Part shown: positions 1 through 64,000 of the stretch, in pieces
Position numbering within the stretch: position 1 is the first letter of the stretch
Layout of the letters: every line of letters begins with the position of its first letter
Source: an uncultured Gemmatimonadaceae bacterium
GTDB taxonomy: Bacteria > Gemmatimonadota > Gemmatimonadetes > Gemmatimonadales > Gemmatimonadaceae
Assembly (NCBI GenBank): GCA_963829055.1
Contig: CAWHHI010000012.1
Location: forward strand, 320,001-384,000
Direction: 5' to 3'
DNA length: 64,000 nucleotides
Notes under the pieces: model-generated
The model's input: only the letters and a program-made list of their open reading frames with translations
Told to the model about the DNA's origin: nothing
The model's database searches: none
Program-made: the position numbers and the translations under genes

Positions 1-591
1 GTCGACCGGCACGCCGGCGAAGATCGCCGAGAGCACACCGGAGATCGGCTGGAACGCTACCGAGTGCCGAACCTCGACGACGCGCTCGAAGGTCGCGGTC
101 ACGAGCAGGGTGACCATGAGCGCCGCGATCATCGACAGAATGAACACGGCGTCACCGGAGTGCACCTTGTCTCCCTGAAGGCGCTTCGGCTTGATGACGA
201 GGCGTCGATAGAGCAGCACGGCGACGGCGGCGAGCACGAGCCCGGCGAACAACTCCTGCGAGAGCAGGAAGAGATTGTAGAGCGGCGCGGGCAGGATGCG
301 CTCGAACCCAAACGCGGGGAACACGCCGCGCGCGAGGATCTCGGCCGAGCCGAGCGTGAGAACGACGAAGCCCCAGAACACCGACGCGTGGAGCGCGCCG
401 GCGAACGGATCACGGAGGATCTTGGACTGCCCGATCCCGATGACGAGGACGTTGCGAAGCCGCGTCCAGGGATGGTCGACTCGATTCTCGTCGAGTCCGG
501 TGCGGAGGTATTGCGTGAGTCGTTGCGCGTTGAACGAGAAGAATCCGAGCGCGCCGACGAGAACGAACAGGAAGACGACGTTCTGGGTCAT
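1..591 (-). CDS. Membrane-anchored Fe-S oxidoreductase (FadF/heterodisulfide-reductase-like), 5' part only; runs off the window edge
   Basis: Not in the ORF track. Read manually from ATG at 591: MTQNVVFLFVLVGALGFFSFNAQRL...NVLVIGIGQSKILRDPFAGALHASVFWGF, the typical membrane N-terminus of this family. Lies near etfAB. Confidence 0.7.
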   Translation of the reverse strand, partial: MTQNVVFLFVLVGALGFFSFNAQRLTQYLRTGLDENRVDHPWTRLRNVLVIGIGQSKILRDPFAGALHASVFWGFVVLTLGSAEILARGVFPAFGFERILPAPLYNLFLLSQELFAGLVLAAVAVLLYRRLVIKPKRLQGDKVHSGDAVFILSMIAALMVTLLVTATFERVVEVRHSVAFQPISGVLSAIFAGVPVD

Positions 592-607
592 GGGCAGAAC
601 GTAATCG

Positions 608-766
608 GGACTGGGGACTGGGGACTAGGGACTGGGGAACTGCGGCTGGTAGCTGGTCGCTCGTGCTGGTCGCTGGTCGAAACGCAAGAACCCTCGGGAC
701 GGCACGCTCTGCGAGCGCTGCATCCCGAGGGTTTCCCAGTCCCCAGTCCCTAGTCCCCAGTCCCCG
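608..766. repeat. Inverted heptamer tandem arrays (GGGGACT)n ... (AGTCCCC)n around an internal hairpin
   Basis: gggactggggactggggactagggactgggg at 608-640 pairs with cccagtccccagtccctagtccccagtcccc at ~735-766. Internal stem aaccctcggga...tcccgagggtt. Confidence 0.85.
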
Positions 767-767
767 C

Positions 768-1407
768 TTAGAAGCCGATCTTGAAGCCCGCAGTCAGGCC
801 CCAGTTGTGGGCCTTGGTGTCCTTCAGCTCTACGTTGCCGAAATCCGACCAGTCGAGCGACGTCACGTAGTCCTTCGCCATCACGCGAATGCCAAGCTTG
901 CCAAGTTGCCAGTCGACGCCGGCGCCGTAGTTGAACGCGGCGTTCGTGGAGCTGTTCGACGCGATGTCGTTGTTATCGCTCGAGTAGCGGATCGCACCTG
1001 CACCAGCCTGCACGAATGGCGAGATGCCGTTCGTCGCATTCGCCTTGAGTGGAAGACGAAGCTGCAGGTCGCCGTCGTACAGCCACACGCCGACGTCGTT
1101 CGAGGTTCAGGTCCTGGCCGTTCCCGAAGTAATTCTCGAACGTGAACTTCGAGCTCGAGTAGCCGAAGTTGCCGACGAGTGAGACGAAGCGGCCGAGATC
1201 GAGCTGTGCCTGTGCGCCGTACAGCGCGCCGTTCTCATTCGAGAACTCGACGTTGTTTCCCGACTCGAAGTAGTCGCCGAAGTTCATGTAGCCGACGTAC
1301 GGCGCAATGCTGAAGATCGCCGGCTTGTTCGAGAACGTGGACTGCTGCGCAGCCACCGGTGCCGCCACGGCTCCAAGTGCGAGTACTCCAACGACAAGAC
1401 GTTTCAT
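768..1407 (-). CDS. Outer-membrane beta-barrel protein (one frameshift near 1085-1110)
   Basis: Signal peptide MKRLVVGVLALGAVAAPVAAQ, alternating beta-strand pattern, C-terminal Phe (GFKIGF). Split over ORFs 973..1407 and 768..1088. Confidence 0.75.
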
Positions 1408-1488
1408 ATGGCCCTCTCCCTACTTCATGGTTGAGATCGATGCGCCGCAACCGCGGCTGCATAACGAGTGACCATGACTAATACAAGC

Positions 1489-1526
1489 AACGTGCCGCCA
1501 ATCAGAGGAATGATTGACGGCACGTT
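1489..1526. promoter_or_regulatory. 16-bp inverted repeat (terminator of etfBA or an operator)
   Basis: aacgtgccgccaatca-gaggaa-tgattgacggcacgtt, one mismatch. Confidence 0.5.
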
Positions 1527-1597
1527 AGGAACATCTTTACACGTCCGGTGTAGTCTCGCGACTTCGCGGCGCTAGCAGCGCGTCAGAACGCCCGGGG

Positions 1598-2587
1598 TCA
1601 GTGCGAAGCTTTTGCGTCCTTCACCGCGGCCGTGAGGGCAGGCACGATCTCCAGCACGTCTCCGACAATGCCGTAGTCCGCGATCTTGAAAATCGGTGCC
1701 TCACGATCCTTGTTGATCGCGACAATGGTTTTCGACGTGCGCATTCCGGCGAGATGCTGAATCGCTCCGGAAATGCCGACGGCGACATACAGATTCGGAC
1801 TCACCTGCCGGCCCGTCTGTCCAATCTGATCGCTGTGCGGACGCCACCCATCGTCGGTGACCGCGCGCGTCGCGCCGACCGCCGCGTTGCCGAACGCCGC
1901 CGCGAGATCCTCGACCAGCTTGAAGTTCTCCGCAGCGCGAAGACCACGTCCACCACTGACGATGATCGGCGCGTCGCCGAGATCGAGCTTCGACGTGTTG
2001 CCCGCGAGCGTCTCGGTGACTTTGACCTTCGACGCCGAAGGATCGCCGCTCGGCGTCGCGGTCTCGACACGTGGCGTTCGCGCTGCGTCGGCAACGGTCA
2101 CCGCACCGGGCCGCATGGAGATGACGGCCGGTGTTGCCGAGAGTGTGACGGTGGCGATCACCTTGCCGGTGTTCACCGGGTGTGTGCCGACGACCTTGTC
2201 GCCGGTGAGCGAGACCGTGATCAGGTCCGACGCCAGCGGCACGCCGAGCTTCGCCGCGACGCGAGGCGCGAGGTCCCTGCCCTGCGCGGACGCCACGAAC
2301 GTCACCGCGCGATAGCCGCCACTCTTCACGCGCTCGGCGATGAATGTCGCCAGCGCTTCGGGATTGTAGTTGGTGAGCGCTGGATGCTCGAGCGCGATCA
2401 CGACGTCAGCCCCTGCACCGCCTAACGCGCCAGCCTTGCCTGCAATCCCCGCGGCGCCAGCAACCACCGCGTGGACTTCCCCGCCGGCGGCGTCGGCGAG
2501 CGCACGCGCCACGCTCACCGCCTCGTAGGCGATTTTCCGGATCTCACCACCGCGCGTTTCCGCGAACGCGAGAACAGAGGTAGCCAT
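1598..2587 (-). CDS. etfA: Electron transfer flavoprotein subunit alpha
   Basis: IVSGGRG, QIGQTG, LYVAVGISGAIQHLAGM and IVAINKD motifs. Confidence 0.97.
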   Translation of the reverse strand: MATSVLAFAETRGGEIRKIAYEAVSVARALADAAGGEVHAVVAGAAGIAGKAGALGGAGADVVIALEHPALTNYNPEALATFIAERVKSGGYRAVTFVASAQGRDLAPRVAAKLGVPLASDLITVSLTGDKVVGTHPVNTGKVIATVTLSATPAVISMRPGAVTVADAARTPRVETATPSGDPSASKVKVTETLAGNTSKLDLGDAPIIVSGGRGLRAAENFKLVEDLAAAFGNAAVGATRAVTDDGWRPHSDQIGQTGRQVSPNLYVAVGISGAIQHLAGMRTSKTIVAINKDREAPIFKIADYGIVGDVLEIVPALTAAVKDAKASH

Positions 2588-3339
2588 CAGAGTACTTTCG
2601 CCTCGGTCTGTAGCAGTCGGACCAGCTCGGGTACCGCGGCGACTCCCTCGCCGATGATCCGCCCAGCGGGCCGCTCAGGAGGTAGCGCCATGGTCGTGAC
2701 GGTCATGCGAACGTCGCCGACCTGTGCGGGCTTCACTTCGAGCGGCTTCTTCTTCGCCGCCATGATGCCCTTGAGCGACGGGTACCGTGGACGGGCGACG
2801 CCTTCGTCGATCGTGACCACGGCCGGCAGTGGGAACTCCAGCATCTCCGCCGCACCTTCGAGCTCGCGACGCGCCGTTCCCTTGCCGCCGGCCACGTCCA
2901 GCTTCGACGCGGCAGCCACGCACGGAAGGTTCAACAACTCCGCCGTCATCGGCCCGACCGCCCCATTCGACGAGTCGATGGACATCTTGCCGAACAGGAT
3001 CAGGTCGTATCCGCCTCCCTGCAACTCGGCCGCGAGCGCTCGGGCGATCGCAAAGTTGTCGAAGGGAATGCTGTCGACCTTCAGGTGAACGGCTCGCGCG
3101 GCGCCCATGCTCAGCGCCTTGCGGAGGGTCTCCTGCGCGGCGTCGGGCCCAAGGCTCAGGACGACGACCTCGCCGGTGCCAAGTTTTTCGGTCATCTGAA
3201 GCGCCGCTTCGACGGCATAGCCGTCGAAGTCGCTGATGTCCCACTTGAGCCCGGTTTCGTCGACGCCGGTGCCGCTCGACGCAATCTTGAAGCGCACGTC
3301 CATTTCGGGCACGCGCTTGATACAGACGGCAATCTTCAC
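2587..3339 (-). CDS. etfB: Electron transfer flavoprotein subunit beta
   Basis: MKIAVCIKRVP, ALSMGA and PRYPSLKGIMAAKKKP motifs; abuts etfA. Confidence 0.97.
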   Translation of the reverse strand: MKIAVCIKRVPEMDVRFKIASSGTGVDETGLKWDISDFDGYAVEAALQMTEKLGTGEVVVLSLGPDAAQETLRKALSMGAARAVHLKVDSIPFDNFAIARALAAELQGGGYDLILFGKMSIDSSNGAVGPMTAELLNLPCVAAASKLDVAGGKGTARRELEGAAEMLEFPLPAVVTIDEGVARPRYPSLKGIMAAKKKPLEVKPAQVGDVRMTVTTMALPPERPAGRIIGEGVAAVPELVRLLQTEAKVL

Positions 3340-3352
3340 CGTCGAACCTCGC

Positions 3353-3370
3353 TTGTGAAGGATTTCACAA
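3353..3370. promoter_or_regulatory. Rex operator (perfect consensus) upstream of etfB
   Basis: TTGTGAA-GGAT-TTCACAA matches the Rex consensus TTGTGAA-N4-TTCACAA, 13 nt upstream of the etfB start. Confidence 0.8.
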
Positions 3371-3418
3371 GAAAAGGTAGGCGGACCACCCGACGGCGTC
3401 CAGCGCCATATCGGTGCT

Positions 3419-3785
3419 TCACGGAGCGGTGATGTCCGGCGTGCCGCCGATGCCCGCCACGAGAGACCCGAACGTGTGTGAGCGGGGGCCGGTCGTGTAT
3501 TCCTGGCTGCGCTTGGTGACAGCGTACGCGAAGACCAGCGGCCCCAGGCGAACCCCCGCGGATCCGTGCGATCCGGCCCAGCGAGCTCCGCGATCGGGTC
3601 GCCCAGGGGTGCGACATGTTGATTCCCATGCGCAGGTCCGCGCCGGCCTCAGCGTTCGTGAGCACGTTGCCTAACGAGGCCCGCGCCGACGATCGCGTCG
3701 ATGATCGCACGCCGCGGACGGTGCCCGAGAAGAGCAACCACGCTGCCGTGCATCGACGATGACCGCCAGGTTCAGAAGCCATGCC
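3419..3785 (-). pseudogene. Degenerate remnant of a second LpxR/DUF2219-family gene (C-terminal pieces)
   Basis: Fragments SLGNVLTNAEAGADLRMGINMSHPW and RSQEYTTGPRSHTFGSL align by eye to SLGNILTEGETGFQSRVGVNLSNPW and RSREYGTGPSGHAYSTL of the neighbouring gene. Confidence 0.7.
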
Positions 3786-3851
3786 TTTACGACCGGGCCA
3801 TGAACGGTCGTGTCCGGAATCGACGCGATGCCCTACCCTGTGCCGAGCCGC

Positions 3852-4913
3852 TCAATGAGCGCGCGCAGGAACCTCGTAGCTCACGAACAGTGTGCTATAC
3901 GCGTGTCCTGACGGCCCCGTGCCGTACTCTCGGCTGCGCGTGACCGCGCGCCATTCCGCGACGAGGCCGCGCACGCGCCCGCCAATACCCACGGAGTACT
4001 CGCCAACAAACGGCGTGCGGTCAACCCGTCGCGCGGCGCCGACCGTGTTCCCATCCAGCGTGATGTTGCGCGCGACGGCTTCGACGCGCGCGCCGCCATG
4101 GAGGTAGATCTCGAAGGGCGCGCGGGAACGCCAGCCGCTGGTCCACCACGGATTCGAGAGATTCACGCCGACCCGCGATTGAAAGCCGGTCTCGCCCTCG
4201 GTGAGAATGTTGCCCAGCGACACGCCGATGTGCGGAACGAAGTCGGCAATGGCGTTGCCGGACGCGGTCCGCGCCGTAAAGCGGTGCGTATTTCTCGCCG
4301 TGAGCACGACACCGGGTTCGAAGCCAATCTGAGTGTCCCACCCGACGGGCTCGCGCGAGTACACGCCGGTCAATTTGTGCGCGGTGCGCTGCGCGAACTC
4401 GCCGAACGCCGGCCGCCCGGTGACACCAAGCTCCAGGCCTACGGTGCGGAGCGATCGCTCGGACGCGATGCGCGCCTCCGCGCCGGCGTACAACCATGCG
4501 GCGTACGGGCGTTCGTTCTGCCAGTCGGGGACGACCCCCGGTTCGTGACCCGGCTTCGGCGTGTACATGTCCTGACCGATCGACAGCGCCGTCGTTAGGC
4601 AGCGCATGTCAGGCGTCTCGGCGCCGTCGCACGGTGAGCGGCGCTTCGCGAAGCGCTTGCCCCACCACGGGGCGCCGGCGATCTCGATCACGACCTGATC
4701 GCCGTTCGTGTATTCCTTGTCGGGGCGGTCCGTGATGGAGCGCCAGAAGTTGAACGCGTCGTTGTCCGCACGCACGCTCATGCGCCACGGCCGCTGCACG
4801 CCCGCACGCTGCGTTGGCAACGAGGCGGTGGGCTGCTGCGCGCTGGCCTGGGACGTCGGCGGCGCAAGCAGTGTCGCCACCACCGTCGAAGCCAGCACGC
4901 CAGCGACCTTCAT
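3852..4913 (-). CDS. Lipid A deacylase LpxR family (DUF2219) outer-membrane protein
   Basis: Signal peptide, then DNDAF...DKEYTNG, IGQDMYTP, RPYAAWLY and ARNITLDGN motifs. Start uncertain. Confidence 0.85.
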   Translation of the reverse strand: MKVAGVLASTVVATLLAPPTSQASAQQPTASLPTQRAGVQRPWRMSVRADNDAFNFWRSITDRPDKEYTNGDQVVIEIAGAPWWGKRFAKRRSPCDGAETPDMRCLTTALSIGQDMYTPKPGHEPGVVPDWQNERPYAAWLYAGAEARIASERSLRTVGLELGVTGRPAFGEFAQRTAHKLTGVYSREPVGWDTQIGFEPGVVLTARNTHRFTARTASGNAIADFVPHIGVSLGNILTEGETGFQSRVGVNLSNPWWTSGWRSRAPFEIYLHGGARVEAVARNITLDGNTVGAARRVDRTPFVGEYSVGIGGRVRGLVAEWRAVTRSREYGTGPSGHAYSTLFVSYEVPARAH

Positions 4914-5008
4914 CGCCCGCGCAAGCCGCACGCGGACAGGAGACATCAGCAGACGCGATTCGGCGCGAGCGTCGACATCCAACGCGACGAGCGAGTCGTG
5001 CCCGTTCG

Positions 5009-6190
5009 TCAGTTGAACGCGTTGATGCCCGTCACCGCCTGACCGAGGATCAGCGTGTGTACGTCGTGCGTCCCCTCGTACGTGTACACGCTCTCGAGAT
5101 TCGCCATGTGACGCATCGACGCGTACTCGGCCAGAATGCCATTCGCGCCCAGTAGCCGTCGCGCCTCGCGCGCGATGTCCGTCGCCATGTTGACGTTGTT
5201 CCGCTTCGCGAGTGACACCTGCTGCGGCGTCATCGTGCCGCGGTCCTTGAGGCGGCCCAGGTGGAGCGACACGAGCTGCGCCTTCACGATCTCCGTGACC
5301 ATGTCGGCGAGGCGCGCTTGCTGGATCTGGAACCCGGCGAGCGGTTTGTCGAACATCACGCGGTTCCGCGCGTACGAGAGCGACTCCTCGTAACACGCCA
5401 TCGCGGCGCCGATCGCTCCCCACGAGATGCCATACCGTGCCTGCGTGAGGCACATGAGGGGGCTCTTGAGGCCGCCCGACTTCGGGAGGATCGCATCGGC
5501 GGGAACGCATACGTCCTGAAAGACGAGCTCACTGGTGTCCGAGGCACGGAGTGACAGCTTGCCCTTCTGATCCTTGGCCGTGAACCCGGGCGTGTTCGTC
5601 GGGATGACGAAGCCGCGGATGGACTTGTCGGACTTGTCGTCGTTCGTCTTCGCCCAGACGACGGCGACCTGCGCCTGGGATCCGTTGGTGATCCACATCT
5701 TGCCGCCATTGATGATCCACGTCCCATCGCTCTGCTCGCGGGCCATGGTGATCATGCCGGACGGGTTGGATCCGTAGTCCGGTTCCGTGAGGCCGAAGCA
5801 TCCGATCACTTCACCCTTCGCCATCGCGGGCAGCAGGCGGCGCTTCTGCTCCTCGCTGCCGAACGCATAGATCGGGTACATCACGAGCGCGCCCTGGACT
5901 GACGCGAACGACCGGATGCCGGAGTCGCCGCGCTCGAGCTCCTGCATGATGAGCCCGTACGAGACGTTATTGAGCCCCGCGCAGCCGTATTCCTCGGGCA
6001 GATTGGCGCCGAGGACGCCGAGCGCGGCCATCTCGGGAATGAGCTCTTTCGGGAACCGACCGTCGACGTAGCACTTGCCGATGATCGGGAGGACGCGTTC
6101 GTCGACGAACTGTCGGACGCTGTCGCGGACGGCGCGCTCCTCTTCGGCGAGCACGGTGTCGATATCGTAGAAATCGATTGGAGATGGCAT
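5009..6190 (-). CDS. gcdH: Acyl-CoA dehydrogenase, glutaryl-CoA dehydrogenase-like
   Basis: GCFGLTEPDYGSNP, KMWITNG and LESVYTYEGTHDVHTLILG motifs. Confidence 0.85.
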   Translation of the reverse strand: MPSPIDFYDIDTVLAEEERAVRDSVRQFVDERVLPIIGKCYVDGRFPKELIPEMAALGVLGANLPEEYGCAGLNNVSYGLIMQELERGDSGIRSFASVQGALVMYPIYAFGSEEQKRRLLPAMAKGEVIGCFGLTEPDYGSNPSGMITMAREQSDGTWIINGGKMWITNGSQAQVAVVWAKTNDDKSDKSIRGFVIPTNTPGFTAKDQKGKLSLRASDTSELVFQDVCVPADAILPKSGGLKSPLMCLTQARYGISWGAIGAAMACYEESLSYARNRVMFDKPLAGFQIQQARLADMVTEIVKAQLVSLHLGRLKDRGTMTPQQVSLAKRNNVNMATDIAREARRLLGANGILAEYASMRHMANLESVYTYEGTHDVHTLILGQAVTGINAFN

Positions 6191-6234
6191 AGGCGGGAAA
6201 ACTTAACGAGCGGAGTCCGATCGGGCATTACAGA

Positions 6235-6654
6235 TCATCGCGCGGGGGCCGGTGGGAACTGCGATTCGGCGGATGTGCTACTGGGACCGACCGGATCCGG
6301 CTTTGCATTCAGGCATTATCGTGCCGGGCCGGTGGGAACTACGATTTTGCGGATGACACGGAAAACGGCCGGATACGGCTTTGCATCGACGCTGGCTCTC
6401 GCCGGACCTTGATTGAATGAATGGGAACAGCCGCTCGGGAGACTCCTGCGTCCCGAGCGGCCGTTCCCAAGAGATCCGGCTCGTTGCGTGAGGAGCCGGA
6501 TCTACCGAGCGGCATCCTGCTTCTTCCGCGTCATCCGCGGAATCGCCGTTCCCACCGGCCGCGGGCGCAACGATGCCTGAATGCAGAGCCGTATCCGGTA
6601 GTCTCGCAGTACAGATCCGCCAAATCGTAGTTCCCACCGGGCCCGGCGCGATGA
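6235..6654. repeat. ~420-bp nested inverted-repeat intergenic element
   Basis: Two direct copies of GGCCGGTGGGAACT.CGATT..GCGGATG...CCGGAT.CGGCTTTGCAT (~6247, ~6327) are mirrored by two inverted copies ending ~6560 and ~6645. Two central hairpins at 6422-6469 and 6472-6503. Confidence 0.85.
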
Positions 6655-6672
6655 ACTGGACCGACGATCGTG

Positions 6673-7455
6673 TCACTCCTCGCGCGCGGCCTTGAGCGAC
6701 AGGTGCTGCGCCGCCGCGGGGGCGTTCTTCTCGCGCGGCAGATCGCGGCGCGAACGCACCGGTGTAACGGTTCGGCGCGCGGAGGGGGCGACGCCGACTT
6801 CGCGCGCTTTCGCACGGAACACGCGGCCGTGATCGATCGGGTGGCCGGTCTCGTCCTGCCACTGGTGCACCATCTCGTGCAGCAGCGTGTGCAGGGCCTC
6901 CTCCCACCCGTGACGGCGGATGTGTCGGCGACTCACGACGATCTCGGACGGCTCGCCCGAAGCGGACGCCGACATGTAGTGACCGAGTCGCGCGCGCATG
7001 CGGCGGGAGACGCGCACCGTAATGGCCTTGAGCGCGCCATCGAAGTGGCGATCGTTGTACCGGCGATGCCACTGCGTCAGACGCTTCGTGAGCGGCGCGT
7101 CATCGGGGTGCGCCGCGTCTGGCCTCCGAATTCTCGGCGACCGCGCGATGGGATGCGCGAGGATGCGACGCCGCGCGAGTCGCCGTGCCGCCGGCGTGCG
7201 TCCGTTCACGAACATCACGATCGACGCGAGCACCTCGTTCGGCGCCGTGAGGTACCCCTGATGCACGCGCAGCTCGCGCCCGCGATAGCTCACCATGACC
7301 GCGCGATTCCGCGTCAGGCGGCAGCGGTCGATGTCGGTGAGTCCCATCCCCTTGAGCCGCACGAGCAGCTCGGACGCCGTCCGCGGCGCCGTGTCGAACG
7401 CGAGCTGCAGTTGGTCCTGCGACCGTGCAAACAACTTGCCTAACGATCGAAGCAC
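6673..7455 (-). CDS. SprT-family zinc metalloprotease
   Basis: TLLHEMVHQWQ...HGRVF (HExxH) and YNDRHFDG motifs. GTG start at 7455 assumed. Confidence 0.85.
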   Translation of the reverse strand: MLRSLGKLFARSQDQLQLAFDTAPRTASELLVRLKGMGLTDIDRCRLTRNRAVMVSYRGRELRVHQGYLTAPNEVLASIVMFVNGRTPAARRLARRRILAHPIARSPRIRRPDAAHPDDAPLTKRLTQWHRRYNDRHFDGALKAITVRVSRRMRARLGHYMSASASGEPSEIVVSRRHIRRHGWEEALHTLLHEMVHQWQDETGHPIDHGRVFRAKAREVGVAPSARRTVTPVRSRRDLPREKNAPAAAQHLSLKAAREE

Positions 7456-8282
7456 CGTGAGGGTCCTGGTGTGAAAGTCCGCTCGGCCGCCGACCACACG
7501 AGCGTCGCGACCTCAATCGTCTGTTCTCGAATCGTAATGACGTTTGCCGACGACGGGCGGCCACCTCGCGATCTGCTGGAGACGGTACCGGCCGTAGAAA
7601 TCACCGTGCCCTTCTGTGTGTGCTCGATGAAGTGGACCGCTTCCTGATGGTCGTGTCCACAGAGCACGAGGTCCACACCCATCTGCGCGAAGGCACCGAG
7701 CACCTTGCGCGTATCCTTGAGTCCGTGTCGACCGGAGAGCTCTCCCTTCACCGGGTTGTGATGCATCACGATGACACGCGCCGCGTCGGCTGGTGAGCCT
7801 TCGAACTCCTCGCGCGCGCGATCGATCTGCGAGCGCTTGAGCGCGCCGATGATCGAGATGTCCCGCACGCGCCACGTGAGTGTATGGCGAGTGACTCCCT
7901 GTGCAGTATTGAGGCCCACGAACGTCGCGCCGGGCACGCGCAGCACCGGCTCGAGATCTTCGGAGATGTATTGCCGATAGTTCTCGTACGGTCGGTCCTT
8001 GTCACCGATGCCGAGTGGGGCTTTCCACCACACGACGTCGTGGTTGCCGGGGATGACGATGGTCTTGCTCACGCGGTTCGCGTCGCGGATGAACGCCTGC
8101 GCGGCCACGAACTCGCCGGGGTGAGCACGCTGTGAGAGATCGCCCGAGATCGCCACGACGTCGAAGCGACGCTCCTGCACGATCGTCTCGATCGCGGCGA
8201 TCTGCTCCGGGATCGTCGGGCGCCCGAAATGCAGATCAGACACGTGAAACACCGTCAGCATTGTGCCACCTGCAGCTGTCAC
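7440..8282 (-). CDS. Metallophosphoesterase (Icc/CpdA-like)
   Basis: SDLHFG, SGDLS, PGNHD and CGHDH calcineurin-like motifs. Confidence 0.9.
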   Translation of the reverse strand: MTAAGGTMLTVFHVSDLHFGRPTIPEQIAAIETIVQERRFDVVAISGDLSQRAHPGEFVAAQAFIRDANRVSKTIVIPGNHDVVWWKAPLGIGDKDRPYENYRQYISEDLEPVLRVPGATFVGLNTAQGVTRHTLTWRVRDISIIGALKRSQIDRAREEFEGSPADAARVIVMHHNPVKGELSGRHGLKDTRKVLGAFAQMGVDLVLCGHDHQEAVHFIEHTQKGTVISTAGTVSSRSRGGRPSSANVITIREQTIEVATLVWSAAERTFTPGPSRCFDR

Positions 8283-9296
8283 GCGAGGCGGGCGATGATG
8301 GCGTCGGAGAATTGTGCGGTGGTCGCGGTGCCGCCCAGGTCGCGCGTGACGGTCTTTCGTTCGCGGATCACGCTCTCCATGGCGTCACGAATGCGGCGCG
8401 CGCGTGCGTGGTCCTCGAGGTGCTCGAGCATCAGGCACGCCGCGTAAATGAGTGCGCCCGGGTTCGCGACGCCCTTCCCCGCGATGTCCGGCGCCGTGCC
8501 GTGCACCGCCTCGAAGATCGCGGCGTTCTCACCGAGGTTGGCGCCTGGCGCGAGACCGAGTCCGCCGACGAGTCCCGAGATGAGATCGGAGAGGATGTCG
8601 CCGAACAGGTTCGTCGTCACGACGACGTCGAAGATCTCCGGCTTGATGACGAGCTGCATGGCCATCGCGTCGACGATGCGCTCGTCGTATTCCACGCGAC
8701 CGGCGAACTCTTTCGCGAGTGCTTGCCCGACTTCCCGAAAGAGGCCGCCGGTCATCTTCAGGATGTTCGCCTTGTGCACGAGCGTGACTTTCTTGCGGCC
8801 GTGCGCGACGCGCGTACTCGAACGCGTAACGAATGATGCGCTCCGAGCCGTAGCGCGTGACGACGGCGGTCGATTCGGCGGCGGCACGCGGATCGGGACC
8901 GATCGCGATGTAGTGCTCGATGCCGGAGTAGAGACCTTCCGTGTTCTCGCGGATGAGCACGATGTCGACGTTCTCGAATCGCCCGCCCGGAACGACGGAA
9001 CGCGCCGGACGTACGTTCGCGTACAGATCGAACGTGCGACGCAGCGCGACGTTGACCGACCGATAGCCACCGCCGACGGGCGTCTCGAGCGGGCCCTTCA
9101 GCGCGAGACCCGTGCGCTCGATCGACTCGATGGTCTCGTCAGGCATCGGATCATCGAACTTGTCGACGGCGGCCATGCCGGCGAGCCGTCGGTCCCATTC
9201 GAATTCGGCGCCCGCCGCTTCGAGAACGCGTACGGTCGCGTCGGTGATGTCAGGTCCGATGCCATCGCCGGGGATCAGCGTGCAGGGAACGCCCAT
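8279..9296 (-). CDS. Isocitrate/isopropylmalate dehydrogenase family protein (frameshift near 8805)
   Basis: IPGDGIGPDI, LKGPLETP, IRENTEG, VHKANILK, NLFGDILSD and FEAVHGTAPDIAGKG motifs across two frames. Confidence 0.9.
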
Positions 9297-9308
9297 ATGT
9301 CGTTCAGC

Positions 9309-10019
9309 TCAGCGAGCGGGTGTGAAGAGATCGGCGACGCGACCGGCGAGACCAGCGGCGATCGCGGGTGAGAACGTGCGCGCGACGTCGCCGGAGACGT
9401 CGCCCATCCACGTGATCCTCGCGGCGCGCGTATCGACGACGACGAGCATGAAGGCGTCGCGCGACCGCCGCCGCTCGCGTCAGGCGCCAGCCGCATCTCG
9501 ACCGGCACGAACGCGTAGCGCGCGTTGAACAGGCCAGCGAACGCGCGCAGCTGCCCCGCGAGCGGCTCGGCGATGATCTTGTTGGGATCACGCTCGACGG
9601 GCGCGAGCGGGTCGACGCGCGATGGCGTACGGGTCCGACGCGTAGCCCGGGTTCCGCCGCGCCGCACGCGCGAGATCTGCCGGGAATGCCCACTTGCCCT
9701 TGAACGCGCGCTCACGAACGGCGAACGCGATCTCATCGTCGACGGTAGTCAGGTACGCGCGTTGGTCGCCGACGTGGCTGCTCCACTCGGGCACCGTGAA
9801 GCGAAGTGCCTGCAGCGGAAGCACGACCAGCGGCTCGGTGCGAGAGCGGCGCGAGAATGCCTCGCGTTGCGCCTGTGCGCCGCTGGAGACGGACGCTCGT
9901 GCGCTCGCGGTGGACCATGCGGTCGGTGCAGACGCAGCGGCCGCCGGAGTCGAGGCGGGGCGCGCACAGCTCCGCGACGAGCACGCGAGCAGGATGAGTC
10001 GGGAGAGTGAGGCAGTCAC
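9309..10019 (-). CDS. Hypothetical exported/lipoprotein-like protein (frameshifted)
   Basis: Coding-like pieces in three frames: PLVVLPLQAL..DDEIAFAVRER..NPGYASDPY; IAEPLAGQLRAFAGLFNARYAFVPVEMR; ITWMGDVSGD..GRVADLFTPAR*. Confidence 0.55.
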
Positions 10020-10155
10020 AGTGGCGGATTGGTAGAGCAAAGGTAACCACGCTGAAGAAGACGCGGCACCGGTGCGTTGATCGCTGATCTTCCGGTTGAT
10101 TCCGCTCGGGCAGCGACCAATTTGGCGGCAACGATACCCCAGGGACGGCACGCGC

Positions 10156-12283
<2,128 letters not shown>

Positions 12284-12345
12284 CGCGAGCTGATGCGATG
12301 CAGCTCGCGCCGCGCAGACGTTCACAGTGCAGCTCAGCAGTACTC

Positions 12346-14742
12346 ATGCGATTGGTGCTCGATCGGCTCGCGTTCGGAGTGCCGCGTAGCGATCGCCGCG
12401 TGCAGCGCGTTAGGCGCCCAGTCCGCGGCGACCACGACGAGCGCGTTCGACTTCTCCATTCCGAGCATCATGCGCGGCCCCGAGCTCTACGGTCGCGAAC
12501 CGCAGCGCGTCCAGTGGAGCGCCGACAGCCAGTGGATCTACTTCCAGTGGAATCCCGCCGGGCACCGACTGGCGTGAGCCGGCGCACCTGTATCGCGTCC
12601 GTGCCGCCGGCGGCGCCGCTCCCGAGCGCGTGAGCGACGCGCAGGCGGACAGCGTCGGCGCCGCTGCTCGAGACCGGCGATCTCGCACGCGACAGGCGCT
12701 CGCGCGTCGTCTCGTCGCAGGGCGACCTGTACATCGTGTCGCTTCCCACCGGGCACCGTTCGTCGGCTCACGCAAACCGTCGCCGACGAGCGAGACCCAC
12801 ATTTCTCCGCCGACGGCCGTCGCGTCTTCTTCGTCCGCGACAACAACGTGTTCTCGATCGACCTCGATGGCGGGCTCGTTCGACAACTGACCGACGTCCG
12901 CGCCGGCCCTGCCCCGAAGGACTCGGCGAAGGCCACAAGGGCAGCGCGGCACGCTCGAGGCGCAGCAGCGCGAGCTGTTCGACGTCATTCGCGATCGCGT
13001 GCGTCAGGACAGCATTCGCGAGGCTGAAGCAGAAGGCGCGCGAAGCGTTGCGCGTGAAGCCGTTCTATCTCGGCACGAACGAGCGCATCGCGTCGCTGTC
13101 CGTGTCGCCGACGGCGAACGCGCTGCTGCTCGTGACGTCGGTGCAGGCGGACAAGGCCGCGCAGACGCGCGTGCCGAACTACGTCACGACGAGCGGCTAC
13201 ACCGAGGAGCTCACCGTCCGCACGAAGGTCGGCGACGCGCAGAGCGGCGGTCGCGTCGCCTACATGAAGTTGCCGAGCGGCGACCTCACGTGGCTGCAGG
13301 TGGTGCCGTCGGATACGACGCAGACCGCCATCGCAGGCGACGACGTTAGGCTGGACCGACGACGGCAGTGCCGCGCTCATCTTCGCCGAGGCGCGCGACT
13401 ACAAGGTCGCGGTACATCCACAGGCTGGACGCGGCGACGGGCAAGCTGCAGACGCTCGATGTCGCTGCGCGACAGCGCGTGGGTCGGCGGGCCGTGCTAC
13501 GGCTGCGGCGGCTGGTACGACGGCGGCAAGCGCCTCTGGTTCGTATCGGAAGCGGACGGCTACGCGCATCTCTACACAATGGACGCGACGGCGGCGATCG
13601 ACGCCAGCTCACCAGCGGCAAGTGGGAAGTAACGGCTGCCCAGCTCTCGCGCCGACGGACGCTCGTTCGAGATCCACACGAGCGAGGCGTCGCCGTTCGA
13701 GCAGCATTTCTATCGCATGCCGGTGACCGGTGGCGCGCGCGAGCGGCTCACGACGAGAGTCGGCGGCCACAACGTCGATCGTGTCGCCCGACGGGACGAT
13801 GCTCGCCGACGTCTTCTCGACGTCGAACGACCGCCGGAGCTGTTCGTGATGCGGAATCGCGCCGGCGCGATCGCCGACGCAGCTCACGACGTCGCCGTCC
13901 GCCGAGTGGCTCGCGTTCAACTGGATCGTGCCGGAGATCGTGATGGTCCCGGCGTCGGACGGCGTGCAGGTGCCGGCGCGCATCTATCGGCCGAAGGACA
14001 TGGGCGCACAGCCTAACGGCGCCGCCGTGATCTTCGTGCACGGCGCGGGATACCTGCACAACGTGCACAACTATTGGTCGACGTATTCGCGCGAGTACAT
14101 GTTCAACCAGTACCTCGCGTCGAAGGGCTACGTCGTGCTCGACCTCGACTATCGCGGCTCCGCGGGCTACGGCCGCGACTGGCGCACGGCGATCTACCGC
14201 TGGATGGGTGGGCGCGACCTGCAGGACCACGTCGACGGCTCGCGGTATCTGGCAGAAGGAGTTCGGCATCGATCCCGAGCGCATCGGCATCTACGGCGGC
14301 AGCTACGGCGGCTTCATCACGCTGATGGCGCTGTTCACGGAGCCGAAGCACTTCGGCGCCGGCGCCGGCCTGCGCAGCGTCACCGACTGGGCGCACTACA
14401 ACCATCGGTACACGGCGCGCATTCTCAACCAGCCGCAGGACGACACGCTCGCGTATCGCCGCTCGTCGCCGATCTACTTCGCGGAGGGGCTCGAGGATCC
14501 GCTGCTCATGGCGCACGGCATGGTCGACGTGAACGTGCACTTCCAGGACATCGTCCGGCTGACGCAGCGGCTGATCGAGCTCGGCAAGACAGGACTGGGA
14601 GCTCGCGCCGTATCCGGTCGAGGACCACGGCTTCGTGCGGCCGTCGTCGTGGACGGACGAGTATCGACGCATCTTCGAGCTGTTCGAGACGCACCTGGCT
14701 CGCCGTGGGCCTGGCGCTTCCGCGACGGGAGGAGCTCGCTGA
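12346..14742 (+). CDS. S9 family prolyl oligopeptidase / dipeptidyl peptidase (multiple frameshifts)
   Basis: Beta-propeller region, then [25 protein letters not shown] (catalytic Ser), HGMVDVNV (Asp) and EDHGF (His). Stop TGA at 14740-14742; start approximate. Confidence 0.88.
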
Positions 14743-14997
14743 TGCGTGACAGGGGAATAGCGTTAGGCAACCGCGCCGCTTGCTGCGGCGGGCGGAGTCA
14801 CCGAGGCCCTCGGATGGCTGGCCCGACTTCGACGCGTAGCGAACGTCGTGCGGACGATCGTCGGCGCGCCGGACTACGATCGGTACCTGACGCACATGGC
14901 TGCGCATCACCCGGGCTGCGACGTGGTATCGCGCGACGAGTTCATGAAGCAGCGACTCGAGAGCAGATACTCGCGACCTGGCTCGCGCTGCTGCTGA
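14742..14997 (+). CDS. YbdD/YjiX family small protein (CstA-associated)
   Basis: Not in the ORF track. [52 protein letters not shown] overlaps the S9 stop; one apparent frameshift in the N-terminus. Confidence 0.85.
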
Positions 14998-15029
14998 CGG
15001 CGGCTCCATCGACGCCCTCATCCGTGGCG

Positions 15030-16295
15030 TCACGGCTCGGAAACCGGTAGTCGCGGTGACGCCGCGCTAGGCGTCAGCAGCCGGGCTCCGGTCGATAGCT
15101 GCGGCCGCACGGCCAGTAAGACAATCGCGGCCGCGACCGCCAACGCGGCGCCAAGGTCGAACGCCGCGGTCGGCCCGTAGCGATCCCACACGGCACCGAA
15201 CAGCAGCGACGCCGGCAGTGCGCCGATCCCGATCGCGAGATTGTACCAGCCAAACGCCGTTCCGCGGCGACGCTGCCCCACGAGATCCGCCACGAGAGCG
15301 CGTTCCGTTCCCTCGGTGAGGCCGAAGAAGATCCCGTAGGTCAGGAACAAGACCCACGCGTGCCACGTCGCCGTCGCACGTCCAAAGGCGAAGTACACCG
15401 CGGCGTAGACCGCCCAGCCGGCGAGAATCAATGGTTTGCGTCCCAGGCGATCGGACAGCGCACCGCCCGGCACGCTGGCGGCCGACTTCACGACGTGCAA
15501 TGCCGCCCAGAGGATCGGCACGAGCGCGACCGATACGCCGAGCTGGTTCGCGCGCAGGATGAGAAACGCGTCCGTGGAGTTGCCGAGCGTGAACAACAGG
15601 ACGGACGCGAAGAACGTCCAGAATGGACGGCCAAGCTCGGCCGCACCGGCTGCCGATACCTGCGGAGCGGCGGTTGGTTCCGAGGCCGGGACGTCCCGCG
15701 GCGTCTCGCGAACACCGGCGACCAGAACAATGACTGACAGCACCCCTGGTATCGCCGCGAGCAGGAAGACGGTTCGCAGTGGAATGTGCTCCCACTTGAG
15801 CAGGGCGAACGCGATGAGTGGACCCACCACTGCGCCCGCGTGATCCGCCGAGCGGTGAAAGCCGAAGGCGCGACCACGAATCGACGGGTGCACAGATTCA
15901 GCGATCAACGCGTCCCGGGGCGCGCCGCGCACGCCCTTCCCCACCCGATCCACGAGGCGGATAGCCAGAACCTGCGTTGCCGATTGCGCGATGCCGATCA
16001 ACGGCCTCGCCAGTGACGCGAGCGCGTATCCCGCCACGACGAGCGGCTTCCGCCGGCTCACACGATCCGACCACCAGCCACTCGCGAGCTTGAGAAGCGC
16101 GGACGTCGTCTCCGCCGCGCCTTCGATCGCGCCAACGGCCGAAGCACTCGCGCCAAGTACCGTCGTCAGGAAAATCGGCAGTAGCGGGTAGATGATCTCG
16201 CTCGACGCGTCGGTCAGGAACGAAACGGCGGCGAGCACGAGCACGTTGCGGCCGAGGCGCGGAATGCCGCCGGGCGTGGCGGATTGATCAGACAT
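15030..16295 (-). CDS. MFS transporter
   Basis: 12-TM pattern; [12 protein letters not shown] and [11 protein letters not shown] motif-A copies. Confidence 0.92.
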
Positions 16296-16353
16296 GACCA
16301 GAAGCTACGGTCGCGGCATCGTGTGCGCCCGGCGACGCCGGTTAGAATTACGC

Positions 16354-17559
16354 ATGCCCACGACGCGCGTGTCCGACTCCCCGACGACCCGCACGCACCG
16401 CGCTTTGACGGACGCGCATGCGCGGATCGCCGCGCGCGACGCCGCGATCATCCGCACGCAGATCGCCGTCTCGCAGATCGCCGCACCAACCGGCGACGAG
16501 GGGCTGCGTGCGGCGTGGGTGCAGGCGAAGCTTCGGTCGATGGGACTGCATGATGCGCACATTGATTCCGCCGGGAATGTCGTCGCGACGCGGTTCGGGC
16601 TGGCGCACACGCAACCGGTGCTCGTGTGTGCGCACCTCGACACCGTCTTCGCACGCGATGTCGCGCTCACGTTTCGTCAGGAGGGGGATCGCGTGACGGG
16701 TCCCGGCATTGGCGACAACGGTCGCGGGTTGGCGGCCATGCTCGCGATCGCCGAGGAGATGGACGGTCGCGGGTTGCGGACGCGGCGACCGATCGTGTTC
16801 GCGGCGACCACGGGTGAGGAAGGCGCGGGTGATCTTCGTGGCGCGAAGCACCTGTTCGCGCATCTATCCGACGAGCCGGCGGCCGCGATCGCGCTCGATG
16901 GCGCCGGCGACGAGCGCATCGTCCACAAGGCGCTCGGCTCGCGCCGTTATCACATTGCGTTTCGTGGTCCCGGCGGCCACAGCTGGGCGGCGTTCGGGAT
17001 ACCTAACGCGGTGCATGCGGCGGCATCGGCGGCGTCGATGCTGGCATCGCTTCCGTTGCCCAAGACGCCGCGCACGACGCTCTCGGTGAGCCGCATCGGT
17101 GGCGGCACGTCGATCAATTCGATCCCCGAGCAGGGCTGGCTCGAGGTGGATCTGCGATCGACGTCGGCGTCGGTGCTCGAGCGGTTCGATCGCGAGGTCC
17201 GGATCATCGTTCGTGCGGCGGCACAGCAGGAGAACGCGCGCCGCGCCACAGCGACGCCCCCGCTGGCGTACGACGTGATGGTGATCGGCGATCGACCGTC
17301 CGGCGAGATCTCCGCCGACCATCCGCTGGTGCTGAGCGCGATCGAGGCGACGCAGCTCATCGATCGTGAGCCTGAGCTGGCGGCGGCGTCTACCGACGCA
17401 AACGTGCCGATCGCGGCGGGAATTCCTGCGATCGCGATCGGTGCCGGCGGCCGCGGTGGCGACGCGCACACGGCCGGCGAGTGGTACCACAACATCGAGG
17501 GCACACTCGGCATCGCCCGCGCGATGACGATCCTCGCGACAGCGGCGGAGCTGGCCTAA
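16354..17559 (+). CDS. M20/M25/M40 family metallo-hydrolase
   Basis: AHLDTV, GIGDNGRG, TGEEG, GPGGHSW and STDAN motifs. Start uncertain. Confidence 0.88.
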   Translation: MPTTRVSDSPTTRTHRALTDAHARIAARDAAIIRTQIAVSQIAAPTGDEGLRAAWVQAKLRSMGLHDAHIDSAGNVVATRFGLAHTQPVLVCAHLDTVFARDVALTFRQEGDRVTGPGIGDNGRGLAAMLAIAEEMDGRGLRTRRPIVFAATTGEEGAGDLRGAKHLFAHLSDEPAAAIALDGAGDERIVHKALGSRRYHIAFRGPGGHSWAAFGIPNAVHAAASAASMLASLPLPKTPRTTLSVSRIGGGTSINSIPEQGWLEVDLRSTSASVLERFDREVRIIVRAAAQQENARRATATPPLAYDVMVIGDRPSGEISADHPLVLSAIEATQLIDREPELAAASTDANVPIAAGIPAIAIGAGGRGGDAHTAGEWYHNIEGTLGIARAMTILATAAELA

Positions 17560-17565
17560 CGCGGC

Positions 17566-17830
17566 GTCATCCCGAGCGCCAGCGCGAGGAGCGCACGACG
17601 AGCCTCGGGAGGTCATCGTGCCGGCTGGCGTTCTGCGACTCGACGGCGGAACGCAGAGCGCCTGACGCGCAGACGACGCAGAAAGATGAACAATTGCATG
17701 CCGTTTCTGCGAGGTCTGAGCGCTCAGAGCCGTCTGCGTTGCGTAGTGCCAGCCGCCTGGATCGAAATCGAGGCCGGCACTGCCGGCCCGATAACGGTCG
17801 AGAAGGTCCCTCGCTGGCGCTCGGGATGAC
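17566..17830. repeat. GTCATCCCGAGCG-type REP-like inverted pair
   Basis: gtcatcccgagcgccagcgcgagg ... cctcgctggcgctcgggatgac. Confidence 0.75.
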
Positions 17831-17835
17831 AGTGA

Positions 17836-18286
17836 TCACCCCTGCCTGAGCGCGCAGCCCCAGACGAACACGAACGCCGCCAGTACGAAGTGGAAGACGA
17901 TCGGGATGAGCACGCCGCGGCGCTCCGGACGCGCAAGCGCGTAGCGTATCGCCCGTACGACCATGCCGAGCGCGTACACGTAGCTCCCCCAGATCAGCCA
18001 CGCGCCAGCGACCGGCGATCCAACGCCTAACGGGACGAACTGTCCACGTCACCGACGATACGACCATCGTCATGAACACGACGAACGCGATCTGCGTCGG
18101 CAGCAGGTAGCGGTACGGCATGAGCCCGGAATACCACCGGGCCATTGGCGGCAGCCACTGTGGCGCTCTGGTCGCGACAACGATCTGGCCGACCACGCGC
18201 AGCACGAACAGCCCAAGCAGCACACCGAGGACGAGTGCACTGACGCGTGCGGGCAGCGTCAGCACGAGCGGTGGGTTCGGAAGCAC
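17836..18286 (-). CDS. Hypothetical membrane protein (frameshift near 18030)
   Basis: Hydrophobic; WLPPMARWYSGLMPYRYLL, continuing in another frame to LIPIVFHFVLAAFVFVWG*. Confidence 0.65.
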
Positions 18287-18316
18287 GCCCTGTCCGGTGG
18301 TACGGAGCGCTCGCGG

Positions 18317-19447
18317 CTACGCCGCGGGCCGGCCGGCTGACGTCGCCGCGATCCGCTCCGCCGCGAGTGCCGCGTCGCGCCGGATGTTGTACAGACCACC
18401 CGTGGCGTCGTACGTATGACCTACGAAGTAGAGGTGCGGCTGATCGGCGCTCGTCACGCGGTCTGTGCGGAGCGCGAATCCCTTGGCGTCCGTTCGAACC
18501 AGGCCGCCTAACGGGGAGAGCGCCGGCGTGAATCCCGTCGCGAAGATGACGTCGTCGAACGGCTCCTCGACGCCATCAGTGAAGCGGACGCCAGTCTCCG
18601 TGAACGACGCGACGCCCGGACGCATCGCGACGGCTCCCGCACGAATGGCATCGACCAGATGGAATCCGATGAGCGGGATCGAGTCCAGCACGCCGTGCGA
18701 TGGCCTTGGCAGCACGGGCTTCCCGCGCCGAAGTTCGGTGACCTTGCCCATGGCGCTGGCAATCGCGCGGCGCGCGCCAACGGGCAAGCCGCGCATCGCG
18801 AACGCGAGGTACTGGATCGGGATACCCGCGATCCGCAGAGGCACGACGTTCGCGCCCGAGCGCACTGCGACCGCGACGTGCGCGCCCGAGCGTGCCAGCT
18901 CGCTCGCGATCTCGCCGCCAGAGTTGCCCACACCGATCACGAGGACGCGACGGCCCTCGAAGCCAACCGGGTTGCGATACTCGACGCTGTGGCAAACGCG
19001 GCCACGGTAGCGTTCACGTCCTGGCACGCTCGGCGTACGCGGCGCGGCGACAATGCCGGTCGCCACGACGACATCGCGTGCAGCGATATCCGTCTTCGTC
19101 GTTCGCACGATCCATTCGTCGCCATGTCGGTCGACCGCGGTGACGGTCACGCCGGTCTCGACAGGCAGCTCGAGCACTTCCACGTAGCGATGCAGATACG
19201 CGACGAAGTCGCGACGGCTCGGGAAGATCGGCACGCGTCGGTCGAACGACATTCCTGGCAGCGTCGACAGGTGCTTGCCTGTATGCAACGTTAGGCTGTC
19301 GTAGAGGTGCATCCAGGTGTGGCCCGCTGATGTGCCACGCTCGAGCACCACATGCCCGATGCCACGTCTCCGCAACTCGGCCGACGTCGCCAGGCCGGCA
19401 GGGCCGCCACCCACCACGACCACTGGGTACCGCTCAGCGGTCGACAA
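18317..19447 (-). CDS. Flavin-containing monooxygenase family (NAD(P)/FAD-dependent oxidoreductase)
   Basis: VGGGPAG, HSVEYRNP, IGVGNSGGEIA and FATGF motifs. Confidence 0.9.
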   Translation of the reverse strand: MSTAERYPVVVVGGGPAGLATSAELRRRGIGHVVLERGTSAGHTWMHLYDSLTLHTGKHLSTLPGMSFDRRVPIFPSRRDFVAYLHRYVEVLELPVETGVTVTAVDRHGDEWIVRTTKTDIAARDVVVATGIVAAPRTPSVPGRERYRGRVCHSVEYRNPVGFEGRRVLVIGVGNSGGEIASELARSGAHVAVAVRSGANVVPLRIAGIPIQYLAFAMRGLPVGARRAIASAMGKVTELRRGKPVLPRPSHGVLDSIPLIGFHLVDAIRAGAVAMRPGVASFTETGVRFTDGVEEPFDDVIFATGFTPALSPLGGLVRTDAKGFALRTDRVTSADQPHLYFVGHTYDATGGLYNIRRDAALAAERIAATSAGRPAA

Positions 19448-20102
19448 GCAGCATCCCGCCCCGGTAGAAGCAGTACAGCGCGGCCATCTGAACGACGTGA
19501 AAGAGGTCGTTGTGGTTGAAGTGCCGGTGCGGCGCGACGCGACGCGCCTGTATGACCGCCGCGACCACCGAGACAGCAACGCCGGCGATGAGCCAGGTAC
19601 TGCCGGGCAGGTGCCATCGCACCATCGCGTACACCGTCCCGGCGAGCAGAATCGCGAGCGCGCCGCCGTAGTCGGCGGCCGCGACGCGGAACTCCGGTCG
19701 ACGAGTCACGTTGATCCAGTAGACAACGAGCTTGAGTGCCGCGAAAACGAGGATCGCCGTGCGGGTGCTTCCGCGCGCGGCGAAGAATGCCACCGACGCC
19801 ACCGTACCGACGCCGATGAAGCCGGTCGCGTAGAGCGCCGCGCGCCACATCCGGTCGCGCCCAGCGGCATCGCTCCGCGGATCGAGGCCGTGTGCGACGG
19901 CGCCGAGAAACGCGGCGAGCGAGGTGGCGAGCAAGCCGCCCCCGAGTACGCTGGACGCCGCCACTCCCTGGGCGGCCCCATTCAGCGCGAGCCTGGCGGC
20001 GAGCACGAACGCAAACCCACCGAGGATGACATTCGTGAGCACCGTCATCGGTTCGGTGATGCCGTTCCACCGCGGCAGCGGGTCGGTGCCGACAGTGGTC
20101 AT
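19434..20102 (-). CDS. Multi-pass membrane protein (DUF6962-like)
   Basis: About 7 TM segments, N-terminal EPMT, C-terminal HFNHNDLFHVVQM. Confidence 0.65.
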   Translation of the reverse strand: MTTVGTDPLPRWNGITEPMTVLTNVILGGFAFVLAARLALNGAAQGVAASSVLGGGLLATSLAAFLGAVAHGLDPRSDAAGRDRMWRAALYATGFIGVGTVASVAFFAARGSTRTAILVFAALKLVVYWINVTRRPEFRVAAADYGGALAILLAGTVYAMVRWHLPGSTWLIAGVAVSVVAAVIQARRVAPHRHFNHNDLFHVVQMAALYCFYRGGMLLVDR

Positions 20103-20109
20103 GGTCGCC

Positions 20110-21556
20110 CTACGGCTCGAGAAGTGCGACGTGATGTCGGTACCATTCGCTCTGGAAACGCTCGTTAGGGTCGTAGTGCCGTTTGAGACGGAGGAACTCG
20201 GGAAACTCAGGGTAGCACCGCAGCAGCTGCGATCGCGTGGCGAACGTGTGATACGTCAGGAACCAACTGCCCTCACGACGCGCCGCCATCTCGATCAGGC
20301 GGCGGAACGCCGAGGCCGTGTGTTCGATGCCGTCCGCGGTGTGATGCGTGTGGAGATTGAAGATCGTACACGCGTACGGCTGCTTCGCCCACGCGAGAAA
20401 GCTCTCGGTATCCCGTTCGATGAGTCTGATCGTGCCGTAGATGCAGTCCACACGGTTCAGGCGGAAGTCATCCGCGGCCTCGGCGAGAAAATCGGGCAAC
20501 GACTCACGCGGCACGTACAGCTCACTGATGATCTCCGTGGCCGGACCAGACGCGTGTGATTCGTGATCGAGCCACGAGTGATAGTCGTCGATGTACGTGC
20601 TCAGTTGATGCGTATCTGACCAGTAGACCTGGCCGTTCGTGGCGAGATAGTGCCTGGTGTACGCATCCCACGCGCCCTGTTTGTCGAAGTGCGCGAGCCA
20701 CAGCAGCTTTTTCCAATCCGACGGCGACAGCGCGCGCTGTTGTTCGGGGATAGGTGTGTAGTTGGATACTGGGCGGTAGCACGAGAAGATGCCGCGTCTC
20801 AGGAAGTCGTCGGACGCGGGATCGAGCGCGAACTGGAAGTCCCCGAACTTGTATCCATCGGCGATGCGCTCATCGAACCGCGCGATCAGGCGTTCCGCTG
20901 TCTCGACCTCGACCGCGCGTCGCACCTTGTGCCTCGGCACGAGACGCACGGTCACAGTGTCGATGAAGCCGAACAGGCCGTATCCGCCGCACACGAGACG
21001 GAAGAGTTCCGGGTTCTCGCTACGGCTACACCGTCGACGCTCGCCACTGGCGTCAATGAGGGTGAGCGCTTCGACGTCGGCGACGAACGGACGCAGCGTC
21101 GAGGCCGCGGCCGTGCACGTTGGCACTCACGGCACCGCCGATGCTCAGGCGATCCGCGCCGGTCTGTTTCTGCTGGATTCCCCACTGTGCCTCGGCCCCG
21201 TTCTGACGTTCGACCAGCCAGTCGATGAGCTCGGGCCATTGCATGCCCGACTCGACCTCGATGAGGCCACGTTCGGCGTCGAAGTGTCGGACGCCACGGT
21301 ACGATTGGGTGTCGAGCAGGACCCCGCCCTGCGCGAATTGCTGCCCGCCCATAGCGTGGCGACCGCCGGCGACGCAGATGGTCCGGCCAGCCTCGCCTGC
21401 GGCGAGTATCGCGGCACGGGCGTCGTCCGCCGAGCGCACGGTGACGACGCGGTCGACGACGGTCGGGTTGAGGCGTGAGTGTACGTCGTTGACCACGACG
21501 CCCGACGGCGACGGCTCGTGGTAGGGCGGATCGACGCGGTTGGCTGCAGTAGGCAT
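20110..21556 (-). CDS. FAD-binding oxidoreductase (FAD-linked oxidase; frameshift near 21100)
   Basis: GGRHAMGGQ, SIGGAVSANVHGRG, GGYGLFG and KRHYDPNERFQS motifs. Confidence 0.88.
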
Positions 21557-21651
21557 TGGAGGTCCCTGAGGCCTGTTCCAGCTTCCGATTAGCTAGTTCG
21601 GAATCTGGACTCGCGGGCTCGTGTCCCCCATACGACGCTTTACGTAGACGG

Positions 21652-21815
21652 GCGTCATTACGAGGCGTTGTCATTCCGAGCGGAGGTCGTCGTCATTCCG
21701 AGCGAGCCGAGCGAGTCGAGGAATCGCGACCGTCCCGATAGAGGGGCCCCTCTACCCGGTATGATCGCGATTCCTCGACTGCGTCGCCCTCGGAACGCAT
21801 CCGCTCGGAGATGAC
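21652..21815. repeat. GTCATTCCGAGCG-type REP-like cluster
   Basis: Two gtcattccgagcg copies, an agtcgaggaatcgcga...tcgcgattcctcgact stem, and a closing cgctcggagatgac. Confidence 0.75.
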
Positions 21816-22801
21816 TACATCGCCCGTACCTCGGAGTCGTCACCCAGCGTCAACTCGCCATTGACGCCCTCGATCACCACCGAGTCGCCAATGAGCGAGT
21901 TCACCAGCTTCGAGCCCGTGATCTTCGTGCTCGAACCCACGAGCGTGTCCTTGAGCTCCGACTTCTCGATGACCGACCCGCGCCCGATCGACACGTTAGG
22001 ACCTATTCGCGCGCCTTTCAGCACCACGTCGTCCTCGATGTAGACGGGATCGATGATGGTCGAATCGCCGTCGGTCTTCGGCCGCCGCGCGTGGCCTTTC
22101 TCGAGCATCACGCGATTCGTCTCGAGCAGCGTGTCGATCTTCCCCGCGTCGTACCAGCCCTCGACGTCGATCACGCGGATCTTCGCGCCGTGGTCGATCA
22201 TGTACTGGAACGCGTCGGTGAGATAGTACTCGCCCTTGTTCTTGGGCTGCGTGAGCACCCAGTCGATGCCCTCGTAGAGCAGCTTCCAGTTCCGGATATA
22301 ATAGAGGCCGATGTTCGCGCGCTTGGAGATCGGCGTGCTCGGCTTCTCGACGATCTTCGTCATGTTGCCGTCGGCATCGGTGACGACGACGCCGAAGCGC
22401 TGATAGTCCTCGACTTCCTTGACCCAGATGATGCCGTCGGCGTCGATCGTCTTCGTGACCGACAGGTCCGCGTCGAAGATCGTGTCGACGAAGATGATCA
22501 GCACTGGCTGGTCGACGTGCTCACGCGCCAGCGCGATCGCGCCCGCCGTTCCGTCCTGCACCTTCTGCTCGATGAACACGCTCGGGATGTCGGCGAAGTT
22601 CGTCCGGGCATACTCCTCGACTTTCTCCTTGAGGTGCCCGGTGATGTAGACGATCTCCTCGACGTTGCCGAGTCGCCGCAGGTCGTCGAGGACGTACTCC
22701 ATCACCGGCTTGCCGGCGATCTTGAGCATCGGTTTCGGCGTGATGTGCGTGTGCGGGCGCAGGCGCGTGCCTTTGCCGGCGAGCGGAATGATCACCTTCA
22801 T
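21815..22801 (-). CDS. Sugar-phosphate nucleotidyltransferase with C-terminal hexapeptide-like region
   Basis: IIPLAGKGTRLRPHT..PKPML, EYYLTDA and WYDAG motifs. Confidence 0.92.
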   Translation of the reverse strand: MKVIIPLAGKGTRLRPHTHITPKPMLKIAGKPVMEYVLDDLRRLGNVEEIVYITGHLKEKVEEYARTNFADIPSVFIEQKVQDGTAGAIALAREHVDQPVLIIFVDTIFDADLSVTKTIDADGIIWVKEVEDYQRFGVVVTDADGNMTKIVEKPSTPISKRANIGLYYIRNWKLLYEGIDWVLTQPKNKGEYYLTDAFQYMIDHGAKIRVIDVEGWYDAGKIDTLLETNRVMLEKGHARRPKTDGDSTIIDPVYIEDDVVLKGARIGPNVSIGRGSVIEKSELKDTLVGSSTKITGSKLVNSLIGDSVVIEGVNGELTLGDDSEVRAM

Positions 22802-22811
22802 TGCGTGAGCC

Positions 22812-23185
22812 TCATGGTGCGCTGGTTCCCTCCCGTCCGTAGCGGTCTTTGAGTCGAACGACGTCGTCGAGCTCGGGCGTGCTCACTTCGAGCACGTCAC
22901 AGTCGGTGATCGCTTCCATGTAATGCACGGTGCCCGGCGTTATGCGGAAGGACTGGCCGGCCTCGAGCCGCATGTCGCGCAGTTCGCCGTCGACGCTTGA
23001 CCCAGTAGACGAGCTCGCCCGGACAGCAGATGCACGGTCTCGTCCTTCTGGTTGTGGTACTGCACCGACAGTGCCTGACCGGCGTTGATGTGCAGCATCT
23101 TCCCGCAATACCGGTCGGTGTGCGCCCAGATTGTTTCGTGTCCCCAGGGTTTGGGAACGTGTTTCACGTCGACGGGACCGGACAT
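22812..23185 (-). CDS. Cupin-domain protein (mannose-6-phosphate isomerase-like; frameshifted)
   Basis: KPWGHE..LSVQYHNQKDET, then ITPGTVH..EVSTPELDDVVRLKDRYGR. Confidence 0.85.
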
Positions 23186-23217
23186 GTGGGTCCGGGTAAA
23201 GTTGGGCGGAAATATAC

Positions 23218-23316
23218 GGGAACTGGGAACTGGGGACTGGGAATCAGAGGCTGCTTGCAGCGAGCTACGAGCGAGTAGCGCGCAGCCCGGTTCCCAGTCC
23301 CCGGTCCCCAGTCCCC
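23218..23316. repeat. Inverted heptamer arrays (GGGAACT/GGGGACT) around a hairpin
   Basis: gggaactgggaactggggactgggaa ... ttcccagtccccggtccccagtcccc. Confidence 0.8.
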
Positions 23317-23349
23317 GCAGTTGGCCTGCTTTCTGCCTGCTCAGGCCGC

Positions 23350-25135
23350 ATGATCCTCGCGCCGCGCTTCCTGCCACGCCTGGCAGCGACCGTCGGGCTG
23401 TTCACTCGCTACGGGCTCCGTGACTTCGCCCGGCAACAAGGGCTCATCGAGCTCTCGCCCGACGAAGCGGCTGGCCCGCGACGCCACCGAAGGCGACGGC
23501 GCCTCCAATCGCGCGGTCGCATTCCGCAAGCGACTCGTGGAGCTCGGACCCGCGTACGTGAAGCTCGGCCAGGTCCTCTCGACGCGCCCCGATCTCGTAC
23601 CCGAGGCGTACATCGAGCAGTTGCAGCAGCTGCAGGACGACGTCGCACCCGTACCGTTCGCCGAGATCGAGCAGGTCATCCACGACCAGATCGGCGGCCG
23701 GATCAGCAAGTTGTTCGCGACGTTCGACCACACGCCGCTCGCGTCGGCGAGCCTTGGGCAGGCGCATGCGGCGACGCTCCGCGACGGCCGAGCGGTCGTC
23801 GTGAAGGTGCAGCGGCCCGATATCCGGCCGATCCTCGCCGACGACATCGAGTTCTTCCGCGAGCTGGCCAAGTTCCTGTCCGCGCACCTTCGCGCTGGCG
23901 CCCGAGTCGACATGGTCGGCGTCGTACAGCAGCTCGAGCGCGCACTCGCCGACGAGTTGGACTACCGTGTGGAAGCACGCAACATGGCGCTGTTCCGCCG
24001 ATCCCTCGCCGAGTTTCCGCGACTGCTCGTGCCGAAAGTCGTCGAAGCGTACACGCGCGAGCGCGTCCTAACGAGTGAGCGCGTGCGCGGCGTGAAGGTC
24101 AACGAGATTCCACCGCTCGCTCGGCTCGACACGGATCTCTCGCGCCTCGCTGACGAGTTAGGCAAGGCGTACCTCAAGCAGATCGCGATCGACGGACATT
24201 TCCACGCCGACCCGCATCCGGGAAACATCTTCCTCGTCCTCTCCGCCGATGAGAACCCGCGCACGCCGGCGGACATCGTCGCCAACGAGCGACGGGTCGA
24301 GCAGCGCAACACCGAGTCGCCGCTCGCGAAGCTGGAGCAGGTCGCGCAGCGTGAGGCAGCGCCCGCGGCGCCTCCGGACGAGCCACGTCTCGCGATCATC
24401 GACTTCGGCATGACCGCTCGGCTCTCGCCGCCGATGCGCGATCGCATCGTTCGCCTGTTGTTCGCCATGGCCGAGAATCGTGGCGACGACGCCGGTGAGA
24501 CGCTGATCGAGATCGGCGAGCCGATCGCCGACTTCGACCGCACGGCGTTCATTCGCGAGATCGCGTCGCTCATCGCGCACAATCACGAGCGCGCCGTCGG
24601 CGACATGCACGCGGGCCGAGTGCTCTACGACGCGATCAGCATCGCGTATCAGCGCGGCCTCAGGCTTCCCGCCGAGCTCACACTGCTGGCCAAGACGCTG
24701 TTCAGCCTCGACGCGATCACGCGCGCCCTCGATCCGGCCTACAACCCCACCGAAGCCATCCGGTCGTACACGGCCGAGATCATCAACGACCGGGCGCGGC
24801 GTGACTTCTCCCCGGCGCGGCTCGCCCGCGCGGTCGCCCAGTCCACTGAGCTGATCAACGCGCTGCCGCATCGCCTCGATCTCATCACGCAGCACCTGGC
24901 GGCGAACGACATGAGTCTCAAGGTCGACGCGCCCGAGATGTCGACCGTGCTCAAGGGAATGCAGAAGATCGCCAACCGCATCTTCACCGGACTGGTACTC
25001 ACCGGGCTCCTGATCGCGAGTGGGCTCTTGATCAATCAGCGGCCGCGACTCGGCACCACCGGCTTTCTGCTTGCCGGGGGCATCGGGCTCTACATGGTGA
25101 TCTCGATACTCGTCTCCGATCGTCGGCGTGATTAG
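23350..25135 (+). CDS. AarF/UbiB/ABC1 family kinase (frameshift near 23470)
   Basis: LGPAYVKLGQVLSTRPD, LASASLGQAH, VVKVQRP, FHADPHPGN and IDFGM motifs. Confidence 0.92.
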
Positions 25136-25187
25136 AGCCCGTTGACGACTGGGCAGGACCGCGGTTGGTCTCGCGAGTAACACGTCG

Positions 25188-25322
25188 TGAGTTGTCAGTC
25201 CTCGGTCATCAGGTTTCAGTCCCGCCTGGCGAACGGCTACGAACCGCCGTCGCTGCGACTCGCTGGTACTGACGACTCGACTGATGACTGATGACCGACG
25301 ACTGACGCACTGAGGACTCAGG
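25188..25322. repeat. Degenerate (GACTGAT/GACTGAC)-type heptamer repeats with partial inverted copy
   Basis: actgacgactcgactgatgactgatgaccgacgactgac and upstream gtcagtcctcggtcatcag. Confidence 0.55.
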
Positions 25323-25589
25323 ACGGGCGCGAACGTCGCATGCCTGTTCCGCGACCCGTTTCAGCTGTGACGTCCGCACTCAGTGGTTCCGACCTGAGCC
25401 GCGAACCGACACCCCGCCGCCGTCCAGCGTCGCCGCTACGTAGCGGCGGCGCAACCTCGCGAAGTGGCCTGCCCCGTATTGTGACGTTGGGGCTTGAGGG
25501 CAGACCGCCCCATCAAGCCTATTTCGTCTACGCCGCCCTTCATGTTCGGCGTTCCCGCGCCGCGCCTTCGCCCCGACCGCTTCCATCCG

Positions 25590-27999
25590 ATGCTCGATCA
25601 TCTGCGTTCCGATCTTCGCTCCGCCTTCCGGCGGCTCCGCTCGTCACCAGGGTACGCGACGGTCTCCGTCATCACGTTAGGCCTCGGGATCGGGGCCAGC
25701 ACGGCCATCTTCAGCGCCGTGGACGGCGTGCTGCTCAAGTCGCTGCCCTATCGCGACCCGTCGAGCCTCGTGCAGATCTCCGAGACGAATGTGCCGCGGA
25801 ATTTTCCGTCGTTCCCCGTGACACCGGCGAATCTCGCCGATTGGCGCACGCAGGCTCGCTCGTTCTCAGGACTCGCCGCATCGCGTCCGCGACGCGCGAT
25901 TCTGACAACGGCCAACGGCGAGCCGGAACGCGTGCCCGCAGCTGGCGTCAGCACGAACTACTTCCAGCTCCTCGGCGTCGGCACGCACATCGGGCGAACA
26001 TTCGTGGCGTCGGACAGCCTGCCGTCGGCCGAGCGGCCGGTGATCCTCGCGTACAGCTTCTGGCTGCGCCGCTTCGGCGCGGACTCGACACTCATCGGAA
26101 AGCCCATCACGCTCGACGGATCACCGTTCACGGTCATTGGCGTGCTCTCGCCGAGCGTGCGTACGTCGACGCAGTTGTGGACGCCCCTCACGCTACCGCC
26201 GCAGATCATCGCGGATCGGAACGCGCACATGCTCTCGGTTATCGCCCGCGTTGCACCCGGGCGATCGCTCGACGCGGTGCGCCGAGAAATGAGCGCCATC
26301 AGCACGCGGCTCGCTACCGACTACCCCGGCTCGAACAAGGATTGGACGGTCACGATCGTGCCGCTGCTCGACCAGATCGTCGGCAAGCTGCGCCCAGCGT
26401 TGATGGCGTTGATGGCCGCCGTCGTGTTCGTCCTGCTCATTGCCTGCGCGAACGTCGCGAACCTGACGCTCGCCCGCGGCTACGCACGCGCGCGAGAGAT
26501 CGCGGTCCGTGGCGCGCTCGGCGCTGGACGCCGCCGCATTGCCGCACAGATGCTGACAGAGAACGCCGTTATCGCGTTGTTAGGCGGCGCCGTCGGCGTT
26601 GGAATCGCCGCGCTCGGAGTGAAGCTGCTTCGCACGCTCGCACCGACGAATCTGCCGAGGGTCGACGAGATCGCGGTCGACGGACGCGCGCTCGCGTTCG
26701 GCCTGCTCGCCTCGCTCGGCACGGCGGTCGTCTTCGGACTGCTTCCCGCGCTGCAGGGCTCTCGGATGGACCTGTCCAACGCGCTCCGGGAGGAAGGCCG
26801 AGGCGCGTCGATGAGCCGGCGCGCGCGCCTCGTGCAGCGCACGCTGGTCGTCACGCAGATCGCGTTCGCGATGGTACTGCTCTCCGGCGCGACGCTGCTG
26901 TTCCGAAGCTTCGTCTCGCTCGCGAATCGACCGCTCGGATTCGACACCGCGCAGATCGCGACCGCGCAGCTCACGCTTCCGCGACGCGCGTACCCGCGTG
27001 AAGTCGATCAGGTGCGGTACGCGACGACGCTGCTCGAGCGGCTTCAGTCCGAGCGCGGCGTCGAGGCTGCGACGATCTCCGGTGGGATGCCAGGCGGAAA
27101 TTTCACGAATCTGTTCCTGCTCTCGGTCGTCGGGCGACCTGAGCCGGACCCGTCCAACCTCCCGGTCGCGCTCTTCATTCCCGCAACGCCTAACTACTTC
27201 AAGACGCTCGGCATGTCACTCAAGGCCGGCCGCGTTGTTCAGCGATCGGGACGACGCCAGCGCCCCTCCGGTCGCCATCGTCGACGAGCTGTTCGTGCGC
27301 CGCTACCTCGGCGCCGGTGACCCACTCACGCGTCGCGTTATGCTCGCCATCGATGATTCGATTCCCCGTCAGATCATCGGTGTGGTCGCGACAGTGAAGC
27401 AGAACGGCGTCGATGGCGATGAGCAGCCGGCCACCTACCTGCCCTTCGCCCAGGCGCCATCCGCCGACATGAGCGTGCTGGTGCGAGGTAGTGGTGGTGT
27501 CGCGCCACTCGGGGCGATCAAGAGCGTGACGCGCGCGGCAGACCCGGATGTGCCTGTGTATGACATCCAGTCGCTGTCGGATCGCGTGGCCATCGCCGTC
27601 GGGCCGACGCGCTTCTACACCGTGCTCGCGAGCGTCTTCGCGATCATCGCGGTGACGCTCGGTGCCATCGGCGTCTATGGTGTGCTCGCCGACACCGTCT
27701 CTCGCCGACGTCGCGAGCTCGGGATCCGCGTCGCGCTCGGGGCGGCGCCCAGGACGCTCGTTGGCGGCGTGCTCATGGACGGCGCTCGCCTCGCGGGTGT
27801 TGGCGTCGGCGTCGGACTGCTGGCGAGTGTGTGGACCGGCGGCGCGTTGCGGGCGCTACTCGTGGACGTCGGCGCGCGCGATCCGATCGCGCTTGGAGGG
27901 TCTGCCGTCATCTTCGCAGTGGTCGCGCTCGTCGCGTCGTTAGGCCCGGCGGCCCGGGCGGTTCGTGCCGATCCCATCGAGGCGCTCCGGGCGGACTGA
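25590..27999 (+). CDS. ABC transporter permease, ADOP/MacB-like duplicated permease (frameshift near 27235)
   Basis: LGLGIGASTAIFSAVDGVLL, LLIACANVANL, REIAVRGALGAGR, RELGIRVALGA and DPIEALRAD motifs. Confidence 0.92.
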
Positions 28000-28104
28000 G
28001 CCCGTCCAGAGCGGCGTCCGTCAACAGCGGCGGCCTCTTCCGCTGCGTGCAGCGCGGTTTCTTAACGCGTGTCGACCTCTGCCGTGAACCCAGTCCCGCT
28101 CAGC

Positions 28105-28980
28105 ATGCGTCTACGCACCGTTGCGACCATCGCGCTCGCTCTTCCGTCGTCCGCTCTCGCTCAGATCCGCGCCAGCGAGATCGGCACGATGTCGCAGATC
28201 ATTGACGGCACCAAGCTGACGATGGAATACTCTCGCCCACGCACGCGCGGCCGGGAGCCCCTCTTCGGCGGACGCGTGGTGCGATGGAACGAGGTGTGGA
28301 CGCCAGGCGCGAACTGGGCAACGACCCTCGAGACGAACAAACACTTCACGCTCAACGGCCGGCCGGTGCCGAAGGGCAAGTATTCCGTCTGGCTCATCGT
28401 GAAGCAGAACGCCGACTGGACCATGATTCTCGATCCGCGCGTGCGTCGATATCACGAGGACCCACCCGACTCGACCGGCGACCAGATCCGATTCCCGGTT
28501 CGCCCGACGACGGGCCCGTTCGCTGAGGTGCTGACGTGGTCGGTGCCGGCCGTGACGGCGACTGGCGGGACACTGGCGATGAACTGGGGCACCACCGCGA
28601 TCGCAATGGACGTGGCGGTCGAGCCGTCGTTCCGGACGACGATGGACGCAGCAGACGCGGCGCCGTTCCTCGGGCGCTACGACTACACGTCTCTGATTGC
28701 GCCGGACAGCGGGAAGCGGAGCGTACTGATCGTGACGTACGAGGACAGCACACTCAAGGGCCGCTGGGAGCCTAACGACCCGTACTTCCGGAAGTTCGCG
28801 CTGATCCGCATTGCGCCGAACTGGTTCGCGCCGGGCGTGTATGACGAGAACGGCCGGATCTACGAGGTCTACAAGCCCGAGATGACGTTCGAATTCACCG
28901 TCACGGCAGGCAAGGCTGTTTCAGTCGAAGAACGTGGTGAGGACGATAAGGTGGAAGCTACCGGCAAGCGGAAGCCGTAA
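28105..28980 (+). CDS. DUF2911 domain-containing exported protein
   Basis: Signal peptide, YSRPRTRGR..LFGG..VWTPGANWAT, VPKGKYS. Confidence 0.8.
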   Translation: MRLRTVATIALALPSSALAQIRASEIGTMSQIIDGTKLTMEYSRPRTRGREPLFGGRVVRWNEVWTPGANWATTLETNKHFTLNGRPVPKGKYSVWLIVKQNADWTMILDPRVRRYHEDPPDSTGDQIRFPVRPTTGPFAEVLTWSVPAVTATGGTLAMNWGTTAIAMDVAVEPSFRTTMDAADAAPFLGRYDYTSLIAPDSGKRSVLIVTYEDSTLKGRWEPNDPYFRKFALIRIAPNWFAPGVYDENGRIYEVYKPEMTFEFTVTAGKAVSVEERGEDDKVEATGKRKP

Positions 28981-29031
28981 GTTCGATGCGACTACCGCCG
29001 TCCGCCTTCCTCCCTCCGCCTTCCGCGCCGC

Positions 29032-29580
29032 CTAGCGGCCGCTCCTCGCCAGCATGCGCGACCGCAGAATGCCGAGCCGGCGGCGCACGGAGCCGTCCAT
29101 CACGCGATCGCCAACCCGGACGATGATACCGCCCAGAATGTTCGGGTTGATGCGCACCTGCGGGACGACCGTCTTGCCTAACGTGTGACTCAGCTGGCGG
29201 GCGATCTCGGCCCGCTGCTCGTCATCGACGTCCCTGGCGAGCGTCACCTGCGCGTGGATCCGCCCCTCCACCTCATCCACCAAATCGCGATACTCGTTCG
29301 CGATGTCGGGGATGAGCATCTGGCGCCGATTCATCACCAGGCGCTGCAGGAACCGCAGGAACAGGCGCGGCGCACGATCCTCGTACGCCTTGGACAGCAC
29401 GGCGTTCTTCTCGTCGGCCGAGACCTGCGGGGCCTCGAGAAACCGGCGAAGGCGATCGTCGCGCTCCATCGCATTCGCGACGTCGTCGATCAGCCGACCC
29501 CAGGCCGGCAGGTCGTCCGCCTTCCGCGCCAGCATGAGCAGCGCCTCGGCATAGTTGCGCGCGATCGTTGCGTCGCGCAT
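29032..29580 (-). CDS. atpH: ATP synthase subunit delta
   Basis: IARNYAEAL, ILGGIIVRVGDRVMDGSV. Confidence 0.95.
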   Translation of the reverse strand: MRDATIARNYAEALLMLARKADDLPAWGRLIDDVANAMERDDRLRRFLEAPQVSADEKNAVLSKAYEDRAPRLFLRFLQRLVMNRRQMLIPDIANEYRDLVDEVEGRIHAQVTLARDVDDEQRAEIARQLSHTLGKTVVPQVRINPNILGGIIVRVGDRVMDGSVRRRLGILRSRMLARSGR

Positions 29581-30170
29581 CAGCCGTGGCCTCGCGCCGA
29601 CGTCGGCACGGTGGAGAGGAAGCTCTCGACGAGCTTGCGGTTCGTCTGATCGTCGAGGTTTCGCTCGATGACTCGTGAGGCGCCGGCGAGCGCGAGATCC
29701 ACGGCCTCGCGGCGCAGATCAGCAATGGCGCGCAGACGCTCGTTGTTGATCTCGACGCGAGCGCGCTCCAGCAATTCCTGCTGCTGGTGCTTCGTCTGCT
29801 CGAGCATGTCGCTGCGGAGCTTCTCACCCGTCGTGCGCCCCTCGGCGATCACGCGCTGCGCCTCGGCGCGTGCGGCCTCGAGTGCCTTGATCTGCTCGGC
29901 CAACTGACGTGCGGCCTCCTCGCGGTCCCGCTTCGCGCCCTGGATCGCTTCTTCGAGCGCGCGCTCGCGCGCTTCGACTGCGGCCGTCAACGGCCGAAAC
30001 GCAAAGCGCCGAAGTACAAAGAACAGAACGACGAAGATGATGAGCGTCCAGAACATCAGCCCCGTGTTGGGCGCGAGCAGGTTCACCGGCTCATGTCCCG
30101 CCGATTCCTGCGCGATGAGCGGGGTAGCGGCGGCGAGCGAACCGGCGGTTGCAGTCAGTAGAGAGCGCAT
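29580..30170 (-). CDS. atpF: ATP synthase F0 subunit b
   Basis: PNTGLMFWTLIIF TM helix followed by a coiled coil. Confidence 0.93.
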   Translation of the reverse strand: MRSLLTATAGSLAAATPLIAQESAGHEPVNLLAPNTGLMFWTLIIFVVLFFVLRRFAFRPLTAAVEARERALEEAIQGAKRDREEAARQLAEQIKALEAARAEAQRVIAEGRTTGEKLRSDMLEQTKHQQQELLERARVEINNERLRAIADLRREAVDLALAGASRVIERNLDDQTNRKLVESFLSTVPTSARGHG

Positions 30171-30218
30171 TGGTGACCGTGTATGAAGACTCGGGCTCGT
30201 CGGCCCATGCATGTGACG

Positions 30219-30257
30219 AAAAAGCATGCAGGCGCCTCTCCGGGGAGACGCCTGCAT
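30219..30257 (-). terminator. Terminator-like hairpin between atpE and atpF
   Basis: atgcaggcg(c)ctc...gagacgcctgcat stem followed on the minus strand by GCTTTTT. Confidence 0.6.
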
Positions 30258-30264
30258 CAAACCG

Positions 30265-30537
30265 TTAGAGCTTGCCAGCGATCTGGAACGCGATGACAGC
30301 CGCGAACAGCGCGACGCCTTCGATGAGCGCCGCGAGAATCAGCGCCGCTGTCTGAATGCGGCCAGCCGCTTCCGGCTGACGCGCCATGCCTTCAACCGCC
30401 TGGCCGCCAATGCGACCGATACCGAGGCCCGCGCCGATGACGGCGAGACCAGCGCCCAGACCAGCGCCGATGAAGCCCAGTCCGCGGCTGTTGCTCGTCG
30501 CTTCCGCGGCAACCTGGAGCAAGGAGTACATGGTCAT
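30265..30537 (-). CDS. atpE: ATP synthase F0 subunit c
   Basis: GAGLGIG, ARQPEA, ALIEGVALF. Confidence 0.97.
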   Translation of the reverse strand: MTMYSLLQVAAEATSNSRGLGFIGAGLGAGLAVIGAGLGIGRIGGQAVEGMARQPEAAGRIQTAALILAALIEGVALFAAVIAFQIAGKL

Positions 30538-30695
30538 GAAATTCTCCGAACCGTTGAAATTCGAACTGCATTCAGCCCCGCGCCGTTAGGCGCTGCTCGT
30601 CCTCGAGGCCCGGGCCTCAACGAGCTTCTCCAGCCGCTCGGCTGGATACCACCCTCGCGCTGGAGCGCCTGGCTCACGAGGGTCGAACAGTGCGG

Positions 30696-30767
30696 TCATT
30701 CCGAGCGAGCGGAGCCGGGTGCCCACCGCCGGGTGGGCGCTCGAGGCATCGTTCGCTCGGAATGACA
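30696..30767. repeat. GTCATTCCGAGCG-type REP-like palindrome
   Basis: gtcattccgagcga ... tcgctcggaatgac, between atpB and atpE. Confidence 0.75.
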
Positions 30768-30770
30768 AAC

Positions 30771-31779
30771 TCAGTGGCCGCCCTCTCGAATAAGCCCGAT
30801 GAACACACTCGACAGGAGCGTGAAGATGTAGGCCTGCAGTAACGCCACGAAGAGCTCGAGCATCATGATGAGGACCGCCATGACGAACGGCGCGGTGGCG
30901 ACAAGCCAGCTGTTGAAGACGAAGATGAGTCCGATGAGCGCGAGCACGACGATGTGTCCAGCCGTCATATTCGCGAACAATCGGATCGCGAGCGCGAAGG
31001 GCTTCGTGAACTTGCTCAGTATTTCCACTGGCGTCATGATCACGAACATCGGAATGCGCATCAGCCAGCGGCAGTTCCTTGTTCCAGTAGAACACCGTAT
31101 TCAGATAGCCGACGCCTTGCGCCTTCATGCCCGCGATCTCGACGACGATGAACGTGATGATCGCGAGCGTCGCCGTAACAGAGATATTCCCGGTCGCGGT
31201 GGACAGGTACGGGATGAGTCCGAGCAGGTTCGCCGTGAGAATGAAGAAGAAGAGCGTCAGGCCGAATGGCACGAACGCGTTGCCATGATGGCCAACGTTA
31301 GGCAGGACAACCTCGTTCCGCAGATATAACACCATCGACTCGATTCCAGCAGCGAACCCTTTGGGGTGGCCTGTCTGCTGCGTGTGGCGCACGTGCGCTT
31401 GCGCTGAGCCCACGAGGACCAGCGTCGCGATGGTGGCCGCGAGCAGCAGCATCACGACGTGCTTGGTCGGCGAGAAGTTGACCTCGAACCGGCCAATCTG
31501 CACCGGATCCCACAGCGGTCCGCATTCGCCGTTCGCCGTGTGACGACCGAGGCAGACCTCCTTCGACCAATGCGAGTTCACCCACGGGAACTCCAGCTCG
31601 TAGGAATCCGTGATGTGCGGCGTGATGATGTCGACGGCTTCGGCAGTCGGCTCCTGCGCCGTCAACCGTGAGGTCGCGAGCACACTACCACCGAGCGCCA
31701 TGATCGCAGCGACCAGCAGGAAGCGGAGTCCGGAAGCGCGCCGAAGCGACGAGGCGAGGAGTCGGTCGAACGATCTCAT
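30771..31779 (-). CDS. atpB: ATP synthase F0 subunit a (frameshift near 31065)
   Basis: [41 protein letters not shown]. Confidence 0.95.
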
Positions 31780-31783
31780 GAAA

Positions 31784-32131
31784 TCAGCTCTGGAGGAGCA
31801 GCGGTTCGATCAGCGTCGAAATGAAGAAGAAGGCGGCCAGGCTGATGAGCGCGGCGCCTGATGGAAGTCCGAGTGCCTTCACGAACACGAGCGCGTACAC
31901 GCCGAGCACGGCAAAGCGCATGATCGCACCGATGCCATATCCCGCGATGACGTTCGTCTTGGCGGACAGCTTGATCACCGCGAACGTTAGCACTTGAACG
32001 ACAAACGCCACGGCCGCGCTCGTCCACACAGCCCGCGCGGCGTCGGGCGATTCATACACGAACGTGAACGCCCACCCGGCCAGGGCAATCAGCACGAGGG
32101 TCGCGGCGGCGAACAGGGCGACGGGTCTCAC
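31784..32131 (-). CDS. Four-TM membrane protein at the AtpI position
   Basis: Hydrophobic 115-aa ORF directly upstream of atpB. Confidence 0.7.
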   Translation of the reverse strand: MRPVALFAAATLVLIALAGWAFTFVYESPDAARAVWTSAAVAFVVQVLTFAVIKLSAKTNVIAGYGIGAIMRFAVLGVYALVFVKALGLPSGAALISLAAFFFISTLIEPLLLQS

Positions 32132-32532
32132 GCGGAACCTCCGGGATCGAGCGGTTCACGCGGGTCGCGGCGCTCAGCTGGGGACGACTCAGCCGCGGCG
32201 CGCTTCCGCGCTCGCTTCGCTTCCTCGTCGCGCTCCAGATTTCCCATGAGCTGCCGATACATGCTGTAGAAGGCGGCGCCTGCGCCGAGAAACACGGCGA
32301 GGTACACGAACGCGCTCGATCCAAACTTCCGATCGAGCCAGCTGCCAAGCCAGAGACTGACGAGGATCGTGATCGCGAACTGAAGCCCGACTCCAGCATA
32401 TCGCGCGGCGTCGCTTCGCTCGCGCCGTTCCGGATCGGAAGGCAGCGCTGGCGGCGAGGCGGCCGGCAACTGTTGCCGGTTTCTATCCGCCCGCCCACGT
32501 TCGGACGAGGGTGTTTCTGGATCCCCACTCAT
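32128..32532 (-). CDS. AtpZ/AtpI family protein
   Basis: YAGVGLQFAITI..LGSWLDRKFGS..FLGAGAAFYSMYR. Confidence 0.8.
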   Translation of the reverse strand: MSGDPETPSSERGRADRNRQQLPAASPPALPSDPERRERSDAARYAGVGLQFAITILVSLWLGSWLDRKFGSSAFVYLAVFLGAGAAFYSMYRQLMGNLERDEEAKRARKRAAAESSPAERRDPREPLDPGGSA

Positions 32533-32553
32533 TCCGCGCGGGAATTTAGGACT

Positions 32554-32571
32554 TTGTGAAATTTTTCGCAA
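32554..32571. promoter_or_regulatory. Rex operator (one mismatch) upstream of the atp operon
   Basis: TTGTGAA-ATTT-TTCGCAA, 21 nt upstream of the first atp gene. Confidence 0.7.
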
Positions 32572-32751
32572 GCTCGCCCCGAGCCGCCATCGAGCTACGC
32601 ACATAACGCTTGAGGCCGTTTCACCAAATGCACGAATCATCACGACTTAAGTGTTACCTACTGCCTTGACCGTGCGTCACGCTGTTGATAGGTTTGGCCG
32701 CAACAAGTACGTGAGGCCGAGCCCGCCGCCCGTCGCCCCGACCGTCTGTAA

Positions 32752-33219
32752 ATGCGTCTTCGGTACGTTCTTCCGCTCCTGGTAGCTTCTGCCCTGGCGT
32801 TCGCCTATGCGTCGCCTTCGCCGTCGCATTCGTACGAACCCGTGCGCCGTCATGTCGTCCGGGACACGATCGCGTCGTCCCTCGACGTCAAGCTCGGCGA
32901 GGACGTGAAGTTCAGCTTCCACGTCACCAATAGCTCCAACAAGCGCGTAGAACTTCGCTTCCCCAGCGGCAAGACGCACGATGTCGCCGTCCTGGACGGC
33001 CAGGGTCGCGAGGTTTGGCGCTGGAGCCAGGGTCGGATGTTCACCCAAGCGATGCAGAACAAGGTGCTCGCCGCCAGCGACACGATCACGTTCACCGAGA
33101 CATGGCGGCCCGAGCACGCCGGCAGCTACACCGTAGTAGCCTCCCTGCTCAGCCAGAACTACCCCTCCGAGCAGCGCGCCGAGTTCTCTCTGCCGAGCAA
33201 GACAGTCAGCCTGCGGTAG
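32752..33219 (+). CDS. BsuPI-related putative proteinase inhibitor domain protein
   Basis: Signal peptide, ELRFPSGK..D..EVWRWSQGRMFTQA. Confidence 0.8.
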   Translation: MRLRYVLPLLVASALAFAYASPSPSHSYEPVRRHVVRDTIASSLDVKLGEDVKFSFHVTNSSNKRVELRFPSGKTHDVAVLDGQGREVWRWSQGRMFTQAMQNKVLAASDTITFTETWRPEHAGSYTVVASLLSQNYPSEQRAEFSLPSKTVSLR

Positions 33220-33237
33220 GCAGCGGCACCACCGCGG

Positions 33238-34764
33238 CTACCGCGCGAGATCTGCCCAGGGAGTTGCCGGCAGATGCTCACTGAACACGCGCTCGACATC
33301 GAGCCCCTCACGCTTCACCAGACGCGCGAGCTCGGCGCGATAGGCGCCAGAGAACACCGGCTCGAACGCATCCGGTATCACGACATCGCTCGCATAGAGC
33401 AGCCGTCGCGCCGGTAGCCACACGAGCATCATCGCGGCCGAGTGCTGCCCGCGCGCTGGGCGAAGCTCGAGGCGCTCATCGCCTGTACCGAGCGTGAGCG
33501 CCCGTGAGACCGAACGAACGGTCGGCTGTGTGTGCGCCTTCGCGAGTGAGTCCGGCGCTTGGGCATGTGGCGCCGCGAGCAGCGCCTGCACGACCGGCGT
33601 TCCGACATCCGTCACGTAGATGGGAATCCCGCGCGCGGCGTATTCGCGGAGACCGCCTGCATGCATCCACATGGGCGACGTGTTGATCACCGCCTTCACG
33701 CGCATACCCGGCCAGCGCGTCGCAACGTCGGCCAGCACAGCCCTGCTCTTCGCGTTCGATTCCGGCGCCTCGATGATCACGATGCCATCGCGCTGACGGA
33801 CCGCCGCGGACTGATAGCCGCCCTGGTAGAGCACCACGCCGTCCGCGAGATCGACCGGAGTCAACTTCACGTTAGGCCCGCGCCCGGTGGCTGCGCGCTC
33901 AGCACCAAGACGGGTCGCGAACGCCAGGCGCACGCTGTCCGGGATTGCGACCGAGTCCGCGGGGACGTCGCTGTCGAGGTCGAGCGCGGTAACGACAAGC
34001 TCGCGGAACGGCTCGCCGTTGAGCGTCGTCGATCGCTGGCGCGGGTACCAGACACCGCGGCGTTCGAGCGCCCATGCCGACCACGTCGTCACGAAGCGCA
34101 CGTCGCCCCACATGGCCCAGAAGACGTAGCTCGGGTACGCTCGCACCAGCTCGACGCGCGTCGGGAACGCACTCTCCGCATCGATGAACAGGCGCACCGG
34201 CGCGCCATCGAGACCTAACGACACGACGCGATGCGTGATGCCACCCAGTACTGTGTCACGCCCGAGGCGCAGATCCCGCGCGTCGAGCGCGGTGAGCAAT
34301 ACGCGCTCGGGAGAAAGCGCGAGCTCCTCGCTGGCGGTAGTGAGGTCGACGTTCGCGCCCATCACCAACGCCGTTCCGCGAATCGCGGCCGGTACTCCTC
34401 GGTTCACGATCGTCGTCGTGGTGAACCGACCGGCGCGCATGGGCACGGCCTGCACGAGCGTGCGACGCAGCACGCTGTCGTTGCCCGACCTCAGTGTCGT
34501 CACGGTCTCCGAGATGACACGCGGTGGTGCATCGCCCCGCGTGATCGTCGACACCAGATATTCGGAGCCGACTTCTTCGACCCGCACGCCGCGAAGTGCG
34601 CGGAGGCGATCGATGCCGCCTATCGCTTCGGCGCTCGCGAGTACGACGTCGCGCGCTGTCTGTGCTCGGCGCGGCGCCGGATTGGGCCTGCGAGTGACAA
34701 CCGCGGAGGAAAGGGAGAAGGCGAAGCCGGCGGCGAGGACGGCAGTGGTCGCGGAGCGTAGCAT
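33238..34764 (-). CDS. Exported protein with degenerate MBL-fold C-terminal domain
   Basis: Signal peptide; GIVIIEAP..VKAVINTSPMWMHAGGLREY (HxHxDH degenerate), LLYASD. Confidence 0.7.
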   Translation of the reverse strand: MLRSATTAVLAAGFAFSLSSAVVTRRPNPAPRRAQTARDVVLASAEAIGGIDRLRALRGVRVEEVGSEYLVSTITRGDAPPRVISETVTTLRSGNDSVLRRTLVQAVPMRAGRFTTTTIVNRGVPAAIRGTALVMGANVDLTTASEELALSPERVLLTALDARDLRLGRDTVLGGITHRVVSLGLDGAPVRLFIDAESAFPTRVELVRAYPSYVFWAMWGDVRFVTTWSAWALERRGVWYPRQRSTTLNGEPFRELVVTALDLDSDVPADSVAIPDSVRLAFATRLGAERAATGRGPNVKLTPVDLADGVVLYQGGYQSAAVRQRDGIVIIEAPESNAKSRAVLADVATRWPGMRVKAVINTSPMWMHAGGLREYAARGIPIYVTDVGTPVVQALLAAPHAQAPDSLAKAHTQPTVRSVSRALTLGTGDERLELRPARGQHSAAMMLVWLPARRLLYASDVVIPDAFEPVFSGAYRAELARLVKREGLDVERVFSEHLPATPWADLAR

Positions 34765-34840
34765 GAAGGCGGGACGGAGGACGGGTGACAGGTGACGAGC
34801 GCCCACTATGGCCCGACTGCTTCCGCCCTGCCCTGCTCAT

Positions 34841-34890
34841 GCAGCGAACGCGGCTTCCGTGCAGTAAGCGCCGCGACGCGTCAGCGAGCG
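34841..34890 (-). promoter_or_regulatory. Three imperfect 10-bp direct repeats, candidate LytTR binding site
   Basis: gcagcgaacg / gcagtaagcg / tcagcgagcg at 34841, 34861 and 34881, between the LytTR gene and the downstream gene. Confidence 0.5.
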
Positions 34891-34918
34891 CCACGCCGCT
34901 TACTCGACCACGATCGCG

Positions 34919-35408
34919 TCAGCGCTTTGCGGCAGCCCCGCCAAAGCGCACGAGCACCGTGTCGCGACGACGCTCGCTCACGCTGATCCGACTGCCGTCC
35001 TCGAGGCGAAGATCGAGCTGTCCGCGCTCACCACGCGTGAGCTCGCGCACGCGGTCGATGTTCACGATCGCGCCGCGGTGCACGCGCACGAACCGCGCTG
35101 GATCGAGCTGCCCCTCGAGCGACGACAGCGACTGCCTGACGAGAAACGACCCACTGACCGTGTGCAGTCACGAACACGACCGCGGGAAGCGCCTCTCTGG
35201 CGAGCGATGCGAGCACGGCGAATCCGTCGAGCTCCGGCATCTGCACGTCGAGAAACACGAGGTCGGGCGCGAGCTGTCGGATCGCGCCTAACGTCTCGAC
35301 ACCATTGCGACTCTCGCCCACGACCTCCACGTCCGCATAGCCCGCGAGCAACCCCCGAACCACGCTCCGCGCGAGCGGCTCATCATCGGCAATGAGCGCG
35401 CGGATCAC
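34919..35408 (-). pseudogene. LytTR response regulator with an internal out-of-frame deletion
   Basis: Receiver start (IADDEPLAR..FLDVQMP..VFVTAH) is joined directly to the LytTR end in another frame (LHTVSGSFLVRQSLSSLE..FVRVHRGAIVN). Confidence 0.85.
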
Positions 35409-36560
35409 TGGACCTCCGCGTACGACGACTGAAACGGCACACGGAGTGACGCCGTGGCGCCGCCGAGCGTGCCGGCGCCAAGCGTGAGGGAACAATCGGC
35501 GCCGTAGAGCCGCGTCAGGCGGGCACGCGTATCGGCCAGCCCGAGGCCGACGCCAGCCGATGCCACCGAGCCGCGAGCGGCGGCCGCGCCATCCGCCGTC
35601 ATGCCAGGACCGTCGTCACTCACGTCGATGGCGAGCGCACGTCCATCGCGTCGCGCGGAAATACGCAGCCGTCCCGCATTCCACGACGCAGCCACAGCGT
35701 GTCGCATCGCATTTTCCACCAGCGGCTGGACGACGAGCGACGGCACCACCGCATCGCCTACGCCAGGCTGCAGATCCCACTCGACGCGCAGCCGATCGGC
35801 GAAGCGGACCGCCTCGATGTCGAGATAGCGGCGCACGAACGCGAGCTCGTCGCGAAGACGCACCATGTCCGGCGCGTCACGGGAGATCGCCTCGCGCAGC
35901 AGCTCACTCAACTCGGCCACGACGCGAACCGCCGCCGCATTGTCGCCCCCACGCACCAGCGCGCCTATCGAGTGAAGTGCGTTGAACAGGAAGTGCGGGT
36001 GAAGGCGTGCCCGCAGTGTCGCCAGCTCGGCGCGCGCGAGCTGCTCGCGCAGCTCCGCATCACGGACCTCTCGTTCCTTGAGACGCCGCGCGTAGTCCAG
36101 CGCCGCGCCGGCCGCGATGATGGCACCCCACACGAGGGCCCCGATGGGCAGCCACGCGAGCGACACGCGCCACAGATAGCTGCCGAACGGGATGCGCACT
36201 GGTCCTCCCACTACGAGGTACGTCGCGCCTGCGTAGACGGTGCCGCGCAGACACGCAGCGGCACCAATGCCAAGCGCGTGCACCACAAGCGACTTCGCGG
36301 CCGGCGGCCAGGCGATTGGGTAGCGACGCGCCAGGCGCATGATCACGGGCGTCAGCGGCACCCAGATCAGCCATTCCGCCAACGCCGGCACGAGCGCTCG
36401 CGGCGGGGGCACGGGCGTGCCGTTGATGACCGCGGTCGCGTACATCTGCAGGACCATGAATGCGGCGGGCACGAGCCACACCGCGAGCGAGGATGGCCCC
36501 CTGGCGTCGCACGCGTGCGTGGTGGGCGGGTGCCGAGGGTACAGCAGGCGTCGGGGGCAT
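35405..36560 (-). CDS. LytS/YehU-type membrane sensor histidine kinase
   Basis: LRARLHPHFLFNALH, YLDIEAVRF, QPLVENA, VSDDGPG and GLGL motifs. Start region frameshifted. Confidence 0.9.
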
Positions 36561-36741
36561 GGCGCAGTCTCATTCCGTGCACGCGTTCGGGCAACGCTGG
36601 TCGTGGCCAATCGGCGACGGACCCACACCAGTCCGGCCAACCATCGCGAACCACCCCAACCCTTTTGCATGGTCGCGCGTTAGCTTCCGCTTGGCACTTT
36701 CTAGAGTCCTGGGGCGTTCACTCACCGACACGAGGACAGGG

Positions 36742-37752
36742 GTGGGGACACAGCTACGCGAGCAACACCGCACCGACGAGCGTGACCTCGAGCTGCTGCA
36801 ACAGCTCACGCAGGCACGGAAGCGGCTCACCGACCAGATCGCGCGACGGATCATCGGCCAGGTCGATGTCATCGACAATCTGGTGGCGGCCATTCTCGCC
36901 GGCGGCCACGTGCTGCTGGTCGGTGTGCCGGGGGTGGCGAAGACGCTGCTCATTCAGACGCTGTCGCAGGCGCTCGACCTGAGCTTCAACCGCGTGCAGT
37001 TCACGCCGGACCTCATGCCGGCGGACATCACCGGCACCGAGCTGCTCGAGGAAGACCACGCCACCGGTCGCCGGGTCTTCAAGTACATCAAAGGCCCGGT
37101 GTTCGCGAACATCGTGCTCGCCGACGAGATCAACCGCGCCCCGCCAAAGACGCAGGCCGCGCTGCTCCAGGCGATGCAGGAGCACACGGTCACCGCGGCT
37201 GGCTCGACCCACGCGCTGCCCGAGCCGTTCTTCGTCCTCGCGACGCAGAACCCGATCGAGCAGGAAGCGACGTATCCGCTTCCCGAGGCACAGCTCGACC
37301 GGTTCATGTTCGAGCTCCGCATGGGCTACCCGTCGAAGGATGACGAGGAGCGCATCGTCGTCGCGACTACTGGCGCCACGGAGAACGAGATCGTCCCGGT
37401 GCTGCATGGGTCGCAGGTCATCGAGCTTCAGAAACTCGTGCGCCGCATCCCTGCTCCGCCGACGATCGTGAAGTACGCGGTGCACCTCGCCCGTGCCACG
37501 CGGCCGCAGGAGTCCGACGCCGGCCCCGAAGTGCGGAAATACGTGAGCTTCGGCGCCGGGCCCCGTGCGTCGCAGTATCTGGTGTTAGGCGCCAAGGCGC
37601 GTGCCGCGATGGACGGACGCCCCGTACCGGACATCGACGACGTGCGAGCCATTGCGCTGTCCGTGCTGCGACACCGCGTCGTCATGAACTTCCAGGGCGA
37701 AGCGGAAGGCGTGAGCGTCGAGAAGCTGCTGCCGCTCAACGAGAAGCGTTAG
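36742..37752 (+). CDS. MoxR family AAA+ ATPase
   Basis: GVPGVAKT, RVQFTPDLMPADITG, LADEINRAPPKTQ, ATQNPIEQE, LPEAQLDRF. Confidence 0.95.
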   Translation: MGTQLREQHRTDERDLELLQQLTQARKRLTDQIARRIIGQVDVIDNLVAAILAGGHVLLVGVPGVAKTLLIQTLSQALDLSFNRVQFTPDLMPADITGTELLEEDHATGRRVFKYIKGPVFANIVLADEINRAPPKTQAALLQAMQEHTVTAAGSTHALPEPFFVLATQNPIEQEATYPLPEAQLDRFMFELRMGYPSKDDEERIVVATTGATENEIVPVLHGSQVIELQKLVRRIPAPPTIVKYAVHLARATRPQESDAGPEVRKYVSFGAGPRASQYLVLGAKARAAMDGRPVPDIDDVRAIALSVLRHRVVMNFQGEAEGVSVEKLLPLNEKR

Positions 37753-37774
37753 GAAACGCGTCCGCAAGAAGTCA

Positions 37775-37810
37775 GGCTCCGGAGGGCGCATGCGCCCTCC
37801 GGAGCTTTTT
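37775..37810 (+). terminator. Intrinsic terminator after moxR
   Basis: gctccggagggcgc-at-gcgccctccggagc-ttttt. Confidence 0.85.
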
Positions 37811-37842
37811 CATCCGCTGCCCGCGGTCACACCACAGACACG

Positions 37843-38727
37843 TCAATCGTTAGGCATCGATCGTCGCACGGCCGAGGGCGGCGTGCCCTCGGCCGCATGG
37901 AATGCGCGCGTCAAATGGCTGTGGTCCGCAAAGCCCGCCTCGTGCGCGATGGCCGCAATCGACCGGTCACCTCGAATGAGCTCGGCCTTCACCCACTCGA
38001 TCTGCCGACGGCGTTGGTACTGCCACGGCGTAACCCCGTAGCGCCGCTTGAACGCCCGCGCGAACGACGACGGATGGAAACCCGCGACCGCCGCCAGCTC
38101 CGCGAGTTGAAACGCGCGGGTAAAATGCGCGTCGATGAATTCGCGCGCGCGCGCGAGTCGGGCAACAGCCCGTTCGCGGTCTCCGGGTGCGTGGCAGGTA
38201 GAGGTCGAGCGGACGAGTTGCGCGAGCATGGCCAGCACCAGCCCCTCGATGGCAAGGTCGCTCGCCTGATCGCGATGATGAAGCTCCCACTGTAGCTGGC
38301 CGGCGAGCGTACGCACGGTGCCATCCCCGACAATGGCCGCCCTGCCTAACAACCGCCTGATGCGTCGATCGCCGAGCGTTTGCTCCAGCGGAATATCGAC
38401 GATCGTGAGCCGTGTGCCAGCCGGATCGAATTGATTGGCATGCGGCTCTTCGGACGGCCGGATGTGCAGCATGCCGGCGCCGCAGACGGCCACTCCGCGG
38501 CGGGTCGTCTCGAGAAAGCTCCCGCGTGCGACGAACGAGAATGCCGGGCGCGCGTGTGTGTGGGTGGGCAGTGACATGCCGTTCGTGTATTCCGCGTCGA
38601 GAACCTGGTAGCCGGCAACCTCCGCGACGGCAATGCGTCGACCCGCCACGTCCGCAGTCGTGTCATGTGACGTCGCATATCCAGGCCGTGCTTCGATCAT
38701 CAGTCCCGTCCCACGGAGAATCGACAT
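37843..38727 (-). CDS. AraC family transcriptional regulator
   Basis: Cupin HTH..H N-terminal domain; C-terminal IAHEAGFADHSHLTRAF. Confidence 0.9.
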   Translation of the reverse strand: MSILRGTGLMIEARPGYATSHDTTADVAGRRIAVAEVAGYQVLDAEYTNGMSLPTHTHARPAFSFVARGSFLETTRRGVAVCGAGMLHIRPSEEPHANQFDPAGTRLTIVDIPLEQTLGDRRIRRLLGRAAIVGDGTVRTLAGQLQWELHHRDQASDLAIEGLVLAMLAQLVRSTSTCHAPGDRERAVARLARAREFIDAHFTRAFQLAELAAVAGFHPSSFARAFKRRYGVTPWQYQRRRQIEWVKAELIRGDRSIAAIAHEAGFADHSHLTRAFHAAEGTPPSAVRRSMPND

Positions 38728-38782
38728 GGCCAAGGTGGGGAGCGGGAACAAGAGCCGCCAACGCAATCTCATCAACTTTCAA

Positions 38783-38797
38783 ATGAGCCGCGCTCAT
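38783..38797. promoter_or_regulatory. LysR-type T-N11-A palindromic box
   Basis: ATGAG-CCGCG-CTCAT between the divergent AraC and LysR genes. Confidence 0.55.
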
Positions 38798-38931
38798 GGC
38801 TCCGCATGTCGCGCGGGCATGGCTGCGATCATCCAAGCGCCGGCACGGATCTGACAAGCGCTCCGTGTCGCCGAAGCCGATGATGCGCTCGAGACGAAAG
38901 CATGCTCCACCTTGATCCCCAGGAGTGCGCG

Positions 38932-39888
38932 ATGATCCTCGAGGTCCGCCACCTTCGTATTCTCGCGGCGATCGCCGATCACGGGACCGTATCGGCCGCC
39001 ACGAAGCAGGTTTACCTGACGCAGTCGGCAATCAGCCATCAACTGATCGAGCTCGAGCAGCGGCTCGGAGTACCGTTCTTCCACCGCACACCGAAAGGCA
39101 TGGTGCCTACGGATGCCGGCGCCGAGATGATCGGGGTCGCGCGCGACGTGCTCGCTCGGCTGGCGACCGCGGAAGCCTCGATGCTGCGGTCGACGCCACG
39201 CTTGGCCGGTCGGCTGCGCATCGGCACGGACTCGCCGCTTGCGCTCACGTGGCTGCCGGCCGCCGTCGCGAGCGTCCGTCGCCGGCTGCCGCACATCAGG
39301 GCGGAGCTCGTTCCGGAGACCCTCGCTCACGGCGTCGACGCCCTGTTCGAAGGCCGCTTCGAGCTCGCGGTCAGTGCTGATCCAGAGCCGGACCCACGAC
39401 TCGATCTCGTGCCGTTGTTCGACGAGGAGCTCGTCGCGTTGGTCGCGAGTGCCCACCGGCTCGCCGATCGCCCTCTCCTCTCGAGCGGTGACCTCCGCGT
39501 CGAGCAGCTCGCGGTTCACACCGCGCGGCCGGCGGAGCAGCGATGGCTCACGGATCGGCTCGCGGCTGCCGGTCTCGAGCCGATGCGCCTAACGCCCGTG
39601 ACGCTCACGGAGGCGATCATCGGGCTCGCCGAAGCCGGTGAAGCAGTCGCAATCGTTCCACGCCCGATCGCCGACGCCGCCGTGCGAGCAGGTCGGGTAC
39701 GCGCGCTACGCGTAGGCCAGCACGGCTTGCGTCGGCGATGGCACCTCGTGACGCTCGCGACCGGAGTCAGCGCTCTGCATGTGCAATGCTTTGTCGCGGC
39801 CATCCAGTCGGCCGCGACCGAGGCTGCTGGAATCTCCGACGAGCGGTCGATGCCCACCCGGTCACCACGCGTGCCGCGATCGGCCTAA
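38932..39888 (+). CDS. LysR family transcriptional regulator
   Basis: LEVRHLR..LTQSAISHQL..LEQRLG HTH; AGGAG RBS. Confidence 0.92.
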   Translation: MILEVRHLRILAAIADHGTVSAATKQVYLTQSAISHQLIELEQRLGVPFFHRTPKGMVPTDAGAEMIGVARDVLARLATAEASMLRSTPRLAGRLRIGTDSPLALTWLPAAVASVRRRLPHIRAELVPETLAHGVDALFEGRFELAVSADPEPDPRLDLVPLFDEELVALVASAHRLADRPLLSSGDLRVEQLAVHTARPAEQRWLTDRLAAAGLEPMRLTPVTLTEAIIGLAEAGEAVAIVPRPIADAAVRAGRVRALRVGQHGLRRRWHLVTLATGVSALHVQCFVAAIQSAATEAAGISDERSMPTRSPRVPRSA

Positions 39889-39942
39889 CGCCTGTCGAGC
39901 ACCGAAACGCCTCGGCGCCCATCCGAGACGCCGGCCCGGGAG

Positions 39943-40728
39943 TCAGCCGATAGCCCGCCGATCGGCGCCAATCTCGGCGCGGATCAGATCGAGTACGTAG
40001 CGATGGCCGCCTCGCGAGCGAAGGTCGAGCGGACGCAGTCCTGTGTAGCGCTTACAGGTGACGCGCAGCGACGCGCCGGAGCGAAACCCAGCTGCGTCCG
40101 CGACCTGGTCCACCGAGCGGGCCGGGTCCTCCAGCAGGTGCGCCGCCACAAGCAGGCGCGACCACGTGATCAGCGCCGCTGCCCCCGGGAGACCGGCGCT
40201 GCCGAGCCGGCTGACGAGCGTGCGCCGGGCGATGCCTAACGCATGCGCGATGCCTTCCACGCCGTCGCTGCCGATGGGATTGTTGAGGCAGTAGGCAAGA
40301 ATCGGCCGCACGGAGGCGGACACGAACGGGCTCAATTCGGCGAACGCCTGCTCCCCGACGCGGCTCACCGCGGCTCGCGCAATGATCTGGCTGGCGACGG
40401 TCCCCACGTCATCGAAGTCTCGAACGATGACGTCGTCGGCACCGGCACGCACGAGGGCAATGAGCGAATGCGTGTCCGCAGCCGTCAGCGCGCAATGGGC
40501 GATGACCGGGAGCGACGGGAATCCTTGCCGGATTTCCGCCACCGTGGCCGCGGTCTGCCGCCCGATCTTGTCCGTCGGCTCGGTAATGACCAGGTGGACA
40601 CAAAAGCGGCGAACGAGTGCCCGCAGCCCTTCAATGCGTTCGCAGAAGTGCACCTCGGCCACACCGTGAAGACCACGGCGCAGCACGAGGCGGTCTCTGG
40701 GATCGAGAACGAGCGCGGCGACAATCAC
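39943..40728 (-). CDS. AraC-type HTH regulator with receiver-like N-terminus
   Basis: LVRAGADDVI; C-terminal SVDQVADAAGFRSGASLR..KRYTGLRP. Confidence 0.8.
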   Translation of the reverse strand: MIVAALVLDPRDRLVLRRGLHGVAEVHFCERIEGLRALVRRFCVHLVITEPTDKIGRQTAATVAEIRQGFPSLPVIAHCALTAADTHSLIALVRAGADDVIVRDFDDVGTVASQIIARAAVSRVGEQAFAELSPFVSASVRPILAYCLNNPIGSDGVEGIAHALGIARRTLVSRLGSAGLPGAAALITWSRLLVAAHLLEDPARSVDQVADAAGFRSGASLRVTCKRYTGLRPLDLRSRGGHRYVLDLIRAEIGADRRAIG

Positions 40729-41109
40729 GCAACACTACTCCCGGCCAGTTGGCCGACGTCGAATCGAGATTTGTAAGGCCGAATCGGAGCGGACGGCAGT
40801 GCTCCGCGGAGCAGGAGGGTATGGGCCTGCACCGCGCCCGTCAAGAACACCAAAGCTTGCTGTCCGTTTAACGCGTGGCCATTGACCGGTCTGCTCACGG
40901 CGTTACGATTAGTGCGCATAGTGTTACCTTGGTAGCAGATCAGTTGGTGTCAGCCCGCGCCCCGCGGGAACACAACAGTCGCGCACAGATTCGACCTGCG
41001 CGGAACACGGTCCCATACCCACACCGACCAGCCTATGCCGAGCCGCGCGAGACCCGATAGAGCCTCACGAGCGGGAAGGGTTACGAAGAGCCAAAGGGTG
41101 GTGGCCGCT

Positions 41110-41907
41110 ATGAAGTCCAAGACACGAGGCAAAGGCCGCGGCGGCTCACGAGGCCCACGCGTGGTCAGCAGGAATGTCGCGCCGGCCATCGTCGCCATGA
41201 GTCGCGCGCTACGCGATGCGCGGACGAAGGCAGAGCTCAGCAAGGCCACAGCCGCCGATAAGATCGGTGTGCACTTCGTGACCCTGTACGCGTGGGAGAA
41301 CGAGAACCGCACCGACCAGCCGAGCGACGAGAACCTGGCGAAGGCCGCGAAGGCGTACGGCACCACGGCCGAGACGCTGCAGCGGCGCGCGAAGGCAATC
41401 GAAGCAGGGCTTAGCGCGGAATCGGGAGCAGGCGACGCCACCGAAAGCGCCGCTGCCCCAGCGGCGAAGAAGGCTCCAGCCAAGCGCGGCCGCCCAGCGA
41501 AGGTGAAAACACGAGGGGCACAACGCGCCGAGGCTCCTGCCCCGCCGGTAGCCAAGAGACCGGTGGGTCGGCCGAGGTCCACACCGGCCGTGAGCGCGCC
41601 GGTGAGCGCGCGGGTGAGCGCGCCTGCGAACGGCCGCGTCACGAATCATGCGCAGGTGACGCTGTCTCACCAGGCGTATGCGCGCGTGCTCCGCGTGCTC
41701 GCCGATCTCGCCGAGGACCTGTCGCTCTCGCCGTCAGCACTCGGCGCCGCACAGCAGGCGCTCACCGCTCCCGGAATGCTCGACGTCTTCGCCGCGTTCA
41801 CATCGGCGCCGATGACCGACGCCGACATCCTGAACGCGATCGACGCCACGAGCGTCGCCGTCCGCTCGTTCGTCGCCGCTCGGAAGGTCCCCGCGGGACA
41901 ACGGTAA
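41110..41907 (+). CDS. XRE-family HTH protein with Ala/Lys/Pro-rich AT-hook-like linker
   Basis: LRDARTKAELSKATAADKIGVHFVTLYAWENE..P; KRGRPAK and PVGRPRS. Confidence 0.8.
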   Translation: MKSKTRGKGRGGSRGPRVVSRNVAPAIVAMSRALRDARTKAELSKATAADKIGVHFVTLYAWENENRTDQPSDENLAKAAKAYGTTAETLQRRAKAIEAGLSAESGAGDATESAAAPAAKKAPAKRGRPAKVKTRGAQRAEAPAPPVAKRPVGRPRSTPAVSAPVSARVSAPANGRVTNHAQVTLSHQAYARVLRVLADLAEDLSLSPSALGAAQQALTAPGMLDVFAAFTSAPMTDADILNAIDATSVAVRSFVAARKVPAGQR

Positions 41908-41970
41908 CACGAGCATGCCCGTTTCGGGCGACCGCCACCACGGCGGCCGCCCGGAGCCGGCTGCGATTCA

Positions 41971-42390
41971 TTGTCGTGCGGTCGGCCTCTGCGCGTCCGG
42001 GACGCGTCAGTCGCGCTCGTGTTCGTCCTGGCGGCAGGCGCAGCGCGCCTAACGCTGGCACAGACGGTCACCGTCCCCACCGAAAGGCGTGGGTCGGCCG
42101 TGACAGCATCCGGTTCGACGCCATCGCGTAGCGCCGGTCGCCACCGTGCCCGTCGACTCCGCGCGGTGGGTCGACGCCGATAGCGTCATGGATCGCGATC
42201 TACCTGACGGGCTCTATTTCGGCATGAACGCCCGGGGGCTGCGTGACGATCTGGGCATCATGTCGCCCGGCGGTGATGCGGTGTAGGTGCCGCTCCAGCG
42301 CAGACGCAACGAGCTGGTCGTTGCCGTACCCGAGTACTCTGGTGGGTGGGCATTCTGGGCACGGCTGGACGCGGTGAGCCACGACGAATT
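41971..42390 (+). pseudogene. Remnant of an exported protein gene (signal peptide plus C-terminal fragment)
   Basis: Signal-like ALVFVLAAGAARLTLAQ, then LGIMSPGGDAV*VPLQRRRNELVVAVPEYSGGWAFWARLD with a TAG at 42284. Confidence 0.4.
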
Positions 42391-42467
42391 TCCCCGGGGA
42401 CTAACTTTGGACGTACCACCAAAGACGGTGGTAGCAATCCGATCAGTTGTGCGAGGTCCCCTGGCCG

Positions 42468-43511
42468 ATGTACGCCACGTGTCTCTTCTGCAACCGCTCG
42501 CTCGGGCATAACGAGTCCATCGAGCATTTCCCCATCGGTCGTCGACTCGCGTTCGATGCGGCGAAAGGGCGCCTCTGGGTGGTGTGTCCGTCGTGCGAAC
42601 GATGGAACCTGACGCCGCTCGAGGAGCGGTGGGAAGCGATCGAGGACGCCGAACGTCTCTACCGCGGGACGCGACTGCGTGCCGCGACGGATCAGATCGG
42701 GCTCGCGCGCCTTCGAGACGGAACGGAGCTCGTGCGCATCGGCGAACCGCTACGCCCCGAGTTCGCCGCGTGGCGGTATGGCGATCAGTTCGGCAGACGC
42801 CGGCGCCGACAGGTGATCGTCGCGGGCGCGGGTGTCGCCGCGATCGGGGCCATCGTCGCAGGAGGCGTCGCCGTGGGCGCGTCGGTGGGCGGCGTCGGGT
42901 GGCTTCTCGCACGGCTCGTGCAATCGGCAATCAAGGGCAATCCACGGAGTGTGGTTGCCCGCATCCGCACCGAGGACCAGCAGATCCTTCGCGTTCGACT
43001 CGGCCATCTGTCGGAGACGACGCTGGACCGCGGCAGTTCGGCGCCGCTCTCGGTCGACCTGCGCCACGACGGCGGCAGGTGGGTGTTCGACGGGCCCGAG
43101 GCAATGCGTGTCGTCGCGACGCTGATGCCCAAGGTGAACCGCTACGGCGGCACCAAGCAGACGGTCGCCGAGGCGGTGACGGCCATCGAAGAGACGCGCG
43201 GCTCCGAAGGGTTCCTGGAGGCGCTCGCTCGAAGCGCCCGCGTGTACACGCGACCGCCCCCGAAGCCGGCGCGACGCCTCACGATCATGCACGACATGCC
43301 CGACGCCGGCCTGCTCGGCCTATCGCGAGTGCAGCGACTCGCGTTCGAGATGGCGCTGCACGAGGAGGCCGAACGGCGGGCGATGGAGGGCGAGCTCGGC
43401 GACCTCGAACGAGCGTGGCGCGAGGCGGAGGAGATCGCCGGTATCGCCGACGACCTGCTCGTGCCGGCTGGCGTGTCGACCCGGATCGAGGAGTTTCGCG
43501 AGCGCACGTGA
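42468..43511 (+). CDS. Hypothetical protein with N-terminal CxxC..CxxC zinc ribbon and a central TM hairpin
   Basis: MYATCLFC...WVVCPSCERWNL; C-terminal EMALHEEAERRAMEGEL. Confidence 0.8.
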   Translation: MYATCLFCNRSLGHNESIEHFPIGRRLAFDAAKGRLWVVCPSCERWNLTPLEERWEAIEDAERLYRGTRLRAATDQIGLARLRDGTELVRIGEPLRPEFAAWRYGDQFGRRRRRQVIVAGAGVAAIGAIVAGGVAVGASVGGVGWLLARLVQSAIKGNPRSVVARIRTEDQQILRVRLGHLSETTLDRGSSAPLSVDLRHDGGRWVFDGPEAMRVVATLMPKVNRYGGTKQTVAEAVTAIEETRGSEGFLEALARSARVYTRPPPKPARRLTIMHDMPDAGLLGLSRVQRLAFEMALHEEAERRAMEGELGDLERAWREAEEIAGIADDLLVPAGVSTRIEEFRERT

Positions 43512-43693
43512 TGTCGGGCGACGTGCACCGCCGCCTAACGTGACACGACTGCGCTGGCGCCGCGCGCCGCGCCGGCGCGAGGTGGTCCGCTCGGCGGACG
43601 CTGTCCTGGTACTAGACGGCCCCGTCATCGACCGGTGAAGTTGCGATGTCGCACCGGCGAGGGCGCCGGAGCGCGTCTCCTCGACCAACGACA

Positions 43694-44726
43694 ATGCCGA
43701 ACTCGACTCCTGCGCTGCGCCGCACGGCGGCCCGCGCACTCCTCGTTCTCGCCGTCGCGACTGCCTTCATCGGCTCGCACGGTTTCGGTAGCGGCCGCGC
43801 AGACGTCCGCTCGAAGCGGCTACGTTCTCGTCGCGAACCAACAATCGGCGAACGCGTCGCTGATCGATCTCGCGACCGACAGCATGCGCTTCATCGACGT
43901 CGGCGTGGGGCCGCACGAAGCCGTCATCGCGCCGAGCGGGCGCGTGGGCGTCGTGACCATCTACGGGACGCAGACGCCCGGCAACGAGCTGGCGATCATC
44001 GACATCAAGGCCGGTACCGTGAAGCGCAAGATCTCGCTCGGCGAGTACACGCGCCCGCATGGCGCGATGTTCCTGCCTGGCGACGAGTCGAGAGTCGTCG
44101 TTACCTCGGAGGCCACGCAGCGCATCGTCCTCGTCAACATCGAGAGCGGCACCGTGGAGGGGACCATCTCCACGGGCGCGGCCGGGTCGCATATGGTGGG
44201 CATTACCCGCGACGCATCGCGTGCGTTCACGTCGGACGTCGGTACCGGCGCGGTGTCGGAGATGGACCTCGTGAAGAAGGCGCTCGTGCGCGTGATTCCG
44301 ATCGCGCCGCGCGTCGAGGGCATCGCGGTCGCGCCGGATGGCAGCACCGTCTGGGCGGGCAGCAATACGAATGGCACCGTGAGTGTGATCGACACGAAGA
44401 GCGGAGCCATCGTCGAGACGTTGACCGGCTTCTCCCTGCCCTACCGGCTTGCGATCTCCGCCGACGGGCGCACCGCGATCATCTGTGATCCCCAGGGGAA
44501 CGCGATCCACGTCGCGGACGTGGCCACGCGGAAGGTGCTGTGGAAGCTCGAGGGGCTCGCGTCGCCCCGTGGGGTCTCGATCGCGCCTGACGGGAAGACC
44601 GCCTTCGTGACGCTGGCCGAGGACCCATCGGTGGGGATTGTGGATCTCGTTGGGCGAAAGGTCGTGCGAAAGATCGGTGTGGGTGCGTCGCCCGACGGCG
44701 TCGGATATGGCCCGGCGCCCCGATAG
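43694..44726 (+). CDS. YncE/YVTN beta-propeller protein (frameshift near 43780)
   Basis: Signal peptide; repeated VGVGPHE / GIAVAPDG / GVSIAPDG blades. Confidence 0.85.
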
Positions 44727-44860
44727 GCGCCAACTTCGACGCGCGTTTCGACACCGGCTGCGACAGTCGTGCGAGGGCAAAATGACGCCTGACTGACGCG
44801 TTGCGTTTAATTGGAGCCGTGACGACTTTCTCAGATCCGTACACGGAGCCAGCAGTCCGC

Positions 44861-47800
44861 ATGATTCGCTTGCGGGCGTTAGGGCAATGCGTCGTCGAGG
44901 TCGGCGACCATCAGATCACGCCGGAATCGGACGTCCTCTTCGCGCTTCTGCTGTTCCTCAGCATGAGCGCGGGACGCGCCGTTCCCCGCGCTGAGCTGCT
45001 GGATCTACTCTGGCCCGATAGCGCGCCAAGAAACGCGCGACATCGCCTGCGGCAGGCGCTCTATCAACTCAAGAAGCTCGGCGCTCCGCTCGGGACGCTC
45101 GACTCGTTCGTCAATCGTGCGCGAAGCGGACGTCGAGGTCGACTACGTCCTCGGTGCGAGGAGTCGCCAGGCGCTGACGCGATCGGTCGCGGAAACGTCG
45201 CCGCTCGACTTCCTTCCGCACTATACGCCGACGTTCTCGGAGCCGTTCGCCCGCTGGGTGGAGTCCGAGCGTGATCGTGTGCGTGGGTCACTGCGTCGCT
45301 ATCTGCTGGAGGTCGTGGCGGACGCGCGACTCCGCGGGGACCACGCCGCCATCGTCGTGCTCGCGCGGGCATGCCTGGACCTCGATCCGCTGAATGGCGA
45401 CGCGACGTTCGCGCTGGCGGAAGCCCTCGCCGTGCGTGGCAACAGGGCCGAAGCGCTGGGCGTGCTCGATCAGTATCGGGCAGAGCGCCGAACGGATCAT
45501 GACGAGTCGCTGCGCGCCGCTCTGGCGCTTGCGGAAGCGGATTCTCGAGGCGGCGCGGCGATCGCCGTACGACGCGTCGCGTCAGGCGGAGCTCGTCGGT
45601 CGCGCGGAGATCGTGAGCGATCTGAGCGCGTGGATCTCCACCGGTGCCCACGTACGAACCGTCCTGGCGCTCTCGGGCGAGGCGGGTATCGGAAAAACCC
45701 GCCTGCTCGCGGAGGGCGCGCGCATTGCCGCGCTGCATGGCTTCCGCTGCCTCGAGTATCGCCCGGGCGCGAACGGCGAGGACCGCCCGCTCGCGGGGCT
45801 GCTGGATCTTCTCCCGCAGTTGCTCGCGCTTCCGGGAGCAGTCGGGTGCAACCCCGATTCGTACGGACGCCTCACGGAGCTCGCGCGTGGCGTTCACGCC
45901 GAGACCTCGATTCCGGCGGACACGACCGACTCGGCGTTCCGCTTCGCGACCTTGAGGCGGTCGGTCCTCGACCTCATCGAGGCGATTCTGACCGAGTGCG
46001 GCATTCTGCTGTCGCTCGACGATGCGCACGCGTTGGATCGGCCAACGCTCGAGATTCTGCTCGATGCGACCCGGTGCGGTGGACATCGGTTGGCGGTGCT
46101 GACAGCGATGCGTCCGGTGGGGCCGACGGCGGCGTTCCTGGAGGCACGCGCCGATGTGCGCCTCGTTCGCGTGCCTCGGCTCGATGCGGCGGCGTCGAGG
46201 CTGGTGGTGGCGCGGGATCTTCCGCCGCACGTCGCGGCGGAGCGCAAGAAGCTGATCGACTGGGCGGTGGACCTGGCGAACGGGAACCCCTTCTTCCTGG
46301 TCGAACTGTCAGCACACTGCGGGGGTGACGATCCGGGCGAATCTCTGCCGGAGTCCCTGCAGAGCGCGTTGGAGCGGAAGCTGGACGCGTTGTCGGCAAA
46401 CGCGAGGCTCGTGGTGCAGGCGTGTGCCGTGCTGGCGCAGAATTCGACGCTGGCGCGCCTGGAGACGATGTTGGCCCTGCCACCCCATGCGACGGCGAGC
46501 GCGCTGTCAGAATTGGAGCTGGCGGGCCTTATCGCGTCGCGTGATGGTCGGGTGGGGTGTCGGCATGATCTGATCGCGGATGCGGTGATGCGCGGGCTGG
46601 GTGGGACGCTCGGGAGCTACATGCATCGCCGGTGCGCGGTGGTGCTGGACCAGGAGCTGCGGTCGTCACCGGTGCCGTCTATCGCGTGGGACTGCGCACG
46701 GCACTGGGATGCGGCTGACGAACCGACGCGAGCACTCGAGCTGACCGGACTCATTGTCGACCGGTTGCTTTCGCTTGGGCCTGCCGAAGGCTGCAGCAGA
46801 CCTGTGCAGCGAGCAGAGCGGTACTGCAGGACGCGCAGAACAGCACGCCGAGCGGCTCTGTCGACTCAGCCGGGCTCTGCCGACTACTGTACGACTGGGA
46901 CGGCGTAATTGACGCACTGGAAAAGCGTCGGACGACTACTTCGAACCGCAGTCGACACTCGGCAGAGCATACGCGGAAGATGAGATCGCGCTGTTCGAAG
47001 CTCGATGGTGGCGCGACTACGACGGTCGCGTGCTCCGCCCGCGCTTCGGCGCGTAGTCGATGAGACGAGCGCCAACGCTCCATCGACTGCAAATGGCCGT
47101 CTTAGCCTGATCGTGGCTGACAACCACCAACGCGCGCGGACGCAGCTGACCAAATCGCGGGAATGCGTGGAAACAGTCGATCGCCACGACGCCCGCGAGA
47201 GACTCGAACAAGAGCTAGGGCTCGACTGTCTATCACTCTGCGTTCGGCGATCTCGACGAAGCCGTCTCGGACGGCAACGCGCGTTGTCGAGACCGAGCGA
47301 AGCGTAGCGGCACTTCGGCTGGACTTACTGCAGCGCGCTTCGCTGGTCGAGTATCCCTCTTAAGTTCGCTAACAACATGAAAGCGGCAATTGCAGCGCCT
47401 TCGACGAGGCCTATGATCGAGCGTCGCGGTCTAGAGCTTAGCGCCGAAATGTGGAATGCCGCCTACTATCTTGGAGGACCTCGCGCTGACTGCGAGGACG
47501 TGCGTCTCGCAGCTGGAATGGGCTCCGATATGCATGGCGATCGCTAGCGGAAGACGCCGACCGATCACCGCTAAGATGCTTCGACTCGACTACTTCTGGC
47601 TCGATTAGCGTTAATGCACGGCGATGTCAGCGGGCCGAGGCAACTTCTTGATCGATCGCGTGGCAGCTTGAGAACAGTCGATACCTCGGACGCGCGCCGA
47701 GCGAATCCGTGCTGGCACTGGATGTATTGCTCAGAGTGCGAACGACGGGAGCACACGCGTCTCGAGCCAGCTCGTTGCAGCGCCTGCAGCGGCTGCACTT

Positions 47801-48009
47801 CAGCACTCGCGAGTGCGGAGTCCACGACTTTGAGACGGCGCCGCTATCATGGCCGGACTTCTGCACTCGGCGAAGTGGGATGACGCGAAGCGCATCTACG
47901 ACATCTACTATGCGCCAATTCCGACGATCACGTAGCTCGCGGTCCACTCGACGTTACGCAGGTCCAGAGCACTAGATCCGCTACCACGCTTGAGCGCAGT
48001 GCGCGCTAG
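44861..48009 (+). CDS. SARP/BTAD-like transcriptional regulator with AAA ATPase and helical C-terminus (many frameshifts)
   Basis: MIRLRALG..ELLDLLWP..LRQALYQL, LDPLNG, LVGRAE, GEAGIGKTRL, LDDAH, NGNPFFL, RHDLI. The C-terminal third is badly fragmented and the end is approximate. Confidence 0.75.
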
Positions 48010-49344
48010 ATCACCTTGGTCGCCAGTTCGCATTCTTGGGCGACGCCGTTCGGCGTACGATCGATAGATTTCAGCCCAGGCTTCGCGTCGTCGACAATGC
48101 GGTCGCAAATCGCCGGGTCGAACTGCCGTCCTCGGAATCGCACGAACTCAGCTTTCGCCTCATCGACGCCAGCGCCTTCCGGTAAGGCCGGTCGGTCGTC
48201 ATCGCATCCAGCGTGTCGGCGAACATGATGATCCGCGATGCCAGCGGGAATCGACTCGCCCTTAATTCCGTCCGGATATCCGGTGCCGTCCCAGTTCTCG
48301 TGGTGATGTACGCACCGCCGGAACGACGTCCTTCGAGACTCGAGAGCAGACCAACGAGCTCGGCACTCCGAATCGGGTGACGCTTCATCATGTCCCACTC
48401 TTCTGGCGTTAGGCGACCCTCTTTCGCCAGAATTGGAGCAAACGCTTCGTCAATTTTTCCAACATCGTGAAGCAGCGCCGCAACGCCTACTCGCTCGACC
48501 TCAGCCGGCCGCAGCCCAATGGCGCTCGCGATGATCTTCGATGCTCGTGAGACGCGTTGGGAGTGGCCGGACGTGTACGGATCGCGCGCTTCGATTGCCG
48601 CGACCATCAGATCGAGCAGTTCTTCGGTGACCTTCGTTAGCTCAACGGTCGTTCGATACAGCTGCCGAACGCCCAGCAACGGGATGACCAGCGCCGCCGC
48701 ACCGCCTGGACCGAGGCCGCTGTAGAGCCACGCTAGGTAGAAGGTCAGAAACGCGGTGAGCGCAATGAATGGAGCAGTCGGCAGCGTGGTCGCCTTCCAG
48801 ATATCGACCACGCTGCGTTGCTGAACGATCGCGACCACGCCGCTGACGGTCGCCGTGTTTACCAGGATGACGCGTCAGCGACCAAGCAGGCCCGACCGAG
48901 CACCAGCTGCGAACGCGCGACGACGAGGAACGACGACCGCTTGGAGCAAGGAAAGACGAGCCACCTGCAGCTCTGTACACAAGTATCGCGAGCGACAGAC
49001 CCAAGTACCATTTGGGCGACGTTGAATAGCGCCCTTGACCCAGTGTCGCTTGCAGAGGATTTGAACCGATGCGCTGCCCACGCCGATTGCGGCAACAGCC
49101 GCCCAAGTCGGGCGCACAAAGCGCAGCCGCAGCGAACGGGATCAGTGAGATCGATCCGGTGCGCGCCCTTCGACGTGCTCATAGCTCAGCATTTCGGCGC
49201 CGACACCGAGAGCAGACAGCATAATAGCGCCGCGTAGAAACTGCGCACGCGTAACGCCGCCGATGCGTCTGTACAGACTACTAAGGCGGCAGCGATCCGG
49301 CGACTAGCGCAAACGATCGCGACGAACGGCAACGCCCGCTGCAT
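48006..49344 (-). CDS. Membrane-bound HD-GYP phosphodiesterase (frameshifted)
   Basis: Multi-TM N-terminus; EARDPYTSGHSQRV, LLHDVGK, HHENWDGTGYPDG, ADTLDAMTTDRPYR and QFDP motifs. Confidence 0.88.
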
Positions 49345-49590
49345 TTCGTTGCCCGAATTCGCACGAGGACGCCGCCGCGTCTCAAACACGCCCTGCCAAG
49401 GGCGCGGCGAGAGTCTCGTTAGGTCATTGCTTGGTCGGCTCACAGGCATTCGTCAGCTGGGCGCGGCTCGTCAGGGTGGAGTCGTGGAGGGCGGCCCTGC
49501 GTCAGGCTGAGGCTATGTCGCGCTACAGAAAGTCGCCCTGGTGGTCGCGAATACATGTTGCGAGTAGACACCGAGGGCCCCGCTCCTCCC

Positions 49591-49638
49591 CTAGATCCAA
49601 CTGATCATCTGGGCCAGGGCAAGGATCCAAGAGATCAT
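49591..49638 (-). CDS. Putative 15-aa micropeptide MISWILALAQMISWI
   Basis: GGGAGGTG RBS 9 nt before ATG ATC TCT TGG ATC CTT GCC CTG GCC CAG ATG ATC AGT TGG ATC TAG. Confidence 0.65.
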   Translation of the reverse strand: MISWILALAQMISWI

Positions 49639-49885
49639 AAAACGCGTCACCTCCCATTCAGTAACGTCATACGCGCTTTTTGGGCGACGTATGCGACTCA
49701 GGTTGGCTCCGCTCGTAGTGCTTACTGGATTTGCCCGCTCAACTCGACTCCGCTCCTTGCGGGAACGGGGGCCGTCTCGGTTGTCGACTTACTTATCTGA
49801 GGATCGCCTCTCGACTCCTATTCCTGAAGTTTGATCTCAGTCGCACCGGCGCAGACACGGCACGACCTGTTCGCTAGTACGTATG

Positions 49886-50725
49886 CTATCGCGTATGCGC
49901 GATCCAGCGGTTCGTCGCATCCAACACGGCCAACACACTCGCCGTCTCGGCGCTTTCCCGGATCTCGCAGCTTCCCGTCAACAAGGCACTCGTCCGCGCC
50001 AGCCGCGCCGTCACACCGACGAACACGAACTCGCGATCGAACGCCTCGATCAGTCGCACGCCATCCAGCGCCAACGCGCGATCACTCGGCTCCGCCAGCG
50101 CCAGCGCCTGTAACGCCGCCCGCGCCGCGAGCTCGATGCGCGATCGCTCGTTCTCCATTCCCTCGGCCTCGCCCACAAAGGACTCGTCGCCCTTCTTGAG
50201 CGTCACGCGACAGGCGATCCCCTTCGCGCGCGACCGGCGCACTTCGACGTCCTCGAAGTAGAGCAGCCGCCCATTCGCGCGCTCCACCTTCACCGGCAGC
50301 GTCGGCGTCACGGGCGCAGCAGCGGCGGCATCCGCCGCCGCCTTCGCCTCACGCTCCTTCGCGGCCTCGCGCAACGCTTCCTTCGATGGTTGCGATTCCA
50401 ACGTTGTCGCCACCGAGATCTTGCGATGGTCGACACGCATGCCGAGATGCGCGATCAACGCGCTCTCGATATTGCGAACCGTCTGCTTCGGTGTGACTTC
50501 CGACGTCGTGAGCACGTGGATCTCATCCACCGCGCCGTTGTCACTCGCGATGATCCGCGCCGCGATCACTCCCGGCAGCGTCGCCAGCAACTCCTCCGCA
50601 CGCCTGATGGGAAGAACGCTGCCAGCTATGAGCGAAGAAGAATGCGGGAGCGGCTGCGGCACAGTCATTCGGGGAGGGGGCGAGGCAGGCCGCGATGCGG
50701 CCCAGTACAACGGCGTGTGTGACAT
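49886..50725 (-). CDS. Conserved-looking two-domain hypothetical protein
   Basis: N-domain EIHVLTTSEVTPKQTVRNIESAL..VDHRKISVA, Ala/Glu/Lys linker, C-domain CRVTLKKGDESFVGEAEG..AARAALQAL..AVLDATNR. Start at 50725 or 50668. Confidence 0.85.
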   Translation of the reverse strand: MSHTPLYWAASRPASPPPRMTVPQPLPHSSSLIAGSVLPIRRAEELLATLPGVIAARIIASDNGAVDEIHVLTTSEVTPKQTVRNIESALIAHLGMRVDHRKISVATTLESQPSKEALREAAKEREAKAAADAAAAAPVTPTLPVKVERANGRLLYFEDVEVRRSRAKGIACRVTLKKGDESFVGEAEGMENERSRIELAARAALQALALAEPSDRALALDGVRLIEAFDREFVFVGVTARLARTSALLTGSCEIRESAETASVLAVLDATNRWIAHTR

Positions 50726-50775
50726 GTTCCGCCGACAGTCTCCGGTAGGTCAACCGGGGGGATTTTGGCCGGACT

Positions 50776-50804
50776 ATTATGAGCCCGATGAGGCTGTTAA
50801 TCAA
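50776..50804 (-). promoter_or_regulatory. Sigma70-like promoter
   Basis: TTGATT-17 nt-CATAAT on the minus strand, upstream of the hypothetical gene. Confidence 0.55.
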
Positions 50805-52452
50805 GCGCGGAAGTGTCCACAACCAATTGGTATTCTCTAAGCTTCCGGTACAGCGTCCGCTCTCCTATCCCTAACAACTCCGCCGCCTTACGACGATTGC
50901 CGCGCGTCTCTCGCAACGCCGACTCGATGGCCGCGCGCTCGATCTCCGCCATCGTCATCCCCGGCCGAATCGTCACAACGCTCGGAGGGGGCGGCTGGTC
51001 CCGCGGTTCGATGCCCGATGGCGCCAAACGGAGCGCCGGACGACACGTCCGCCGGCCATACCGGGCCGCGCCCAGGACCGAGTGCCGGGGTTTGCGCCGG
51101 GCCGGGCATCGTGCGGTCGATCACTTCGATCGGTGGTCCGAGGACACTACTCGCCGCGCGCGTCAGCTGCTCGCGCGCCATGCGCTCTTCACCGAGTTGC
51201 CGGCGGAGCTCCTCGACCTGGAGCTTGAGCTCGACGAGACTCCGCACGATGAACTCCAACTCCCGCCCCTCGACGCCGGAGCGCTCGCGAACGATCGGCC
51301 CGACATGGACGGGAAGAAATCGTGCCGTCCCGCCCTCACGAATCTGACGCGGGATGTCGGCCGGGCCGATCTCGCGTCCGGGCGCGAGCACCACCATGCT
51401 CTCCACCAGATTGCGCAGCTCGCGCACGTTTCCCGGCCACGCATACTGTACGAGCTTGTCGAGCGCCTCCGGAGAGATGCCCTTGAACGGGCGATCGTGC
51501 TGACGCGACAGCTCGGTGATGAACTGCCTGACGAGTATCGGAATGTCCTCACGCCGTTCGCGCAGCGGCGGGAGATAGATGCTCAGCACGTTCAACCGGT
51601 AGTAGAGGTCAGCGCGAAACCTCCCCTCCTCGATCCCGTCGCGCAGCGGATTGTTCGTCGCCGCGATCGACACGCACATCGACGGGAATGGTCTGCGTGC
51701 CACCGACGCGCGTGATCTCGCGCTCCTCGAGCACGCGCAACAGCTTCACCTGCGTCGCGAGCGGCACGTCGCCGATCTCGTCGAGAAAGATCGTGCCGGT
51801 ATTCGCAAGCTCGAAGCGACCGATGCGTCGCTCGGTCGGCGCCGGTGAACGAGCCCTTCTCGTGTCCGAACAGCTCACTCTCGAGTAGCGTGTCCGGCAG
51901 CGCCCCGACGTTCACGGCGATGAACGGCTTCGACCGTCGTGGACTGAGCCGATGAATCGCTCGCGCAACCAGCTCCTTGCCCGTTCCGCTCTCGCCCTCG
52001 ATGAGCACCGTGCTGGATACCGGCGCGATCTGCTCGACCTTCACGAGCACTTCGCGGATGGCTTCCGACTGTCCGATCAGTCCCGTTAGGCGCGACAGCC
52101 GCCGCCGATCGAGCAGTCGCCGAATCGCGTCGACCACCTCGTCGACCACGATCGGCTTCGGATACACCTCCACGAAACCGATCGCGCGCAGCCGTTCATC
52201 GATCTCGGGATCGCGGACGTCCGCCAGCCCAACGACGGCCACACCTTCCCACAGCATCTCCCGAACGAGCGCGACGTTCTGCGGATCGACGAGCGCTCCA
52301 GTCATGACAATGACGTCGGGCTGCTCACGTCGGATGGCGCCGCGGACGTCGTCGAGTGGAGATACCACCGCGGTCTCCACACCGGATGCCTCGAGTTGGG
52401 CGTTGAGGCGAACCGCAGGTTCGACGTCGGTCAGACTAATCAGGACTTTCAC
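50797..52452 (-). CDS. Sigma54-dependent Fis-family activator with atypical receiver (frameshifts)
   Basis: [45 protein letters not shown]-terminal [21 protein letters not shown]. Confidence 0.92.
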
Positions 52453-52533
52453 AGAACGGCTGGCTGGTTGCTGGTGCTCGTCCCCGGTCGTCGCGGCGCG
52501 TTGATCTGCTAGCGGTGACCAGTTGGCAGTGAT

Positions 52534-53016
52534 TCAATGGTCGGTTCGTTCACCCCGGACGATCGCGACCGCGTGATCGACGATGGGCACGAGGGCCGCG
52601 AGCGCGTCGCGCACGCCGCCCGGCGACCCGGGCAGGTTCACGATGAGCGTGCGGTGTCGCGATCCCGCGACTCCACGTGACAGTGCCGCGCGCGGGAATG
52701 CGTCGATGCAGGTCACACGGATGCGCTCGGCGATCCCGTCCGCCTCGCGCTCGAGCACCGCGCGAGTCGCCTCGGGCGTGTTGTCGCGGGCAGATAGTCC
52801 CGTGCCGCCCGTGGTCAATACGAGGTCGGCGCCGTCGCCATCGCACCAGGCGAGCAGCTGCCTAACGATCGCCACCGAATCGTCAGGCACGAGCGCGCGC
52901 CGCTCGATCGCGTAGCCGCGGCCTTCGGCCCAGGACACGATGGCATCTCCCGAACCGTCCGCGCGCTCACCGCGTGCGCCCGCGTCCGAGATGGTCAATA
53001 CGGCGACGCGCACCAC
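52534..53016 (-). CDS. MogA/MoaB family molybdenum cofactor biosynthesis protein
   Basis: LTISD, TTGGTGLSARDNTPEA, NLPGSPGG. Confidence 0.92.
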   Translation of the reverse strand: MVRVAVLTISDAGARGERADGSGDAIVSWAEGRGYAIERRALVPDDSVAIVRQLLAWCDGDGADLVLTTGGTGLSARDNTPEATRAVLEREADGIAERIRVTCIDAFPRAALSRGVAGSRHRTLIVNLPGSPGGVRDALAALVPIVDHAVAIVRGERTDH

Positions 53017-53045
53017 CGACTCCCTCCTGCTGGGCCGCTTCTCGG

Positions 53046-54161
53046 CTAAAGATGACTCGCGTTCTTGTAGAACGGAGTCTTCGCGACCTCCGCTTTGACG
53101 AGCTTGCCGCGAATGTCGATGCCGATTTCACTGCCGGGCTTCGCATGCGCAGTCGGCACGTAACAGGTGCCGATCGGGACGTTGAGCGACGGACTCAACG
53201 TGCCGCTGCAGACGACGCCACTAGGCTCACCGTTGACCAGGACGGGGTAGCCATGGCGAGGGAACGCCCGCTCCGACGTCGTGAATCCCACGAGCTTGCG
53301 CGGAATTCCCTGCTCTTTCTGCCTGACGAGTGCGTCGCGGCCAACGAAGTCCCCCTTCGGCAGCTTCACGATCCACCCGAGATTCGCTTCGAGCGGCGTC
53401 ACGGTGTCGTCGATATCGTTGCCGTAGAGCGCCATGCCCATCTCGAGTCGCAGCGAGTCACGGCAGCCGAGCCCCGCGGGTGTGACCTCGCCGCCGGCGG
53501 TGAGCGCATTCCAGATGTGCGCGGCGCGCGTGTTGTCGAAGTACAGCTCGAAGCCGTCCTCGCCGGTGTAGCCCGTTCGCGAGACGATGATGTCCGGTAT
53601 TCCTGCGACGGTGCCGACAGCGAAGTGATAGTACTTGATCGTCGAGAGGTCGACGTTCGTCAACGGTTGGAGAATCCGCGCCGCCTGTGGGCCCTGCAGC
53701 GCGAGCAGCGCGATCTCCTCGCTCACATCCTCGATGCGCGCCTCGAACCGATCGAGGTGCTGACTGATATGTGCGAGGTCCTTCACGACGTTCGACGCGT
53801 TCACCACCATCATGAGGTGATCGTCGAAGCGATACACCAGACAGTCGTCCTCGAACGTGCCGCGCTCGTTCAGGATCGACGAATAGTGCGCCTGCCCGAT
53901 GGCAAGGCCGGCGACATCATTCGTCGTGACGTGCGAGACGAACTTGATCGCGTCGGCACCACGAATGATGAATTCACCCATGTGACTGACGTCGAACAAC
54001 CCGGCACGGTCCCTCACCGCCTTGTGTTCCGTGGTGATGCCGCTGGGGTACTGAACCGGCATCTCGTAGCCGGCAAACGGCACCATCTTGGCGCCGAGGC
54101 CGACGTGGATATCGTGGAGGGGCGTACGCTTGAGCGCCGCGCCGCTGTCGGTGGTGGTCAT
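53046..54161 (-). CDS. gcvT: Glycine cleavage system aminomethyltransferase T
   Basis: RTPLH, FAGYEMPVQY, FDVSHMGE, SRTGYTGEDGFE, RDSLRLE. Confidence 0.97.
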   Translation of the reverse strand: MTTTDSGAALKRTPLHDIHVGLGAKMVPFAGYEMPVQYPSGITTEHKAVRDRAGLFDVSHMGEFIIRGADAIKFVSHVTTNDVAGLAIGQAHYSSILNERGTFEDDCLVYRFDDHLMMVVNASNVVKDLAHISQHLDRFEARIEDVSEEIALLALQGPQAARILQPLTNVDLSTIKYYHFAVGTVAGIPDIIVSRTGYTGEDGFELYFDNTRAAHIWNALTAGGEVTPAGLGCRDSLRLEMGMALYGNDIDDTVTPLEANLGWIVKLPKGDFVGRDALVRQKEQGIPRKLVGFTTSERAFPRHGYPVLVNGEPSGVVCSGTLSPSLNVPIGTCYVPTAHAKPGSEIGIDIRGKLVKAEVAKTPFYKNASHL

Positions 54162-54206
54162 GATCGTGATGCTCCTGCAGGTACGCGAAGTACGGAGGTC
54201 GACAAC

Positions 54207-55094
54207 ATGGAAGGCAGGAATATGCCGGACTGGCAGCCGACGGCGAAAGGCCGCATCGCGTTTGTGACGCCGCTCGTGTGGCTACTCATGCTGGCAGTCA
54301 GTTCCTCGATATGCAGCGCGCAGTTCGGCGTGCTCGGCGGCAAGACCGCCGGCGCCCAGGTGCTCGTGATCGGAAGTTACCACATGAGCAACCCCGGTCT
54401 CGACGCGGTGAACATCACCGCCGACGACGTACTCGCCCCGAAGCGACAGCGCGAGATCGAGCAGCTCGCGGATCGCATCGCCGCGTTTCGCCCGACGAAG
54501 GTCGCGCTCGAGATCCCGTACGGGCGAGACTCGACGTCCAACATGCTGTACCGACGCTACGTCCAGGGGACGTACGCGCTCGATCACACGGAGATGCAGC
54601 AACTCGGATTTCGCATCGCGAAGGCAGCAGGCTTGCCGCGCATCTACGGCGTCGACTACAACCTCGACGTGAACGTCGCCAGCGTCATGGTGTGGGCGCT
54701 CACGCACGGCCAGGCGGACCTGCCCGCGGCGGTGCAGTCGTTGAGCACGCGACTGCTTGCCGAGGTGGACAGCATGATGAAGCACGCGACCGTGGGTGAG
54801 ATCGTGGCGACGCTCAACTCACCGCGTGCCGACTCCGCGCACGCGATCTACCTCGCCGCCTTACGAGTCGGAGCGGACACGGCCTACGTCGGGGCGAACA
54901 TGACGGCGCGATGGTACGAGCGGAATTTCAGGATCGCGTCGAACGTACTGCGTCTCATCGACGCGCCGACTGATCGGGTGCTGGTGCTCATCGGCGCGGC
55001 ACACGGGCCGATCCTGCGCGAGATTCTGTCGGGCGTACCGGGCGTGCGGATGCTTCCACCGGGCGACGCGCTGCGGGGCGCTCCTGGTCGTTAG
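54207..55094 (+). CDS. DUF5694-like exported protein
   Basis: GGAGG RBS; VIGSYHMSNPG..D, QQLGFRIA, WYERN..I, LIGAAH. Confidence 0.75.
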   Translation: MEGRNMPDWQPTAKGRIAFVTPLVWLLMLAVSSSICSAQFGVLGGKTAGAQVLVIGSYHMSNPGLDAVNITADDVLAPKRQREIEQLADRIAAFRPTKVALEIPYGRDSTSNMLYRRYVQGTYALDHTEMQQLGFRIAKAAGLPRIYGVDYNLDVNVASVMVWALTHGQADLPAAVQSLSTRLLAEVDSMMKHATVGEIVATLNSPRADSAHAIYLAALRVGADTAYVGANMTARWYERNFRIASNVLRLIDAPTDRVLVLIGAAHGPILREILSGVPGVRMLPPGDALRGAPGR

Positions 55095-55125
55095 GCGCCC
55101 CGCGGCGTGAACGCGCGGATCGTGG

Positions 55126-55710
55126 TCAGCGCGCCTCGCTATCGACTCCGCGCTGGATCTCGCGCTCGTTCACCGTGCGAATGCTGCCGACGTTCGGCGG
55201 CGACCCGGTGACAATGGCTTTCGCGACTTCGAACAGCACGATGGGTCTGGGCTTGGTCACCTTCATGTAGACCACCGACTCGGCTTCCACGAGGATGAGT
55301 GCGATACGCGGGTCGCGCGGGGAACCGTCGCGGTCGCCACCCTCGTCGCCGAGCCACGCCTTCCAGTCGGGCTTGTACAGCTCGCGTACGAGCTCCGGAT
55401 CGCTAGAGACCGTCGCGAGTCCGGACACGGACACCCACTCGCGTGACCGGTCCTTGTAGTAGGCGAGGTTCACGTGGGGATCGTTCATGAGATCATCGAG
55501 CTTGTGCGCCTCGACATTCGTCATGAACCAGAGGTCGACGCCGCTCGTGCGCTCCTGGGTCTGCATCGGCCGCGATACGAGATGCCCATCGGCACGCCTG
55601 GTGGTGAACATGGCGATCTCGATGCCGTCGATCAGCTCGTACAGATCGTCGAGCTTCTTCTCGGTCGACACTGCGTCATCTCGATTTCTGTCCGTCGCCT
55701 TGTCCGCCAT
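55126..55710 (-). CDS. Pyridoxamine 5'-phosphate oxidase-like general stress protein
   Basis: AMFTT..LVSRPM, LWF, VNLAY, WVSVSG. Confidence 0.88.
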   Translation of the reverse strand: MADKATDRNRDDAVSTEKKLDDLYELIDGIEIAMFTTRRADGHLVSRPMQTQERTSGVDLWFMTNVEAHKLDDLMNDPHVNLAYYKDRSREWVSVSGLATVSSDPELVRELYKPDWKAWLGDEGGDRDGSPRDPRIALILVEAESVVYMKVTKPRPIVLFEVAKAIVTGSPPNVGSIRTVNEREIQRGVDSEAR

Positions 55711-55928
55711 CGTCAGTCACCTCATTCGTTGTATCGGTGTTAAAGCGTAGGCCGAGGCCAAGGGCAGAAGACGTGCCGCAGCAAGGTCGACATGTCGGGA
55801 GATCTTCGGCTTCGGGCTCTTGACCTCGAGGCCCGGGCGGCGGAACGTATCGACGCTGTCGCCGTGCCGTCTCGCATTGCGTCGTGCCTGCGCCCACGCG
55901 TCGCCAATCGCCTACAGAGGACGAGACA

Positions 55929-57239
55929 ATGACCGTGCTGTTCGTGGGAATGAGTCACGCAACGGCACCTCTCGCCATCATCGAACGCATCGGCTTCACC
56001 GCCGACGACGCGGTTGCGACGCTCGCGCGCATAACGCTTGACGACGTCCAGCCCACACTGCCGTTTCGCGAGCTCGTGGTGCTGTCCACGTGTCATCGCG
56101 TCGAGCTCTATGCCGTGCCCACCGACCATGCCACGCGACAGAGCGCCGCGCTCGACGCACTCGCTCGCGTTCTCACGGAGCGCGCGAGCGCGGGCGACGT
56201 GTCGGATTCGCACCTCCGCCGCCTCGTCGGGCCCGACGCGACGCGCCATCTCTTTCGCGTCGCCGCGGGCCTCGAGTCGATGGTCCTCGGTGAGGCAGAA
56301 GTGCTCGGGCAAGTGTCCGGAGCACTCGCACTCGGCTTGCGGGTCGGCGCGGTCGGCCCGGTGCTGACGCCAGTGTTCGAGGCAGCCGTTCGCACGGGGC
56401 GTCGCGCGCGCGCCGAAACCGCGATCGCGACGGCACCGGCCACCGTCAGCTCCATCGCCGCCGAGTTGGCGGAGGAGCTCGCGGACGAGCTGCGAGGACG
56501 ACGCGCGCTCTTTCTCGGCGCGGGGAAAATCGCCGTGCACACGGCGAAAGCGCTGCGGACACGCGGCTTCTGGGATATGACGATCGCCGCGTCAGCACCG
56601 GCCGACGCTCCCGGACTCGCCGAGCTGGGCGCAACCGTGGTGGCGCCTGACGCGGTAGCGCGCGCAATCGCCGAGAGTGATCTGGTGTTCACGTGTGCGT
56701 CGTCGCCGCCACTCCTGGTGGACGCGGCGATGGTCCGTCGGGCCATGCGTGGTCGGAAGGCGCGTCCGCTCGCGTTCATCGACCTCGCCGCGGGTGACGC
56801 GTTGGATCCTGCGGTGGCCGAGCTCGCGGGCGTACGCGTGGTCGGTCCCGCGGAGCTGCGCGAGCGTATCGACGTGGCCATCGCCGGGCGTCGTCGTGAA
56901 GCGCCGCTTGTCGAGACCGTAGTCGAAGAAGAGCTTCGAGCCCTCCAGGCGCGCACCGAGGGCAGCTCGCTGAGCGGCGTCGTTGCCGCGTTGCGCGCTC
57001 GAGCGGAAGAGATCCGCCAACGAGAACTGGCACGCGCGCTGGCCGCGGTGCCTAACGCCGACCCCGTGGTCCGCACGCAGCTCGAGTGGCTGTCCGTGTC
57101 GCTCGTGAACAAGCTACTGGACGAGCCGACGCGCCGGCTACGCGCTGAAGCCACGCACGGGCACGTGAACCCGTACGCGGACGTCACGCGCGAGCTGTTC
57201 GGGCTCTCGGGCGAGCGCGCCGACCTTCCGCCTGCCTAA
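55929..57239 (+). CDS. hemA: Glutamyl-tRNA reductase
   Basis: GMSHATAP, LSTCHRVELY, HLFRVAAGLESMVLGE..LGQV, LGAG. Confidence 0.85.
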   Translation: MTVLFVGMSHATAPLAIIERIGFTADDAVATLARITLDDVQPTLPFRELVVLSTCHRVELYAVPTDHATRQSAALDALARVLTERASAGDVSDSHLRRLVGPDATRHLFRVAAGLESMVLGEAEVLGQVSGALALGLRVGAVGPVLTPVFEAAVRTGRRARAETAIATAPATVSSIAAELAEELADELRGRRALFLGAGKIAVHTAKALRTRGFWDMTIAASAPADAPGLAELGATVVAPDAVARAIAESDLVFTCASSPPLLVDAAMVRRAMRGRKARPLAFIDLAAGDALDPAVAELAGVRVVGPAELRERIDVAIAGRRREAPLVETVVEEELRALQARTEGSSLSGVVAALRARAEEIRQRELARALAAVPNADPVVRTQLEWLSVSLVNKLLDEPTRRLRAEATHGHVNPYADVTRELFGLSGERADLPPA

Positions 57240-57251
57240 CGCTCATATCCG

Positions 57252-57288
57252 AAAAAACCGCCCCGTTCTCGCGTAGAACGGGGCGGTT
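57252..57288 (-). terminator. Intrinsic terminator between convergent hemA and bcp
   Basis: ccgccccgttct-cgcgt-agaacggggcgg flanked by aaaaaa (a U-tract on the minus strand). Confidence 0.85.
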
Positions 57289-57290
57289 CG

Positions 57291-57752
57291 TCAGCTTGCT
57301 TCCAGCGCCTCGGCGACCTGCGCCGCATGGCCCGTGGCGTTGACCTTCTCGAAGACGTGCGTGACACGACCGTCGCGACCGATGAGAAAGGTGGTCCGCT
57401 CGACGCCCATGTACGTCTTGCCGTAATTCTTCTTCTCCTTCCAGACGCCGTACTGCTCGGCCACCGCATGCTCCGAGTCCGCGAGCAACGTGAACGGCAG
57501 CGAGAACTTCTTCTTGAACTTGGCCTGCGCGAGCACCGTGTCGGGGCTCACGCCAAGGATCACCGCATCCAGTCCCTCGAACCGAGGGAACGCGTCACGA
57601 AACTCGGACGCCTCGGTGGTTCACCCAGGGGTATCGGCCTTGGGATAGAAGTAGAGCACGATGCGCTTGCCCACCTGATCGGAGAGCGTCAGTGGCTCTC
57701 CCTCGTCCGTGAGCAAGGTGAAATCGGGTGGAATCGAGCCGGAAGAAATCAT
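57291..57752 (-). CDS. bcp: BCP/PrxQ peroxiredoxin, selenocysteine-containing
   Basis: MISSGSIPPDFTL..VLYFYPKADTPG-TGA(57621-57623)-TTEASEFRDAF..ILGVSPD..ERTTFLI. One frame, 153 aa. Confidence 0.9.
57581..57617 (-). promoter_or_regulatory. Bacterial SECIS-like hairpin
   Basis: mRNA: UGA acc ACCGAGG CGUC CGA GUU UCG u GACG cguuc CCUCGGU. Confidence 0.7.
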
Positions 57753-57804
57753 TACGTGCGGCTGGGTGCTGGGTGGTCGTGCTGGGTGGACTGCTGCGTG
57801 CTCG

Positions 57805-58716
57805 CTAGCTCAGGGCCTCGCCGCCGATCAACGCGGCCATGATCGCCTTCTGAATGTGGAGTCGATTCTCGGCCTCGTCCCACACGTAGCTCTGTGGTCC
57901 ATCGATCACGTCGGCAGTGACCTCTTCTCCGCGGTGCGCGGGAAGACAGTGCAGGAAGATCGCGTCGTTTGCCGCGCGCTTCATGAGACGCGCATCGACC
58001 GTGTATCCGGCGAACGCTTTCTCCCGTTCCTTCTGCTCCTCTTCCTGGCCCATTGATGCCCACACGTCGGTGTTGACGACGTGCGCGCCCGCGGCGGCCT
58101 CGTTAGGGTCTCGCACGAGCGTGACGTTCCCCTCGCGTCGCCCGCGCTCGAGAATCTCCGGATTCGGATCGTAGCCTTCCGGGCACGCCAGCGACAGCTC
58201 GAAGCCGAGCCGGTATGCGGCATTGATCCAGGAGTTGGCCATGTTGTTGCCGTCGCCGATCCACGCGACCTTCTTCCCTTCGTAGGAGCCGAGGCGCTGG
58301 CGAATCGTGAGCACGTCGGCGAGCACCTGGCAGGGATGGAGCAAATCGGTGAGGCCATTGATCACCGGCACGCGCGAGTACTGCGCGAGCTGCTCGACGT
58401 CGCTGTGCGCGAACGTGCGGATCATGATCCCGTCCACATAACGCGAGAGCACGCGCGCGGTATCGGGCACCGGTTCTCCGCGGCCAATCTGCACGTCGCG
58501 CGACGACAGGAAGAGCGCGTGCCCACCGAGTTGAAACGTCCCCGCCTCGAACGACACGCGAGTTCGCGTCGACGACTTGAGGAAGATCATGGCCAGCGAT
58601 TTCCCGGCGAGCGGCTTCTTCGTGTACGCGCCGGTGCGCATCGACTCGGCGAGCTCGAACAGCTGGTCGAGCTCGGCGCGCGTGAAATCCGGGATCGCCA
58701 GAAAATGACGAGGCAT
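57805..58716 (-). CDS. argF: Ornithine carbamoyltransferase
   Basis: SSTRTR, HPCQ, TDVWASMG, FLHCLP, EAENR. Confidence 0.97.
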   Translation of the reverse strand: MPRHFLAIPDFTRAELDQLFELAESMRTGAYTKKPLAGKSLAMIFLKSSTRTRVSFEAGTFQLGGHALFLSSRDVQIGRGEPVPDTARVLSRYVDGIMIRTFAHSDVEQLAQYSRVPVINGLTDLLHPCQVLADVLTIRQRLGSYEGKKVAWIGDGNNMANSWINAAYRLGFELSLACPEGYDPNPEILERGRREGNVTLVRDPNEAAAGAHVVNTDVWASMGQEEEQKEREKAFAGYTVDARLMKRAANDAIFLHCLPAHRGEEVTADVIDGPQSYVWDEAENRLHIQKAIMAALIGGEALS

Positions 58717-58718
58717 TC

Positions 58719-58826
58719 TCGGGAATAGGGAATTGGGAATCGGGAATCGAAACTACGGGATACGGAGCACTCGCGGTGCGCGAAGCGCGCACCGTCGATT
58801 CCCCATTCCCGATTCCCGATTCCCCG
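58719..58826. repeat. Inverted heptamer arrays (GGGAATC) around a hairpin
   Basis: gggaatagggaattgggaatcgggaatcg ... gattccccattcccgattcccgattcccc. Confidence 0.8.
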
Positions 58827-58828
58827 AG

Positions 58829-60322
58829 CTACAGAATATACCTGCGAAGATCCTCGTCTTCCATCACCGGCCGCAACCGATCGTTCACGACCGTCCGATC
58901 CACGTTGATCGGCGCCGTGCCGCGATCGGGAAGCTCGTACATCACGTCCTCGAGCAGCGTCGTCATGACGGTGTGCAGCCGCCGCGCCCCAATGTTCTCC
59001 ATGCGGCCATTCACCACCGTGGCGATGCGCGCGATCTCGGCGACGCCATCGGGCGTGAACGTCAGCTTCGCCCCCTCCGCCTCGACGAGCGCGGCGTACT
59101 GCTTCGTCAGCGCGTTCTCCGGCTCGGTCATGATGCGAACGAAGTCCTCTTCCGTCAGCGGCTTGAGCTCGACGCGAATCGGGAAGCGACCCTGCAACTC
59201 GGGAATGAGATCGCTCGGCTTCGATACGTGGAACGCGCCAGCGGCGATGAAGAGCACGTGATCCGTCTTCACCATGCCGTACTTGGTCTGCACGTTCGAG
59301 CCTTCGACGATCGGCAGCAGATCGCGCTGCACGCCTTCGCGCGACACGTCCGGGCCCGCGCCGCCTTCACCACGCGCGCCGGCGATCTTGTCGATCTCGT
59401 CGAGGAAGATGATGCCTAACTTCTCCACGCGCTCCAGCGCATCGGCGTTGACGTCCTCGAGATCGATGAGCTTGTCGAACTCCTGCTCGAGCAGAATGCG
59501 GCGGGCTTCGGCCACCTTCACCGTACGCTTCTTCTTCCGCTTGGGAAGCATGTCCTGAAGCATCTCGGTGAAGTTCTCCATCCCCTCGGGCGCGCCCTGC
59601 GGGACCATCATGTCGAACATCGGCCCCTGCTGCGTCACCTCGACCTCGACCTCGCGCGTCTCGAGCTGTCCGTCGATGAGCAGCTGCTTGAGCTTTTCAC
59701 GGGTGCGCTTGTAGCGATCCATCACCGCATCACGATCGGTCTCGTGCTGTACGGAGCCGTCCGCGCCGACGACGAACACGCCCGGAACCGACGAGGACGA
59801 CGCGTTCGACGTTGCAGCCGCGCTCGCCCCGACCGGCGACGGCGTCGCCGATGACGCTTTCGCCTCGGAAGGAACGGGCAGCAGCAGGTCGAGCAGTCGC
59901 TCGTCGACCTTCTCGTTCGCGAGATCCTCGACGTCGCCTTCGCGCTCGTTGCGCACCATGTCGATGGCGCTCTCGACGAGATCACGTACCATCGCCTCGA
60001 CGTCGCGGCCGACGTATCCGACCTCGGTGAACTTCGACGCTTCGACCTTCACGAACGGGGCACCGGCGAGCTTGGCGAGACGGCGCGCGATCTCCGTCTT
60101 ACCGACACCCGTGGGGCCGATCAGGATGATGTTGTTAGGCGAGATCTCGTCGCGAATGGCATCGGGCGCGCGCTGTCGGCGCCATCGATTGCGAAGCGCG
60201 ATGGCAACCGCCTTCTTCGCGTCGCCCTGACCGACGATGTATCGATCGAGCTCGGCGACGATCTGACGTGGTGTGAGATCAGCGAGGCGGGCGACCACCT
60301 GCTGCGTGCGAGTGCTGGGCAT
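58829..60322 (-). CDS. hslU: ATP-dependent protease ATPase subunit HslU
   Basis: GPTGVGKTEIARR, KFTEVGYVG, FLDEIDKI, ELQGRFP. Confidence 0.97.
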   Translation of the reverse strand: MPSTRTQQVVARLADLTPRQIVAELDRYIVGQGDAKKAVAIALRNRWRRQRAPDAIRDEISPNNIILIGPTGVGKTEIARRLAKLAGAPFVKVEASKFTEVGYVGRDVEAMVRDLVESAIDMVRNEREGDVEDLANEKVDERLLDLLLPVPSEAKASSATPSPVGASAAATSNASSSSVPGVFVVGADGSVQHETDRDAVMDRYKRTREKLKQLLIDGQLETREVEVEVTQQGPMFDMMVPQGAPEGMENFTEMLQDMLPKRKKKRTVKVAEARRILLEQEFDKLIDLEDVNADALERVEKLGIIFLDEIDKIAGARGEGGAGPDVSREGVQRDLLPIVEGSNVQTKYGMVKTDHVLFIAAGAFHVSKPSDLIPELQGRFPIRVELKPLTEEDFVRIMTEPENALTKQYAALVEAEGAKLTFTPDGVAEIARIATVVNGRMENIGARRLHTVMTTLLEDVMYELPDRGTAPINVDRTVVNDRLRPVMEDEDLRRYIL

Positions 60323-60367
60323 CGGGAGTGGCGAAATGCGAAAAAGGCGGTCAGTCCCGAGGCGCTG

Positions 60368-60919
60368 CTAACCCTGCGCCTCGAGCACCGTGATGTTGGT
60401 ATTGGTGTACACGCAGATCTCGCCCGCGATCTCCAGACCGCGCCGCACGATCTCGGCTGGCGTCATGGTCGTGGACGAGACGAGGGCGCGCGCCGCGGCG
60501 AGTGCGTACGAGCCGCCGGAGCCGATCGCGAGAATGCCGTCGTCCGGCTCGATGATGTCGCCGGTGCCGGAGATCACGAAGCCGTTATTGCGGTCGACGA
60601 CGATGAGCAACGCTTCGAGCCGACGAAGCACGCGATCGCTGCGCCAGTCCTTCGCGAGCTCGACGGCGGCGCGGGACAGGTTGTTTGGATATCGCTCGAG
60701 CTTCTCCTCGAACTTCTCGAACAGCGTGAACGCGTCGGCCGCGCTACCGGCGAAACCGGCGAGCAGCTGACCATTGCGAAGCGCGCGGACCTTCTGCGCG
60801 TTGGACTTCATGACAGTGTCGCCGACGGTCACCTGGCCGTCGCCGCCTAGCGCGACTTTACCATCGCGGCGGACAGCGAGAATGGTCGTCGCGCGAATAC
60901 GAGGGAGCGTGCTGTGCAT
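60368..60919 (-). CDS. hslV: ATP-dependent protease peptidase subunit HslV
   Basis: [27 protein letters not shown]. Confidence 0.97.
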
Positions 60920-61091
60920 GCTGGAAAACATAGCGGCTGGGCCGACGCAGTGGCCCAGCGCGCGAACGCGTCTCCGCCCCGGCGATCAGCGAATACGCAA
61001 GCGCGGCTGACCTTCGGGCGGCGTGTCGTCGCTGCCGGACTTTCCGGAATTCGCGACGCCCTCAGCCGCCGTCAGAATCGGAGCCTCGCGG

Positions 61092-61544
61092 TCACCGCGC
61101 AGCGGCGCTCCGCTCTCGCGGCGGCGGGCTGTCGGCGAGTCCCGGGACGACCGTCGGCCGTACAGGGTTTCCGGTATTCACGCCGTTGGTCTGCCCGGTT
61201 CGCGGCTCGGATCGCTTTTCGCCGCGGCGAGCGGCGCCGCGGAAGAGGAACGTCTCACGGAGGTAGCGCCGGTTGAGCCACGCACCAGCGGCGAGCAGTG
61301 CCGCGCCCGCCAACACCGCGACCGTGCCGAATCGCCACTGGTCACGACCAATCAACGCCGCTGCCATCCCCAGAATCCCCAGACCGACAAGGGTTTCGCC
61401 GCCGCGGTGCCGCTCCGTGCGTTCCCGACGCCGACGTTCTCGCGACTGCGCGAGCGCTTCGGGAAGCTGGGCGTCGAGCACCACCCCCAGGCCGAGGATG
61501 GCGACGATGACACCAATGAAGACCGGAATCTGTTCGAACCGCAT
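61092..61544 (-). CDS. Hypothetical membrane protein
   Basis: Three TM segments; lies between xerC and hslV. Confidence 0.7.
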   Translation of the reverse strand: MRFEQIPVFIGVIVAILGLGVVLDAQLPEALAQSRERRRRERTERHRGGETLVGLGILGMAAALIGRDQWRFGTVAVLAGAALLAAGAWLNRRYLRETFLFRGAARRGEKRSEPRTGQTNGVNTGNPVRPTVVPGLADSPPPRERSAAAR

Positions 61545-61581
61545 GCCACCTAACCTTGCAAAAAGGAGGCGAGCCCGGGAA

Positions 61582-62607
61582 TCACGCGCGAGGATGGGCT
61601 TTTCGGTAGACCTGCTTCAGCCGTTCGACGCTGGTGTGCGTGTATATCTGCGTGGTGGAAATAGAGGCATGGCCGAGCAACTCCTGAACCGCCCGCAGAT
61701 CCGCGCCGGCATCGAGCAGATGCGTGGCGAATGTGTGGCGAAGCGAGTGCGTGCTCAAGCCCGCGCTCTCATCGATCTGCGCGAGGAATTTCGTCACGAT
61801 GAGCTGGATGGCGCGCGTGCTGAGACGCCTGCCGTTGACGCTGAGAAAAAACGCGGCGCGATCGACCTTCGCTCCGAGATTGCTCGCCAGTTCATCGCGC
61901 TTCGCTTCGTAGTTGCGGAGCGCGAGTGACGCGTGATCGCCAACCGGAATGATGCGCTGCTTTCGCCCCTTCCCCGTCACCTTCACCTGCTGCGAGACGA
62001 GATCGAGATCGCCGCGGCTCACACCACGCAATTCGGACAACCGCATTCCGGTCGAGTAGAACAGCTCGAGGATCGCGAGATTGCGGACGTCGTTGAATCG
62101 ACCCTCCCAGGCGCGGACCTCCGCCGTCTGGAAGACGAGATCGATCTGCGCACGATCGAGGTAGCTGGGCAGATAACGGTCGATTTTCGGCGAACCCACG
62201 GCACGCGCGGGATTCGCGTCCACGACCTCGTTGCGGTGGAGAAAGCGGTAAAACCCGCGGACCGCGGACAGCGCACGCGCGGTCGATCGCTTCGACAGAC
62301 CGCGCCGCGTTAGGTGCCCGAGGAAACCCCGGATGGCGAGGCGATCCACGCCCTGCCACGACCACTCGCCATCGCCGTAGTACGTCGACAGAAAAAAGAC
62401 GAGCTCCGACAGATCACGCGTGTAGGCCACGATGGTGTTCGGCGACACATCGCGTTCGTTGCGGAGATGGTCCAGGTATTCAGCGACCTCCGGAGAGGCG
62501 ACAACGGGCGTCGGCGGAGCCTCGACCGCTTCGGTCCTGTGCGACGACGGTTGCCGGCGCGACTTCAACCGATCGCCACCAGCGAGAGGCCATTCGCGAC
62601 GCTCCAC
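61582..62607 (-). CDS. xerC: Tyrosine recombinase XerC
   Basis: GMRLSEL, GKGRKQR, HSLRHTFATH, LLGHASISTTQIY; trmFO-xerC-hslVU context. Confidence 0.92.
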   Translation of the reverse strand: MERREWPLAGGDRLKSRRQPSSHRTEAVEAPPTPVVASPEVAEYLDHLRNERDVSPNTIVAYTRDLSELVFFLSTYYGDGEWSWQGVDRLAIRGFLGHLTRRGLSKRSTARALSAVRGFYRFLHRNEVVDANPARAVGSPKIDRYLPSYLDRAQIDLVFQTAEVRAWEGRFNDVRNLAILELFYSTGMRLSELRGVSRGDLDLVSQQVKVTGKGRKQRIIPVGDHASLALRNYEAKRDELASNLGAKVDRAAFFLSVNGRRLSTRAIQLIVTKFLAQIDESAGLSTHSLRHTFATHLLDAGADLRAVQELLGHASISTTQIYTHTSVERLKQVYRKAHPRA

Positions 62608-63971
62608 ACGTCCAACGATCGCAACGCACGCTCAGCGAGCATCTCGCGCTTCCGCCGCTTGTCGCGAATGGGTGGCTCGAGGTCATCGAGCAGGCCGAAG
62701 TTCGCGTTCATCGGCTGGAAGTGCCGCGGGTCCGCCTCGTTCAGATACCGGTACAGCGCGCCAAGCATCGTCGTCGGCGGGGGAATCACAGGCTCCTCGC
62801 CGGCAAGCAACCGGGCGAGGTTGATCCCGGCGAGCAGTCCAGTCGCGGAGCTCTCGGTGTAGCCTTCGACGCCGGTGAGCTGGCCGGCGAACAGCGTCAT
62901 CGGGTCGTCGCGCAGCGAAAGGTGTCGCGTTAGGGCGGCTGCCGCGTTCACGTACGAATTGCGATGTACGGATCCCCAGCGCAGGAATTCCGCCTCGCCG
63001 AGGCCGGGGATCATGCGGAACACGCGCTGCTGTTCCCGCGTGCGCAGTCGGGTCTGAAAGCCGACGAGGTTCCACATGCGGCCACCGCGGTCTTCCATGC
63101 GGAGCTGCGCTATCGCGTAGGCATCGCGACCGGTACGCGGGTCGCGCAGTCCGACCGGCTTCATCGGACCGAACCGCAGCGTCTCGCGGCCGCGCCGCGC
63201 CATCTCCTCGACCGGCATGCATCCCTCGAAGTACGGGATGGGGTCGAACGCCTGGCCCTCGTACTGATCGGCCGAGATGAGTGCGTCGAGGAACGCCTCG
63301 TACTGCTCGCGCGTGAACGGGCAGTTCACGTACGCACCCTCGCCCGCGAGGTCGGGCCCGCCGTCGGACGCGGTGTCGGCGCCGGTCATCGTTTCCTTCC
63401 CATAACGCGACGCGCGAAACACGATCGCTGGGTCGATGGACTCGCCGGCGACGATCGGCGCGATGGCATCGTAGAAGGCCAGCGACTCGACGCCGAGCCG
63501 CGCCTGGATGGTGGCCGACAGCGCGTCGGACGTGAGTGGACCAGTGGCCACGATGCCCGGCGACGGCAGGTCGACGACTTCGTCGTGAACGACGTCGATG
63601 CGCGGATGTGCTCGCACCCAACGGTCGATTGTCCCGGCGAACACATCGCGGTCTACCGCGAGCGCTGACCCGCCCGGGACGCGCGCCTCATCCGCCGCTC
63701 GGAGAATGATCGACCCGAGTGCACGCATCTCGGCCTTGAGCAAGCCGTGCGCGTTGGATGTCTCCGTGCTCTTGAACGTGTTGGAGCACACCAGCTCCGC
63801 CAGAAGCGGAGAGCGGTGAGCTGGCGTCACACGAAGGGGACGCATCTCGTGCAGCACGACCGCGTGCCCACGCTCAGCGAGTTGCCACGCGGCCTCGCTG
63901 CCTGCGAGACCGCCACCCGCGATATGAATCGTTTGCTTCTCGCCCCGTTCTCCGCTCAGCAGACTCGCCAT
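62565..63971 (-). CDS. trmFO: tRNA (uracil-54) methyltransferase TrmFO
   Basis: GGGLAGSEAAWQ, ELVCSN, FGPMKPVGL, AGQLTGVEGY. Confidence 0.97.
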   Translation of the reverse strand: MASLLSGERGEKQTIHIAGGGLAGSEAAWQLAERGHAVVLHEMRPLRVTPAHRSPLLAELVCSNTFKSTETSNAHGLLKAEMRALGSIILRAADEARVPGGSALAVDRDVFAGTIDRWVRAHPRIDVVHDEVVDLPSPGIVATGPLTSDALSATIQARLGVESLAFYDAIAPIVAGESIDPAIVFRASRYGKETMTGADTASDGGPDLAGEGAYVNCPFTREQYEAFLDALISADQYEGQAFDPIPYFEGCMPVEEMARRGRETLRFGPMKPVGLRDPRTGRDAYAIAQLRMEDRGGRMWNLVGFQTRLRTREQQRVFRMIPGLGEAEFLRWGSVHRNSYVNAAAALTRHLSLRDDPMTLFAGQLTGVEGYTESSATGLLAGINLARLLAGEEPVIPPPTTMLGALYRYLNEADPRHFQPMNANFGLLDDLEPPIRDKRRKREMLAERALRSLDVWSVANGLSLVAIG

Positions 63972-64000
63972 GCGGGAATGATAGCACGTCGTCGCGGAGT

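Follow-up and report, generated by a model that had tools for sequence, protein, structure and literature searches.

A hyper-abundant, non-polar octamer in a Gemmatimonadaceae genome: a possible self word of the DNA-uptake-sequence kind

The octamer and its positions in the 64-kb window

The window, that is the whole 64-kb stretch analysed from the genome under study (G000; other G numbers denote relatives), contains 54 copies of the hexamer CCTAAC/GTTAGG, 26 on the plus and 28 on the minus strand. None of 100 dinucleotide-preserving shuffles reached this number (mean 5.95, largest 12), and the heptamer CCTAACG/CGTTAGG was found 45 times against 2.94 expected, the largest shuffle value being 9. 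The hexamer CCTAAC is flanked by G on both sides, at the 5' base in 40 of 54 copies and at the 3' base in 45 of 54, and the unit is therefore the 8-mer GCCTAACG/CGTTAGGC, which occurs in full 33 times (18 plus, 15 minus). A first-pass annotation of this stretch had reported about 53 hexamers and about 44 heptamers, and its 17 example coordinates are all present among the counted hexamer positions. The enrichment that it described is real and was understated, but the motif length was not correct. Besides the octameric unit, it overlooked that the word equals the attC core of the integrons in this lineage and that it is restricted to some genera of one order.

Apart from the copies that supply stop codons (see below), full words lie on the plus strand at 2420..2427, 3669..3676, 14011..14018, 18025..18032, 18506..18513, 28770..28777, 29176..29183, 35286..35293, 39587..39594, 40234..40241, 42047..42054, 43533..43540, 52860..52867 and 57050..57057, and on the minus strand at 4593..4600, 11766..11773, 12408..12415, 13344..13351, 14761..14768, 19289..19296, 25675..25682, 27938..27945, 30584..30591, 31296..31303, 33870..33877, 37848..37855, 48407..48414 and 52084..52091. 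The remaining copies share the core CCTAAC and differ from the full word at the edges: TCCTAACG at 1523..1530 (−), 21994..22001 (−) and 24066..24073 (+), ACCTAACG at 17001..17008 (+), 34213..34220 (+), 49417..49424 (−) and 62308..62315 (−), CCCTAACG at 20163..20170, 44877..44884, 58101..58108 and 62928..62935 (all −), GCCTAACT at 24156..24163 (−), 27188..27195 (+) and 59414..59421 (+), GCCTAACA at 26578..26585 (−), 37583..37590 (−) and 38344..38351 (+), CCCTAACA at 50869..50876 (+) and ACCTAACC at 61548..61555 (+). A further GCCTAACA lies in hslU at 60133..60140 (−), where Ser-Pro-Asn-Asn is spelled TCG-CCT-AAC-AAC.

The proposal that the word provides the stop codon of six genes holds for all six. 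TAA stops are supplied by full words on the plus strand to the plus-strand genes 16294-17559 (word at 17554..17561), 38902-39888 (39883..39890) and 55884-57239 (57234..57241), and TAG stops by minus-strand copies to the plus-strand genes 36460-37752 (variant TCCTAACG at 37747..37754) and 52974-55094 (full word at 55089..55096). A phosphoesterase gene on the minus strand, 7440-8282, takes its TAG from the reverse strand of the full word at 7438..7445 (+). The plus-strand open reading frame that ends at 7439, antisense to a Pfam-supported SprT-like gene, is probably not real.

Genome-wide abundance, codon usage and neighbour interference

Within the 7.78-Mb genome GCCTAACG/CGTTAGGC was counted 5004 times (2457 plus, 2547 minus). 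The word GCCTAACG reaches 38 times its order-1 Markov expectation, topping all 8-mers by that measure, and is found on 20 of 20 contigs at 0.48-0.80 per kb, in agreement with the chromosome-wide character assigned to it at first pass; three long stretches of the genome are free of it. Synonymous-codon shuffling of 3606 confident genes (n = 20) gave 108.9 ± 9.3 words, with 130 as the largest value, compared with 2618 observed. The enrichment thus persists under the codon-preserving shuffle that had been named as its refutation test. Of all TTA codons 48% fall inside the word, and CCT-AAC spells 1065 of 2685 Pro-Asn pairs. The word occupies every usable reading frame of genes, and it supplies 204 of 937 TAA and 176 of 1943 TAG stops. 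Evidently, the use of all frames, of rare codons and of stop codons bears out the suggested force at the DNA level.

Words that differ from GCCTAACG by one core letter, at position 2 or 7, at 3 (C to T or G), at 4 (T to A or C) or at 6 (A to G), reach 0.2-0.7 times their expected number, and the edge variants ACCTAACG and GCCTAACA are enriched 13.4 and 10.0 times, respectively. This graded pattern of depleted core and enriched edge is that of a binding specificity. Strand polarity of GCCTAACG is absent, the variance of the strand z-score being 1.04 over 145 bins of 50 kb.

Among 10,869 synonymously permissive sites 24% carry the word. Their occupancy depends on the distance to another word, amounting to 3.6-4.3% below 100 bp, 12% at 100-200 bp and 30-33% at 500-1500 bp, so that a second word is about eightfold suppressed within 100 bp of an existing one. 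The interference is alike for same and opposite orientation and for either side (0.09-0.13 versus 0.30 without a neighbour), and close pairs are depleted, not enriched. This symmetric short-range interference between words is a new finding. It fits an orientation-blind, regional and saturating reader of the word and argues against both a Chi/KOPS-type signal and a site-by-site repair bias; together with the strand statistics it corroborates the earlier view that Chi/KOPS-type polarity is lacking.

Distribution among relatives and identity with the attC core

Of 25 site-by-genome comparisons at orthologous sites, 16 retained the word, compared with a rate of 16-21% over all 8-mers; among the 9 changes, 4 lead to ACCTAACG. 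An artefact of assembly or of basecalling, the latter a concern raised in the first-pass annotation, is ruled out, since five further assemblies from the genus carry the same word at orthologous positions. Word richness is patchy inside one order, only some of whose genera are word-rich, and within a single genus G289 has 66 copies versus 3896 in G236 and 4141 in G293. The 8-mer is identical in every word-rich genus with sampled DNA, without dialects, and no alternative hyper-abundant 8-mer was seen in samples of 19-60 kb from the word-poor genera G008, G009, G012, G016 and G018. The real phage fragment L169 carries the word on both strands at host-like density. A literature search found no paper describing the word, consistent with the earlier remark that it was not known to be described.

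The word GCCTAACG/CGTTAGGC is identical with the R' core of integron attC sites in this order. According to the definition given in PMC3053210, attC sites are marked by RYYYAAC and GTTRRRY; the word includes GTTAGGC, which fits GTTRRRY. Of 10 candidate sites examined in the integron of G000, 3 fold, R'' being spelled ACCTAACG twice and GGCTAACG once opposite the R' CGTTAGGC. For the arrays of G021 and G019, 8 of 9 sites shown fold, with R'' as GCCTAAC or GTCTAAC plus a following A and, again, CGTTAGGC as R'; the metagenomic arrays L141, L174 and L199 have the same attC ends. Furthermore, ACCTAACG and GCCTAACA, the two most enriched one-letter variants genome-wide, are R'' spellings in the attC sites of G000, G021 and G019. 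The genomic words differ from attC sites in that they sit inside housekeeping genes and lack the defining attC hairpin: inverted partners are not enriched within 300 bp, so that these words cannot fold as attC. The integrase itself does not follow word richness. At E ≤ 1e-30, IntI was detected in 15 of 20 word-poor relatives, compared with 6 of 8 word-rich genomes; the search did not find it in G002 and G004, both word-rich, and G014, the densest genome, yielded only broken pieces.

Uptake-sequence-like and alternative readings of the word

This bacterium and some of its relatives carry an eight-letter word thousands of times in their genes against codon habits, as uptake-tagged bacteria do, and we tentatively read GCCTAACG/CGTTAGGC as a self word spread over the whole genome in the manner of DNA uptake sequences, an assignment that we hold to be possible and somewhat short of probable. 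The uptake sequences of Haemophilus and Neisseria are described as evenly spaced, located inside genes and accompanied by few singly mismatched forms (PMC1939737; for further papers on USS and DUS see PMC3630211 and PMC2817400). Like the USS of Pasteurellaceae and the DUS of Neisseriaceae, the present word is a single short, non-palindromic, lineage-restricted sequence in thousands of copies, distributed equally over both strands, mostly intragenic and in several frames, evenly spaced and with few singly mismatched forms. Unlike them, it belongs to another phylum, equals the integron attC core, is patchy even inside one genus (G289 versus G236 and G293) and has only a putative receptor; in contrast to Neisseriaceae, its genera have the same 8-mer or nothing.

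In the mechanism that we propose, a putative protein would recognise the 8-mer as duplex DNA, whichever way it points, on a stretch of a few hundred bases. Word-carrying DNA would be favoured, most likely at the uptake of free DNA via a type IV pilus and ComEC, and homologous replacement would follow. Alleles gaining the word might then spread by molecular drive at all positions where the encoded protein permits it, the effect saturating at one word per roughly 0.5-1 kb. Uptake or transfer as the favoured step and the existence of a specific receptor are both inferred. ComEC is present in 31 of 31 relatives, and PilM in 29 of 31 and in 5 of 5 further genomes. Both are equally present in word-poor relatives and therefore do not account for who has the word. 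A receptor candidate was not found, and the pilus cluster looks similar in word-rich and word-poor genomes; for one orphan pilin, clear orthologues are confined to the genus, no ComEA-type match was obtained in G000 at E ≤ 1e-5, and the literature search returned no report of competence in this lineage. Pure uptake drive explains the word density of L169 only if the phage is a long-resident temperate one, and the uptake model does not predict that the word equals the attC core, an identity that may reflect either a seeding of the specificity or a real preference for cassette DNA.

The density in L169, which must live inside the cell, would be accounted for if the word were the binding-site network of an orientation-blind chromosome protein acting in the cell, nucleoid-associated or domain-organising, with ordinary selection maintaining a site roughly every 0.5-1 kb. 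Such a protein agrees with the absence of polarity, with regular spacing and symmetric exclusion at short range, with the conservation at orthologous sites and with the identical word in all word-rich genera. Nevertheless, there is no candidate for it, and closely related genera, as well as G289 in a word-rich genus, manage without the word, which would be odd for a core function. Moreover, no nucleoid protein is known to require exact 8-mers by the thousand in conflict with codon usage, and we consider this explanation rather unlikely. DNA uptake and a nucleoid protein, both named at first pass, are both tenable.

Patchiness of the kind seen here would suit an accessory methyltransferase, which might mark the word so that marked incoming DNA survives or is taken up better. 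The precedent is HIP1 of cyanobacteria, printed as the octamer GCGATCGC and described as quasi-periodic in spacing and evolutionarily conserved; HIP1 is currently proposed as an uptake tag, and in the account given there its methylases did not pass the correlation test (PMC13756078), which counts against a methylation-linked tag. Both octamers are hyper-abundant, conserved and quasi-periodic, but HIP1 is palindromic, has known methylases and is conserved at phylum level, whereas GCCTAACG is asymmetric and confined to some genera of one order. With the word non-palindromic and no Vsr detected in any of the 6 word-rich genomes searched, we regard such a tag as distinctly unlikely.

The match to R' in G000, G021, G019, L141, L174 and L199 and the R'' spellings of the most enriched variants would be accounted for if the integron integrase or a derivative read the word, isolated R-box words serving as secondary recombination, docking or decoy sites. 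This is quite improbable, considering that IntI is unlinked to word richness, that inverted partners are not enriched and close pairs are depleted, and that harm would be expected from recombination at thousands of intragenic sites.

A signal of the Chi type, halting helicase-nuclease degradation of self DNA, would share with GCCTAACG that Chi and KOPS/AIMS are lineage-specific, over-represented 8-mers marking their own chromosome, and would be in line with its absence from three long stretches and its presence in L169. These signals are polar to replication, whereas GCCTAACG is non-polar and its orientations are functionally interchangeable. A Chi site acts for one DNA end or the other according to its orientation, but opposite-orientation words interfere as strongly as same-orientation words, and this symmetry largely refutes the Chi-like reading. 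No RecC was detected in any of 31 relatives, among them G014 and all 7 genomes of the genus; in two other sets, one of 5 word-rich and one of 5 word-poor genomes had it. Of the other such nucleases the search covered alpha-type AddB, with no match in any of 8 word-rich genomes. The 38-fold excess is larger than is known for any Chi, and overall a Chi-like role is very improbable.

The chance is slighter still that a mutational or very-short-patch-like mismatch-repair bias converts near-words site by site, as the depletion of core near-words might suggest: positions 2 and 7 are depleted for all three substitutions and not only for C to T, the failure to find Vsr in the 6 word-rich genomes searched speaks against it as well as against the modification-coupled repair proposed at first pass, which is disfavoured in its very-short-patch form, and occupancy depends on neighbours up to about 300-500 bp away, a dependence that a site-autonomous process does not predict.

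Unit, abundance and coding context of the word

The first-pass annotation had estimated about 53 copies of the hexamer CCTAAC/GTTAGG and about 44 copies of its heptameric extension in the window. Exact counting gave 54 hexamers (26 on the plus and 28 on the minus strand), against a mean of 5.95 and a maximum of 12 in dinucleotide-preserving shuffles, and 45 heptamers against 2.94 expected. The excess of both motifs is thus borne out, but the true unit is longer: in the alignment of the 54 sites a G precedes the hexamer in 40 and follows it in 45, which defines the 8-mer GCCTAACG/CGTTAGGC (hereafter the word), present in 33 full copies in the window. The window corresponds to C12:320001–384000 in the assembly of the genome under study (G000; 7.78 Mb, 20 contigs, 66–67% G+C), and throughout this assembly the word occurs 5004 times, about equally on both strands (2457 plus, 2547 minus). 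This corresponds to 38 times the order-1 Markov expectation, and by that ratio the word is the top 8-mer of the genome. Every contig carries it at 0.48–0.80 copies per kb, as the proposal of a chromosome-wide motif had implied, and the excess is real and genome-wide. A description of the word was not found in the literature searched (word letters; Gemmatimonadetes integron/attC; Gemmatimonas uptake sequences). The flanks of 5000 sites hold at most 0.13 bit of information per position, with a weak preference for C or T before the word and for C or A after it. With almost no flank information the word does not qualify as a dispersed repeat element, and a REP/MITE-type repeat was rejected since flanks common to the copies are missing.

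According to a rough gene call, which is based on a codon-usage model, covers 78% of the genome and hence under-calls genes, 3362 words lie within genes, 412 at gene edges and 1230 in intergenic DNA. The window encodes ordinary housekeeping functions (ETF, acyl-CoA dehydrogenase, ATP synthase subunits, HslUV, hemA, ornithine carbamoyltransferase, Xer-type recombinase). Words had been noticed in several reading frames; across the genome every frame that avoids an in-frame stop is in use, the coding strand reading xCG-TTA-GGC in 1339 words, xxG-CCT-AAC-G in 963, xGC-CTA-ACG in 621 and xxC-GTT-AGG-C in 471. Furthermore, the word supplies 204 of 937 TAA and 176 of 1943 TAG stop codons of the genome, and all six word-supplied stops listed earlier for the window were recovered.

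Loss of the excess under a codon-preserving shuffle had been named as an outcome that would speak against the motif. Synonymous codons were shuffled 20 times within each of 3606 confident genes, with the protein and the codon counts of each gene kept, and the excess survived with 2618 words versus 108.9 ± 9.3 (largest count in any shuffle, 130). In these genes 48% of all TTA codons lie inside a word and 1065 of 2685 Pro-Asn pairs are spelled CCT-AAC; Leu-Gly is spelled TTA-GGC in 1319 of 12,892 pairs, though TTA makes up 1.6% of the leucine codons. Evidently, frames, stops and codon shuffle indicate a force on the DNA rather than on the protein, in agreement with the DNA-level selection suggested previously.

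Owing to the high G+C content, ORF lists of the window are unreliable. A shadow ORF on the plus strand (6670–7443) lies opposite an SprT-like gene (6673–7497, Pfam-supported), and at 53046–54161 on the minus strand the codon model called an antisense shadow ORF inside a DUF5694 gene (52974–55094, plus strand, likewise Pfam-supported).

Conservation and distribution among relatives

Five other genomes of the genus contain genes with 74–87% DNA identity to the window. In 16 of 25 site-by-genome comparisons, a small sample from kin that are not independent, the word is retained at the corresponding position, versus 16–21% for all 8-mers in the same alignments; of the nine changes at aligned word sites, four lead to the tolerated variant ACCTAACG. 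The word is thus preserved over time. In hslU, Ser-Pro-Asn-Asn is written TCG-CCT-AAC-AAC in three word-rich genomes (those with a large word excess) of two genera, and Leu-Gly is written TTA-GGC in two word-rich genera; in word-poor genomes the same residues are encoded by CCG, CCC or CCA for Pro and by CTG or CTC for Leu.

Among 30 relatives, all six other genomes of the genus carry 2501–5112 copies and G014, from another genus, carries 6360 copies in 5.1 Mb; the majority of the remaining relatives hold 6–65 copies, which is under the reversed-word control. When 300 further genomes of the phylum were sampled, word-rich ones occurred only within the order of the genome under study. Family f1 comprises roughly 15 word-rich genomes, counting G000, versus 55 word-poor ones, with counts of 4469 (G300), 3896 (G236), 4141 (G293), 1100 (G160), 815 (G189), 855 (G288), 709 (G115), 465 (G294) and 452 (G125). 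Genus g70 of family f2 reaches up to 1061 copies, and none of the 103 genomes of families f4–f12 exceeds 70. These tallies take in the unpublished genomes G013, G079, G118 and G199, and the conclusions are independent of them.

Although it belongs to the same genus as G236 and G293 (about 4000 copies each), G289 carries 66 copies. In a single-gene HslU tree of 21 genomes it is the sister of G293 plus G236 (support 93/94). The word-rich label needs six changes on this tree, of which the well-supported branches force at least two, and 157 of 500 label shuffles do equally well; from this one gene the history of the word cannot be fixed, and the gain/loss comparison for G289 comprised two aligned word sites only. 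Clearly, word-richness is a patchy trait, which suggests that the protein presumed to recognise the word (the reader) was gained and lost among lineages. The difference between G289 and its two congeners provides the sharpest natural contrast from which the reader gene could be identified and, together with the numbers of word-rich and word-poor genomes in the one family, makes the reader findable by phylogenetic profiling.

Samples of the word-rich genomes G014 (175 kb) and G004 (113 kb) yielded an identical 8-mer whose edges are soft in the same way as in G000, and in samples of 19–60 kb from five word-poor genera another hyper-abundant 8-mer was not found. Consequently, the word has no dialects.

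Spacing, specificity and candidate readers

A lack of strand bias had been claimed, and tests of spacing and replichore bias had been recommended. Strand polarity proved to be absent: over 145 bins of 50 kb the variance of the strand z-score is 1.04, i.e. without overdispersion, word strand tracks neither GC skew (Spearman rho −0.16, p = 0.06) nor gene strand (rho −0.10), and called genes contain 1788 words in sense and 1986 in antisense orientation. The spacing is more even than chance, with 215 spacings below 200 bp versus 611 expected and an excess of those between 500 and 1500 bp.

True interference was separated from a shortage of usable sites by listing the permissive sites, i.e. the 10,869 places in confident genes whose amino acids allow the word to be spelled. 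Of these, 2603 (24%) are occupied, and occupancy reaches 58% in the Pro-Asn frame. Occupancy is 3.6–4.3% if the nearest other word lies within 100 bp (3.6% within 50 bp), 12% at 100–200 bp, 20% at 200–300 bp and 30–33% at 500–1500 bp (33% at 750–1500 bp), and it amounts to 0.30 when no neighbouring word lies within 500 bp. Suppression is equal for the same and the opposite orientation and on either side (occupancy 0.09–0.13 in all four classes). This symmetric short-range interference indicates that one word serves a few hundred bases in either orientation, and it fits a reader needing one word per DNA fragment or domain. The orientation-blind, saturating and regional action of the word is new here, and it reduces the leading explanations to two, a tag for uptake or transfer and an in-cell network of binding sites.

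Opposite-strand word pairs within 60 bp are rare (13 in the whole genome). A perfect hairpin at G000:C18:97494–97548, whose arms begin and end with the word, looks like a terminator made of an inverted word pair. Word clusters near a possible reader gene were sought in G000 and nothing remarkable was seen.

One-letter variants of the word are depleted or enriched depending on the position. All three changes occur at 0.2–0.4 times expectation at position 2 and at 0.2–0.3 times at position 7; C to T and C to G at position 3 reach 0.3 and 0.6 times, T to A or C at position 4 0.6–0.7 times and A to G at position 6 0.4 times. The variants ACCTAACG, GCCTAACA and GCATAACG are enriched 13.4-, 10.0- and 4.4-fold, respectively. 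This graded pattern is that of a binding preference draining near-words into the word and not of a C-to-T-specific repair. In the moderately word-rich genome G010 (605 copies) the variant GCCAAACG is in weak excess (24 copies in a 100 kb sample, L064–L068, 6.2 times expectation) and may be a second accepted spelling there.

We tentatively read the word as an uptake or transfer tag. At the level of sequence it resembles the uptake words known from Haemophilus and Neisseria (USS and DUS) in every respect tested except dialects, which those words have in related lineages: it occurs in thousands of copies far over expectation with equal strands, it lies within genes in several frames and against codon usage, its singly mismatched forms are scarce with position-specific tolerance (edge variants 10–13 times expectation), its spacing is more even than chance, and type IV pilus and ComEC genes are present. 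The uptake receptor of Neisseria is a minor pilin. All 31 relatives searched have ComEC and 29 of the 31 have PilM, G000 being included in both cases; PilM also occurs in five of five further genomes. Since both occur equally in word-poor relatives their presence does not discriminate, and both were rejected as the reader. The pilMNOPQ and minor-pilin cluster is alike in word-rich and word-poor genomes; a word-specific pilin was rejected as no rich-only gene was found in the pilus cluster of six word-rich and three word-poor genomes (G000 included; crude ORF calling). Eight pilin-like motifs were detected in G000, and clear orthologues of one orphan pilin are confined to the genus. ComEA was likewise set aside as the reader: ComEA-type matches were weak, with none at E ≤ 1e-5 in G000, which is 86% complete, and a miss in incomplete genomes does not prove absence. 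Packaging by a gene-transfer agent or prophage was rejected, as an HK97-type capsid or portal match was not found in the same 86% complete genome.

To our knowledge, experimentally established uptake words are limited to two bacterial families, and HIP1 is now argued as a third case. If confirmed, the word would be a fourth case, from a little-studied soil phylum and with as many as roughly one word in every 0.8 kb, would broaden the notion of bacteria watermarking their own DNA and, added to transforming DNA, would provide a handle for genetic tractability.

A network of binding sites used inside the cell appears unlikely as the role of the word, but it would more easily explain a word-carrying phage. 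Among 80 viral-contig loci that contain two words 300–329 bp apart, the most word-rich (L169) is a phage fragment with large terminase, portal, holin and a repressor-like regulator; its 15.2 kb carry 19 words, distributed over both strands (13 plus, 6 minus), versus two reversed control words. These words are easier explained by an in-cell reader or long prophage residence than by uptake alone. We consider it quite improbable that the word is a methylated tag in analogy to HIP1, which is a palindromic octamer with cognate methyltransferases, whereas the word is not a palindrome.

Integron cassettes, remaining alternatives and word-free contig ends

PMC3053210 describes the integron cassette recombination site attC as an inverse core box RYYYAAC (R'') plus a core box GTTRRRY (R'), the latter bounding the cassettes. 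By our own arithmetic, the chance that an arbitrary 8-mer holds GTTRRRY on one strand or the other is about 0.4%; the identity of the word with the attC core, a match noticed after the fact, is probably meaningful. In word-poor relatives the few words are clustered on one strand, about every 550 bp, and these clusters are textbook integron cassette arrays. In the arrays of the word-poor relatives G021 and G019, eight of the nine sites shown fold, with GCCTAAC or GTCTAAC followed by A as R'' against CGTTAGGC as R'. Metagenomic arrays located on the viral contigs L141, L174 and L199 share these attC ends. Large arrays of word-poor relatives were located at G021:C95:1–24000 (L001, L002), G019:C3 (L003) and G021:C80 and C43 (L004, L005); the 24-kb run on C95 contains 26 attC sites of ~90 nt, each with the word at its end, and 18 kb farther on this contig also carries a ComEC gene. 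On the very AT-rich IMG/VR viral contig L189 (G+C 0.30) a tandem array at 5562–6497 has a period of ~108 bp, and its units each end in a G+C-rich stretch with CGTTAGGC; the fold is unlike that of attC.

The genome under study contains an integron at G000:C20:192696–209104. Its integrase gene (C20:208008–208985; 265.7 bits versus a cut-off of 265) is divergent, the closest named relatives being 42–44% identical and coming from myxobacterial MAGs and one unclassified bacterial MAG. The layout is "inverted", with integrase gene and cassettes on the same strand, and the cassettes are small genes (DUF4440, DUF1801, DUF1990, a BrnT-like fragment). Of ten candidate attC sites examined, three (192696, 205101, 207188) have R'' (ACCTAACG in two of them, GGCTAACG in one) upstream of R' CGTTAGGC, and two of these three pair in the computed fold. 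Only a few sites of the integron (C20, ~192.7–207.2 kb) show the attC arrangement, in which RYYYAAC and GTTRRRY oppose each other in an imperfect palindrome of 57–141 bp: around the words genome-wide a rise of the partner box was not found within 300 bp, GTTRRRY remaining at 30–82 per 20-nt bin throughout. Furthermore, the integron integrase IntI was found at E ≤ 1e-30 in six of eight word-rich genomes and in 15 of 20 word-poor relatives; no hit was obtained in the word-rich G002 and G004, and G014 has broken pieces only. As IntI does not track word richness it was rejected as a discriminating reader, and because the partner box is unenriched and IntI uncorrelated, the integrase does not explain the genome-wide words. 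A 143-aa ORF at G000:C4:2850–3281 encodes the N-terminal SAM-like DNA-binding domain only (Phage_int_SAM_4, 101.5 bits), with the catalytic domain not nearby, and is probably the remnant of a second integron; this truncated intI was rejected as a stand-alone binder since it appears to be a pseudogene remnant.

Uptake or transfer machinery tuned to the attC core, i.e. a competence system harvesting integron cassettes, is a long shot. Free cassette DNA with a GTTAGGC-type end would preferentially be taken up from any integron, it would be imported in single-stranded form, its attC hairpins being the natural substrate of the integrase, and as a by-product this bias would have loaded the cell's own genome with the word. 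Such tuning would explain the same word without dialects in separate genera and, if confirmed, the word as recombination core of integron cassettes might link natural transformation to cassette capture. That the word has an integron-linked role, as its match to the R' end would suggest, is very improbable in view of the unenriched partner box and the distribution of IntI.

A Chi-like signal is largely excluded: the replication orientation bias of Chi is absent from the word, both orientations interfere equally, and of its RecBCD/AddAB readers RecC was not found in 31 of 31 relatives (in two other sets it was present in one of five word-rich and one of five word-poor genomes) and alpha-type AddB was not found in eight of eight word-rich genomes. 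Polar readers are disfavoured in general, because the two orientations of Chi or KOPS have distinct functions and should not be able to substitute for one another, and the strong strand skew of KOPS/AIMS that switches at origin and terminus is not seen for the word. A product of mutation or repair bias, including the modification-coupled repair once considered, is likewise largely excluded, since very-short-patch repair combines Vsr with C-to-T-only conversion, whereas Vsr was not found in six of six word-rich genomes, all substitutions are depleted at positions 2 and 7, and the dependence of occupancy on neighbours speaks against a site-autonomous bias. RecC, alpha-type AddB and Vsr were rejected as readers, being not associated or not found.

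Three word-free stretches of 31–50 kb (G000:C6:5440–55037, C6:591808–623330 and C11:1–46789) all lie at contig ends. Two are higher in G+C (0.70, 0.73), and the third (0.66) is close to the mean of the genome. Their gene content is of the housekeeping kind, with several genes split or incomplete (chorismate synthase as two fragments, FtsK, DAHP synthase, glutamine synthetase, FolD, IlvD, GreA). The three ends look like chimeric joins or contaminant DNA rather than islands, and the word offers a cheap purity check for assemblies of word-rich genera.

Follow-up and report, generated by a model that had tools for sequence, protein, structure and literature searches.

Several short leader ORFs, among them TnaC, SpeFL, PepNL and MsrDL, act through a ribosome that is held at their own stop codon. 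To our knowledge, only a handful of such termination-arrest peptides are known. A study covering TnaC, SpeFL, MsrDL and PepNL describes the penultimate residue as blocking accommodation of the release-factor GGQ loop (PMC11890864). For TnaC, a second study lists Trp12, Asp16 and the C-terminal Pro24 as conserved, and reports that the substitution R23F places an aromatic residue at the penultimate position, where a clash with methyl-Gln252 of RF2 raises the sensitivity of stalling about 30-fold (PMC8429421). A second group of systems, ermC, cat and secM/mifM, relies on attenuation in which the leader ribosome opens a local hairpin that masks a downstream start. In trpL, a short hydrophobic Trp-containing peptide is encoded amid alternative RNA pairings, with tandem regulatory codons. 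Lastly, the Downstream-peptide (glutamine-II) motif is a riboswitch type that precedes short ORFs.

The locus described here may be compared with each of these systems. It lies in a 64,000-nt stretch of DNA from an uncultured Gemmatimonadaceae bacterium, hereafter the window, and its features are collected in Table 1. The original prediction, which left the strand unstated, described a near-ideal Shine-Dalgarno (SD) sequence, a 9-nt spacer and a micro-ORF (uORF) reading MISWI-LALAQ-MISWI-stop. All three are present, on the minus strand, and the codons (ATG ATC TCT TGG ATC CTT GCC CTG GCC CAG ATG ATC AGT TGG ATC) bear out its remark that the two repeats encode Ser by TCT and by AGT. Within the genus, two further genomes possess the locus; their orthologues are MISWLLALAQLISWN and MISWLLALASLISWN, with the synonymous changes ATC>ATT, GCC>GCA/GCG and AGT>AGC. 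An overlapping 44-aa ORF (49523..49657) was rejected, its ATG lying within the SD context GAAUGGGAGG, which is absent from other genera.

Table 1. Coordinates of the leader element, its parts and the flanking genes in the window.
Feature	Position	Strand	Remark
Gene with MASE9-type membrane domain and HD-GYP (HD_5) domain, served by the leader	48006..49449	minus	frame-broken here
Leader RNA, P1 5′ strand to P1 3′ strand, including the uORF	49566..49786	minus	
P1 5′ strand, core CCCCCG at 49771..49766	49760..49786	minus	duplex with 49591..49566
P2, CCCG-UUC (49769..49763) with GAG-CGGG (49740..49734)	49734..49769	minus	local helix
P4 5′ strand GCGGAGCCAACC, anti-SD strand	49701..49712	minus	pairs with 49655..49644
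P5 hairpin GUCGCAUACG...CGUAUGAC	49666..49697	minus	caps P4; compensatory changes
P4 3′ strand GGGAGGUGACGC, SD-bearing	49644..49655	minus	invariant in 7 seed sequences, nearly so in 72
SD of uORF, GGGAGGTG	49655..49648	minus	
SD-to-start spacer, ACGCGTTTT	49647..49639	minus	9 nt
uORF, MISWILALAQMISWI plus TAG	49591..49638	minus	15 codons
uORF start codon ATG	49638..49636	minus	
Penultimate Trp codon UGG (W14)	49597..49599	minus	Trp at −2 in 90/95 distinct loci
uORF stop codon TAG	49593..49591	minus	
P1 3′ strand GGGAGGAGCGGGGCCCUCGGUGUC	49566..49591	minus	begins at the final base of the uORF stop
Conserved 279-aa hypothetical gene	49886..50725	minus	directly upstream of the leader

In the window, the HD_5 matches fall on two ORF pieces in different frames, and tblastn with orthologues over this gene revealed frame changes and in-frame stops. 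Its frame most likely starts at the ATG at 49449 (MPVSRPSNDLTRLSPRPW..., as in the genome G002). The uORF had been placed in an otherwise empty gap of ~540 bp. This does not hold, as the leader RNA fills 49786..49566 and the HD-GYP frame likely begins at 49449; the gap looks larger than it is because that frame is broken. If the frame break is real, the window leader serves a dead gene. A sigma-54 activator gene in this assembly shows frame breaks as well. Intact orthologues are HD_5 proteins of 440–500 aa (5/5 in one set, 31/31 in another), whose product is, by family assignment, a cyclic-di-GMP phosphodiesterase. That frame-broken genes adjoin the element in this assembly could speak for a chance ORF or an artefact of noisy long-read assembly. 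We give this virtually no credence, since it is refuted by the same arrangement in 95/95 evaluable loci, which span many genera and come from many separate assemblies. Upstream of HD-GYP homologues, where a search for short ORFs had been proposed as a check, an equivalent ORF is present at every distinct orthologous locus with enough downstream DNA (95/95), and the micro-ORF of the window is a real, conserved ORF that has not arisen by chance.

To follow the element beyond the window, a covariance model (R1) was built on the ~130 nt upstream of the uORF; its top match is the 5′ domain at 49775..49644 of the window (130.1 bits). R1 matched 93 of 151 Gemmatimonadaceae genomes, representing 55 of 77 genera, at about one copy each, with one match in the genome G000. 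A MAG labelled Gemmatimonas aurantiaca (L109) is among the carriers of the element. In a second comparison, 21 of 31 genomes of the family contained the element compared with 0 of 119 genomes from 11 other families of the phylum, and it was found only in Gemmatimonadaceae. An HD_5 protein is next after the element in 31/31 loci recovered by the RNA model alone. Among the papers listed by literature searches, none concerned this Gemmatimonadaceae leader element. We rejected the idea that further copies serve other genes: the double match in G014 represents two contigs overlapping by 127 nt, and the second match in G093 is clipped by the 5′ end of its stretch, with the locus stopping 21 nt later, and so looks like a contig-end piece. 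Double R1 matches also occur in G100 and G157.

The uORF was surveyed in 95 distinct loci with enough downstream DNA; as kin are not independent, there are fewer independent events than these counts suggest. In all 95, a start codon (80 ATG, 13 GTG, 2 TTG) lies 0–5 nt 3′ of GACGC, exactly 3 nt in 65 of them, and opens a hydrophobic peptide of 15–38 aa, 41 being 15–18 aa long. Leu (15.5%), Ala (10.6%), Trp (9.4%) and Phe (7.5%) are frequent, charges are few and Pro is rare (0.3%). Many peptides carry 2–4 Trp, with aromatic residues near both ends. Sequence conservation is low except for Trp at −2, which is found in 90 of the 95 loci and missing from 5, against a Trp frequency of 4.8% at the other positions; eight peptides end in WW. 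The final residue is variable (15 kinds, never Pro), and all three stops are used (43 TAG, 31 TAA, 21 TGA). Among 45 nearest-neighbour pairs, substitutions by codon position number 202/146/267, and the changed codons split into 131 synonymous and 270 non-synonymous in the uORF frame, the two alternative frames giving 72/327 and 46/348. Moreover, in 16 of 38 peptides the same residue precedes both Trps (shuffles give 6.2 ± 2.0), and 9 of these 16 N-proximal/C-terminal x-W likenesses use different codons. The suggestion that conservation acts at the level of the peptide, for which a synonymous-substitution pattern had been named as a check, is supported by this third-position bias, the synonymous excess (131 in frame versus 72 and 46), the pairing of W-X-stop with any stop and the 9/16 differing codons.

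Such peptides might act in trans, either as a tiny hydrophobic membrane partner or modulator of the MASE9 protein or as a secreted Trp-containing signal, the RNA only tuning their synthesis. The uniformly hydrophobic composition would suit a membrane peptide too, as would aromatic residues near both ends, the alike x-W motifs and the strict synteny with a membrane protein. However, a membrane-crossing hydrophobic span needs about 20 aa, for which the 41 peptides of 15–18 aa are short, and the spread in length and poor conservation besides W(−2) also argue against it. The RNA around the uORF is conserved better than the peptide. In a Pfam-A profile search at E ≤ 10 with 29 orthologous uORF peptides of at least 20 aa (20–31 aa), 28 gave nothing and the remaining one gave two weak transmembrane-type matches (E 0.09 and 0.11). 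Action in trans is in our view unlikely. Of the options originally listed, that of a small membrane modulator is weakened by these lengths and low conservation, and that of a signalling-peptide precursor finds no syntenic processing or modifying enzyme or exporter, the neighbours being the 279-aa hypothetical and HD-GYP genes. Type I toxins come with an antisense RNA and often in several copies; the element is single copy and HD-GYP-syntenic, and with 41/95 peptides at 15–18 aa it does not resemble a type I toxin or small membrane protein.

The uORF is embedded in a structured RNA that the original prediction had not recognised. Leader cells are paired in 93.6% of cases, versus 84.1% in shuffles, and RNAalifold on 42 full-length sequences predicted the helices P1, P4 and P5 together. 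The SD of the uORF (GGGAGGUG) is held within the near-invariant helix P4, opposite GCGGAGCCAACC. P4 is predicted in 7/7 single-sequence folds and in both consensus folds, contains two internal loops of G/A mismatches, and its cells are 99.0% and 99.7% paired across 72 sequences, with one CG>UA exchange in 5. Because P4 is almost invariant, covariation speaks neither for nor against it. The capping hairpin P5 shows compensatory changes in 9/9 pairs (72 sequences).

The long-range helix P1 joins CCCCCG to CGGGGG over 12 to >20 bp and closes over the uORF. All 89 loci retain its core C-G pairs (100%). The pairs on either side of the core vary together (k=6 AT33/GC22/CG13; k=7 GC31/AT29), and P1 as a whole shows covariation at k=0, 6 and 7. 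Past ~12 bp there is no fixed register, the ungapped register being lost beyond k=7. The duplex reaches −36.9 kcal/mol in the window. Across loci, true partners give −33.2 kcal/mol; exchanging partners between loci weakens this to −26.7, and shuffling the 3′ strand to −17.9. The median distance from the uORF stop to the beginning of the 3′ strand is 0 nt (53 loci), and that to the C of CGGGG is 8 nt (range −1 to 30; 89 loci). The local helix P2 corresponds to helix 1 of the stored structure, with 87.9% of cells paired (72 sequences) and four GAG triplets between its strands. The G of CCCCCG covaries both with its local partner (GC55/UA5/UG2) and with its distal partner (GC68/AT6/TA5/GT3), and P1 and P2 are mutually exclusive because the same C-run is used by both.

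Other candidate signals were rejected. A helix P3 between uORF codons 2–8 and the segment after GAGCGGG gave −13.3 kcal/mol for matched, −12.6 for mismatched and −12.0 for shuffled sequences. P1 is no general intrinsic terminator, a U-tract (≥6 T in the 9 nt after the G-run) being present in only 13 of 89 loci. A sigma-70 promoter scan of 49300–50000 returned 0 sites, and a terminator-like site from the same scan is part of P4 and the SD and hence no terminator. An Rfam 15 search of 48800–50100 on both strands (E ≤ 10) found no family matching the leader element; the only match, sX9 at 49437–49499, lies outside it (14.7 bits against a gathering score of 44, E 9.4).

Taken together, we judge it on balance probable that the micro-ORF encodes a translated regulatory leader peptide within a ~220-nt leader RNA that controls the MASE9/HD-GYP gene. 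The leader-peptide option of the original prediction gains support from the switch-like leader RNA, the constant HD-GYP synteny and the stop-tied Trp(−2). We propose that when the uORF is untranslated P1 would form and mask the HD-GYP translation start; where a U-tract follows P1, as it does in a minority of loci, the helix may stop transcription as well. On reaching the uORF stop, a ribosome would unwind inner P1 and cover the CGGGG core, freeing the HD-GYP start. Termination at the uORF stop is probably slow because of the penultimate Trp: by analogy with E. coli peptides, the near-invariant Trp(−2) would probably slow peptide release, leaving the ribosome to dwell at the stop, and it may be a small molecule detected within the exit tunnel that prompts this dwell. 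How often the uORF is initiated would be set by P4, where a ligand or protein may act. P1 and P2 would form a two-state switch in which the 5′ C-run alternatively pairs with GAGCGGG.

The proposed action via a ribosome held at the leader's own stop would place the uORF alongside TnaC, SpeFL, PepNL and MsrDL. Its likeness to TnaC-type peptides lies in the conserved Trp, in its occupying the penultimate position, which the passages on those peptides present as decisive against the release factor, and in a length at which the whole peptide would remain inside the exit tunnel at termination. However, Trp12, Asp16 and Pro24 of TnaC are absent from the C-anchored profile of the 95 peptides, in which W(−2) alone is conserved. 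Unlike TnaC, moreover, the uORF uses all three stops, is nested in a large conserved RNA fold and is followed by HD-GYP (HD_5 in 31/31 and 5/5) rather than by tnaA/tnaB.

The geometry downstream of the stop bears on the masking step. In 53 of 81 loci, picked by hand, the uORF stop is followed within 21–50 nt by an in-frame HD-GYP ATG, and in these the P1 3′ strand sits between the uORF stop and the ATG, where the predicted helix would fit attenuation of the ermC, cat and secM/mifM kind. Between the G-run and the ATG there is a median spacer of 14 nt. In most loci P1 ends about 7–20 nt short of the HD-GYP start codon; the duplex program over-extends P1 with large loops, and its own figures for the end relative to the ATG are unreliable. 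In contrast to the local hairpins of those systems, the masking helix is long-range (~190 nt span), the presumed pause is at the stop codon, and the uORF's own SD is also sequestered. In the clade of the window, where the peptides are 15–18 aa, the HD-GYP start lies ~85–160 nt after the uORF stop (in the window, ~117 nt after P1), and at this distance there is no direct masking by P1. Readthrough of the uORF as an N-terminal extension of HD-GYP was rejected, since 16 of the 53 hand-picked loci have a stop-to-ATG distance divisible by 3, about as expected by chance.

The Trp codon also invites a reading in which the UGG codon, and not the residue, matters. Scarce charged tRNA-Trp would stall the ribosome two codons ahead of the stop, UGG occupying the A site. 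The top of P1 would then stay open and HD-GYP expression would rise, coupling c-di-GMP turnover to the supply of amino acids in the manner of trpL-type leaders and trp operons. Codon and residue are indistinguishable from sequence because Trp has a single codon. The uORF peptides are Trp-rich even when −2 is excluded (9.4% overall, 4.8% without it), they are similar in size and hydrophobic character to known trp leader peptides, and P1 and P2 offer two mutually exclusive pairings. Against this, the sole universal Trp codon is fixed relative to the stop and not to the helix, the distance from stop to CGGGG varying from −1 to 30 nt, and a ribosome waiting at UGG would get no further than the opening bases of the P1 3′ strand. 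Moreover, in contrast to trpL there are no tandem regulatory codons, one fixed stop-adjacent Trp codon standing in their place, the gene downstream is HD-GYP and no Trp biosynthesis gene or amino-acid biosynthesis operon, a U-tract follows in just 13/89 loci and no Rfam leader family matches. We regard such a starvation attenuator as decidedly unlikely.

A further possibility is that the RNA itself is the regulator, as a riboswitch, a protein-binding RNA or a stable dual-function small RNA, with the uORF a mere expression platform whose peptide sequence is irrelevant. Like the Downstream-peptide (glutamine-II) motif, the leader is a conserved structured RNA in which the SD of a very short ORF is held. 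The highly conserved core with G/A internal loops, the GAGCGG motifs repeated in the leader, the discrete RNA-library contigs of 174–217 nt over the leader and a conserved neighbouring protein with a fold like an amino-acid-binding regulatory domain all point in this direction. However, the uORF lies inside the fold and has its own conserved coding feature: with an in-frame Trp(−2) in 90/95 and the last residue and stop free, RNA pairing alone is insufficient, and the substitution pattern is coding-like. There is no match to a known RNA family, glutamine-II included (E ≤ 10), and no ligand is indicated. We consider this reading, with the RNA as the main regulator, very unlikely.

Both layers might nevertheless be used. 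On a bolder version of the leader-peptide reading, which we put forward tentatively and think unlikely to be correct as a whole, the locus would be an undescribed two-input sensor. A riboswitch-like aptamer, formed by the SD-holding invariant helix with its G/A internal loops, would gate initiation of the uORF, and the W-X-stop peptide would belong to a new class of ligand-responsive termination arrest that might sense free tryptophan, indole or a ribosome-targeting compound. The two would jointly set the level of a c-di-GMP phosphodiesterase throughout the family.

Gemmatimonadaceae abound in soil and water, and very little is understood of how they regulate their genes. The leader provides a clearly delimited candidate element for cis-regulation, spread across the family in about 100 natural variants, and would tie the translation of a tiny ORF to cyclic-di-GMP signalling. 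Trp-X-stop offers a simple, strongly conserved rule for effects on peptide release. If the proposal is true, it would be a termination-arrest peptide defined by a single penultimate residue and nested in an RNA switch, of interest for both ribosome and riboswitch research. The locus also illustrates that a real coding micro-ORF can be invisible to gene callers.

RNA-library contigs of 217, 196 and 174 nt, from three runs of one study, match the orthologous leader and uORF of the locus L119 with 0 differences, and a 151-nt contig from a second study covers part of the same leader. The flanking genes of L119 are uncovered by such contigs; RNA libraries can contain DNA, and missing cover carries no weight. 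On the upstream side, 72 of 80 loci fetched with the 279-aa protein, which belongs to no Pfam or NCBIfam family, have the element immediately 3′ of the 279-aa gene and on the same strand. Of the 8 loci without an R1 match, 5 have ≤147 nt of downstream DNA, while L079, L082 and L090 have 3 kb downstream of the 279-aa gene and yet no match. In L090, a similar SD and start are found ~470 nt downstream of the 279-aa gene.

The original prediction placed a 15-codon micro-ORF (hereafter the uORF) upstream of the HD-GYP gene without stating its strand; its coordinates are exact and the strand is minus. The peptide reads MISWILALAQMISWI, and the two Ser codon families that had been claimed are both present, as one TCT and one AGT codon. 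Four GATC sites fall inside the 48-nt ORF (49594-49635), none of which occurs in the same-genus orthologues, and they are therefore probably incidental.

Features of the uORF and its translation start in the window
Feature	Position	Strand	Basis
Shine-Dalgarno (SD) GGGAGGTG	49655..49648	minus	sequence reading
SD-to-start spacer ACGCGTTTT, 9 nt	between SD and ATG 49638	minus	sequence reading
Start ATG	49638..49636	minus	sequence reading
Codons after ATG: ATC TCT TGG ATC CTT GCC CTG GCC CAG ATG ATC AGT TGG ATC		minus	
Stop TAG	49593..49591	minus	sequence reading

The surrounding gap of ~540 bp, which had been taken to be empty, is in fact occupied by a leader and by the 5′ part of the HD-GYP gene, which is broken. 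Compared by eye, the frame from ATG 49449 (MPVSRPSNDLTRLSPRPWQGVFE...) matches the orthologue of a related genome (G002) and stops after 87 codons, and tblastn with three orthologues aligned 49267..48170 in another frame, interrupted by in-frame stops, and used a third frame for 48344..48084. The sigma-54-dependent activator gene (50888..52452) is likewise split over different frames. Judging by sequence, the breaks in both genes may be either indel errors of the (long-read) assembly, which has 20 contigs and 85.9% completeness, or real gene decay. An intact downstream ORF is likewise absent from locus L124 in another few-contig assembly (G079).

A DNA search with window 49350-49900 (minus strand) matched 7 of 41 related genomes, the window's own included. 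The uORF is kept in two same-genus matches as MISWLLALAQLISWN and MISWLLALASLISWN, synonymous changes being present, and in more distant genera the match is mainly to the ~130 nt that precede the ORF. Seven sequences of this block were used to build a covariance model (R1). By this model, 93 of 151 Gemmatimonadaceae genomes and 55 of 77 genera carry the element, usually as one copy per genome, as in the window's own. In a sample of the phylum, R1 was positive in 21/31 Gemmatimonadaceae genomes and in 0/119 genomes of 11 other families, under strict large-set filters that may lose weak matches. A search of Rfam with window 48800-50100 (E ≤ 10) returned only sX9, located elsewhere than the element and scoring 14.7 bits where the gathering score is 44. 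In the full-text literature searched, which takes in few subscription journals, we found no such element described for the Gemmatimonadota or ahead of HD-GYP genes.

The element is tightly tied to its neighbours. R1 matched 72 of 80 loci gathered with the 279-aa protein encoded upstream of the leader (49886..50725), always on that gene's strand and just downstream of it. Five of the eight negative loci have ≤147 nt of downstream DNA, and the other three have 3 kb without the element. An R1-negative locus, L090, carries ...TGGGAGGTGAGGCGA ATG ATG GAC TTT CTG... ~470 nt past the gene, which resembles a diverged version of this SD and start. An ORF of ~440-500 aa always follows the element. Its product matched HD_5/HD in 5/5 and MASE9 in 2/5 of those tested from these loci, and HD_5 in 31/31 and MASE9 in 13/31 of the loci to which the RNA model alone had led; the nearest NCBIfam model is a c-di-GMP phosphodiesterase family, at a score well below its cut-off.

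Short-read contigs very often stop within or shortly past the element (L004/L008 of genome G014, L022, L028, L121, L126), affecting 16 of the 72 matches downstream of the 279-aa gene. Twelve complete R1 matches have ≤126 nt of DNA downstream and four are cut at the 3′ end, and in G014 two contigs share an overlap of exactly 127 nt that spans the element. Probably, assembly graphs branch where the element is far more conserved than its flanks between co-occurring strains.

The original prediction implied an equivalent ORF at orthologous loci. We reduced 116 loci to 108 distinct ones, dropped 13 that lacked a complete ORF and had <100 nt of DNA downstream, and in the others scanned the 14 nt past the R1 match for ATG, GTG or TTG, taking as uORF the first reading frame of ≥10 aa to open there. 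By this rule it is present in all 95 remaining loci, which have enough downstream DNA. It begins 0-5 nt after GACGC (3 nt in 65 loci) with ATG in 80, GTG in 13 and TTG in 2, encodes 15-38 aa (modes 16-18 and 23) and ends in TAG (43), TAA (31) or TGA (21). The penultimate residue is Trp in 90 of the 95, the last residue is of 15 kinds, and elsewhere in the peptide Trp makes up 4.8%; Pro accounts for 0.3%. The exceptions end in ...QILH (L010, L015), ...VSW-stop (L074), ...WIWAT (L131) and ...WISIGS (L133). Downstream, the C of the CGGGG core lies anywhere from -1 to 30 nt after the stop (median 8), and the position of the Trp codon is fixed relative to the stop codon, not the RNA helix. Three genomes are unpublished: G013 supplied one R1 seed and locus L010, one of the five exceptions; G056 supplied L033; G055 enters only the family-wide R1 tally. 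Without them 93 loci remain, 89 of which have Trp at -2, and all conclusions are unchanged.

The proposed check of synonymous substitution was run on 45 nearest-neighbour pairs with ORFs of equal length and gave a coding signature. Substitutions at codon positions 1/2/3 number 202/146/267. Read in frame, 131 of the altered codons are synonymous and 270 non-synonymous; the two other frames give 72/327 and 46/348. The signature is moderate, not overwhelming, because the RNA fold constrains the uORF sequence too. We have high confidence that this is a genuine, conserved and translated uORF in a new structured leader; a chance ORF or artefact is scarcely credible given its recurrence. At L119 of genome G072 (element 1501-1629, uORF 1497-1426, minus strand), RNA-library contigs from three runs of one study cover 1405-1621, 1425-1620 and 1470-1643 with 0 differences, and a run of a second study yields a contig with 1 difference over 1562-1712. 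Such contigs report presence only, not ends, strand or level, and the libraries can contain DNA.

The internal repeat, which had been held to be conserved at the peptide level, recurs in the short-peptide clade. Among 38 peptides with Trp within the first seven residues and at -2, the residue preceding each Trp is identical in 16 (S/S, T/T, Q/Q or N/N), and the codons of these matched residues differ in 9 of the 16. Shuffling gave 6.2 ± 2.0 and reached 16 in 0/2000 shuffles, a statistic that is not clean, as the genomes share ancestry and kinship is uncorrected. A functional hydrophobic peptide acting in trans would fit this conservation of residues and is, in our judgement, unlikely: 28 of 29 longer orthologous peptides had no Pfam match at E ≤ 10, and the other (L059) had only two weak ones, of transmembrane type (E 0.09 and 0.11).

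Single-sequence folds of the seven seeds, and consensus folds computed from 7 and from 42 full-length sequences, all agree on a long closing helix, P1, which pairs CCCCCG at the 5′ end with CGGGGG past the ORF; on P4, which pairs GCGGAGCCAACC with GGGAGGUGACGC around two internal loops of G/A mismatches and holds the SD paired; and on P5, a hairpin atop P4. Over 72 model-aligned sequences 93.6% of cells are paired, against 84.1% when shuffled and 37-46% with partners slid by 1-3 columns. P5 shows compensatory changes in 9/9 pairs; P4 is 99% paired and nearly invariant, so that its covariation is hardly informative either way. Duplexes of P1 average -33.2 kcal/mol with their own 3′ strand, -26.7 with those of other loci and -17.9 when shuffled. 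With the G of CCCCCG and the C of CGGGGG as anchors of an ungapped register, raw counts are GC68/AT6/TA5/GT3 at k=0, C-G in 89/89 loci at k=1-4, AT33/GC22/CG13 at k=6 and GC31/AT29 at k=7; further out the register is lost. The C-run also enters P2, the first helix of R1 (87.9% paired in the 72 sequences), in which its CCCG-UUC pairs with a local GAG-CGGG and the same G covaries (GC55/UA5/UG2). Sequences with 5′ CCCCCU have GGAGG as local and AGGGGG or UGGGGG as distal partner. Since both helices draw on this C-run, P1 and P2 are predicted to compete for one strand in a switch-like manner. An element of RNA only, with the ORF incidental, would account for this fold and leaves the coding signature aside; we regard it as very improbable.

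In the window, four GAG triplets lie 2 nt apart (49734-49756, minus strand; GAG CG GAG UC GAG UU GAG CGGG), a spacing that recalls protein-binding repeat sites. The GAGCGG motif occurs three times in this leader, and other genera retain just two or three of the motifs.

The 3′ strand of P1 begins a median of 0 nt past the uORF stop, which is itself often paired; in the window it begins at 49591, the last base of TAG. Directly 3′ of this stop lies a second perfect SD-like sequence, GGGAGGAG (49581-49590), which belongs to the P1 3′ strand and has no start codon at SD distance after it. A long ORF lies downstream in 81 loci, and 53 of these, selected by hand, have an in-frame ATG 21-50 nt past the uORF stop, a median of 14 nt from the end of the G-run (51 loci; two have no G-run). 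The G-run is followed by a pyrimidine tract able to pair with purines that precede the C-run, and in these loci P1 is predicted to cover the HD-GYP ribosome-binding region. At the other loci, the window among them, most peptides are 15-18 aa long, and no in-frame start comes until ~85-160 nt past the stop.

Computation establishes a conserved ORF with a strong, well-spaced SD and a codon-level feature tied to the stop, together with a conserved fold that pairs the SD, a long helix starting at the stop codon and strict linkage to one gene. A ribosome with a stop codon in its A site protects about a dozen bases downstream, as known from toeprinting and footprinting. Because of this protection, a ribosome at the uORF stop would keep the inner pairs of P1 apart, among them the CGGGG core, whose median position is +8. 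With P1 open, the HD-GYP start would become accessible, and the C-run could revert to P2. In TnaC, SpeFL, MsrDL and PepNL, the penultimate residue of the nascent chain is described as interfering with the GGQ loop of the release factor (PMC11890864), and in TnaC R23F an aromatic penultimate residue clashes with methyl-Gln252 of RF2, making stalling ~30 times more sensitive (PMC8429421). By analogy with such arrest peptides, Trp-X-stop may prolong the stay of the ribosome at the stop codon, and a ligand might act on this delay or on P4. As a whole, this leader-peptide reading, with P1 opening and a Trp-X-stop delay, is the one we lean towards. A Trp-starvation attenuator, in which the codon and not the residue matters, would also use a near-invariant Trp codon; no trp-type operon lies downstream, unlike in trp-type attenuators, and we consider it quite unlikely. 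The proposed working most resembles leader-peptide attenuation and termination-arrest peptides combined, and the element is a member of none of those families; in the profile of the 95 uORF peptides, the conserved Trp12, Asp16 and C-terminal Pro24 known from TnaC are absent.

The 279-aa protein belongs to no family in Pfam or NCBIfam. Its AlphaFold2 model (49886-50668, from Met20; mean pLDDT 80.0) has two domains, with a C-terminal half similar to the regulatory domain that binds amino acids in LeuA and citramalate synthase (Foldseek E 4e-5, TMq 0.34). Because it is always encoded beside the leader, this protein could be a ligand-binding partner of the leader RNA or of the HD-GYP protein.
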